From positions 3,945,888 through 4,009,887 of the forward strand of contig NC_092676.1 in NCBI RefSeq assembly GCF_964355755.1: a stretch of DNA of 64,000 bases. Reading direction: 5' to 3'. The notes under the pieces were generated by a model. That model was not told the DNA's origin. It ran no database searches and saw only the letters and a list, made by a program, of their open reading frames with translations. Position numbers and translations under genes: made by a program. Source of the stretch: Antedon mediterranea (taxonomy: Eukaryota > Animalia > Echinodermata). Positions 1 through 64,000 of the stretch are shown here, piece after piece (the stretch's first letter is position 1; every line of letters begins with the position of its first letter).

Positions 1-133
1 AAAAACAATAAACAATATATTTTTGCTCCCTTGATTAAAAAATATATTATGTTTTTGTTTGCGTTGCGTCTACGTCCTTGCATTGGTTCCTAGTAGTGGG
101 AATCAAGCTTTACTGTGAAGGCAGTAGACCTAA

Positions 134-272
134 AGCTCTGTCCACACTATCAAACTAGAGTTTGACAAAAAAGTGTGATGTCCCCAAATATGGTAGTGAT
201 ATATCATCATGTCCATATATGGGCACATCACATTTTTTTTGTCACATAAAGTTTGATAGTGGAGACAGAGCT
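134..272. mobile_element. Harbinger/Tourist-like MITE family A; further copies near 5645-5808, 18830-19363 (interrupted), 19717-19852, 30434-30600, 31510-31648, 40157-40286, 45390-45569, 57748-57867, 59362-59509, 63178-63334
   Basis: TIR AGCTCTGTCTACACTATCAAAC, 3-bp TAA/TTA flanking duplication, conserved interior GATGTGCCCAAATATGGTAGTGATA. Confidence 0.85.
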
Positions 273-387
273 TAAAACAGTTTATGACGTTGAATCCCAC
301 AGCCCTTTTGACATAATAGTGACACTGTGGTATGGTAGTTTGCTTAATGGTTGAAAATCGGTTGTTTTTCTCGTTCTTTTTAACTAG

Positions 388-550
388 GTATATGTTTTTG
401 GGTGACTTTGTTGGTAATCCGTGTTTAGTGGTTCCCGTTGGATTCAGTCAGATGGGTTTGCCGATAAGTCTCCAGATCCATGGAAGATGGTGGGAAGAGG
501 ATATAGTACTACTCATCGGAAATGTGGCGGAGATGGCTTGTCCACCTTGA
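388..550 (+). CDS. Last coding exon of an upstream amidase (FAAH-like) paralog; gene begins before the window; premature TGA at 548-550, ancestral stop at 584-586
   Basis: Acceptor AG at 386-387; translation [38 protein letters not shown] is nearly identical to exon 6342-6537 of the downstream gene; CGA in the paralog is TGA here. Confidence 0.8.
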
Positions 551-1497
551 CCACAACAACCAGAGGTCTTTTACTCCTTGCTGTGAAAATAAATTTATTA
601 TAGTAAATTAATATGGAAACAGGCTGTGGAAAGGACTTATTTCATCCAGGGAAAAAATATATAGGCCTAAATCGTAAAACTAAATTTGTATTTTAGTACA
701 GTGCTAATTTTATATTTGTACTTTTATTTAGTCTAGTCTAGACTCTCTTAATGCTTGTAAAAGAAAATCATTGTGGCACTCATGGTGTGTCATAACTTCG
801 ACTGAAATAATCTAGTTTCAATTCAATTCACATTTTCAATTCATAGTAAATTTTAAATGTTACTCTTTATGACATCATTTAATTCACGGCTGTTGATTTG
901 ATGTAATTAGAACAAAATAAATACATTTTCTGAAGTTACCTTAAAAATGTTAATATAAATTATAGTAACATTTTTCTAATACTAAACAAACAGCTTATCA
1001 TTAAAATGTAAACATTTTATGTTGATATAAAGTTTGCGGTACACCAATATTTAAGTTCTGAACAGGAAGGACAATTAAATTGTAGGATATTTTAAATCTT
1101 TCTAAAGCTTTCGTTAGTGTCCAGGTAGAGGATCCATATTTTACTGTGTATTAATCCCTCGATCCACTGTAGCACAATAAAAAGATTGATAATTATTAGA
1201 ATGTATGATCAATAGACAATGTTGCCTATACCTAGCCTTTAAGATTAAGTGATTAATGCCCTCGGTTAGTGCTTTGCACACCAAACCTAACTCTTTTCAA
1301 AAATTTATATGTTGCTGGCGTGCCATATTTTTGTCAACAAAACTGCACGTGGACCTCCCATGGACTGTGCAGGTACGTATAGTGAATTCCAGGTAAGTAC
1401 GCCTTTTACCGGATGCGACATGCTTCGCTGCACGTAGCACATTGTGTTGTTTATCGAGAGTATAATCAGTAGTATTTGTAAGGAAAATTGACTCAAA

Positions 1498-4400
1498 ATG
1501 GACAACAACTATATTCATATTTCTACTGTTGTTGCCTCAACATGTATCCTTATGACAACCGTGTGGTTGTTCGCTATCCGGAGAAGTAGCAACACAAGAA
1601 GGCGCGTCGTAAAGAGACCCGTAGGTGAAGCTAGCTGCCGAAATTACAATATCGTGAAAGCGGTATGTATGGGCCTCTGGCCTGCGACCTACTGCTTGTC
1701 GGTCTTTCAATGTTTGGGCCTAGCCATATATATTGGTCTTACAACGTGCACTTCTTGATTAAAATTTTTGTTTTTACTTCTTTTAGACAGTACCAAGATT
1801 TTCCGGCTTGACACTAAAGTTTGCCACGACATTATCAAATTCTGTAAGTAGTTTTGAGTTTTATCATTCATAAGATTAAAAAGATTTGTTTATGCTTTTG
1901 ACTGCACAGATGGGTGCAGTTAGTTTAGTTGCAATCGGTTCTTTAGCCTTATGATAAAGAAAATTTGTGTTTGTTTTTTTTTTAGGTTCTTGGTGGTTTT
2001 ATTTCCTCGGTCACAGCAAGGTATCACATTATAATTTTTTATTATTTTTTTTTTTTACATTATTGAAAATGATTGATATAGAATATGTTTAAATGCAGAA
2101 ATAGAAATTGCACAAAAAGTCCTTGCAAAATAGTTTTAATTAGAAAATAAATTTGTGCAGGTAAAATATTTGTGCAGGTATATAATACTAATTCTTACTG
2201 CTTTTGATTATTTTTAAAACTATTTGATATCATTTTTTTTCCAGCGAAGCTAACCTATATTTGTTTCGAAATTTGCAATTGGATGATATTCCAACGTACC
2301 AACCACGATTCCCATTTAGCGGACCACAAGCCAAAGTGAACGAGAAATGTGCCACAGATAACTTGGTTTTTAAGAAACAGAAACGTTCGAGAAAGGAATT
2401 CAACTATCACAGTGTTTCTGAATTCCATCAAGCGTACCTGTAAATATAATTTTGTTGTGATTGTTTAAAACAACATTATTCTCATTACAGTAGAACCCAA
2501 GGTTCAGTAATCATAAAGTAAATTTTATTTTAGGTCTGGTGAAGTTACACCTTCTGAAGTAGCCGAGGATGCGATTGAAGCTATACAGATGTCAGAAGCA
2601 CGAGAACCAAAACTGCGAGCTTTTATTGAATACAATACCTTTGAAATCAGACGTGTAAGTGAAACTACCATAGTAAATGCTGTTAACTAAACTAGTATGT
2701 TAAACAAAGGAAAATATATGTTTGGACCTTCCTATTAATGAGACATTTGTTGAGTTCCATCGATTTCCTCTTCAATAGTGTTTCTTCTTTAATAGAAAAA
2801 AATTAGGAGCCTTTATATTTGGTTGTTTATTATTTTTTGTTTTATTATTATTTATTTTTATTGTTTATAGATGGCTAAGGAGTCTACTGATAGATACAGC
2901 AAAGGAACTTGGTTGTCTGTGTTTGATGGAGTTCCCGTAGCTTTTAAAAATGAGCTTCATTGTGTATGTATACATTGTTTTTTTTTATACATTCATAAAA
3001 ACCTAATGCCGTTGAAATTCTGTATGCCTTACCAGAATATGTAAGGATAACTATTTGTGTTTGATTTTGTAGGTACCATACCACAGACGGGCTGGAAGTG
3101 AATGCTTTGGCAGTGAGCAGAGCGTGGAAGACGCCGCTGTTGTAGCCAAGATGAGAGCAGCTGGAGCTATGATACTAGGGGTTACAAATATGCACGAGTT
3201 TGGCCTAGGTACCACTGGCTGTAACCCAGGCAAGTAAGTAACTTCAATTTATTTCTTGTCCAGACTGCAAAGTATCGTTGGAAATTATACAATTTCCAGA
3301 GATCATTCTCTATTAGGGCAGAGAGAATAATTCTGAGCAACTGATTTTTAAAAATTACTTTTTTGAAAACAAACATACTAAAACATTTTCTTTTAATTTT
3401 TAATTTGTTTTTTAATAATTATGCCCCTGTTACAAAGAGAAAAAATAAAGTGTGTAAAATAACCATTTTGTAAATTATTATTACAAAATTTTTATCCCCA
3501 ACAAAATTGGTTGTAAACCAAAAAAAGGGTTTTTACACTCCAGCATTACAATTTTTGTATGATTGATTGTTTTGTAAGTTAACTATGTTACCTTTTTATT
3601 TAGATTACATGGAACGGCAAGAAATCCTTACAACACTAATCATTACACTGGCGGAAGCTCAAGTGGTTCATCCGCAGCGGTATCTTCTGGTACATTCAAA
3701 ACTTTATAGAGTTTGTATGCATATTTTTATTCTTCAATAAAATGTTTCACAACCTCTGTCTTTGTTTTTCTAGGTTTATGTCCAGTAGCGTTTGGTACTG
3801 ACGCAGGAGGATCGATCCGTATTCCTTCCTCATTCTGTGGTATAGTTGGGCTTAAAGCAACGCTAGGCCGCATTAGTTATTATGGTGGAGCAGGGCAATG
3901 TTACTCTTGCTTGCATTGTGGGCCAATTTGCTCGTCTGTACGAGATGTAGCCCTGGCCTATGGTATGTTATCTTGTAATGTTTCTAGTCGAACGTTTTTC
4001 CATATAAATTGTTGAATAAAAGGCTTGTGGAGTTGTAGCTAAGATACTCTGAGAGTCCTGGGGGTCATGTAATGATTGCTCTTTCTCCAACAACAAACAA
4101 ACATTGTGGTTGAACTATGCCATCCACTGCAAAACAAATTGTTTTATATCGCCGCATTTTACCTTTTTTTAGCTATGGTTGCCGGTCCAGATCCTCGAGA
4201 TCCTTTCACCGTCGACCAACCAGAAGTCACGCTTCAAAACTTTGATAATATTGATCTCTACAACATTAAGATTGGAATTGATTGGCATTTCTTTAGAGTA
4301 AGAAATTAAGATAAGATATCGACAGTTGGCAAAACACATTTTTACGAGTCTGAATCTATTTTAACTTAACTTTTTCTTACACGTCAAAGGCCTATCAATT

Positions 4401-6537
4401 AAGCACATGACTCGCCAATGGCATGTTGGGAAATAAAACCCATGTTTGTAACCCAAGTCTCTTATGTGTCTGAGGTAGTAACATAAGAATAACTCTGGTT
4501 TGAACCTAGCATTCTGAGATCGGTAGCAAGCATGTTAACAACCAGTAATTCCACTATGATCATACTTTTGTTATACTGTGTTTTTTACATATTTCCTTAA
4601 TTTATAACTTTTTTTCAGGACTGTGATAAAGAAATCCTTAGCGCATGTGAAAAAGGTAATTATTTAATTTTTGCCCTGAGTTATTCACCATTGCATTTGC
4701 CAAGACAAAAGAGGGTTCCATGGCAAAAATAAAGTACTACACCAAACAAAATGGCCTAAAACATTTTTGGAGTTCTCAGTTCAACAATGGTCTAGCAGAT
4801 ATGAGAAAAAGCATGCCATTTATATTGACTGTTAGGGAGTATACTGGTGTTATGTCTGTTGTTAAATGTGTGTGCCTGGCAACATGTTGAAAAGGCATAA
4901 ATGCGAAGCAAGCCAACAAATGTCATTAAAACCTCACTCACTACTTCAAAAACGCTTTACAAGATTTGTTTCTTTGTATCTTTCGAAGCTGTCAAGCATC
5001 TAGAGATGAACGGAGCTAAGGTTATTGACATTGAGATTCCAGAGTTGGAAGAAGCTAGAATTGGCCATATCATTACATGCTTAGCAGAGATGAGGCCTAC
5101 AATTACAAATGTTCTATGTGACCACTACAATAAAATAGTAAGTAAATAACAAGTCATGATTTGAATAAGGGCCTGTTCAGACCTACAAAATTATGGTTTT
5201 GTATAGTACTCCGCACTGTGAAGAATTGGGAAAAAGTTATTGGTAGCATCTAGTTATATCGCTGACCTTTACTATGAAAGGTTATTAAAACAAGGTTAGT
5301 ATATGATATATTTACGACACAAAAGTACAAATTTTAAAATTTGGTGCTCATTATTTATTTTTTTTCCCGATGCAGTCATGCGAATCCAGGTTGAACATGT
5401 CAGCAGCCAACAACATATCAGCCACAGACTTTGTACTAGCGAATAAACAACGAACAAGAACTATCAACTTTCTGAAAGATATTTATCAACAAGTAGATGT
5501 TATAATAACACCAGGTAATACTCGATGGTTCCTTTACAAGGACCAGCCTTAGGGACCACCAATCACTTTCCTGGCAGATATAAATTAACAGTACTGTATC
5601 AGACAGTATAGTGTACAAATGTAAAAGAGAGAAAGTAGAGTTAAAGCTAGCTCTGTCTACACTATCAAACTAGTTTGACAAAAAAAGTGCGATGTGCCAA
5701 AATATGGTAGTGATATGCATAAATACGGTAGTGATATCACATATCATCATGTCCATATATGGGCTCTTCACATTTGTTGTCACATAATGTTTGATAGTGT
5801 AGACAGCTTTAGACTTAATGACTAGTCATTCAGCTGTTTTATCGATATTGGAAATGGGAATCAAACTTATCTCAAATGGTTACATAGGATAGTTAAGAGG
5901 GAATTCATATCCCTCTCATTATTTGAAGTTAGTTATTAAAAGATAGTACACCTCCCACCTTTTCATACTACACCTATTACAACTGTTTGCTGACAAAGGC
6001 ATTAAATATTTTTGTGTTCTTAGGAACACCTATTACAGCTCCTGAGATCCAGCCTGGCGATCTCAACTATGGAACGTTTGATTCGGACACTATAGTTGAT
6101 TCAATGAGGTAAGTTATTGGGCTATAACCTTATACTTTTAAAATAATTTAACCCATTAAATATACTGTGTAAAAATAAATATATTTTTTGAAAAAACACT
6201 AAACAATACGTTTACTACTGTTCTTGTTCCCTTGAGGCAAAAAAAAAACCATTTTAAGTGTTGGTATCATTTGAGCAATGTGGGTGGAAAACATCCTAAG
6301 TTACTGTTAATAACTTATCATTTTCTCGTTCTTTTAACTAGGTATATGTTTTTGGGTGATTTTGTTGGTAATCCGTGTTTAGTTGTTCCCGTTGGATTCA
6401 GTCAGAAGGGTTTGCCGATAAGTCTCCAGATCCACGGAAGATGGTGGGAAGAGGATATAGTACTACGGATCGGGAATGTGGCGGAGATGGCTTGTCCGCC
6501 TCGACCTCAACCAGAGGTCTTTTACTCCTTACTGTGA
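1498..6537 (+). CDS. Amidase-signature fatty acid amide hydrolase-like protein (plant FAAH-type), 15 exons, 610 aa
   Basis: Exons 1498-1662, 1787-1843, 1986-2020, 2245-2439, 2534-2654, 2871-2963, 3073-3233, 3604-3689, 3774-3962, 4173-4297, 4619-4655, 4989-5137, 5376-5514, 6024-6108, 6342-6537 (1833 nt, phases consistent, all GT-AG). Motifs: DGVPVAFK (catalytic Lys), [17 protein letters not shown]...[29 protein letters not shown] (Ser nucleophile), [15 protein letters not shown]. Hydrophobic N-terminal segment. Confidence 0.92.
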
Positions 6538-7000
6538 AAATCAATCTAATCAAAGATACAGATTTATTATAATAATTTAATAAATGGAACAAAATAATTT
6601 ATTGGAAAGGATCTTTCTTGGGGATAAAATTATATATGATTAGTAAATATAGTATAAATTTGCATTTTAGTACAATGCTAATTTTTATTGCACATTTTGT
6701 ATTTGTATGCTTTGGTCTAGTCTAAGCCGTCGTAAAAAGAACAATATTTTGAAATCTAGCACTGACTGGTATGATTGAGCAACAAAGAAGTATCTTTTTT
6801 TTTACACTTTTAAAGACAGAAAAAACAGACTCTAGTCAATTTTCTCACAGAGAATTATTAAAATAATAAATGAAAGCATTTGTGCGCTTGTATGATATAA
6901 AAGACAATTGATTAATATTGACCCAAAATCGATATCTGTTTAACAATTGAAATGTCGCCCTCTATAATCAAGAAGGCCCATCAAAGAAAATCAAGACATC

Positions 7001-16254
<9,254 letters not shown>

Positions 16255-16478
16255 AAGAGGAGAATAACCTTGCTATATCCTTTCAAATGATGTTTTTGGT
16301 GTTAAACTACAGTAGTACAATATCAGCTAATAAAGGCCACAACAGCCTTTCTCAGTGCCTAGTGAGCTGATAATCAGCATATCATTCTATAGTAACTTTT
16401 GTGCTAAACAGAAAATGTGTACTTCTTCTATTTGATTGGTAAATGTTACACAGTCTTATTCGTTTAGTATGCATTTAA

Positions 16479-16824
16479 AGATGTATTGTCCCCCTGAAAA
16501 AATAATTCCTACAAATTTTTTTTTTTAATATGCCATTTTAATGTCAACTAATAGTTATCCACTTTACACAAAAATTGAATTGAAAAAAAAAATGTATTTA
16601 CATAAAAACTTTAATCAAAAGCAAAAATAGTCAAATTTGCCAGCCAATGGAATTTTGGTTGAATTTTGTTTTTGGTTTATTTTGTCATTTTATAAGTGAA
16701 AACATAATTTTTTTCAGTTTTTTTTTTATTCGGAAGTGATTAGCTTTATTATAAACTACAAAATAATATATTCAAAATCTGATTTAAATATTTATTTTTC
16801 ATGTTTCTGGGGGACAATATATCT
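16479..16824. mobile_element. Kolobok-like MITE family B; other copies 21980-22298, 43754-44064, 48515-48940, 51456-51780, 52437-52764, partial near 20200-20346, 25490-25610, 63600-63635
   Basis: TTAA flanks and TIR AGATGTATTGTCCCC...GGGGACAATACATCT (purine-purine start). Confidence 0.8.
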
Positions 16825-17049
16825 TTAAACCTGAGTGTCCACTATTAAATTTTATATATGATAATATAAAACAAACTCCCGAGTTTGTTTTTCATTATAG
16901 TATGTACTTGTACGTTTGAAATACTCTTGCGAAATAAGAACTCAACGTAAAAACTGAGAATACACCAATTGATGTAGAGTTTAAATAATATTTTAAAAGT
17001 ACAGACTGCAACTTGCAATGTAATTACAATTTTCAGCTAACTAGCCTAA

Positions 17050-17509
17050 AGGCCCATTCACACTAGGGCGATAACGATCAAAGATAAATATGCAATTTTC
17101 ATACCAACAACAAAAGAAATTTAAAAAGTTTTTATCCTAGAACTATAGGATTATCATCTATGCTGTCTTTGATAAAAATAATATTTACTGTTTGATGTGG
17201 GGTTTAAATAATATTTTAAAAGTACAGACTTTTTCTCTCAACAACAGTACATTTAGCTAATATTGTCAATTTCCACACGTCTAATCAAATGACGTCATGA
17301 TTAGTAATGAGAAAAAATATTTTATTGTTTTTATTGATCATGAAGTCATTTGATTAGATTTTTACAAATATTTGTTTATAAAAAACAGCATAAATGATTA
17401 ACCTATAGTTCTAGAACGAAAACTGTTCTAATTTATTTCGTTTTATGAAAGAAAAATGTATGTTTATATATTTATCGTCGATTGTTATCGCCCTAGTGTA
17501 AATGGGCCT
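17050..17509. mobile_element. Harbinger-like MITE
   Basis: TIR AGGCCCATTCACACTAGGGCGATAAC / GTTATCGCCCTAGTGTAAATGGGCCT, TAA on both flanks. Confidence 0.8.
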
Positions 17510-17604
17510 TAAGCTTAGTCGTAAGAACAACAAAACAGTTTATTCAATCATGCCATGTCATCTGATTTACGAATGCTTATCTATTTATATATTTGGTTTG
17601 TTAA

Positions 17605-18145
17605 AGATGTATTGTCCCTTGAAACACAAAAAAATTAAGGTCAAAATATACTAAATTTTAATTGGCCATATCAAAGTAATATTAAAGTTATTCACTTTAA
17701 GTCGAAAATTCGAGCCAAAAACAACAATTTTACGTAATTAATAGCTAAACTAATTTGATTACATTTTGTCTGGAAAATAGCGAGCAAAAGTAAACAAAGA
17801 TTTCAAACCATGAGTATACATTATGCATGATGCTAATTAATTGTTTACAACTCGTCACGGTTGAAAGTTGTTTTCACACAGATCGCGAGGAAGTTTTATG
17901 ATTATGCATACAGAGTAGCCAAATAAGCGCATTGCATATGGGATATGTTTTGATCGAAAACTTTGACTGGAAGTCAAAGTTATTTTTTAAACCAAAAAAC
18001 GTCTGTATTTCAGTTAAATGATTTTTTTTTTTGACAAATTTTTGGTGGAAGTTAATAACTATTATGATACTTCAAAATGACCCACTTTTTTTCGAAATCT
18101 TTTTATTTTAATTTTTTTGGAATTTGACAAAGGGACAATACATCT
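17605..18145. mobile_element. Kolobok-like MITE with family B termini but a different interior
   Basis: TTAA|AGATGTATTGTCCCTT...AAGGGACAATACATCT|TTAA. Confidence 0.8.
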
Positions 18146-18404
18146 TTAAAGAATCATTTATAATGTTAAATTTGATCTTACGTATGTTTTGCAAGTGGAC
18201 GTCAAATATGCGGCAAAAATAATAATATTAGATTAAAATCAACTTAATGACCTGCTTCATGATCGAGTCAAAATTTAATTGTTTGAGCCTGATCCAATTT
18301 ATGGCAGGCCTACATTGTAAGTGTAAATGAGGTCAAAGTTTATGGTAACAGTTTCAACAAGATTATTATAGCTTATCTTTTAGTAGTACTGTATTATATT
18401 ATCC

Positions 18405-18813
18405 CAAAGAACTTATAACACAAGAATCTCCTGTTCGTCCGAAGCGCACAACAATTTCGAAAGGCATTGTGGGATAGAATAGAGCTATGGGTGGCGCCAT
18501 TGTGAGCCATGGAGTAGGGCGCCCGCATCAAATTAGAAAGTCAAAATCATAGAGGGGATCTGCTAATGCTCCAGGGGGGATAGAGTAATTGACTGAGGAG
18601 TAGGGCGCCCGCATCAAATTAGAAAGTCAAAATCATAGAGGGGATCTGCTAATACTCTAGGGGGGTAGAGTAATTGACTTCCTAGTTTGGAGGGGGCGCT
18701 GCTCCATGCTGTGAAATGGCGTCGCCCAGTTTGACCTTTTAACCCTGTACTTCCGATACTGTGTTTTGAATGCAAATTGAAGAACAGGAGATTCTTGTGT
18801 TATAAGTTCTTTG
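18405..18813. mobile_element. P/Galileo-like MITE with 7-bp TSD
   Basis: 32-bp perfect TIR CAAAGAACTTATAACACAAGAATCTCCTGTTC; ATTATCC at 18398-18404 and 18814-18820; internal ~85-bp tandem duplication. Confidence 0.85.
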
Positions 18814-19039
18814 ATTATCCTTATCATAAAGCTCTATCTACACCAGGGAAGAGTTAAATTTAATTTAATTTTTCCCTGATCTACACTATCAAACTTTATG
18901 TGACAAAAAAATGTGATGTGCCCATATATGGAAATGATGCTGTCATATCACTACCATATTTAAGCAAATCACTACCATATTTGGCCACATCACAGCTACC
19001 ACACTGTATGTCAAAAGGGCTGTGGGATTCAACATTATT

Positions 19040-19278
19040 TTTTTTTTTTTAACCATATTTAATGAGGGTGATCCATCCAGCTATTGCTGATCATCAGGGA
19101 CCCTCAGAGGTTCACAAGACAAACATATACACAAGATGCTCTACATAAAGTCGTATTACAAGTCTTTGGGAGTGAAGTAATTTGGTCCTTAGAAAAAATC
19201 CTGACATGTGACGGGACTTGAACCCAGGACCCTTGGACTGGTAGACAAGCATCATAACCACCAAGCCACAACTCCACT
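19040..19278 (-). mobile_element. tRNA-derived SINE family 1
   Basis: Minus strand A-box TGGCTTGGTGG, B-box GGTTCAAGTCC, A-rich tail; second copy at 53455-53688. Confidence 0.8.
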
Positions 19279-19716
19279 CAATGGACATGATGATGTCATT
19301 TCACAACCATATTTGGGCACATCACTTTTTTTTTCAAACTATTTTGATAGTTTAGACAGAGCTTTAGAGTAAACAGAAACCATTTATAATTTGATTGAAG
19401 TATTAGATGAGAATAAATATTGCTTTCTCACTTCCTCAAATGTCCTACGAATTTTGATAAGTTTTGATTACATAATTCCTAGTTGGCCGACGATAAGCAC
19501 TTAAAACTAAATTGTTTATACAAATCATAATTGACAATATTAGCTAAATGTACTGTAAACAAACAATTTATATTCAGTTCTTTGTTGAGAGAAAGTCAAG
19601 TAGTACTGGATAACAATCAAAACAAAAACACTCAGAAACTGAGTGAAGTACTTTAATTTTAATTTACTTTAATTTATGCAGAAACAATAACAATCCCGAG
19701 CAAGGAGAGGCTTTTA

Positions 19717-19852
19717 AGCTCTGTCTACACTATCAAACTATTTTGACAACAAAAAAGTGTGATGTGCCCAAATATGATGTAGTTATCATGTCCATATATG
19801 GGCACATCACATATTTTTTTGTCACATAAAGTTTGATAGTGTAGACAGAGCT
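19717..19852. mobile_element. MITE family A copy
   Basis: Both TIRs present (AGCTCTGTCTACAC...GTGTAGACAGAGCT). Confidence 0.85.
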
Positions 19853-22800
19853 TTCGAAAAATCTTTAACAATATAGTCAACTCTCTCAATGCTGGGCACC
19901 TTGGGCCGGCCTATATGTCTGGTTACCATAAAATTGTGGACCTTAAGAGAAGTCAAGTTCAACTTTTTTTTATCCGTGGAGGCCCAGATCAAATCAAGAT
20001 GGGGTTGTTGTTCCCTTGAGTAGTGTGAGAGTTTTGGGTTTTCAAAGTTTTTTCTAATCGTTTTGAATTGTAATTGAGGGTGTATTATGTACAGGTAGTT
20101 GAGTGCAAACTGATCTTTGATGTGATTGGACATCAACAATCACATGATAATGTAGACAGGATTCAAGTATAATGATTAAGTTGGAATGAGAAACATGTTT
20201 CTTTTGTCTTTTTATAAGTGAAATAATTATTTTTTGGGTTTTTTTTTTGACAGAAGTGAATAACTTTATTGAAACTGCAAAGTGGTCTATTTAAAGTCTG
20301 ATTTTATTAATCATAATTTTTCATATTTTTTGGGGACAATACATCTTTAAGAAATTTTTTCTTTTTTCATGTATTAGGGATGTAGTTCATTTTTTATTCA
20401 TTTATGGTGACAAAAAAATACAAGTATTCCATTTTTTAAGGTGCAATATATTTATAATAAAGTGTATTTACATTTAATAGAACAATTGCTTCCAATATTA
20501 GAATCAAAGTTTGCCATACTGAATTGTATCTTATCCCTGCCATATTTGCATAACTGTCTTTGTGTGCTCAATATTCCAATTTGTATTATCGCAGCTGTTT
20601 TTATGCTAAATAAAAAATGTACCAACGTTGTAGAAATATGTTAATACTGGTTTTTTTTTCACACTTTAACAAAACATTTAGCTGTGAGAGACTTGCTTGT
20701 GTAGTTTTTTTTAATTCATTTTTAAATCTTTTTAAAGAGTTTAGAATTTAAACATTCGAAATTCTCCCCTGTTTTACCATAATATACTAAATTCTCGGTG
20801 CTGTATCCCCGCAAGAGACTAATCATGCCCAATATCAAAGGAACATTATGTAATACAGCATCCCGTGTGTATCACATGTATTGCCTGTATCATGAAGGGT
20901 TAGATTTTGATTTATGATACTAGGCGATACATGTGAAACTCATGTGATGCTGTATCATGGAATTTCCTATGATACTGTAAAAAGACTGTAAAAGGAAAGT
21001 AGATACACTGCCAAGATAAGCATTGCTTTGCTTCCTGAAGCCAATTAAAACAGAAAAGAAAAGAAAGAAAGAAAATTTTACTAATTCCTGAATTGATAGC
21101 CTCAACTATCATAACTTTTTTTTTTAAATATTGTATTTATAATAACTGTAGAGTTGAGGTCACGATATTTAGAGGTAAGAGGGACCTGGAGGAATGTATG
21201 GAGTTGACATAGCTTATGTTTGTTTATGTTTTATAATATTACAGATGACAGGGACTTGGCATGTATGTATAGAGTTAAAATCACCTATTAATTTATTTAT
21301 CTTTTCCTGAAAATTGTACAAATACTTTGTCTCAAGTGATTTCATGTTCATATACTTCCTTGTTTTGTAGCTATAACAGGTTGTGAAACTTTTGTGTATC
21401 TTGTCAGTCATGCTTGATCGCCCGGCTTCACTCTCTCATGCTTTGTGAATTCTTTGAAAGTGGATCATTTATTATTTCCTGCAAGTGTGTTTTGAAATAT
21501 ACTTTAATTTAAGGTAAGTTTCTTGTATTATAAGCCGGGATTATAAGTGTCTATTCTAAGCCTATATATTATTAAAAACTGAGTTTTATTTTTAAGGAAA
21601 CAAAAAACGGAAATTCTATATGTTTAATATAGAAATGTGTTTATGAAAGGGCTTGTTTACAGCAGTTTAATTTGTAAGTTCAAATAGGACTTAACTGTAT
21701 AAAAAAGGACAATGAAATTGTGAGTCAACCACTGTATGAAAGGGCCTTAAATAGGACTTGAAGGTATTATATAAAGAATGGAACAATGGGGAAACTAAGT
21801 CGACAGAAATGCTAAATACTATTTGGTTTACCATTGCCCAACCTGTTGCAAAGTGTTAAATTATCCTTAGTTGACTCAGTACACCCTAAAAATGTGTTAT
21901 AATTATATAGAATTCACAAACTGTATACATATTTAATATTACATTTTTGGAACTCAAAATTGTATTTCTGAATTTTTAAAGATGTACTGTATTGTCCCTT
22001 AGAAAAAATAATTTTTAATTTTTTTTTTGTTGAATATGCCATTTTAATGTTGCATATATTTATCGACTTTGGATAAAATATTTATTTACCAAAAATAGTC
22101 CAAATGGCTGCTAGCCAATAAGTTTTTGGCTGAATTTGAACATTTATTTTGTTATTTTATATGAGAAAACAATATTTTTTCCTGCTTTTTTTTTTCAACA
22201 GAAGTGATTAACTTTAGTAACACTACACAATAACCCTATTCAAAGTCTTATTTAATTAATCTTCATTTTTGGGTGGGGGGTGGGGGGACAATACATCTTT
22301 AATTTTTTACTTTAATTATACTATAGAAATATAATCGAATCAAAACCACAACATTATAATTTTGATAATATTTTATATTGAATTGGAGTAAAATTTGTTT
22401 GTAGTTGGTTTAACACAAAGAGTATATTGTTATCATTCGTAGACAAAGAACAGCAAAACAGCTTTCTAATCCTCTTTGTCATAAAATTATTTGTTCTTTG
22501 AATACGACTGTTAAAAAGTAAAAAACCTGACCCATGGCAATTCATTTCCTCCTCTTATAAGTTAATAACAAAATAAACATAATTTTAAAAATTGATACAG
22601 ATTATGTTACAGAAGCTGTGGATTAATTTTAGGATAAATCTAAGGAAAAGAAAAATAATTTTATGGGATTGTTTCTTCTGCTATGAATAACTAATATATA
22701 TGTATATATAGTTTTTATTGCCTGCTTGCTCAGTCATGCATAAACATAGCTCATAAAGAATCTCCTTTGTGGCCTTGTCAGCTATTAAATACATACAGTT

Positions 22801-23874
22801 GTTTCTTGTCTGCAGTAAACTGTAGTATTTATGTTCCACCATTATTTTAGTTTTTCTGCCTGGCCAAACAGGTGTGTTTGTGTGTTTATTTTTTGTATGA
22901 AATCTTGTGAATCCTTTGTTTTTTAATCAGTAATAATATAAAACTGTGCAGATACAGGTAGGTGTGTTTATTTATTATTATGATGATTCAACAATGTTAC
23001 AACATGGAGTAAACTGTACCATGTAATCACTGTGCACCATGATACACCCAGGGAGGTATGCCTCTCGGATACACCCATCATGTACCATAAACCCCCATCC
23101 ATGTACATTCTCTTCTTGTTTGTGGTCTTATCAACCTTTTTGGGGTTATTTTTATAATACAGTAAAAGTGTGGATAGATCATTAATATGGAATAAAAATT
23201 GTCTTAAAAATTGACCCAAATTTGAGTTTCTTTTCATTTTTCAATTGCTCAAGTGTGATAGATTTTTGAAGAATAAAAACCAAACAACAGAGGGTTTACT
23301 GACTGTGCAGTGGTGTTTATTGTGATTTTACCTCATAATCTTATAAATTTTGTTCAATTCATGTTTTAGTGTGTTTTTCCTTTAACATATCTTGTCTCAT
23401 AGACCGTAAATGTATATTATATTATTTTCTATGGTAATTGGTAGATACCTACAGATTTATACAGATTATGTCTGTATTAAATTTATTTATCTATAAACTC
23501 ATTCATTTATTATTATTATTATTTGAATTACTGATATCATTGTTATGATTCCAACTAAAGTATTAACAATTGTTACTGGTATTGGAAACAATACCTAATA
23601 ACATACGGTTGAGCACTCCTTTCTTACCTTAACTTTTAAACCTTGTAAGGAGCTTCTTCTCTGTTAGAGAGATATGCCAAACTATCCATACAAATTATGC
23701 TGACATAGATGAGACAGAAAAATCCCTATCCAAGACTTAAACTTCAGTCCTCTACTCGTTAGGCAGACACCATCCCATTAGACCACTGGGTCTTAGAAAG
23801 CAGTATGCACATTTCTCTATATATAAATATGCAATTTCTTTTTTTGTAGGTATAGGCTATAGGAACCATCAACC

Positions 23875-25979
23875 ATGCCTCTGTCACTTCGAGATGTCAA
23901 ACCAGTCCACGTGAGTAGGGACGCACGTGAGATGAGAGACATATCCAAGAATTTAGAACATTATAAAAACTTCACACTGGTAAATGTTATTCGCCAGTTG
24001 AGTAACCTTAGCGCACATGCGGAGGATATTTTTACTTCCATCCACCAGGAGGCATCGGACATCTTCCACAGAATGCACAAACTTCGGAATAAAGTTCATA
24101 AACTCTCCAATGTGATTGACACACTGGATCCTTTGGTTGATGATGGTATGGCATGCTTTTTGTCAAAATTCAGTTAAATTCAAGTAAAAATGTTTGTGAA
24201 AAGATTTTTTTTCTATTTTATTCCAAAAAATTTGAAACAATTATGGCTAAATATCGTTACAGATGACTTGGAAGGTGCATTACAAAAGGTGCCATTTTAC
24301 AGTAACAGCACATGTGACAACAACTTAATGGACATTACAAGGAGACCCAAATGTGTTGAGGAAATGTACCAGAGGTCAGAGGTCATGCCAGATTTGGAAT
24401 GTCTGACAGAATTCAGGTTTGTAGAGCCATGGAGCATGGAACAATATTTTTTTTCAGATTTATGTATAATTAATAATATATTGTGTATAATAATGATTCA
24501 AACTCATGGTAGGTGCAATTATCACACTTTTGGTAAATGTAACTGGATGTTTTGTATTTTATTTTCTTATTTCAATTTTTAGGGAGGATGGTAAAAAAAG
24601 CTCCGATTTGTATAGTAATCCAAAGTCTTTCTTTGATTTTTGGCGTTCACAACAAGAAAAAAACTTATCAAGTCGAGGAGATAAAAAGAGAAAGGTAAGA
24701 TGACAGGTCAAAGGGATGAAAGGTCAAAATAATGACAGGTCATCACGATAACAGGTCAGCATGATGACATGTCAATTTGATAAAAGGTCAAAATGATAGA
24801 TCAGCATGATGACAGGTCAAAATGATGAATGGCCAAATTGATAAAAGGTCAAAATGATGACAGGTCAACATGAAGACAGGTCAACATGAAGACAGGTCAA
24901 CATGCTGACAGGTTAACATGAAGACAGGTCAACATGATGACATGTCAATATGATGAAAGGTCAAAATGTTAGGTCAGCATGGCAGGTCAACATGATGACA
25001 AGTCAATATGATGAAAGGTCAACATGATGACAGGTCAACATGATGAAAGGTCAACATAATGACAGGTCAACATGATGACAGGTCAACATGATGAAAGGTC
25101 AACATGATGACAGGTCAACATGATGACCTATACTTTAATACTAAATGTCACTTGCTTCCTTTTCTAGTCTAAATACAGACCTTACAAACGTATACAGCCT
25201 ACCATACCTTTACCATGCGACAGACATAAAGCGATGGTACAAAAGAAGAAGGCGTTGGAAAGGAAAGGTAAAGGAAGAGAGTTAGAAGAAATCGATAAAG
25301 AACACATCAGAGCTGAAATGGCCATGATGAGAGATAAAAATGACAACTTAAGTAATGGTGATAACGTTGAAGTGTATTCGGAGCTGCAAATACTAGCCCC
25401 TGTGGACCGGTCCGCATCAATTGCTGGCGGTCTCTTAAATCTGCTTGTGAATCAAGGTATGCTACGGTTTTCTGGTTAAATTTAAACATTTATTTTGTCT
25501 TTTTTATAATTTATTTTGGCTAATTTTTTTTTGTAGTAAATATTAACATTGTTAAATCTACAAAATGGCCTATTTTGAATTTTTTTTCCATGTTTTGGGG
25601 GGACAATCTTTAAGTGGTCAGGTTTCAACCAATACCATAACCTACTGGTGGCTAACATCATCTGGCCTGCTATTCATTAAAATGCTAGATTATGTAAAAA
25701 GAATATGTTGATATGTTATTTCAATTTATGCCACAGTTTAAAAGCCTTTTAGGCACAATGTTTTTCAGAACAGTGCTTTATAATATAGTTTTTCTTTTTG
25801 ATTTCACAAACTATAAATAAATACCATCACACTTTACAGGAATTAAGGTGAACCAAGAGCCAGAAGTTCAAGATGAAACGGATGTTGTTGCTAAGTTACT
25901 CCAACAACAGATGGAGTTAAGTGATGGAGAAGACGTTGGATGGGATGATGATGAATTTGATGATTGCGAAGACATTTAA
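23875..25979 (+). CDS. Divergent WAVE/SCAR (WASF)-family protein: WAVE homology domain, basic region, degenerate WCA, no proline-rich region; 321 aa
   Basis: Exons 23875-24145, 24263-24416, 24583-24694, 25168-25456, 25840-25979 (966 nt). Motifs MPLSLRDVKPVHVSR, NFTLVNVIRQLSNLSAHAEDIF, FREDGKKSSDLYSNPKSFFDFW are WHD-like; acidic C-terminus SDGEDVGWDDDEFDDCEDI. Acceptor at 23848-23849 implies upstream non-coding exon(s). Confidence 0.85.
24700..25128 (+). repeat. 16-bp minisatellite (AACATGATGACAGGTC) filling intron 3 of the WAVE-like gene
   Basis: Period 16 at 25021, 25037, 25053; diverged at the 5' end. Confidence 0.9.
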
Positions 25980-26074
25980 CATTTTGTTAATTATGGGATG
26001 ACGATGAATTTGATGATTGCAAAGACATTTAACATTATGTTAATTAGTATGCGTTGCTTTTGAATTTATAAAAT

Positions 26075-26310
26075 ACAGTACCATGAAAGCCATTGTGTAA
26101 TGGTAGGTGCCTGCAAATCAAGCAGGAGACTCCAAGTTCAAATCTATAGGCTGGAGCAACTGTTTTTTCCCACTAGTGCATGTAGTATGAGTTGCTACGT
26201 TATAACATACAGTGCCATGAATGCTATGGTCTAATGGTAGGATGTCTGCGTACCAAGCGAGAGTGTCCAAGTTCGAGTCTCGACTGGAGCACCTTTTTTT
26301 TACTAGTGCA
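26075..26310 (+). repeat. Two tandem diverged tRNA-derived units in the 3' region of the WAVE-like gene
   Basis: TGGTCTAATGGTAGG A-box-like, AGTTCGAGTC B-box-like, T-run followed by ACTAGTGCAT in both units. Confidence 0.55.
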
Positions 26311-26594
26311 TAAATATAGTTATATTTAATTATGTAGATAAATTGTTTTAGTAAGCATTTATTTTAATCATTTTTAATCATTGTAATTTTGTAAAACATT
26401 TTACCTGTAAATAAACTTTATATGCATTAAATAAAATATTATTTTTTTTTAATATGGAGATCCAAGGGGAGTGAGGAGAAGTTTATTGCAAATACTAGCT
26501 CCCCCTAAACTACAAAAAGAAATAAATGCAAAAGACATATCACTTCTTTTTACAATTTTTAGAAATGTGTTTCAAATAAAGACGAGTTATTTTT

Positions 26595-26720
26595 ATAGAG
26601 GGCGCATGTCACCTTGGTATAAAGTTAAATTCTTATAAAGAGGGCACGTGTCAATTTTTAAAGCCTGCTTTTCAACTTCGCGCGAATCGAAAACGATTGG
26701 TTTTTGCGCATGCGTATCGA
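26595..26720. promoter_or_regulatory. Putative promoter-like CpG-containing patch
   Basis: NRF1-like TGCGCATGCG at 26705, CACGTG at 26645, TTCGCGCGAA palindrome at 26677; motif-based only. Confidence 0.3.
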
Positions 26721-29224
26721 TATTTCAATCTATCATTGTACCTTTTATTTGCGATGATGAATAATGAAATGTTTATTATTTGAACAACATATTTATCCAG
26801 GATTTCACAATTAGTAGGTAAAAGAAACCCTGTTTGAAAGTTACATTACATTGTGGTCCTGTCTTAAATAGAAAAAAAAAACAAGTTTTAGTTTATGAAA
26901 TGAGATCGATATCTAGCTAGCTTCAAAAAAATTAATTAATTGTTGGAGAATATTTAATTTCCGTTGGTAAGTTATTCTATATTTTTAAATTTCAAAGGCC
27001 CTATAATTGATAAAAAAAACCAAATAGGCTTCAATGTTAGACCTAATAGTAGGCCGAAGTATAATTTTAGGAGGTATAACCTGAGGACGTCGGATATCCA
27101 TGCCATTCCTGTGGCCTTAGATGGATGTTCCAAAAATAGGCGTTCCGGGAGTGGCACAAGGATATTAATACTGAAATGTAAATCCCTTTACCACGTAAAG
27201 ATTAGATCTAGTACAGTATAAACCAATACTCAAAATAGGACAACGTGCGTAATTAGTTCAAATAAACCATTCTAACTCTTAAGTCTTAGGTTGCGTGCGT
27301 TTTCTATTTCTCTGTTGAGATCAATAGACTCACCGCAGACTCAGCGGGTTTCCCATTCTCAAGAAAGGTACAGTACGTATTTTTAAACTGTAGTTTTCGT
27401 TTCGAGAATTGCCGCCTAGTTTGTTTTTTACTTTTAACTGTTGTTAAAAACAGTAACTCTGCGGACGCTGTGATTGGTAAATAAATAAATAAAAAAGGTG
27501 ATAAATATATGACCACGCACCCAAAGAGAAATTTTATAAATGTCTATATCAGGACTAGAGACAACAACACAAGCAACAATAATTTGTCGGATACGGTGTA
27601 CGGATTCAATTAAAGCATTTTATCAAAGTGCTTGAGAAACAACGTGTCATAATAATTTATATAATATTTTACCAGCCAGTCTACTGCCGCTTGCTGGGGA
27701 GGCGGTGGTGACGCATTACGCGGTCACGTCATGTTCTAAATTAAGATCTCCATCACATGTTTCAACTACTTTAAGTTTAAGTACGGCAAACTAACAACTA
27801 GCAAGACACTATAGGCCTAGCAGTAAACTAAACTGATGCATTTTAGTTTGGAAAATGTTTTTTAACAAGTGTTTTTTAAATAAATTATATGCCTAACAGA
27901 TTTTAATCCGATAAAACAAAGCACTATTTTTGTTTCCAGCCAATCTCATGTGGAGGCAGAAATGGGAAGATACCTTGACTCGGTTTTATGACGTCATCCT
28001 ATCCGAACATGAACTTCAAATTACTAACTACAGGGGGTGGTCTATAATCGACAGTGGTGAATACTACCCCGAGGCGGTGTTGAACTATCGCTAACGAATT
28101 CCTAACTTTGTTTCATCTGATTTCACTCAGTGAGTGTGTTTAACGAAACCGAGACTTTTTAACGTATCCAGTCCCCGATCCAATCGCTAATCTTAAAATA
28201 CGCGCGGATGGTGGTAAATTAGTAATGACTATCATATTAATATAATTTAGGACTATTAATTGTTTCCTTGTATAATCGGTGTCTGCATACACGTAAGTTA
28301 TTTTTATTTTTTTAAGAAGATCGAGTTAATGTAGGCTATATGTAGTTCTGTATTTTGACAGAAGGCCGGCTATTTTGAGACTTAGTAATAGAAACAATCA
28401 TAATAATCATGGCCTAAATGTCTATCATTATTATAATGACCTAGTATTTTAAGACCATATCATCATTGATGACACACGGGTTACGGTATGATCTTATGAT
28501 GGTAGCAACAGCAGGGAAGTGAGTGTAATTTGTCACTCTTCCTGGCAAAAAGTATGATGCATTAGGTAGCGTTATGATCCTTATCTAACAGTTGAATTGA
28601 AAGACGGACCAAAAACTGGAAGAAACATTTAAGACTAAGAGATTTGCTGATTCGAGGCGCGGACGTGTCGTTATTGTTTTATCTTTCATAATACATTGTT
28701 TATAGAGCTTACGGACCCGTTACTTGTGGATTTTAAATTCTGATGAATAGGCTACCCCTTCTAATGGAACGAACTATTCAAGCAGTTCAGTATTCGCTCG
28801 AGTCCGTACACATATTGCTACGTGGAAGGCAAGTGAGGTCCTACCATGGGTAAGAACAAAATATCAAAGCATGTGCATTACATTATAATATAATAATGTT
28901 ATTGAAGATAACACTTTTGTCAAGTTCGGTTTTCTTGTGGTTGTCCTAACCCAAAAACCGAACTAGAACCATTTTCTGCAAAAACGTTCCAAGTTTCAAT
29001 CCTTTCCATTTGATATATTTTTAGAGGAAATATTTTCTCATCTCAAATCCAATAATTCTTGCTTATGTCAGAATATTTTAAATACAAATAAGAAATTAAT
29101 TATATAAATAAGACTTTTTATGAAGGGCATATATATAGCTCCCGTGTACATAGAGGGAAAACTTTTAGAGTACAGTACAGTAGTGAAATCAATGTACTAG
29201 TGAGCCCTCTATAAAAAAAACTGA

Positions 29225-29290
29225 GAGGCGGCCTTGGTCACGTGGCAGGTCAAATTAAGGTCATATAACGCCATATTGGGTGAGTTTTTT
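29225..29290 (+). promoter_or_regulatory. Putative PICALM proximal promoter
   Basis: GGTCACGTGG E-box at 29236 and YY1-like CGCCATATT at 29270, about 120-170 bp upstream of the ATG; motif-based only. Confidence 0.4.
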
Positions 29291-29398
29291 TTCGCTCACA
29301 AAAACGAAGAATAACACATTTTGTTGAAGTATTCAATATAAAAACAACATTTTTTTGAGATTCTAAAAGGATATAATTGGTGAAATTCATCTTCCAGC

Positions 29399-32300
29399 AT
29401 GTCTGGGCAGAGTGTTTATGACCGTGTGGTTGCTGCAAAGCACACAATCACCGGTTCCGATCTTGACAAGTCTGTCTGCAAAGCTACGACGGAAGAAATT
29501 ATGGGACCGAAGAAAAAGCATCTTGACTGTGAGTAGGCCTATGGCTTATGCTTCTTGTCATCTGCATTCCGTTACTTACCTTTGATAGAATGACCTTCTA
29601 CATTATACATTTAAATATTGATTGGGTAGTAGTCTTATGAAACTAAGGTTAACACGAACATCTAATAATAATAACCCCAAGAAAAATCGAAAATATTATA
29701 AACGAACACAAAAAAGTCAAAAAAAAAAAATGTGTGAACCGTTGTGTGTTTTGTTTGTGGTTAGGCCTATGTTTTTGCCGATGAGAGAAATATCTGAAAG
29801 TTTTAATGGAACGTTTGTGAAAATTCATAGTGTGCTACCCTACATTAATTATGTAGGCCTATCCTATGTTCGAATTCTGTTTGTGTACAAAAATGTGTGA
29901 TAAAAAGTTTAGGCCTAGGCCTAGCCTATCTTTCAGTTCAGGACTGCTAAATGAATGTCAAAAGAGCTCCTGAAAACCAGTATATGCTAGGCCTAATCCT
30001 ATACTCTAGTCGCCTCAGTTTTATTTAGTTAAACAAAAATCTGGATTTTTTATAAATCTGAATTTTTATTTTATAACTTTTTACTAAAAAACTGAAACAT
30101 TTATTTATCGTGGCTAGAATCCAACCATAAAAATTCAAAGCAATGTAAAAATCAACTTTGGGAGTAGTACTAAAATGAGAATGCGTTTCAACCCAAATTT
30201 GGGGATGGGGGTTTAGAGTGAGGATTGGAGGTGGCTGGGTACAATGGTAAATCTCAAGCCACCACCAGCAATGAATTTGAACTTATTATTTTGGGAGTCA
30301 CTTTGTTTTCGCAGACTTCTTTTCGGGGAGGCGACTATTAATTATAATTTCATTTCTGACAACATCTTTGTAGGTTTCTGCAGGTTTTTCAGATGCTTAA
30401 TGGTTTACTGTGCTAAACTGTCTTATTGTCTTAAGCTCTGTCTACACTATAAAACTAATTTGACTAAAAAAGTGTGCTGATGTGCCCAAATATGGTAGTG
30501 ATATACCCAAATATGGTAGTGATATACCCAAATATGGTAGTGATATGACATCATCATGTCCATATATGGGCAAATCACTTAAGAGTCTGATAATGTAGCC
30601 AGAGTTTTCAACCATAAAATGCATTTACCTGTTGATATTGAACCACTGTACTGTGTGTAGCTACTTATGTATGCTAACAGTTCTTAGCCTTGGTATTGAG
30701 ATGGTTCCAGTACATTACAGTAGAAGCATTGATCTGTCCACAGGTGTAACCACTCTCCAGGTTGTTTCCATGTGAACCTTCAACTTTTTATTTCATCTTG
30801 TATAACTTCCCGTTAACAACTACAGTAAATTGAAAGATTTTGATGCTGGTACAGGAAGTACTATATTTAGGAAAGACATATTATGTCCACTATTGTTATG
30901 CAAATTAACAATAACATTTATTATTAATATTATGCAACAATACAAAAATATAAGCTTGGTTCCCACTACAGTAGGACACAATGTACTGACGTTCTCGTAC
31001 TGTAGCACACATGATTTGATCAATAAAAATTTAAATAAATTTATTGCTTGTGTTACATCTTTAAGTTGTGTCCTTCTAGTAAAAATCTAACTCTGAGTTA
31101 TTCTTCTTATACTGTAGGAATTTTTTTGTCAATAAAAAGTTATTTATTTATTTAATACTTTCTTATTTATATAGAAATTAAATCACAAATTCCTTTCCTA
31201 AATTCAGTAGGGCTAGGCTAATGCATTTCCTTTGCCAAATATAATTAAGGAACTACCTCAACAGTTTGTTTACCATGACACATGAGGCCATGACATTCAT
31301 GTTGTCTGGAATCTAAACACTATCGATCTTTCTGTAAACATGTGTGGAAGGGGCAGGGGACGAGGGGTATGGATTACAGTATTTCTAGACAAGATTTGAA
31401 CCAATGATTTTGAAATATTAATAAACTCTTACTGGATTACCATGATTACCGTATTCATTCTTTAGTTCTATAACAAATCGTTATGTACAGTATCACAGTT
31501 AATGGCTAAAGCTCTGTCTACACTATCAAACTAGTTTGACAAAAAAAGTGTGATGTTCCCAAATAGGGTAGTGGTATGCTCAAATATAGTAGTGATATGA
31601 CATATTCTGTATATAATATGGGCACATCACATGTTTTTGTCACATAAACAGACCTTGATTTATAAATATAAGAGGAGAGCTCCTAATGGCTCTCCTCAAT
31701 ATGTTGAGGAGAGCCATTATTTTGATTAAGTATCCGAGGCACAGGCCCACCATGGTTGGGCCTGTGGCGAGCCGAATTTTGATTATTGACACCTCTAGAT
31801 GGCCGGAAATGGTACTCTCGCACGTAAAATTCATCGTAGGTCATTGTTCTCTGAACGTAGTCCAACGATGTATTGTTATAATTATCTACGCGTCGTTCGT
31901 AGGGTTAGTAAACACCATTGTCATCACCTTTAGAAGCATGGACAATGCAAACAAACAATGTATTGTTTGCTATTGCTAATTAAAATCCTATCTAAAGATA
32001 GTAGACATCAATTTTTGTAGCCACCCTAGCTAGGCCTACGCATCGGTATCCTAATTTGGACGGAAATCCGCCGACGAGACGACATCGGGTCCGTGGACCT
32101 CAGCTCACGCAGAGAGAGAGTCGAGGCTATCTAGTCTAGTTTCGGTGGCCTAATACACTATAAATTATTTAATCCTACCTTGGGTTAGCGAATTATAAAA
32201 ACAACGACACCTAGCCTAGGCTAGGACACCAACAAAATATATGCAAAATAAATGTATATTCCATATTAATTACTATAAGATTTAACATAAAGGCTTAAGC

Positions 32301-35300
32301 CTTTTAAAATGATTACGACATGTGTATAAGAAAAGGCCCGACCAGAATTTGGAGGGGAAAACATGTGAGCAGGATCAGAGAGTATTATGTTTCATGTCAT
32401 GTGACACAAAATCCAGGTACACGATCTTAATTACTGTTTATCGTCGGCAGCCACCCTCTCGTACTAAGTTTAAAAAAAAACATGTGAGATGTTGCGGTAA
32501 AGCAGAGAGTATCGCGTTTCATGCCATGTGACCAAAAAAACTAGGTCTGTATAATTACGGTCTTCAGTCGGCAGTCTTTTTGAGCGACCGATTGAACGCT
32601 CTGATACTATATTTAGAATGAATTGTTTACGATATTTTTCTCGCAACATCAAAGATCGTAGGCGCGCCTAGCCTATCGGGGGTAGCCATAACAAAGATCG
32701 TTGTATTTGGGGTTAATCATTATATATATTTTTATGACGCACTGTAACAGGTTGGGGAGCGCTATTTTAGGCGCTCATTTGATCGTTTTCAGGAGCGCCA
32801 AGGAGCGTCAGCGCCATGGCGCTCCTTGGCGCTCCTGAAAACGAACAAAGGAGCGCCTAAAATAGCGCTCCCCAACCTGTTACAGTGCGTCATAAAAATA
32901 TATATAATGATTAACCCCAAATACAACGATCTTGTAAATGACTGTACACTCAACACACTTTTCATTGTTACACACTGTAGCTGAATCACTCAGCCACCAG
33001 CTATAAGGTATTGCCATACCCAAAATAAATGAATCAAACAATATAGTGGGAGGTTTTATTTGTAACGTGTGATCAAACAATGGTTTGATTGTTTAATGAT
33101 GATGTCATTGTCAATGAAACTAAAAGCATATTGACCTGTTTCTATATTTGGAGATTGTATGTGGGAATCATGTCAAAGATATTCTACTGCAGTTTGTAAT
33201 TGCAGTATCTAAATTTTTCACATCAATTGGAGTAATTTTATTAATTGTTTGTACCAGTCATTACAAGCAACTGAATGACTACGCTTAATTAACCAAAAAA
33301 AACCTTGGTAAATAATTGCATAAAATAATTAAAAGAGTAAACATGGTCCCTAAAGCTTGGTTCTTACTAGAGACACAACGCAAATGAATTGACCAATGAC
33401 AAATGACAGTTTGAATAATCAATTGCTTCTCATTGGTCAGCTCACTCCTGTTGCGTGTACGGCCTTGCGTTGCATATCTAGTGTGAACCAAGCATAACTA
33501 TAAATTTCTGTGTTTTTAATAATAAAAAGCAATAAAACAGATATGATATTCCTCTACCCCACACAATTTACTATCTGTAGTACGGTAACTACAGTACCAT
33601 CATTACTAACTACAGTACAGTATTACTTATTCTAAAACTGGAATTCCTCCCACACAGACATCAATACAATGCTTACTGCTCTGTATTGTAATCCTCTAGA
33701 GATTAGGATATTAACTATTCCTGTTCTATTTACTATATTTGGGTGTGAACATTTTTCTCTCTAAAAAAAAACCACATTTTATTAGACCAGTGAGGCTGGA
33801 ATAAATATATATTTTCAGATTAGGATAAAAAAAAAGAAATTTCATTTAACCAAATTAACTTAATCATTATGAAAAAAACATGTCTGTAGAAATACAGTAC
33901 GTATAATACTATAGTACATAATAGATACTAGGACTTCTAATATTAATTTTTTTTAATATGTCAATTTTGGTCTCTAGTTAAAATCAATTTGGAGTATATT
34001 TGATGAAAAAACTACATTTTGATTTTAAGTTCAATTTTAATACATAATTTAGGGATCATGCAAAAAACTATAAAACTATTTTTTTACTTAAGTCAACTTT
34101 AATACATGATTTAGTTTGTTTTAATGTACTGTACATTAACAGTATATATGAGGCAAGCACTGCAATAACAGTGTGTATGATTACCCAAACAAGATTGCTA
34201 AATAATAAACAGATTAAAGAATAAATAAATGTAAAGGTCGTTATTACAGTAACTGCAGTAAAATATTTTCGACATTGTCCCTAATTAACGGGATTAATTA
34301 TGAAAAAGAGTTTTTTTTTACTTTTCCTTTTATTTTAGCCACTTTGCCAGCTAGCTTTCATTTTCAAACATTGGAGATATTTTAAGGAGGAGTCAATTAA
34401 TTAGTGATAAATGTAGTTAACAAGTTCAAAGGTCAAATCCCACCACCAGTTAATGCTTGAATTACCTATAGCGTTGTACATACTGCTGGCATCATGTGTT
34501 TTAAGAATGTTGCTAAGTAGGCACATTACAGACTAATGGCTGTTCGGAATGCTGCTAATGAAAATGTTAGTCTCTAAACATTTTAGGACGTTATCGTCGT
34601 TGTATCTTTCCTGTTTAAAAACGATAAAGCGACATGGCGTAATTGTAAGAGATCCTGTAAAATAAAGTAGGCATTGGTTTTTTGTGAGAACATGTGGCGC
34701 AGTTTGTTGGACGTTTGTCTACTGATTGTAAGATTGAGGTTCGAATCCAACTCTTGCCGCATTGCTTGTATCCTTTAGGCAAGATACTTTACTTATGTTT
34801 GCCTCTCTCCATCCAGGTGTGTAAATGGGAACACAGTTAAATTAAGACACAGCTTTGCGCTGATTACTAGCTGCATTATGGGAGTTATGTTTCCATACGT
34901 GTTTGATCCACAAAAAAAATGACTGGGATAATAATGTTCAGCGCTAAGAGGTTTCATATAAATCCAGGATATTATTATTATTTATACTGTAGACTTGTTT
35001 GCTTTACCCTCATTGCCTCATCCTTTGGATGGAACGTAAAGCAGGTGGTCTAGTGTACAGTCAGTATAAGCTGAATGAATGCATGATAAAAAACTTGGTT
35101 TACATGTTGCTAGCCTAAAGTTATCCAGACAATAACAAATCCTGGTTGCTAGCCTAAAGTTATCCAGACAACAACAAATACAGGTTGCCAGCTTAATGTT
35201 GTCCCTGAGACAACAACAACAATTTCTGGTTGTTAGACTATAGTATACCCAGACAACAAAATTCCTGGCTGATAGCCTAACGTTATCCAGACAACATCAA

Positions 35301-38300
35301 CAAATCGTCGTTGCAGAGTCTAGATCCAATTTAGTTAAAATCAATACTTCATTTATTAACGTTTGTAGCTATAATGAACTGCTTAATATGTTAAGATAAC
35401 ATCACATCCCTTACAGTTACATAGCAAATAATTTAGGGTACTTCTTCAAAAAGCCGCCTTGTAAAATTTGAAATTGTACATTATGAGGGTTTTCATATGC
35501 AACATTTTTATAATAAATATATATAATATTATTTCATTTTTTTTTCTGATCAGAGATTATCAAATTCTAACTACAGTATATTGGAAATAGAGAAAACGCA
35601 AAGTTACACTTACAGTAAACAATATTGTTTTTTTTTTTTTTTTGCATTTGTGAAAACAAATTTCGTTTTTTATTCAGTTTAGTCATGGGCGGATCCTGGA
35701 TTTCTTAAATGTGGATTTCTAACATAATTAGGCTGTCAAAAATAGATTTTTTTTAAATAGTTAATTAGTTCAGTTTAGCTTTCATGAAATGAAAGGGTGA
35801 CCCAAGTTCTACCCCCTGGATTCACCCCTGTTAATTACATAACATTGACAAGAATAAAAGGAAAACCAAACTGTATATATTAAGGATATTTGTGAATATT
35901 TATAGTAAATAGAAAATTATCTAACAATCTTTATAGACAATACTGTACTTCATCATCATAAAATGTCTCATTGAGTCATAATAATGTTGTATTACATAAC
36001 ATTTCTTTTTGAACAACCAAAAATAGTATAAGCGAACTTACAGTACGTTTCGCTTATACTATAAGTTCGCTTATACTATTTTTGGTTGTTCAAAAAGAAA
36101 TTTTATGTAATACCTATTCCACAACCAGATGAAATTCTTCCAACAATAATGTTGTAGTAGTCTATATCGTGCCTAGCTTACTGTACCTGTATAAACCGAC
36201 AATAGCCTGTGCTCTCCAGAGGGAGGGCTTTAGATACGAAAGTGAAAATGATGACGGTGGTACGTTGGTACGTTCCCACATGAGGGCTTGGTTGCGGACT
36301 GGTCCATTATAATACAGGGGTGTTCTAGAAACTTTTCACTTTCGTATCTAAAGCCCTCCCTCTGGAGAGCACGGGCTATTGTCGGTTTATACCGGTAAGC
36401 TAGCACTCATAAACTATTAACACCACTACTTGTTCGTGTATTTTAAAGTAAGCAGCCATGGCGCTCAAGTTTGATTGGCCAATACATTAAGTACAAACAA
36501 GCAATAGTTTTGTAACTGATAAGATTTTGATGCGAGACAGGACTTGAACATTGGACCCTGGGCTTGGTAATGTAGCAGTACGGTAAATTATTAACAACAT
36601 TTTAAAACACTTAACAGTAAAATTGATTGGTCAGGTGTTTGCTCTGATGTACAGTAATTTGTGAACATACATGCAAGTAATTTTTAGGGATTTGAACCCA
36701 CTGCTTTAGCCTGCCATTTATATTACAGTAAAACCTTCCTTTTGATATCCCTATTCAGTAGACACTTTCACTTGAAACAACGCAAGGCAATATATGCTTA
36801 CTGTAAACATCCAGGCCAATATATACAGGTATAGGCACACCTTTATTTATAATAATCACATTTTAACATGAAGAAAAATTTAATTCAACAAAGAATTTCC
36901 TTTGTGGTTTAATTTTAATAAGTCTATGTACATTTGTTAATATTTTCCTCTGTACATAGTTAGCTCTTCCAAAATTCAAAAATTATACATAATGTATGTG
37001 CTATTGTGATTGCTGCTATAAATCAGCTTAGAAATACTGCTAAACACACTTTGTTAGGTCAAACCAGAAGGTGTCCCTTATTACTGTGGGGGTTGGTTCT
37101 ACTACAGGTTGAGTAAACTACAGTACTCTTCGGGGGACCCCTATTAAGGAGTCATTTTGCTGGGTCTAGCCTGAATGTGTCCTCTTAATACGGTTCTACT
37201 ACTGGTAATACAAGTAAAACTACTACAGTATTCTGGGGACCCGAGCCTGAAGTCCCCTTAAGCATGGTTCCCACTAGAACACAACGTATTGCGGAATCAC
37301 AAGTGGGAACCGACGACGTAACAGTGCTACAAACATCGCTACGGGAAATCAAATCAGTTCGATTTCAACAACGCAAGGCAAAAAGAACACCGGAAAATAT
37401 AGTATAGCGCGTACTCAAAGGTACGGTCTAGTCAATTATTGCATTTGCTTATGTTGCGTTATGTTGCGTAGCTAGTGGGAACCAACATTTAATCAACGTT
37501 CTACCGTAATTATGTAAAACTAAAATTAACTAACTAACACTAACAGTGCATCATTTTACCAATTTATTTTAAGTTAATACAAACTGTCAAGGTTATATTC
37601 TGTGGGTGTGTATTGTACCATTCAGTTCTAATAAAGGATATATCAAAGTCTAGTCATCGAACTATTGTATTTAAATCCTAAATATAGAAAATGCTATGAA
37701 AAAAATCTCTTTCACTTTTTATAAAGAACAGAATATAAAAGCTAATACCAATACACATTTTTAACAGAATACAATGTGAATTCTTTTGTTCTTCGTTTTA
37801 ATATTTGTAATTATCTTTGAACCGGAAACTTATTGTATATCGTGAACACAGGTTAATTGATAACTCTATTTGATAGTAACACCAAGTACTACAGTACAGA
37901 AAGAAATTACTGCTTCGTATCTACGCGTAGGCTTTCGTAGGTAGATCGTAGGTAGAACGTAGGTCATTGTTCTCTCATACGATGTATTGTTTGTAGCCTA
38001 CGATGTATTGTTTGTAGCCTACGATGTATTGTTCTCTCCTACGATGTATTGTTCGTAGCCTACGATGTATTGTTCGTAGCCTACAATGTATTGTTCTCTC
38101 CTACCTACGATGTATTGTTCGTAGCCTACGATGTATTGTTATGAAATCTAGGCTACGCCTCGATCGTAGGGTGGTTCGTAGAAGCATGGACAATGCAAAC
38201 AAACAATGTATTGTTTGCTAATTAAAATCCTACAAAGATTAGTAGGTCAATTTTTGTAGCCGCCCTACGCATCGGTTATCCTAATTTGGACGGAAATCCG

Positions 38301-41300
38301 CCGACGAAACGACATCGGGCCGGTGGACCTCAGCTCACGTAGAGAGAGTCGAGGCTAGGCCTAGCCTGTTTCGGCAGCCTACACTATAAATTATTAAATT
38401 TATTTCTACCTTGTTGGGTTCGCGAATTATAAAAACAACGACACCTAGGCTAGGACACCAACAAAATATATGCAAAATAAATATATATCCCATATTAAGA
38501 TTTAACATACATAAATAGGCCTTTTAAAATGATTACGACATGTATAAAGAAAAAGGCCCGACCAGAATTTGGAGGGAAAAACATGCGAGCTGAGCAGTTT
38601 AGAGAGAGTATTACAGTATGTTTCATGTCATGTGACACAAAATCCAGGTACACGATCTTAATTACTGTTTTATCGTCGTCAGACGGTAGCCACCCTCTCG
38701 TAGAGCTCATACTTAGTAAAAAAAACATGTGAGAGATTGCGGTAAGCAGAGAGTATCGCGTTTCATGCCATGTGACCAAAAAAAAAACTAGGTCTGTATT
38801 AATTACGGTCTTCTGTCGGCAGTCTTTTTGAGCGACCGATTGAACGTCCTGATGCTATATTTAGAATGAATTGTTTACGATCTTTTTTTCTCGGCATCGT
38901 TTCTGGATAGGACGTTCGCTATATTATGTTTATGTTGGCCTGTTCCTTGCGGTTCACCTGTGTTGGATCGTGTCTCTCTTATTATACATCGTGGGAAATT
39001 TATATTTATATTCGCCGTTGAGTAGGTAAACACGCACGAAGGAAAATATTACGATTAAAAAATATTATTTATTTTTTATTAATTTACAACTTTGTCCTCC
39101 GCCAATTAAATTTAACACATTAATTTCACACCTTACTTCACTAAGAACATCGTAGGGTTGTTTATTTAGGTTACGAACTCCCTACGAAGTTCAGAACGTA
39201 GCTCATTGAAAGTTGTTTATTGAGGTTACGAAGCCAAACAATGGAACCTACGAAGCCAACAACGTAGCCTACGTTCTATCTACGAAGCTACTTTGTAGGT
39301 AAAGTTGCAGTATTTTCTTTCTGTACTGTAGTACTAGTAAACTACAGTACAATATAGAACACAAAGTGAATAATAGGTTTACAGCTAATAGGGCGATTTC
39401 AATTTGTGATGACCTATGACCTAAGCATGTTGTGTCGTAGGTCATCGGCCTTGAATCCACCAAAACTGTGTCGCGGAATCGAGCGAGAAAGTGCATACGC
39501 ACAATGAATTAACATGATGTACAGTAACTTGTCCTACAGCGTAAGATCGAAAGCTCCATAAGAATGGGTGTACAGTATTTGACCTCTCAGCGACCTTAAT
39601 GTGTAAACGTGGAATTCTATGTTGTGCAAATATAGTACAGTAAGAAGCGTATCCTTTTCCAGGCTGCCTCAAACCAAGATTAGGGTTTAATTTCAGATAC
39701 ATAATTAATCTAATTAATTCCCTAAGAATAGTGGATTTTGAATAGAAGACATCCAGGTTAATTAAATTAACATTGTGTTTAATAACCAAAGAAGAATGAA
39801 TTAATTTTTTTTATTTATTTTTTTATTTTATTCGATTGAATAAAATAAAAAAATAAATAAAAAATAATAATTCTACTGCAGTAACAACAATTTTATGTAT
39901 GATTTAAGTTTGTTTCAGTGTAGAACTTTATGAGGTATTATGATTATCCCAAGAGTTTCCTAAATAATTTTAGTTGTCTATATCGTGCCTAGCTTACCTG
40001 TATAAACCGACATAGCCCGTGCTCTCCAGAGGGAGGGCTTAGATACGAAAGTGAAAAGTTCCTGGAACACCCCTGTAATATAATTAATATGTAATTACTG
40101 CGGTAACTGCAGTAGAATATTTTGACATGGTCCCTATGAAAACAGAGGATTATTAGGCTCTGTCTACACTATTAAACTATTTTGACTAAAAAAGTGTAGT
40201 GATGTTCCCAAATATGGTAGTGATATGATATGATCATGTCCATACATGGGCACATCACATTTGATAATGATAGTGTAGACAGAGCTTTACAGTATACTCA
40301 AATTGAGTTTATTAATGAAATTTTTTTGAAAATCTATTTATTCAATGAAAAATGAATTTATTATTTTGCTTTTTCAGATTTAATGCATTGTTCAAATGCG
40401 CCACAAATTAATATTCCAGAACTTGCTGATAAGCTAACGAACAGAGCACTAAGTCAAAATTGGGTTGTGGTGTTCAAATCACTTGTAACATGCCATCATT
40501 TGATGATATATGGTAACGAAGTAAGTAAACTGCAAGTCTATGTTTCATTTAGTAGAATAGAATGAATTACTGCAGCAACATACATTACTGCAGTTTATAG
40601 AATTACTGTCATCAACAATAGGCCTACGGTTTTAATAGAATGTACTGTAAGTAATTATCATTACAGCCATAATGTAATGAATTCAATGAATCAGTTGCAA
40701 TGCATTACTGCAGCAACATATAATTACTGCAGTAACATATAATTTTATTGATAGCAACATATATTACTACATAATAATGCCACTGACAAAATTTGAAATT
40801 AGAATACTGTATTCCATACTAATGGAAGTTACAAAGATTATAAAGTACTATCAAATAATAACATAATAATTATCTTCAGAAGTATACGCACGGTATACAT
40901 TATGCTTGACTTACAGTAGTTATAGAGTGAACATACAGTACAGTACAGTTAGCATTATGCTTGACTTAGTTATAGAGTGAACATACAGTACAGTTAACAT
41001 TATGCTTGACTTTGTTATAGAGTGACCATACAGTTAGCATTATGCTTGACTTAGTTATAAAGTGAACATACAGTTAGCATTATGCTTGACTTAGTTATAA
41101 AGTGAACATACAGTTAGCATTATGCTTGACTTAGTTATAAAGTGAACATACAGTTAGCATTATGCTTGACTTAGTTATAGAGTGACCATACAGTTAGCAT
41201 TATGCTTGACTTAGTTATAAAGTGAACATACAGTTAACATTATGCTTGACTTTGTTATAGAGTGACCATACAGTTAGCATTATGCTTGACTTAGTTATAA

Positions 41301-44300
41301 AGTGAACATACAGTTAGCATTATGCTTGACTTTGTTATAGAGTGACCATACAGTTAGCATTATGCTTGACTTAGTTATAAAGTGAACATACAGTTAGCAT
41401 TATGCTTGACTTAGTTATAAAGTGAACATACAGTTAGCATTATGCTTGACTTAGTTATAGAGTGAACATACAGTTAGCATTATGCTTGACTTAGTTATAG
41501 AGTGAACATACAGTTAACATTATGCTTGACTTTGTTATAAAGTGAACATACAGTTAGCATTATGCTTGACTTAGTTATAGAGTGAACATACAGTTAGCAT
41601 TATGCTTGACTTAGTTATAAAGTGAACATACAGTTAGTATTATGCTTGACTTAGTTATAAAGTGAACATACAGTTAGCATTATGCTTGACTTAGTTATAG
41701 AGTGAACATACAGTTAGCATTATGCTTGACTTAATTATAAAGTGAACATACAGTTAACATTATGCTTGACTTTGTTATAAAGTGAACATACAGTTAGCAT
41801 TATGCTTGACTTAGTTATAAAGTGAACATACAGTTAGCATTATGCTTGACTTTGTTATAAAGTGAACATACAGTTAGCATTATGCTTGACTTTGTTATAG
41901 AGTGACCATACAGTTAGCATTATGCTTGACTTAGTTATAAAGTGAACATACAGTTAGCATTATGCTTGACTTTGTTATAAAGTGAACATACAGTTAGCAT
42001 TATGCTTGACTTTGTTATAAAGTGAACATACAGTTAGCATTATGCTTGACTTTGTTATAAAGTGAACATACAGTTAGCATTATGCTTGACTTTGTTATAA
42101 AGTGAACATACAGTTAGCATTATGCTTGACTTTGTTATAAAGTGAACATACAGTTAGCATTATGCTTGACTTTGTTATAAAGTGAACATACAGTTAGCAT
42201 TATGCTTGACTTAGTTATAGAGTGAACATACAGTTAGCATTATGCTTGACTTTGTTATAGAGTGAACATACAGTTAGCATTATGCTTGACTTTGTTATAG
42301 AGTGAACATACAGTTAGCATTATGCTTGACTTTGTTATAAAGTGAACATACAGTTAGCATTATGCTTGACTTAGTTATAAAGTGAACATACAGTTAGCAT
42401 TATGCTTGACTTAGTTATTGAGTGAACATACAGTTAGCATTATGCTTGACTTTGTTATAAAGTGAACATTGATTTCTCTATTAGCTACTGTAGTACAGTA
42501 TTAATGACATATTATGCATCCTATAGAACTATATATTGTAGAATATCAGAGCTACAGTAAAGGTTAAAGGTTAATGAGATGCACCAATTTTGAAATATCC
42601 CTTGTTTACAAAAAAACATGACTTTTGCATTCTGCAAGCTTCTTATTAAACTAACCATTTAAAAGAAAATAACCCACTCTGAAACTTAAATTTTGATTTA
42701 AGGCAATAATTTGTTGTTTTTTTTATAGAATTTGTTGATTTTAATATGTTTACAATTATAGTACAACTGTACGATTAAAAATACAAATATGTACTGTATG
42801 TTACAACTAATAACTACACAAGAAAATTGTATGCCATCCAATTTCAGATTTATTTTATGTATCTACTGCATACAGTAATGTTATTAATTTATTAAATTTA
42901 ATTAACAGAAATTGATACAGTATATAGCAACAAGAAATGTGGACCTGAATTTACCAAACTTTCTCGATAAAACTGGAGTGCAAGGTAAAGAGGCATTTTT
43001 ACAATTTTTAAATACCATTCTCCAAATAAAGATACTAATAATAATACCTTATATCCTCTGGTATAATCCCACCCTCCTAGAACACAAATTTGGCCTGATT
43101 TCAAGGGTGTGGGACTACACCCTTGAGAAAACCCTGGTTTCAGGAAAAAAATGAAAAAAACTCATCTGAACTGAATGGAGAGAGGCCTACATCCAGACCA
43201 AAAGTCAATACTGGGACTATACCCAGGGATATGCCTATAAAATAAGACTTAAAGTAGTGGAGGGGGGCGGGGATTAGACCTGAAGTGGGATTATACCTGA
43301 GGATATAAGTTAATAATATTAATATTGAACATTTATAAAGTGCCATTTAAAATATTACATTAATATTGTCTTGCTCAGCGTTTCATTAACATACCTCATG
43401 GAAGTTCAAAGGGGTTAAATCAATATTCTGCAGTAAACAAAATGTAGTTAACTGCAGTAGAATATTTTTGACATGGTCACTATAGTTTTGGAATTACTGA
43501 ATAAAATTATATTCTTCCAATATTAAAATTATTTACTTTATTTAAATACATTAATAATATTTCTCTCATCCTTTCATTATGAACATGTCTCATGGAAAAT
43601 TCAAAGGCTAAATCAATACTCTACAGTAAACAATACTGCAGTTACTGCAGTTACTGCAGTAGAGTATTTGTTACATAAGTCCTTTAGGCTTCAAATTACT
43701 GAATAAAATGTTATTCTTTCAATATTATTAATATTATAAATTACCGCATTTAAAGATGTATTGTCCCCCAAAATCATGAAAAATAAAGATTTATAAAATC
43801 AGATTTTGAATATATGTAGACCATTTTGCAGTTTTAATGAAGTTATTTACGTCCATAAGAAAAAATAGAAAAAAATAATGATGTTACTTATAAAAAGACA
43901 AAATGAACAGTTAAATCAAACTAAAAACACATTGGCTGGCAACCCATTTGACTATTTAAAAAAAAAATTACATTTTTTTCTGGTAAATAAATTGTTTTTT
44001 TATCCGATTTCTACAAAAATGTTAAATTATTTTTTTATGGGGGGAAATGACATGTGTATGTCTTTAAATTAATACATTAATAATATCTCTCTCAGCGTTT
44101 CATTAAACATGTCTCATGGAAATTCAAAGGCTAAATCAATATTCAACAGTAAACAATGAATAAGCAAGGCCCCGCCAGATTAGTCAGCCACAATGTACTA
44201 TTGCAACACGGTCACACTGAAAACCGTTCACATTCAATAAAAATATTAAATATGCAGAAGTAACAAGAAAAAGCCATTATGGTTGTTAGTAATGTGTAGT

Positions 44301-47300
44301 CTATGCCACTAAAGTCAGTAATTTCTGTCTAATAGTTAGTAAGTAACGCATAATGCAATGTAATTATTATAATTCATATGAAGTGTATTATTTCTAATGG
44401 CATTATTTCTAAATTTCTAAAACATTAATTTGATTTTAGAATTTGTCCATTTGAAAACAAATATGATAATATTAATTATTGTAACAAACACTGATTATCC
44501 TTCATATTTGAATAAAGTAATTGATTATAAAAAATATAAATTAGGAATTAAATAAATTGTATCACGGTTCGAATATTTAAGGACTTATCTACATGATTAA
44601 AATATATTAAATTACCGTATATCCTCCGGTATAATCCCACTTCTGGTCTAATCCCACCTCCAGGCCTTGTCTTTTAAGGCGAGCGAGTATGATCACTCAC
44701 TAAACACACTCCTAATCTGCCCTTGAGGTGTGCGATCGACAACACGCTTAAATTTGGTAAACTTCTACACACTAAAATACAAACAGCACACCTACAGCAC
44801 CCCTGAATGTATTGAGGAGTGCAATTTGTAGCACATTTATAATTTTCATACTGTAAGACCAGACCTGCACCTTACTCCACTTTATGTCTAATATCACAAA
44901 CAGGCATATCCTCAGGTATAGGCTCAGTATTGACGTTTGGTCTGGATGTACTGTAGGCCTCTCTCTAGCCAGTTCAGATGAGTTTTTACAAAAAGAAATG
45001 CTTCATAATCATGTTTTTTCTGAATTAGGGATTCCCTGGGTATAGTCTCCACCCCAAAGTGGGCCAAATTTCATTTTCTTGGGGATTGGGATTATATCAT
45101 AGGATATACGGTAATTGTTATTAAATTATAACTCAAAGCAAACTACATAAATATTGTTAATTAATAATTTTACTTAGAGGGAAAGTTTTGATAACAAAAC
45201 AATAATTGTAAAACATGATCCAAATTAAAAATGACATTTTGATATGGTCCCTTCATAACTGGTAATTGATATCAACAATGAAACAAGTCATGTAATATTA
45301 AGTGAGTCATATACAAATAGTTTGTTCACCTCGCATCTTTCATACAAAATACAAATACATACAAGGCTTTGATCTAGGAATAAACCTTAAGCTTTGTCTA
45401 CACTATCAAACTATTTTGATAAAAAAAAGGTGTGATGTGCCCTAATATGGTACAGTAGTGATATGCCTAAATATAATTAGTGATACAACATCATCATGTC
45501 CATATACAGTACTGTATGGGCACATCACATTTTTTCTTTCACATAAAGTTTGATAGTGTAGACAGAGCTTTAAAATGAATCTAAATAAATTATGAAAATG
45601 ACACACAAATTAATATACAAATTAATGTATAATAATAATGTATTCATGTAAAACCCTTGGTTGATGATTCAGATTATTTTTTAATTAAACTCAAAAAATA
45701 TCTTAATAATATCTTTGTGGTCACAAAAAAAGAAAGGTTGTTATTATACTGTAGTAACAATTTCATTTATATTTCAAATGCAGGGAATAATTGTGTTATA
45801 CTACATACACTGATTATGACAACTGTATTTATATTGTACAGTATACTATACTTATTCATTGTTTTTTTATAATGTTAAAACTATGTTAATTGTGGATACT
45901 TTAATTAAATAAATAATTTTGAAAATCCATCATATCTACCTACATTTTATTTATAATTATTGATTTTATTATATATCTTAATAATATGTCTTTGTGTTAT
46001 TATTTTTACGTGCTTTATATAGGATATGAAATGTCTACATATATCAGAAGATATGCTAAATACGTGAATCAGAAAGCGGTCTCCTACAGACAGGTCGCGT
46101 TTGATTTTTGTAGAGTGAAAAGAGGGTAAGTATAAAAATAATAAGACGGAAAAAAAAGTGGTGATTGTGACCATTAAATTTTAAGTGCAGTCAACTCTTT
46201 TAATACTGGGCTGTCAAAAAACTGGAAACTTTCCCAAAACCAGACTTTTGTTGAAAGAACCCATTTTCTTTGTTACCATTAAAAGCAAATTTAGATTAGG
46301 CCTAATAATAATATTCTGGATTTATATACAGTAGCGCCTAATGTTGTGAAACCTCTAAGCGCTGAAAGTTATTACCCCAGTCATTTTTTTTTTATCAAAC
46401 GTGTATGGAAACATACTCCCATAATGCAGCTAGTAATCAGCGCAAAGTTGTGTTTTGATCTAACCGGTTTCCCATTTATACACCTTGGTGGAAAGAGGCA
46501 AACATAAGTATCTTGCTTAAGGATACAAGCAATGCGGCGAGAGTTGGATTCAAACTTCGATCTCGCGATCAGTATGAGAATGTCCAACACACTGCGTGAC
46601 ACGCCCTTGGAAACCTGACAAAATTAACTTGAAAACCATACATATTTGGTCAGCCTAAGGGTGTCCGGTATTGGGAGAGTTGACTGTACTACCATTTTCA
46701 TTTTAACATGGCTCTGTTAGTGCCATCATATCTTCTGAAGGAAAAATAAAATGCTGTGAATTTGTGTAGAAAATGAGTGATGAAATGGAGTAGTTAATCA
46801 ATGAGTGGATTGTAATGAAAGCAAATAGCAAGCTGAGCAGACACTTCATACGTATTCCTATCTTTAGACACAATGCGATGCTTATTTGTATGATATCTCA
46901 AGCTGTGAATAACTACGGTACTGCACAGTATCCTCTTCAGATTCCACTGTTGCAGCCAGGTTTATTTCTGTTTAATTCTCAAGATTTCTACTTACCATTT
47001 TTGTTTATGTGTAGTTTTAAATTTAATGTTGTATTCAATTTTTATCATATTTGTTTTTATAGAAAAGAAGATGGATTGTTGAGGTCCATGCATACAGAAA
47101 AGGTACATGACTTTATATTTTAGTATACCATAAGGGATCATATCAACATTATGTTACTACGCGATAAAGCTAAATCTAAAGCTACAGGTATTCCGCTGCA
47201 GTCCCTGGCAAAATTTGTTTACTGTACATCACTAATAAAATCAGTCTTTAAAAAATAAAAAAACTTTTCTGGTCATTGATGTAAATTGATAGCAAGCAAT

Positions 47301-50300
47301 TAAACCTATTGAAATTAAGGTTCTGTTTCTGCTGCATAAAAATAACCTGTTTAAAAACGGTGTGAATAAATTAACCCAAATTTCTTGGACAATTTTTTGG
47401 TAGCCGGTTAGATGGCAGCGCAAAATAACCGATTAAAAACACCCATTCAATTCGGTGTTAGGATACATTTAACTGGTTATCACTGCGCAATTTTGAGCTG
47501 CAACACAAAATAACAGTTATTTGATTGAAAGCTGCTGACCATGAGTCAACTATACTGCAGTAACGTTTGAATTAACTGCCAGGACCAATTGCATTTTGGG
47601 TAATTCTAATGATTTTTGTCAACGACCACCCACTGATTTAAACGGTTATTTTGCAGTAAAAATTTAGCAGAAATGCAGTCAATATAAAAATTACATTTTA
47701 AATAAACGGTTTATTTAGCGCTATGCAGCAGAATCAGACCTAAAACCCCCTGGGATTATGCTAATGACAGGTGTTACTTTTTTGCAAACAGTGTTATTGA
47801 ATTTACTAATTAAACATCGGCCTGCTACAAAATTACTAATCGGAAAACACAGTGCTGTATCTCCATATGACATTTGACCAGTATCATAGAAAAATTCTGT
47901 AATACAGTGTCCCATGAGTATCACATGTGCTGCCTATATCGTGGAAGGTTAGGTTAAACACATGTGATGTTGTATCACAGGAGTTTCTTTGATACTGGTC
48001 AAATTGTAGATATAGCATAATCGGCTATCAGAAAATGTAATATTTAACTGATTATGTTTTCAATAGAATTGAAATGAAATAAATCGTAATAAAGTTACTC
48101 GGTAATTGAAATTCATTCTGGTTTACCTTAGCCTTAAATACGATACTCAGATTTTTCTCACTAGGATGGTAATCCGTAACCTTAAGCCTTGCTAAAATAA
48201 GATTAATTTCACAGATTTATATTTTTGCTACGGCAATACACTACTGTATAATAAAACCATTGTAGACATTTATATAGAGGTCCATTAAATTTAGACATGG
48301 TTTTAGTATAGGTTTTGTCATTTAAATGCTGATTGGTCACTACAGGGTCATAGGTTAAGTGAATTGATGATAAAAAAAGAGTAAGAGATTTTTTTTTGAT
48401 TTTTTAGCTGTTGAAAACACTACCCATACTACAGGACCAGCTGGACTGTCTACTGGAGTTTGAGGTCTGTTCAAATATAATTTATTGTAATTTTCTTTTC
48501 TAAATTTTACATTATAGATGTATTATCTCCCGAAACATGAAAAAATAAAGATGAAAAAAATCAAACTATGAATAGGCCATTTTGTAGTTTTAATAAAGAT
48601 ATTCACTTTAAAAATGTATTGTCCCCCAAAATCATGACAAAATAAAGATTTATAAAATCAAACTTTTAATAGGCCATTTGCTGTTTTAATGAAGTTATTC
48701 ACTTCCATAGAAAAAAATATTTCACTTTTTTTTTTTCACTAAATTAATTTTAACCAAAAACCATTGTATGACAGACAATTTAAGTACTTTTTGCTTTTAA
48801 ATTACATTTGTTTCAGGTAAATAATTTTTTTTTCTGATCTAGTTTTTTGTCAAAGTGAATAACTGTTAGTGACATTAAAATGGCATATTCATCACATTTT
48901 TTTAAATTTTTAAAATAGTCGTTTTAAGGGGACAATACTGTATTTTTATTTAAAACAAACACCCTCCTTTCCTCCAGACAAGGCGATATTTCTGTAGATT
49001 AAGGTTTTATCAGAAATAGTTTTGATCCAATTTTGTGTCAAAGTAAAATAATAATGTGATAATTATACAAGATACAAGATAACTTTATTGTTTTTCTCAT
49101 CGCAACTTAATATAAAAATAGATAAAATCATTAAAATGTTAAAACACAAAGTAAAATACACAGTACTGTAAAATATGTACAGATAACGGATAAATGCTAT
49201 CAGGTGTTCCCAGGTGTTCGAAAATACAATTATTTGTGTTTGTCATTATTACAGTATATTTAAATATGCATTGTGTTATGTAATAATGGCCTGTTTAATG
49301 CAACATGATGGTAGCTACAGTGGTAGCCACTTTTTTTGTTACTCACTTTAAGTCTGAAATACTGTAGACCTTAACAATTCCAAAGCCTTGCGTACTACAT
49401 TAAAGTTGTATCCTAGCAACAGGATATTTATGCATTATCAGTACTAAAAGTGTCTAATGCTCGTTTATTCATAATAAGTAATTTATTAAGGTTACACAGA
49501 ATGTTGTTGACATTTGTATGAATGCTGTATGTCGAAATAGACAAACTGTATGGCGTTTTGATTATTTTACAACTTGTACTTTATTTATTAGAATCGTAAA
49601 AGTAAATAACATATTAAAATTGAATAGGCCTATAGCAAATGGTAATTCATGGAAAGAAAAACAACAATCTATATTGTGCCTAGCTTACCTGGATAAACCA
49701 AAAATTGCCCATGCCCTTCTCAAAAGAGAGCTATGATATGTATAGCATTTTGATTATTTTACCACTTACTTTACTTACTTTATTTATTGGAATCGTAAAA
49801 GTAAATAACAGATTGAAATTGAATAGACTTATAGCGAAGGGTAATTATTAATTGAAAGAAATACAACAATCTATATTGTGCCTAGCTTACCAGGATAAAC
49901 CGAAAATTGCCCATGCCCTTCTCAATGGAGAGCTATGATCCATGAACATCCTTCTACAGTGCATTTTCCAGGGCATCATTTATAAGGAGCGCCTGCGCGA
50001 CCGCGCTCCTCCGCGCTCCTCAACAGGCTTCGAGGAGAGCAATTTATCGCGCTCCTTAATTTTCAAAATAGAGCCTAGCTTTTGACAGTGTTGATTTTTC
50101 TGTCAAGAGGCCTAAAAACACGTGGATTTTTAAAAGTTAAAACCAATCTAGGCCTAGGCTAATAATATATAAGCTAAGTTATAAAGCTACAAGCCTAATG
50201 GCAGTCCCTCGTTTTTAAGGATCGCGAGCGCGATCGCAATCAACAACCTTCGAAAAGGAGAGCAATTCATCGCGCTCCATCTCACAGTGCGATGTACCAA

Positions 50301-53300
50301 CAAAGGGGATTCCCCTGCCTGCGCGCATTCGATTCAAGGGCGAGTTTACTTCATCGCCTCATAGTGCAACCAGTACGGTGTCATAGAAACACCTCCTTTA
50401 CAGGAAGATCATGTCCCAACCAATAATTTTTCCCTTTATGTTTTTATGGAACGAGTTAATAAAATATATTTAATTTTAAAAGGAAACATTAATATAGGAG
50501 GGCCTAAATATAATGTTTATTATTTAAAAAAGCTTAGCTGCTGGTTGCTTTAATTATGTCATTTTGAAGATGGATTATTTCTTCGAAAGTTCTAACCAAT
50601 TTTGGTCACTCAAATCCTCCTCAAAACACGTGCTGACGTGTGACGTCAGCATCTTCTAGAAGCTCTCTCAGCCCTCCCCTATTGTGCGTGCGCCCATGTG
50701 TGACACATGTAAACACGATCAAATATCTTTCTTAATTATTTTAAAATGACACTTTGTAACTTATTATCAATATTTTAATGGCTGTTGCATGTTAGAATTG
50801 TATAATTTATGAATTGCAGGTAAATACTTTTCAGGTTTTCTGTCTGATTTCTAGGCCAACAAGCTAGGCTAGAAAAGCTAGGCTAAAGGCATATAGTTGG
50901 CCAGGACAGGATTCTCCAGGCTCCTGAAACCCAATCTACCCAGGCAGGCCATAAAAAAAAAATTGGCTTGAGTTTTTTTTACTGTAGAATAATACGATCC
51001 CCACGGAAAATATTGTGTGTAAAGGTGGGTGTGGGGGATTTTAGGGGAGAGGTACAGTATACATTTGTTGATATTTGAGGAGAGCGATTTAAAATTTTTG
51101 CAAGGAGAGCGAATTGCTCTCCTCGGTGATTTGAGGAGAGCGATTTGTTGCTCTCCTGGGTTTTGCATACGTGATGCCCTGATTTTCATAATGATCATTG
51201 AAGATTTGAACCCAGTACTATAAGGCTGAAAGGCGAACATCTACACCAAGCATTTTGAATGCAAAAAGCAGAAGTACATCTGAGTGTACTGTAATTATTG
51301 GATCATAGTGCTTTTACAGAGTCATGTGTTCTGTTATGTCAGGGTTTTGCTTGAATGTTCGCTTTAAAAAAGTGGTTTGAGTAATTCACACTCTTTGTGT
51401 ATGAACATTACAAACATATAATGGTTAAATGCATCTAGATACATTTTAAAATTAAAGATGTATTGTCCCTCAAAAACATGAAAATTAAAGAATAATTTAA
51501 TCAGACTTTAAATAAGTTGTTTTGTAGTTTTAATACATTTAATCACTTCCATAGAAAAAAAAATGTTTTCACCTATAAAATGACAAAATAAATGGTTAAA
51601 TTCAACCAAAAACCCATTGGCTGGCAGTGGCAGCCAATTTGAATATTTTTTGCTTTAAATTGCATTTTTTCAGGTAAATAATTTTTTTTTTTTATCCAAT
51701 TTTTGGTCAAAGTGGTTGACTATATGTGACATCAAAATAGCATATTCAACCAAAGAATAATTTTTTCAGGATAATATATGTAACGTTTTTATCATTTTTT
51801 TTGTTGCAGGTAAACTCATCTCAACTTTCGAATGGCGTTATTACCGGTTGTTTCATGCTACTTTTTAAAGACTGTATTCGATTGTTTGCTTGTTATAACG
51901 ATGGCATCATTAATCTTCTAGGTAAGACAACCCGAAAGATGAAAATAACAGAATTTAAATCCTAAATGTCAACGCATTTTGTCTGTAAAACTTAAGAACA
52001 TAACTATTATTCCGGTGAAATAGGTCTATTATTCTTACCTGGATTGATAAAAGAAAACATTAGTCTGAAATCCGAGAAAGAATTAACATATTTTTACATT
52101 TGTTTTGCAGAGAAATTTTTTGAAATGTGTAAAAAGGATTGTAAAGTTGCATTGGACCTATATCAGAAATTTCTCATCAGAATGGACAAAGTTTCCGAAT
52201 TTCTAAAAGTAGCAGAGGTAAATATTTTTTTTGTTTTTAAATTAATTTTTTTTTTTTTCCAGAAAAGTAAAATTATAATAAAGAATGCACTAAAGATTTA
52301 GATATATTATGCTTTTGGTACAATTTACTTTGTGTAAATGCTCACATTGCATGGTAAATGAAATTCAGTTATTTAAATAATTATTTGGTAGTTTGTAAGT
52401 TGAAAATCGAACATTCTCTAGTTGACCTCACCTTAAAGATGTATTATCCTGAAAAAATTAATTTTAAAAAATGTTTTTGTTGAATATGCCATTTTAATGT
52501 CACATATTAGTTATCCACTTTGACCAAAAATTGGATCACAACAAATATTATTTACCTGAGAAAAACTGTAATTTAAAGCAAAAAAATTGTGAAATTGGCT
52601 ACCAGCCAATGGGTTTTTGGTTTATTTTATGAAGTGAAAACATAATTTTTTTCGTGTTTTTTTTTCCGGAATTGATTCATTTCGTTACAACTACAAAATG
52701 GCCTGTTCAAAATATGATTTTATTAATCTTTATTTTTTTATGTTTTTGGGGGATAAATACATCTTTAAACAATGTTTAATACTTTTAGATTTTTTGTTTT
52801 TTGTAGCAAGTGGGAATAGATAAAGGAGAAATTCCAGACTTAGCAAAAGTAAGTACTTCTCACAGTGTTTATAATTTCAAGTTTGTTTTAAGTGTTTTGT
52901 GCATTTTTGGTCTTCATTCTGTTAAACTGTCATTTAGTGTTTGTCTCATTTTTGGTTGTATTTTTCTTTTAACATTTTCCGTGCTAGAATTATCACTAAT
53001 AAAATGTTAAAACAAAATGTCCAACAAATTTAAATTAAACAAACTAACATTTAACAAAATATTCTGATACTAGCTAGTAAAATTGTAAATTAAACAATTG
53101 CAAGTGCTTTGTTTACATTCTGCTTTCCTTGTTATTACTCAAAAGTCTTAAATTGTGACCTTTGACCTGTCCAGGGTCCAATTAAATAGCCTTCGGTTGT
53201 GTCAACCAATCATTTACCTTCATTTGTAACCAGTAATAATTAGATACACACTACAGTGATTATAGGAAAATCAATCGTCTTGGGTTCTTTCAGTTAAATT

Positions 53301-56300
53301 ATATTAAGCCAGTGGAAGAATTTTATGTTTTTCACTATTAATTTCCATATTGCTTAGACTATTTTAGTATAACCTCTAAATAAGGACCATATTTTAGACT
53401 TGTGTTTTTAGAATATACATTTTTTAAAAGTTGTCCTTTTTTAAAAGGGCGTATTTTTTTATTTTTTTTACTATATTTAATGTGGGTGATCCATCCAGCA
53501 ATTGCCTCATTAGGGACCCTCAGAGGTTTACAAGACAAACATATACACATAAACAAAGTCTTATTATAAGTCTTTGGGAGTGGAGTTGTAATTTTGTCCT
53601 TAGAAAAAATCCTGACATGTGACAGGACTTGAACCCAAGACTCTAGGAGTGGTAGCCAAGCATCATAACCACCAAGCCACAACTCCACTATTATTTCTTG
53701 CATATTGGACTGTTTATTATCTATAACAATTAGTAAAATACGAACCCATAACATACAAATCTCAAATCTCCCTACAGTATGTTGCAATGATATGATCACA
53801 TACATTGATTGTTGTGGCTAGATAGATTTAATATAATGATAATAAATTCACCCCTATTAATTAATGGAATGGTCTAATTTTGAATAGTAAACATTGACTA
53901 AATCTGTTTTCCTATATTCCAATTAAAGAGATTAATTATCTATCTACAAGTTAATGTGTTGACATTTTCAATATTATGTTTTAAAATGCAAATGCAATGG
54001 GAGGCACTTTAGTAAAACCTAATTGCATTAGTGCATGTTATGTGAGGGCGTGTGGCGCAGAGTGTTGGACTACTGATCGTGAGACCGAGGTTCGAATCCA
54101 ACTCTCACCGCATTGCTTGTAGGCAAGATACTTTACTTACGTTTGCGTCTCTCCACCCAGGTGTATAAATGGGTACCCGGTTTAGTTAGATCAAGATACA
54201 ACTTCGCACTGATTACTAACTGCATTATGGGAGTATGTTTCCATACGTGTTTGATCCACAAAAAAATGACTGGGGGTAATAATGTTCAGCGTTTCACAAC
54301 ATTAGGCGCTATATAAATCCAGGATACTATTATTATGTGGTGAAAAAATAATGTTTCACTTCATAAACATGAACTTTAGTCATAGTAGAATATTGTACAC
54401 CTACTGTTGTACAATACATTGGGGACCATGTCAAAGTTATTCTACTGTAGTTGCTGCAGTAAACCACATCTTGTTTACTTTTTAAACCTTATTTTTAGCA
54501 AGATTATTTATATTATACACACTGTTTATAGTAGTAACTGACGTTATAAACTTTTACTGTACATTACAACAAAGTACGATCAAATGTTATTGCAGTACAC
54601 TCATTTTAGTTGCTGCAGTAACTGCAGTACAATAATTTTGACATGATCCCTTAATCAAATCTTAAAAAATACTAAGGATGTATTAAAAGATTTTATTGTT
54701 TGCTGGAGCCAAGGTTTAGCTTATACATCAAGATAACCACCTGTCTCTTCTAACAGTTAATTGGTAGATTTAGTTAATTGGTAGATTTAGTTAATTGGTA
54801 GATTTAGTTAATTAAGAAATTTGTATCAAGACACTTTCTTATATGTTTTTGTTTTTTTTTATGGTTGAAATTTATATTTCAATCATACCTGTAGTAAAGA
54901 AGTTGTCAGTGTTTGTTATTGTATTAAATAGATTAATTTACAAAATAAGTCGCAACTAAACTATTATCTGTTATATTTTGTTTAAATTTCATTCCAGTTT
55001 AGGCAACTTCCCATCAGTTTTGAAAATGTGAGTTTCTCTATTCCTAGCTTGCAATGCTCAAGACTTGACTAATGCATTGGCTGCCTTTATTATTATTTAT
55101 ATGTGGTTACTACATGAACCAGGGAAGAGTAAATATTTTATTATCATACTCTTCCCTGCTATAAACTCACTATAGAAATCGGGCATGGAAAGACTTTTGA
55201 GCAAAAACAAGGAATAATGACCATATATGGGCTGTAAAACCTTTTTTTTTAATTCTTGAATCCCAGAGAATTTGGCAAAAAAACAAAGTTGCATATAATA
55301 ACTTATTTATAATTTGATTTCTAAGATGTATAGTTCTCGCATACATTTTTTTGCATATTTCAGAAAAAAATATTTATTATAAGCAATTGTGAAAAATTTG
55401 TTTCAAAAACGTTTATTTATTTAGCACAGAAATTAAAATTTGTTTAAATTTTTTTATTTTTCAATCTCCTTATATTTCCAAATATCATTCACATTATTGG
55501 ATATAATTGTTATTGATGGTCATGCCCTTATTTGGTCAGACCCATATGGTCAAATTAAGTACTTTTTGTAATTATTCCATACTGATTAGTGCCCTACGGT
55601 TTTGATGATTTTTATATTTTGTTGTCAGTAGTTTGCAACAGGAGTTCCCTTGTTTTTGAACAAAACTTTTCAATGTTTTTGTATGGTTGTACCAGGTAGA
55701 AAGGCATCAAAAATATTTTTCTTGTATAAATTCAGATTTTTTTTATCCATAGGTTAAACATTCTTTTCTATGAGAAAGTAAAATTTTGTAAGAAATTAGA
55801 AATGTTTAAAAGGAATTTTTTCCTCCGTCTCCCTTCAAAGATAAATTATAATCTTAAGTTATTTAAATTTGTTTAAAAAAATTGTTTTAATAGTATTTAC
55901 TATCAGTATTTGCAATTTTTGAGAGAGATAATTATTGCTGTAGCATTTACTCTTCAGGATCATCTTGGCATGATTACCATTATCATCTTTATTGTCATAT
56001 TTATTACAATCATCATCATCATATTGATTATAATCGTATTGATCATCATCATATTGATCATCATATTGATTACAAATCATCATATTGCTTACAATCATCA
56101 TCATATTGATTACAATCATCATATTGATTATAATCATATTGATCATCATCATATTGATTACCATCATATTGTTATTATCATCATATTCATCACATTGATC
56201 ATCATCATATTCATCATCATATTCATCATCATATTCATCATCATCATCATCATATTCATCATCATCATCATATTCATCATCATCATATTCATCATCATCA

Positions 56301-59300
56301 TCATGTTGATTACAATCATCATATTGATCATAATCATATTGATCATAATCATATTGATCATCATCATCATCATATTGATCATCATCATCATCATATTGAT
56401 CATCATCTTGAATCATTATCATCATATCGTTATTATCATATTTTAAATATTAAATCATCATTGATTATTGTCTTCATTAAATAATCATATTTGTTATTAA
56501 CATATTGATGATAATCGTGTTATTATCAGTTATATTGATTATTATCATCTTCATATTGATTATCATCATTATAATTATCATCATGATCAATCCTATTATC
56601 AATTCAAATCAATACAACCAGCAGTTTTGATTTATCATTTTAGCATACTGTACGTCAACAAATTTAGATTGACGTACAGTACACTACAATTAGTAGTAAT
56701 GTTTCTTTCAGAGAATCAGGTTAACTTAAAAAATCATTCATGCATACTAATTGATGCAATGTAATCAACAAATCAGGTCTATTTAATTAGCTTCTTCCCC
56801 TATGACGTATTCCATTGATAAAATTTGACCTTTTTCCAATAGGCTCTCAGCTTAGAAAGTGGTTTGCAATGGCTGACCGATCTTCTACAGGTAGAGAATA
56901 ATTTCTCATACAACTGTAAATGCACCATAGATAATTTATGTTAATAGTTACATGCAATATACTCAATATTTACGGCACAAAATATTAGTTTTAATAAAGT
57001 TTTTTTTTGTTGCGTTGTATCATATTTCCGTTTTTTTTAATACATGCAATTTCTTTGCGTTGTTTTAGTTAAATTAATTTAAATATCTTTGGCTTTTAGA
57101 TTGCTTCTCTATCTGGTACAACCAAAACAAAACTATAATTCAAATCTTTATATTATATAACCTTTTTAACTGGTTGCCATGGTAAAATACTACTAATATA
57201 CCAATTAACATAACTTTTAAAACGGTTTCATAAACTATTTTTAACTAACCCTTTTATTTAATTCGGTAATTATAATTATGTTTTAACTTTGTGTTTTACG
57301 ATTTTTAACCTTTAACCTTTTGTCCTTACCCTCTTAAAAATTAAAATATGATTTGATCAAGTGGAAATTTGAAAAAATGACGGTCATTTCAAATGAAAAA
57401 TACTTTTAAGAAAAATGTTGGGCTGTGTATTTTTTTCATTGTTGTCGTCATTGTTGCCACTAGCATTCATCATGTTTATAATAGTTCCATTGGTTTGTTT
57501 AAATCGGTCATCACCACAAAACATCATCTTTAATCAACAAGAATTAACTTATTTTTCAAAGAATTTCTGAATTATAATTTAGAATAGTATGCATGCACAA
57601 TATAATTTCTGATTAACATTTTGAGATTTTATCAAAATGTGATTGTGTGTTTATTGGGATATTTTGGAATTTGTTAATAACATTTCTTTAATTTTATATG
57701 TGCATTTTTCATTTTTGTGAGTGTAAATTGTCTGAAGATTAGTTTAAAGGTCTGTCTACACTATGTGATGTACCCAGATATGATAGTGATACGACATGAT
57801 CATGTCCATATATGGGCATGTGACATCATTTCGTTGTCACATACAGTTTGATAGTGTAGACAGAGCTTAAGGAATAATAATAGTAAAGATTCAGGATTGG
57901 GGTTTTTTGTTGGTTTTTTTAGGTAGATGTGGAAAAAACATAAATTAAGTGTGAATAATTAAACCAGATTAATCTGTGTTTTTAATATTGTGTATTTTTT
58001 ATTAATTTGTTTTTAGAAATCAATTATAAGTCTTTATAAAATTACAAAGGCTCGTCAGATGGGCTCGTCAGATGGGCTCGTCAGATGGGTTGCTTTTCAT
58101 ACTAATTAGCAAGTCCGATATCTGCCAGTGCCATTTCAATGTTGTCACATATTCACCAACATGTTAACCAATCATTCTCTAACAATATTTACATTCTTAA
58201 TTTAAAATATTATTTTATTTTCAGTTTTTTGATATTACAGTAGTTAATATTTATATTATTTTGCATGTATTTAGTTCTATACTTAGTAATATTACTAATT
58301 GCTATATATACAGTAATAGATTGATAATTGATGATAAACCAACCATAACTTCACATATTATAAGTTTAAAAGTTTATTTGTTAAAAGAAATCAATCCTTT
58401 ACTTTGACTGGAGGACAAAATCATAAAAAGACAATAACTAGAGGCTATACAGTTGTGTACCTTTTAGCTGTTCATTGAGAACACTTGCGAAAAAATGTAA
58501 TTCTCGGGCAGGACTTAACCCACAACTTTAAAATCACTAGCGTTCATACTGTACCTCTAGAATACCACCGAGCTATGGTTGGATTCAATCCCCAAGAAAG
58601 CAGCGGGTACTGCGTTTATGATTATTGTAATAACAATAATATAAATAATAATAATAATAATATAATAATAGTAGTATTTAATTACAATAATCATTATATT
58701 ATAACAAAAGTAAAACTTGTACATTATTATAATTTATTAAGCATTTTTGGATTGTTTGACTTCAATTCATTTTAACTCCGAATACTAGAACAATCTGTGT
58801 GTATTTATAAAATCGTTATACCTCACAATAGTAAATAATGATTCATTACGAAGAAAATCACAATAACATTCAATTTTCAAATTAAATTTCAACAAAAATG
58901 CTTCAATTGCATTTAAATGAAAAATATTCTAAACACATGATTATGCAGATTTTATAATTATATTCGTAAAAGCTTTTTATATTGCGGGTAAAAATCTGTG
59001 TGTAATTAAAATATTGATTTTCATATTTTGTATTCTTAGGCTCCAAGCAGTCTTCTCGATGCGTTAAAACAACATGTTCAGTCTATGGAGTCTAGTAAAA
59101 AAACGCAATGGGTAAAGTAAGTAATGTTCTCTATTCTAAGCATACTCTGTAATTAATGATATAAATCAACCATTAGTTTTCAGTATTTGTTTTGACAGTA
59201 TTAATTTAAATGAACAGTAAGCTTTGTAAAACGACATAAATTGGTATGTCATCATTAGCATCCACATGATGCGAATAGCAAACATACAGTAAATAAGGTT

Positions 59301-62300
59301 GTATGCTGGAGGCCAAGCTGATTATGGCACAGGCACAGTTTTGAGGCTCTTAATTGTCTTAAGCTCTGTCTACACTATCAAACTAGTTTGACAAAAAAAG
59401 TGTGATGTGTCCAAATATGGTAATGATATGCTCAAATATGGTGGTGATGTCCTTATATGGGCACATCACATGTTTTTGTCACATAAAGTTTGATAGTGTA
59501 GACAGAGCTTTATAAATTGAAATTGAATAAGGACTAAACATTAGGTTGGGATACAGTGTACAAATCTGGCTCTGCACTTAAAGATGGAAAGAATAGGAGT
59601 ACCTCAGTGTTCTGGTTCATTTAAGATCCTGTCATTGTTACAAGATTTTTTTTTTGGAAGAGGGGGGTGGGGGGATGTAGACCCTATTTGAATATAGTGA
59701 CAAGTATGTATAAAGTGTAAATCACCTATTAGAATAACTCACCCTAAGATAAAATGGCACCTTTGTCATAATGCAAAACAGACCTCCCAGTCTCTCAATA
59801 ACCGCCAGACAAAATTTTCTCCTGTCTCATTTTAAAGACTACAAACCGATAGTACATACATTTACCTTTACGAGGTTAACTAAAGGCAAAACAATTTTTT
59901 GGTGATGCCATCAATTATGATTTAGTGTTTTGTATTAAGGGAGCGTGCCCAAATGTTTTTACTCCGTTAAACTTGTTGTAACGCAAATTTTACCGTAATA
60001 TGCAAGCTAATTTAAATAGGGTTGGGCGTGTTCAGTGAGGCATATCAAGCCCTCCCTTTTACTAGCTACTATGCTGTTGTTATCACTCCATTGTTTAACG
60101 CGTAATTAACGGGAGACCGGACATGCTGTTCAGTGTTGCGTAACGATGATTCCAACGCGTTATTAACAGTCCTTGTTATGGTATGTTGCGTGAAATCCTA
60201 TGATGACTCAAAATAACGGGTTATTAGCAGTCCGGTCATTGTTGTTACAACGCGTTGGAACAACGTATATAATTATATTTATTAAAATAATCATGTATAA
60301 TACTATATCCTAGGCCTACCGTAAAATAAAAATATATATAGGCCTAGGCCTACACGGTAAAATAAAAATATATAGGTCTAAGCATACTATTTACGATCCG
60401 ATTCATGGTATTTTTTAGGCTGGTACGTCGGGCGACACGTGTCTAAATTTCTAATAGCCGACTTTCACCTGAAAAAAATACGTATTTTTTATCCCTGGAT
60501 GTAACATGATATTGACGCGAATACCGCACTACAGAGAGCTAGGCCATGAACGATTCGTTAAAAGTACACCGCCAGACAATCGCGTAGCTATTGTTTAGAT
60601 TACATACTATAAACAATTAATAACAAAGAAAGCCTAGAAAGATAAGCTCCTCCTCTCGTTAAAATTGTTAAATAATTTATTGTTATTTGTATATTACATA
60701 AAACCTCAGTACTGTGGAATAATGCTACACTCTATATAGGCCTACTGTCATTCAATACTATCGTCCGTTAGCTCGGCGTTTAACGGACACAAACACTCAG
60801 TAACCTGTGGAATAATGCTATACTCTGTATGCTGTCATTCAATACTATCGTCCGTTAGATCGGCGTTTAACGGACACAAAAACTCAGTAGATTGTGGAAT
60901 GATGCTACTCTATTGTAATTCAATACTGTACTATCGTCCGTTAGATCGGCGTTTAACGGACACAAAAACTCAGTAACCTGTGGAATGATGCTATACTCTA
61001 TATGCTGTCATTCAATACTATCGTCCGTTAGCTCGGCGTTTAACGGACACAAAAACTCAGTAAATTGTGGAATGATGCTACTCTATTGTAATTCAATACT
61101 ATCGTCCGCCGTTAGCTCGGCGTTTAACGGACACAAAAACTCAATACAGTATACCATGGAGCTATAAAATTGTATAGCTCCATGAGTATACTGTGGAATG
61201 ATGCTATACTCTATATGCTGTCGGCGTTTAACGGACACAAAAACTTAGTAAACTGTAGAATGATACTACACTCTATATAATAGGCCTACTGTCATTTAAT
61301 ACTATCGTCCGTAAACTCGGCATTTAACGGACTCAAAAACTCAGTAAAACTGTGGAATATGATGCTATATAATACTGTCATTCAATACTATCGTCCGTTA
61401 GCTCGGCGTTTAACGGACTCAAAAACCCAGTATACTGGGGAATGATGGTATACTCTATATGCAGCTGTCATTCAACACTATCGTCCGTAAACTCGGCGTT
61501 TAACGGACACAAAAACTCAGTAAATTGTGGAATGATGCTATACTCTATCTGTCATTTATTACTATCGTCCGTTAGCTCGGCGTTTAACGGACACAAAAAC
61601 TCAGTAATATAACCTGTGGAATGATGCTATACTCTATATTATGCTGTCATTTTAATACTATCGTCCGTTGGCTCGGCGTTTAACGGACACAAAAACTCAG
61701 TAAACTCCGGGAATGATGGGTATTCGAATGATGCATCTATATACTGTCATCTATCGTCCGTTAACTCGGCGTTTAACGGAACAACGCACTGAATAGTAAA
61801 TTCGCGCTTGGTTGAGAGCAAGTAGGGGAATTCCCTTTTTTGCGACGCCTCCCTACTGCAAGAAGGCAATGGCACATTGTTTTTATATATTTATTTTATA
61901 TATGTACTGTTAGTGTTTTGCCTATTACACCATTTAGGCCTAAATAGATACAATAATTGTTAATGTACACAGTTTTTTTTTGTATTTTGTAATAAACATG
62001 ACACCCTTGCAGCAGCATCACGGAGGCTGCCAAAAACACCGTGGTGCGTGTGTACATCGCATCGCGGTGATAAAAAACCATGTGCTTGCTAATAACGTGA
62101 CGTCATATCGCCCAAAGTTTCATCCTCTGTTTTTGGACACACTCGAGGTCAGCGATAGTTAAAGTAATAATTTATTTACGTAATACAATAATTGTTAATG
62201 TACACAGTTTTTTTAGTATTTTGTAATAAACATGACACCCTTGCAGCAGCATCACGGAAGCTGGCCAAAAACACTGTGGTGCGTGTTGTACATCGCTTCG

Positions 62301-64000
62301 CGGTGATAAAAAACCATGTGCTTGCTAATAACGTGACGTCATATCGCCCAAAGTTTCCTCCTCTGTTTTTGGACACACTTAACTCGCGCGGCAGCTACAG
62401 TCAGTAAATGTTTTAGCTCTAGATAGACGGCGACCGGTTTCTATATTGTTTGGTCCATACCATCGTCCATAAAGGCTATACATGCTGATACTATCGATAC
62501 GACAGTCGGGGTTTTATCCGTGTTTACAATTTCGCCATTTTTTTTTTCGGTCAAGTGTACGGGGTAAAAAATAAAAAAGGAATTAACGTCAAGCATGCTA
62601 AACAAAAAATTAGTATATTATAGGAATGTTCTATAAGTTGAAAATGTTCAACAAAAATTGTGGAATTGTAGATGCTGATAATTTAATGTTGGGTAAGGTA
62701 GTTTTAACAGCATTTTTTTATTGCCGTCGAAATGACGGTTTACCACAACATCATTTGCAGTTTCAAGGCCCTTTCTACAGCAATTGCCGTCGATCTTCAT
62801 ATTATTATTAGATATTATTGTATTGAACTCTGTAATGTGTGGTGTGATATTGTCAGTACAGTACAAGGGTCCGTTAAATGAGCGTTTAACGAATATAAAA
62901 ACGATCTGTTAGGTCGGCGGTTAACGGACGAAAACAACGGACGTTGTTCTTCCGTTGTACGCGTTAAATTCAATTTCATTGTACAGTATTAACCATGATA
63001 CGCTCTGCTGAGTACAGACCGCCCAACTCATTAACGTTTTGCATATTATTAACGCATTTAAACGTCTATTAACGGAGTAAAAACATTTGGGCACGCTCCC
63101 TAAGTATCCCAATATTTTATTGTTCCAAGTTGGAACCTGTGTAGACCTTATTAGAATAGTTGCCCTTGTTTTACTAAAGCTCTGTCCACACTATCAAACT
63201 TTATATGGCAGGAAAATGTGATGTGCCCATATATGGACATGATGATGTAATATCACTACCAGATTTGGGCATGTCACTACCATATTTGGGCACGTCACAC
63301 TTTTTTTGTCAAACTAGTTTGATAGTGTAGAGCTTAAAGTTCCATCGCAATGAATCCGTCTTGTTTTCTCGTAGGCCAGCCACTATTGCTACAGCAGTGA
63401 GTGCATTCACATCAAATCTAGCAAACATTGATCCTGAAGAAAAGAAGCAAGCTTTAGAAGAAGAACAATTAAGGCTTGCATCCATGAAGATGGTAAGAAC
63501 ATCACAAATGAGATGCGGTCATAAGCCCCATCCTGGACTTAAAATTCTAAGTTATGGTCATGGGTGTTAATTTACCAAAAAAACAACTTGTGTATAAGTT
63601 ATTTTTTAAAAATGTTTTTTCAGGGGACAATCTTTAAATCTTTAGCACCTTGAGCACTTTTAGAGGATATGTGCGCTATATAAATTATTATTATTTATTA
63701 TTAACATAATAAATGTTTGTATTCGTGAAATGGAGAGTATAATGAGAGTTAAATGACGGAATGGTCTATATGAACAAAAAATGAAAACAAAAATCATATA
63801 ATTATTATTATGATATATTTTAATTAACATAATATTAACTATTATCCACAGCAAACCCATACATCTCCTCCAGTATCTGAGTTGAGTGCAGCACCAACAA
63901 GTAACAATCCGTTTACAAACACAGCGCCACCACAGGCTGTGACCTCTCCGTTTACAAACACATCAGCACCGCAGGCTGTGACCTCTCCGTTTACAAATAC
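29399..64000 (+). CDS. PICALM: Phosphatidylinositol-binding clathrin assembly protein (PICALM/AP180/LAP family, ANTH domain), 3'-partial
   Basis: Exons 29399-29528, 40378-40520, 42909-42984, 46023-46125, 47063-47102, 48408-48464, 51810-51921, 52111-52217, 52807-52848, 59040-59116, 63375-63492, 63852->64000. Motifs [26 protein letters not shown] (PIP2-binding), [64 protein letters not shown]. Confidence 0.95.
31860..32650 (+). repeat. Dispersed repeat interior shared with 38130-38890
   Basis: Collinear diverged sequence (AGAAGCATGGACAATGCAAAC...GAATTGTTTACGAT) at both sites in PICALM intron 1. Confidence 0.8.
32692..32934. mobile_element. Near-perfect hairpin MITE
   Basis: About 85-bp arms AAGATCGTTGTATTTGGGGTTAATC...TTTTAGGCGCTC and its reverse complement. 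Confidence 0.8.
34690..34982 (+). mobile_element. tRNA-derived SINE family 2
   Basis: TGGCGCAG A-box, GGTTCGAATCC B-box, central CTCTCCAYCCAGGTGTRTAAATGGG, (TTA)n tail; copies at 46305-46606 (-) and 54045-54335 (+). Confidence 0.82.
35095..35312 (+). repeat. Diverged ~40-bp tandem repeat (GTTGCTAGCCTAAAGTTATCCAGACAACAACAAAT)
   Basis: About 5 imperfect copies. Confidence 0.7.
36168..36406. repeat. Inverted repeat of a dispersed element (single arms also at 39978-40075, 49668-49735, 49869-49940)
   Basis: About 80-bp arms GTGCCTAGCTTAC...GATACGAAAGTGAAAA and reverse complement. Confidence 0.75.
37912..39290. mobile_element. Non-autonomous DNA element with imperfect TIRs and 21-bp subterminal tandem repeats
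   Basis: GCTTCGTA...CGTAGG at left, CCTACG...TACGAAGC at right; CCTACGATGTATTGTTCGTAG repeats at 37975-38140. Confidence 0.6.
40897..42469 (+). repeat. 40-bp minisatellite (AGTGAACATACAGTTAGCATTATGCTTGACTTAGTTATAA), about 39 copies
   Basis: Exact 40-bp period, only point variants, no spacers. Confidence 0.97.
44615..45111. mobile_element. Tc1/mariner-pogo (Tc2-like) MITE with CCGTA termini; shorter inverted relative at 43048-43310
   Basis: TA|CCGTATATCCT..GGTATAATCCC ... GGGATTATATCATAGGATATACGG|TA. Confidence 0.78.
45390..45569. mobile_element. MITE family A copy carrying three 5-bp TA-site insertions
   Basis: TIRs with TTA flanks; TACAGTA at 45451 and TACAGTACTGTA at 45505 relative to other copies. 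Confidence 0.85.
46188..46686. mobile_element. Tc1/mariner-pogo-like MITE with CAGT termini
   Basis: CAGTCAACTCT...AGAGTTGACTG|TA; left flank TG (mutated TA). Confidence 0.65.
46305..46606 (-). mobile_element. tRNA-derived SINE family 2 copy, nested in a CAGT-ended MITE
   Basis: Reverse complement of 54045-54335. Confidence 0.8.
49969..51181. mobile_element. hAT-like non-autonomous element with apparent 6-bp TSD
   Basis: TIR CAGGGCATCA/TGATGCCCTG; ATTTTC at 49963-49968 and 51182-51187; subterminal GAGGAGAGC motifs at both ends. Confidence 0.72.
53455..53688 (-). mobile_element. tRNA-derived SINE family 1 copy
   Basis: Collinear with 19040-19278. Confidence 0.8.
54045..54335 (+). mobile_element. 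tRNA-derived SINE family 2 copy
   Basis: A/B boxes, conserved body, TATTATTAT tail. Confidence 0.82.
54421..54650. mobile_element. Harbinger-like MITE (GGGACCATGTCAAA termini); fragments at 33163, 34250, 40100, 43450, 43640
   Basis: GGGACCATGTCAAA...TTTGACATGATCCC with internal CTGCAGTA motifs. Confidence 0.6.
54998..55027 (+). CDS. Candidate 30-nt alternative cassette exon of PICALM ([10 protein letters not shown])
   Basis: tttcattccAG acceptor, GTGAGT donor, phase 0-0, no stop, lies between two phase-0 junctions. Confidence 0.5.
55965..56600. repeat. (ATC)n-derived low-complexity microsatellite
   Basis: ATCATCATATTC/ATTG degenerate triplet repeats. Confidence 0.92.
56843..56890 (+). CDS. 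Candidate 48-nt alternative cassette exon of PICALM ([16 protein letters not shown])
   Basis: ccttttccaatAG acceptor, CAG|GTAGAG donor, phase 0-0, no stop, GC-richer than flanks. Confidence 0.5.
59362..59509. mobile_element. MITE family A copy
   Basis: Perfect TIRs, TTA duplication on both sides. Confidence 0.88.
60700..61785 (+). repeat. About 75-bp tandem array inside the Harbinger-like element
   Basis: Unit CAATACTATCGTCCGTTAGCTCGGCGTTTAACGGACACAAAAACTCAGTA..GTGGAATGATGCTA, about 13-14 copies. Confidence 0.9.
61944..62378 (+). repeat. Direct duplication of about 200 bp (61944-62142 and 62180-62378)
   Basis: ATACAATAATTGTTAATGTACAC...TTTTGGACACACT present twice. Confidence 0.85.

What the first reader, a model, noticed from the sequence alone, without database searches (positions are those of the whole stretch)
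21985..60930. Recurrent 5-bp TACAGTA/TACTGTA insertions at TA sites: a dense record of Tc1/mariner-type excision footprints
Seen: comparing repeat copies within the window, the same 5-bp insertion converts TA to TA-CAG-TA or TA-CTG-TA in unrelated families: 21985 (MITE B TIR), 30967 (vs 37271), 36179 (vs 39995), 38612 (vs 32385), 40934/40939/40984 (40-bp minisatellite, where slippage is an alternative), 44949 (vs 43180 revcomp), 45451 and a double at 45505-45516 (MITE A), 46327 (SINE tail), 48936, 60924 (75-bp array). Known: TACAGTA/TACTGTA is the canonical footprint of CAG-ended Tc1/mariner elements such as Sleeping Beauty. A CAGT-ended MITE is present at 46188-46686. Inference: repeated insertion and excision has been a major mutational process in this genome and may explain the general abundance of these heptamers in the introns.
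Basis: partly seen in the sequence, partly recalled or inferred. Interest (0 to 1): 0.85.

Follow-up and report, generated by a model that had tools for sequence, protein, structure and literature searches.

The report
Transposon exit scars in feather star
In this feather-star DNA the same five letters have been added at TA sites in many unrelated repeats, making TACAGTA/TACTGTA the most over-represented seven-letter word outside the tandem arrays; these are likely scars left when cut-and-paste jumping genes landed and left again, which would make that cycle a sizeable source of small mutations.

Summary
Confirmed. The window is from a feather star (Antedon-like). TACAGTA/TACTGTA occurs 90 times against 13 by shuffling; outside tandem arrays it is the top 7-mer (83 against 15). 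One more was found (40912). Seven of 16 five-base gaps between repeat copies are this event (null 0.6%, p 3e-12). The rate, about 1 per 90 substitutions, predicts 1.5 scars per kb, matching the observed excess of 1.2-1.4. Scarred sites favour G next to the TA and avoid ATAT, closer to a pogo than to a Tc1 target preference. A CAG-ended MITE with pogo/Tigger-like ends sits at 46188-46686, and its relatives elsewhere end at TA. No transposase was found in the window, no genome was held, and no site was seen in both filled and scarred form. The scar is textbook; its natural density was not found in nine paper searches. This scan noted the same or similar scars earlier in a placozoan and other animals.

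The parts
21985..21991 (.). TACTGTA insertion scar in the end of MITE B
   Evidence: copies at 16474 and 52433 have plain TA; one mismatch from a tandem duplication
30967..30973 (.). TACAGTA insertion, weak (38-base alignment to 37271)
   Evidence: one mismatch from a tandem duplication
36179..36185 (.). TACTGTA insertion at the edge of a hairpin MITE
   Evidence: a CTGTA lies 3 bases away in the empty allele and could have served as template
37889..39331 (.). E1, 1.4-kb non-coding repeat with terminal inverted repeats, TA on both sides; ends are either CAG (37892-39328) or CTA (37889-39331), unresolved; its ends supply 2 of the 90 heptamers
   Evidence: contig depth rises from 1,857 to 87,280 across 37891/37892 against about 255 for single-copy DNA; no Pfam hit
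38612..38618 (.). TACAGTA insertion scar inside E1
   Evidence: left out in depth 13,978 of 15,391
40912..40918 (.).
   Evidence: (17 partners), distance 3 from a duplication
40934..40990 (.). three heptamers that equal tandem duplications of the unit's TACAG; slippage or scar
   Evidence: distance 0
44949..44955 (.). TACTGTA insertion scar
   Evidence: against 43180 reverse complement
45451..45457 (.). TACAGTA insertion scar in MITE A
   Evidence: (7 partners)
45505..45516 (.). double scar, one of each orientation, 10 bases added at one TA of MITE A
   Evidence: (7 partners)
46188..46686 (.). E2, CAG-ended MITE of about 190 bases with pogo/Tigger-like ends, interrupted by a SINE at about 46298-46607; flanks TG and TA
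   Evidence: relatives L001-L030; TIR match in PMC7386202 supplement 3
46327..46333 (.). TACAGTA insertion scar in the SINE that sits inside E2
   Evidence: against the copy at 54035-54345
48936..48942 (.). heptamer at the same TA of MITE B as 21985; outer flank unalignable, not confirmed as an insertion
60924..60930 (.). TACTGTA insertion scar in the 87-bp array
   Evidence: (3 partners)
29528..40379 (+). first long intron of the PICALM-like gene; densest stretch, 32 heptamers, 2.95 per kb

Best explanation
The 5-base additions that turn TA into TACAGTA or TACTGTA are shown in many unrelated repeats, and they are most likely excision scars of CAG-ended, TA-targeting cut-and-paste transposons of the IS630-Tc1-mariner group, probably pogo-type. 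Inferred mechanism, taken from Sleeping Beauty work: the element inserts at TA and duplicates it; on excision the transposase leaves a 3-base CAG overhang on each flank; the two overhangs pair with one central A:A mismatch, are joined, and the mismatch resolves to either CAG or CTG. Short scars would be near neutral while whole insertions are purged or cut out again, so scars would accumulate and outnumber resident elements: about 65-70 excess heptamers against 1 or 2 CAG-ended elements in this window. Shown: the insertions, their direction where sister copies are many, both orientations, the rate, the target bias and a resident CAG-ended MITE. Inferred: insertion followed by excision, the enzyme and the family.
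For: Excess: 90 against 13; 83 against 14.6, top 7-mer after masking. Gap spectrum between repeat copies: 10, 18 and 10 gaps of 4, 5 and 6 bases; the 18 rows are 17 loci, 8 of them this event; 7 of 16 without the duplication-like one, null 0.6%, p 3e-12; among 5-base gaps with TA on both sides 8 of 11 against 11.8% expected, p 4e-6. Both orientations, 6 CAG and 5 CTG among the 11 non-duplication events. Direction: 38612 is absent from 91% of contig depth. Sequence equals the canonical footprint (bioRxiv 10.1101/659086 and PMC6943129, passages). Rate 1 per 93 substitutions (47-214) predicts 1.5 per kb (0.7-3.0) at steady state; observed excess 1.2-1.4 per kb. Target bias: G next to the TA in 48 of 162 half-sites against 26.5 expected, p 4e-6, kept after dropping stacked scars and with a local background, absent in 1,258 half-sites of other TANNNTA words; ATAT 3 against 9.2. 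The pogo element Passer inserts at AAGTACTT (PMC9976928, passage); the Tc1 element ZB prefers AT repeats (PMC7913693, passage). E2's terminus defines 158-180-base MITEs in other organisms whose unconstrained far end is followed by TA in 17 of 22 loci; its first 12 bases equal the TIR start of Hydra and coelacanth Tigger elements with TA/TA target duplication (PMC7386202 supplement 3 rows).
Against: No transposase family hit in 160 ORFs of the window (11, 149 of the 172 listed), and no genome to search. No site was seen with the whole element in one copy and the scar in another. E1 may end in CTA rather than CAG: that boundary gives a target site matching 7 of 8 bases of the Passer consensus. 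E2's left flank is TG. The target bias stops at the first base; positions -2 and -3 show none, so the pogo match is partial. Four of nine single events are one mismatch from a tandem duplication (background 24.5%), and 36179 has a near template. Thirty loci of other organisms that carry E2-like MITEs hold only 0.31 heptamers per kb, so the element alone does not give this density. Trichoplax has abundant ACAGT repeats with very few transposons (PMC2871265, passages). The non-canonical Sleeping Beauty footprints are not enriched here (TACATA 57 against 63-77, TACTA 171 against 157-180, TACGTA 8 against 9-10); PMC6943129 says canonical repair dominates in embryos, so this weighs little.
Confidence: 0.83

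Rival explanations
1. A transposase-like or host enzyme writes the 5 bases without a lasting insertion, for example by aborted integration or by a domesticated pogo-derived protein, or repair copies them from transposon ends.
For: Scars outnumber CAG-ended elements by tens to one in the window; only one scar form is enriched; ACAGT is the commonest microsatellite in the transposon-poor Trichoplax genome (PMC2871265 passages); E2-like MITEs elsewhere sit in DNA with few heptamers.
Against: No such activity is known to me (recall). Ordinary insertion and excision gives exactly this product, a suitable element family is present, and selection against long insertions would give the same ratio (inference).
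Confidence: 0.09
2. Replication slippage or local templated duplication, with later point changes, makes the insertions.
For: Explains 40934/40939/40984 exactly; 4 of 9 single events are one mismatch from a duplication; 36179 has a near template.
Against: None of the events outside the minisatellite has distance 0; five have distance 2 or 3; one-mismatch contexts make up 24.5% of all TA sites, so 4 of 9 is unremarkable. Slippage would not converge on one 3-base core in 8 of 11 TA-bounded gaps.
Confidence: 0.04
3. The heptamer is a selected protein-binding or splicing motif, or the gaps are microhomology deletions of pre-existing heptamers.
For: Densest in the first PICALM intron, with 24 TACAGTA to 8 TACTGTA on the sense strand (p 0.007 uncorrected, one of 8 regions).
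Against: Events fall inside MITEs, a SINE and satellites and are private to single copies; the majority of sister copies lack them. TA-microhomology deletions would hit CWG cores in 11.8% of cases, not 8 of 11. The strand bias over all genes is 45 to 28, p 0.06.
Confidence: 0.04

Closest known systems
Canonical Sleeping Beauty footprints TACAGTA/TACTGTA (bioRxiv 10.1101/659086; PMC6943129; passages read)
   Same: Identical 7-base product, both orientations, at TA.
   Different: Seen there at single engineered donor sites; here natural, fixed or common, over 1 per kb, with no matching excess of the shorter non-canonical forms and a target bias away from ATAT.
pogo superfamily: Tigger, pogoR, Passer (PMC7386202 passages and supplement 3 rows; PMC9976928 passages)
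   Same: CAG-started TIRs with TA duplication, including echinoderm pogoR entries; E2 shares its first 12 bases with Hydra and coelacanth Tigger TIRs; Passer's target has G-TA-C at its centre and leaves 0-4-base footprints.
   Different: No transposase seen here; only the first flanking base matches the Passer consensus; I saw no text giving the exact footprint sequence of a CAG-ended pogo element (one search found no paper).
Genome-wide excision survey in rice (PMC4423477, passages)
   Same: Concludes that excision is a major source of diversity.
   Different: There 8 of 94 excisions were perfect and most left deletions or filler; here one uniform 5-base product dominates what can be seen.
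ACAGT microsatellite of Trichoplax adhaerens (PMC2871265, passages)
   Same: Same 5-base unit; stacked scars such as those at 29171, 33611 and 45505 are two-unit seeds of it.
   Different: Published as a possible regulatory repeat, with no mention of footprints (0 occurrences); here the units are mostly single and scattered.

Membership tests
Canonical IS630-Tc1-mariner excision footprint | TA + terminal 3 bases of the element + TA, in either orientation | tested here: met
   6 CAG and 5 CTG among 11 non-duplication events
Canonical IS630-Tc1-mariner excision footprint | Derived addition at a pre-existing single TA | tested here: met
   majority of sister copies have plain TA; 91% of contig depth at 38612; events with a single partner are not polarised on their own
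Canonical IS630-Tc1-mariner excision footprint | Not a tandem duplication of adjacent bases | tested here: met
   distance 1-3 for 11 sites, distance 0 for the 3 minisatellite sites
Canonical IS630-Tc1-mariner excision footprint | CAG-ended, TA-duplicating elements in the same genome | tested here: met
   E2 at 46188-46686; far end followed by TA in 17 of 22 related loci from other organisms; E1's ends unresolved
Canonical IS630-Tc1-mariner excision footprint | Same site seen with the whole element in another allele or copy | tested here: inconclusive
Canonical IS630-Tc1-mariner excision footprint | Cognate DDD/E transposase in the genome | not testable with these tools
   no genome held; none among 160 window ORFs
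pogo superfamily (Tigger/pogoR/Passer) as the source | Short TIR of pogo type with TA duplication | tested here: met
   E2's first 12 bases equal two Tigger TIR entries with TA/TA in PMC7386202 supplement 3; this classifies E2, it does not prove E2's family made the scars
pogo superfamily (Tigger/pogoR/Passer) as the source | Target preference centred on G-TA-C (Passer) | tested here: inconclusive
   G at -1 48 against 26.5; GTAC 5 against 2.0 (p 0.05); C also raised, -2 and -3 flat
pogo superfamily (Tigger/pogoR/Passer) as the source | DD29-56D transposase with CENP-B_N/HTH_Tnp_Tc5 and DDE_1 domains | not testable with these tools
   no genome; none in the window or in 5 long ORFs beside related MITEs
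Tc1 DD34E (Sleeping Beauty/ZB type) as the source | Preference for TA within AT repeats | tested here: not met
   ATAT 3 against 9.2, A and T at -1 both below expectation; ZB preference from PMC7913693, that of Sleeping Beauty recalled
(ACAGT)n microsatellite grown by slippage | New unit adjacent to an identical unit | tested here: not met
   met only at 40934/40939/40984

The most novel reading that the evidence does not exclude
A high-flux insert-and-excise cycle of pogo-type elements acts as a sequence-specific mutator: about one scar per 90 substitutions, hundreds of thousands per genome, far outnumbering resident elements. The scars keep a readable record of vanished transposases (end sequence and target preference) and, with TAGGCCTA and kin, account for the top non-coding words of many marine animal genomes, including seeds of the placozoan ACAGT repeat.
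Probability: 0.4. Interest if true: 0.72.

Novelty: new member of a known kind. Interest (0 to 1): 0.5.

Why it matters
If true, excision scars are a measurable mutation class in this animal: about 40% of the 5-base gaps between repeat copies and about 1% of the substitution count. They would give a way to count and date transposon activity that copy-number surveys miss, to read an extinct transposase's target preference from host DNA, and they warn that the top enriched words in echinoderm regulatory scans may be scars rather than binding sites. The chemistry is known; the scale and the testability are what is new.

Tried and rejected
Whole genome: none held, so nothing genome-wide was counted. 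Haplotype test: four runs of one sample were laid on 25200-40880; alleles differ, but the gap table showed 12 of 113 rows, all in repeats, so whether any scar is polymorphic is open. Apparent CAG-ended pairs at 17245/19555, 20856/20952 and 36315/40075 were rejected as internal parts of other repeats. Re-targeting of scars: 3 abutting pairs outside arrays against 1.3 expected, not significant. Strand bias (transcription-linked repair of the A:A mismatch would favour sense TACAGTA): 45 to 28 in genes, p 0.06, and CAG and ACAGT are themselves skewed on this strand; left as a lead. Decay products: one-mismatch neighbours 296 against 233, partly due to MITE-internal words; suggestive only. TACACTA and TACCATA excesses (23 and 26 against about 11.5) were not pursued since MITE A contains both words. 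No TA-flanked GGC-ended element was found in the window. Rfam gave only two tRNA-like hits. Paper searches for a published account of natural, genome-wide accumulation of these scars: none found; the library lacks most subscription papers and Repbase, so this is not proof of absence.
Full report
Setting. The window is 33% G+C animal DNA. Exons match named proteins of the feather star Antedon mediterranea (WASF3-like 100%; amidase 95%), then Anneissia japonica. Four genes lie on the + strand: an amidase, a ZC4H2-like gene, a WASF3-like gene and a PICALM-like gene that runs from 29414 past the window's end. No whole genome was held.

The excess. TACAGTA (56) and TACTGTA (34) occur 90 times against 13.2 +/- 4.0 in dinucleotide shuffles, 0 of 100 reaching it. 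With seven tandem arrays masked, 83 remain in 52,663 bases against 10.3, 14.6 and 19.1 for Markov orders 1-3, the top 7-mer. Density is uneven: 0-0.5 per kb in the three compact genes, 0.12 in the young satellite region, 2.95 in the first long PICALM intron and 1.71 in the rest of that gene. One of the 90 lies in coding sequence (24298) and two are the ends of element E1.

The insertions. Ten are insertions at a TA that sister copies hold once, three (40934, 40939, 40984) equal tandem duplications, and 48936 has no alignable empty site. A further one lies at 40912. An unbiased scan of gaps between repeat copies (147-bp satellite region and three low-complexity stretches left out; 9,115 well-aligned positions) gave 10, 18 and 10 gaps of 4, 5 and 6 bases; the 18 are 17 loci, 8 of them TA to TA-C(A/T)G-TA, so the bump at 5 bases is this event. 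Its filter missed 21985 and 30967. The chance that a random 5-base gap reads so is 0.6%, even given the enriched word: 7 of 16, p 3e-12; conditioned on TA at both sides, 8 of 11 against 11.8%, p 4e-6. Direction is clear where copies are many: 7 partners in MITE A, 17 in the minisatellite, and at 38612 contigs with depth 13,978 of 15,391 lack the bases. Against my reading: 4 of 9 single events are one mismatch from a duplication (24.5% of all TA sites are) and 36179 has a near template.

Is the rate enough? Eight events on 10,340 aligned dispersed-repeat bases carrying about 740 branch substitutions give 1 per 93 (47-214); a low count of six gives 1 per 123. A 7-base word lost at seven times the substitution rate would then settle at 1.5 per kb (0.7-3.0); the observed excess is 1.2-1.4. 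This assumes a steady rate and uses rough substitution counts, but no second cause is needed. For a genome near 300 Mb (recalled; the laid contig sets hold 264-410 million letters) that would be a few hundred thousand scars if this window is typical, which is untested.

Mechanism. The two words are the canonical Sleeping Beauty footprints: staggered cuts leave 3-base overhangs, joined by end-joining with one central mismatch (bioRxiv 10.1101/659086 and PMC6943129, passages). The second paper states that canonical products dominate in zebrafish embryos and mouse stem cells, which fits the absence here of excess shorter forms. Scarred sites carry a target signature: G beside the TA in 48 of 162 half-sites against 26.5, p 4e-6; 39 of 153 against 21.9 after dropping stacked scars; unchanged with a local background; absent for other TANNNTA words; ATAT depleted, 3 against 9.2. 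Passer, a pogo element, inserts at AAGTACTT (PMC9976928, passage), while the Tc1 element ZB prefers AT repeats (PMC7913693, passage). The match is limited to the first base.

Candidate elements. E2 (46188-46686) is a CAG-ended MITE of about 190 bases split by a SINE, which itself holds the scar at 46327, so scarring went on after both arrived. A pattern from its end found 30 loci in metagenome contigs of other organisms; 24 gave a far end, 2 were duplicates, and 17 of the remaining 22 are followed by TA, which the pattern did not require; one further pair (L011, L023) may be a single locus; most are 158-180 bases. The first 12 bases equal Tigger TIR entries of Hydra and coelacanth with TA/TA duplication, and echinoderm pogoR entries also start with CAG (PMC7386202, passages and rows of supplement 3). 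Those 30 loci hold only 0.31 heptamers per kb, so such MITEs do not by themselves bring this density. E1 (1.4 kb) is a multicopy, TA-flanked, non-coding element, but its ends could be CAG or CTA. No transposase family was hit in 160 window ORFs (149 of the 172 ORFs listed were sent, none left of 16300) or in 5 ORFs beside the related MITEs.

Shown and inferred. Shown: excess, insertions, direction, both orientations, rate, target bias, a resident CAG-ended MITE. Inferred: that each scar passed through a whole insertion, that the enzyme was pogo-type (about 0.55 within the main reading), and that selection explains why scars outnumber elements. Not seen: a transposase, or a site in both filled and scarred form; the haplotype laying could not show this.

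Novelty. The scar is textbook. Nine searches (listings only, apart from the papers cited above, PMC4423477, PMC2871265 and PMC13079724, of which I read passages) found no account of its natural accumulation as a genome's top word; the rice survey reports mostly imperfect excisions and the placozoan paper does not mention footprints. bioRxiv supplements were not open to me, and subscription papers and Repbase were not searched. Earlier notes of this scan describe the same scar in a placozoan and TAGGCCTA or TACATGTA scars in other animals; they are unchecked AI notes and not counted as support. Verdict: a real feature, a known kind of scar at a striking and testable scale; interest 0.5.

Noticed in passing
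window 60737, 32027-32038, 662; 20 sites in all: TAGGCCTA is 18 against 0.7 outside arrays and often stacked with TAGGCTA/TAGCCTA (29910-29928, 50149, 60339). It appears as an insertion at TA at 60737 and, with a 4-base partner, at 32027-32038; 662 is weak. Likely a second scar class. A GGC-ended element would give it, since two GGC overhangs can pair through GC (inference), as would two bases kept from each GG end; no such element was found in the window.
   Followed up: partly
window 61143-61190: A 42-base hairpin insertion in the 87-bp array reads as a tiny CAG...CTG element with TA on the left and TG on the right; other readings need as few steps.
   Followed up: partly
window 29528-40379: Sense-strand excess of TACAGTA over TACTGTA, 24 to 8, p 0.007 uncorrected; 20 to 20 in the rest of the gene.
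   Followed up: partly
window 43811: A 6-base insertion in MITE B that reads as TA to TACATA plus TA on the minus strand, like a shorter Tc3-type footprint.
   Followed up: no
window 7444-14565: A young 147-bp satellite in inverted blocks with a 2.5-kb segmental duplication, each copy holding a tRNA-like SINE head (8755-8814, 11282-11341); nearly free of scars.
   Followed up: no
window 366-740 and 6321-6724: The last amidase exon occurs twice, showing a tandem paralogue ending upstream.
   Followed up: no
PMC7386202 supplement 3, pogoR row 46: The planthopper pogo element listed there contains stacked TACAGTA/TACTGTA runs in its own sequence, hinting that the same scarring occurs in an insect.
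   Followed up: no
window, 11 sites such as 28482, 31447, 36579, 46914: TACCGTA/TACGGTA is 11 against 3.4; it could be decayed scars or scars of CCG-ended (Passer-like) elements; three sites are inside repeats.
   Followed up: no
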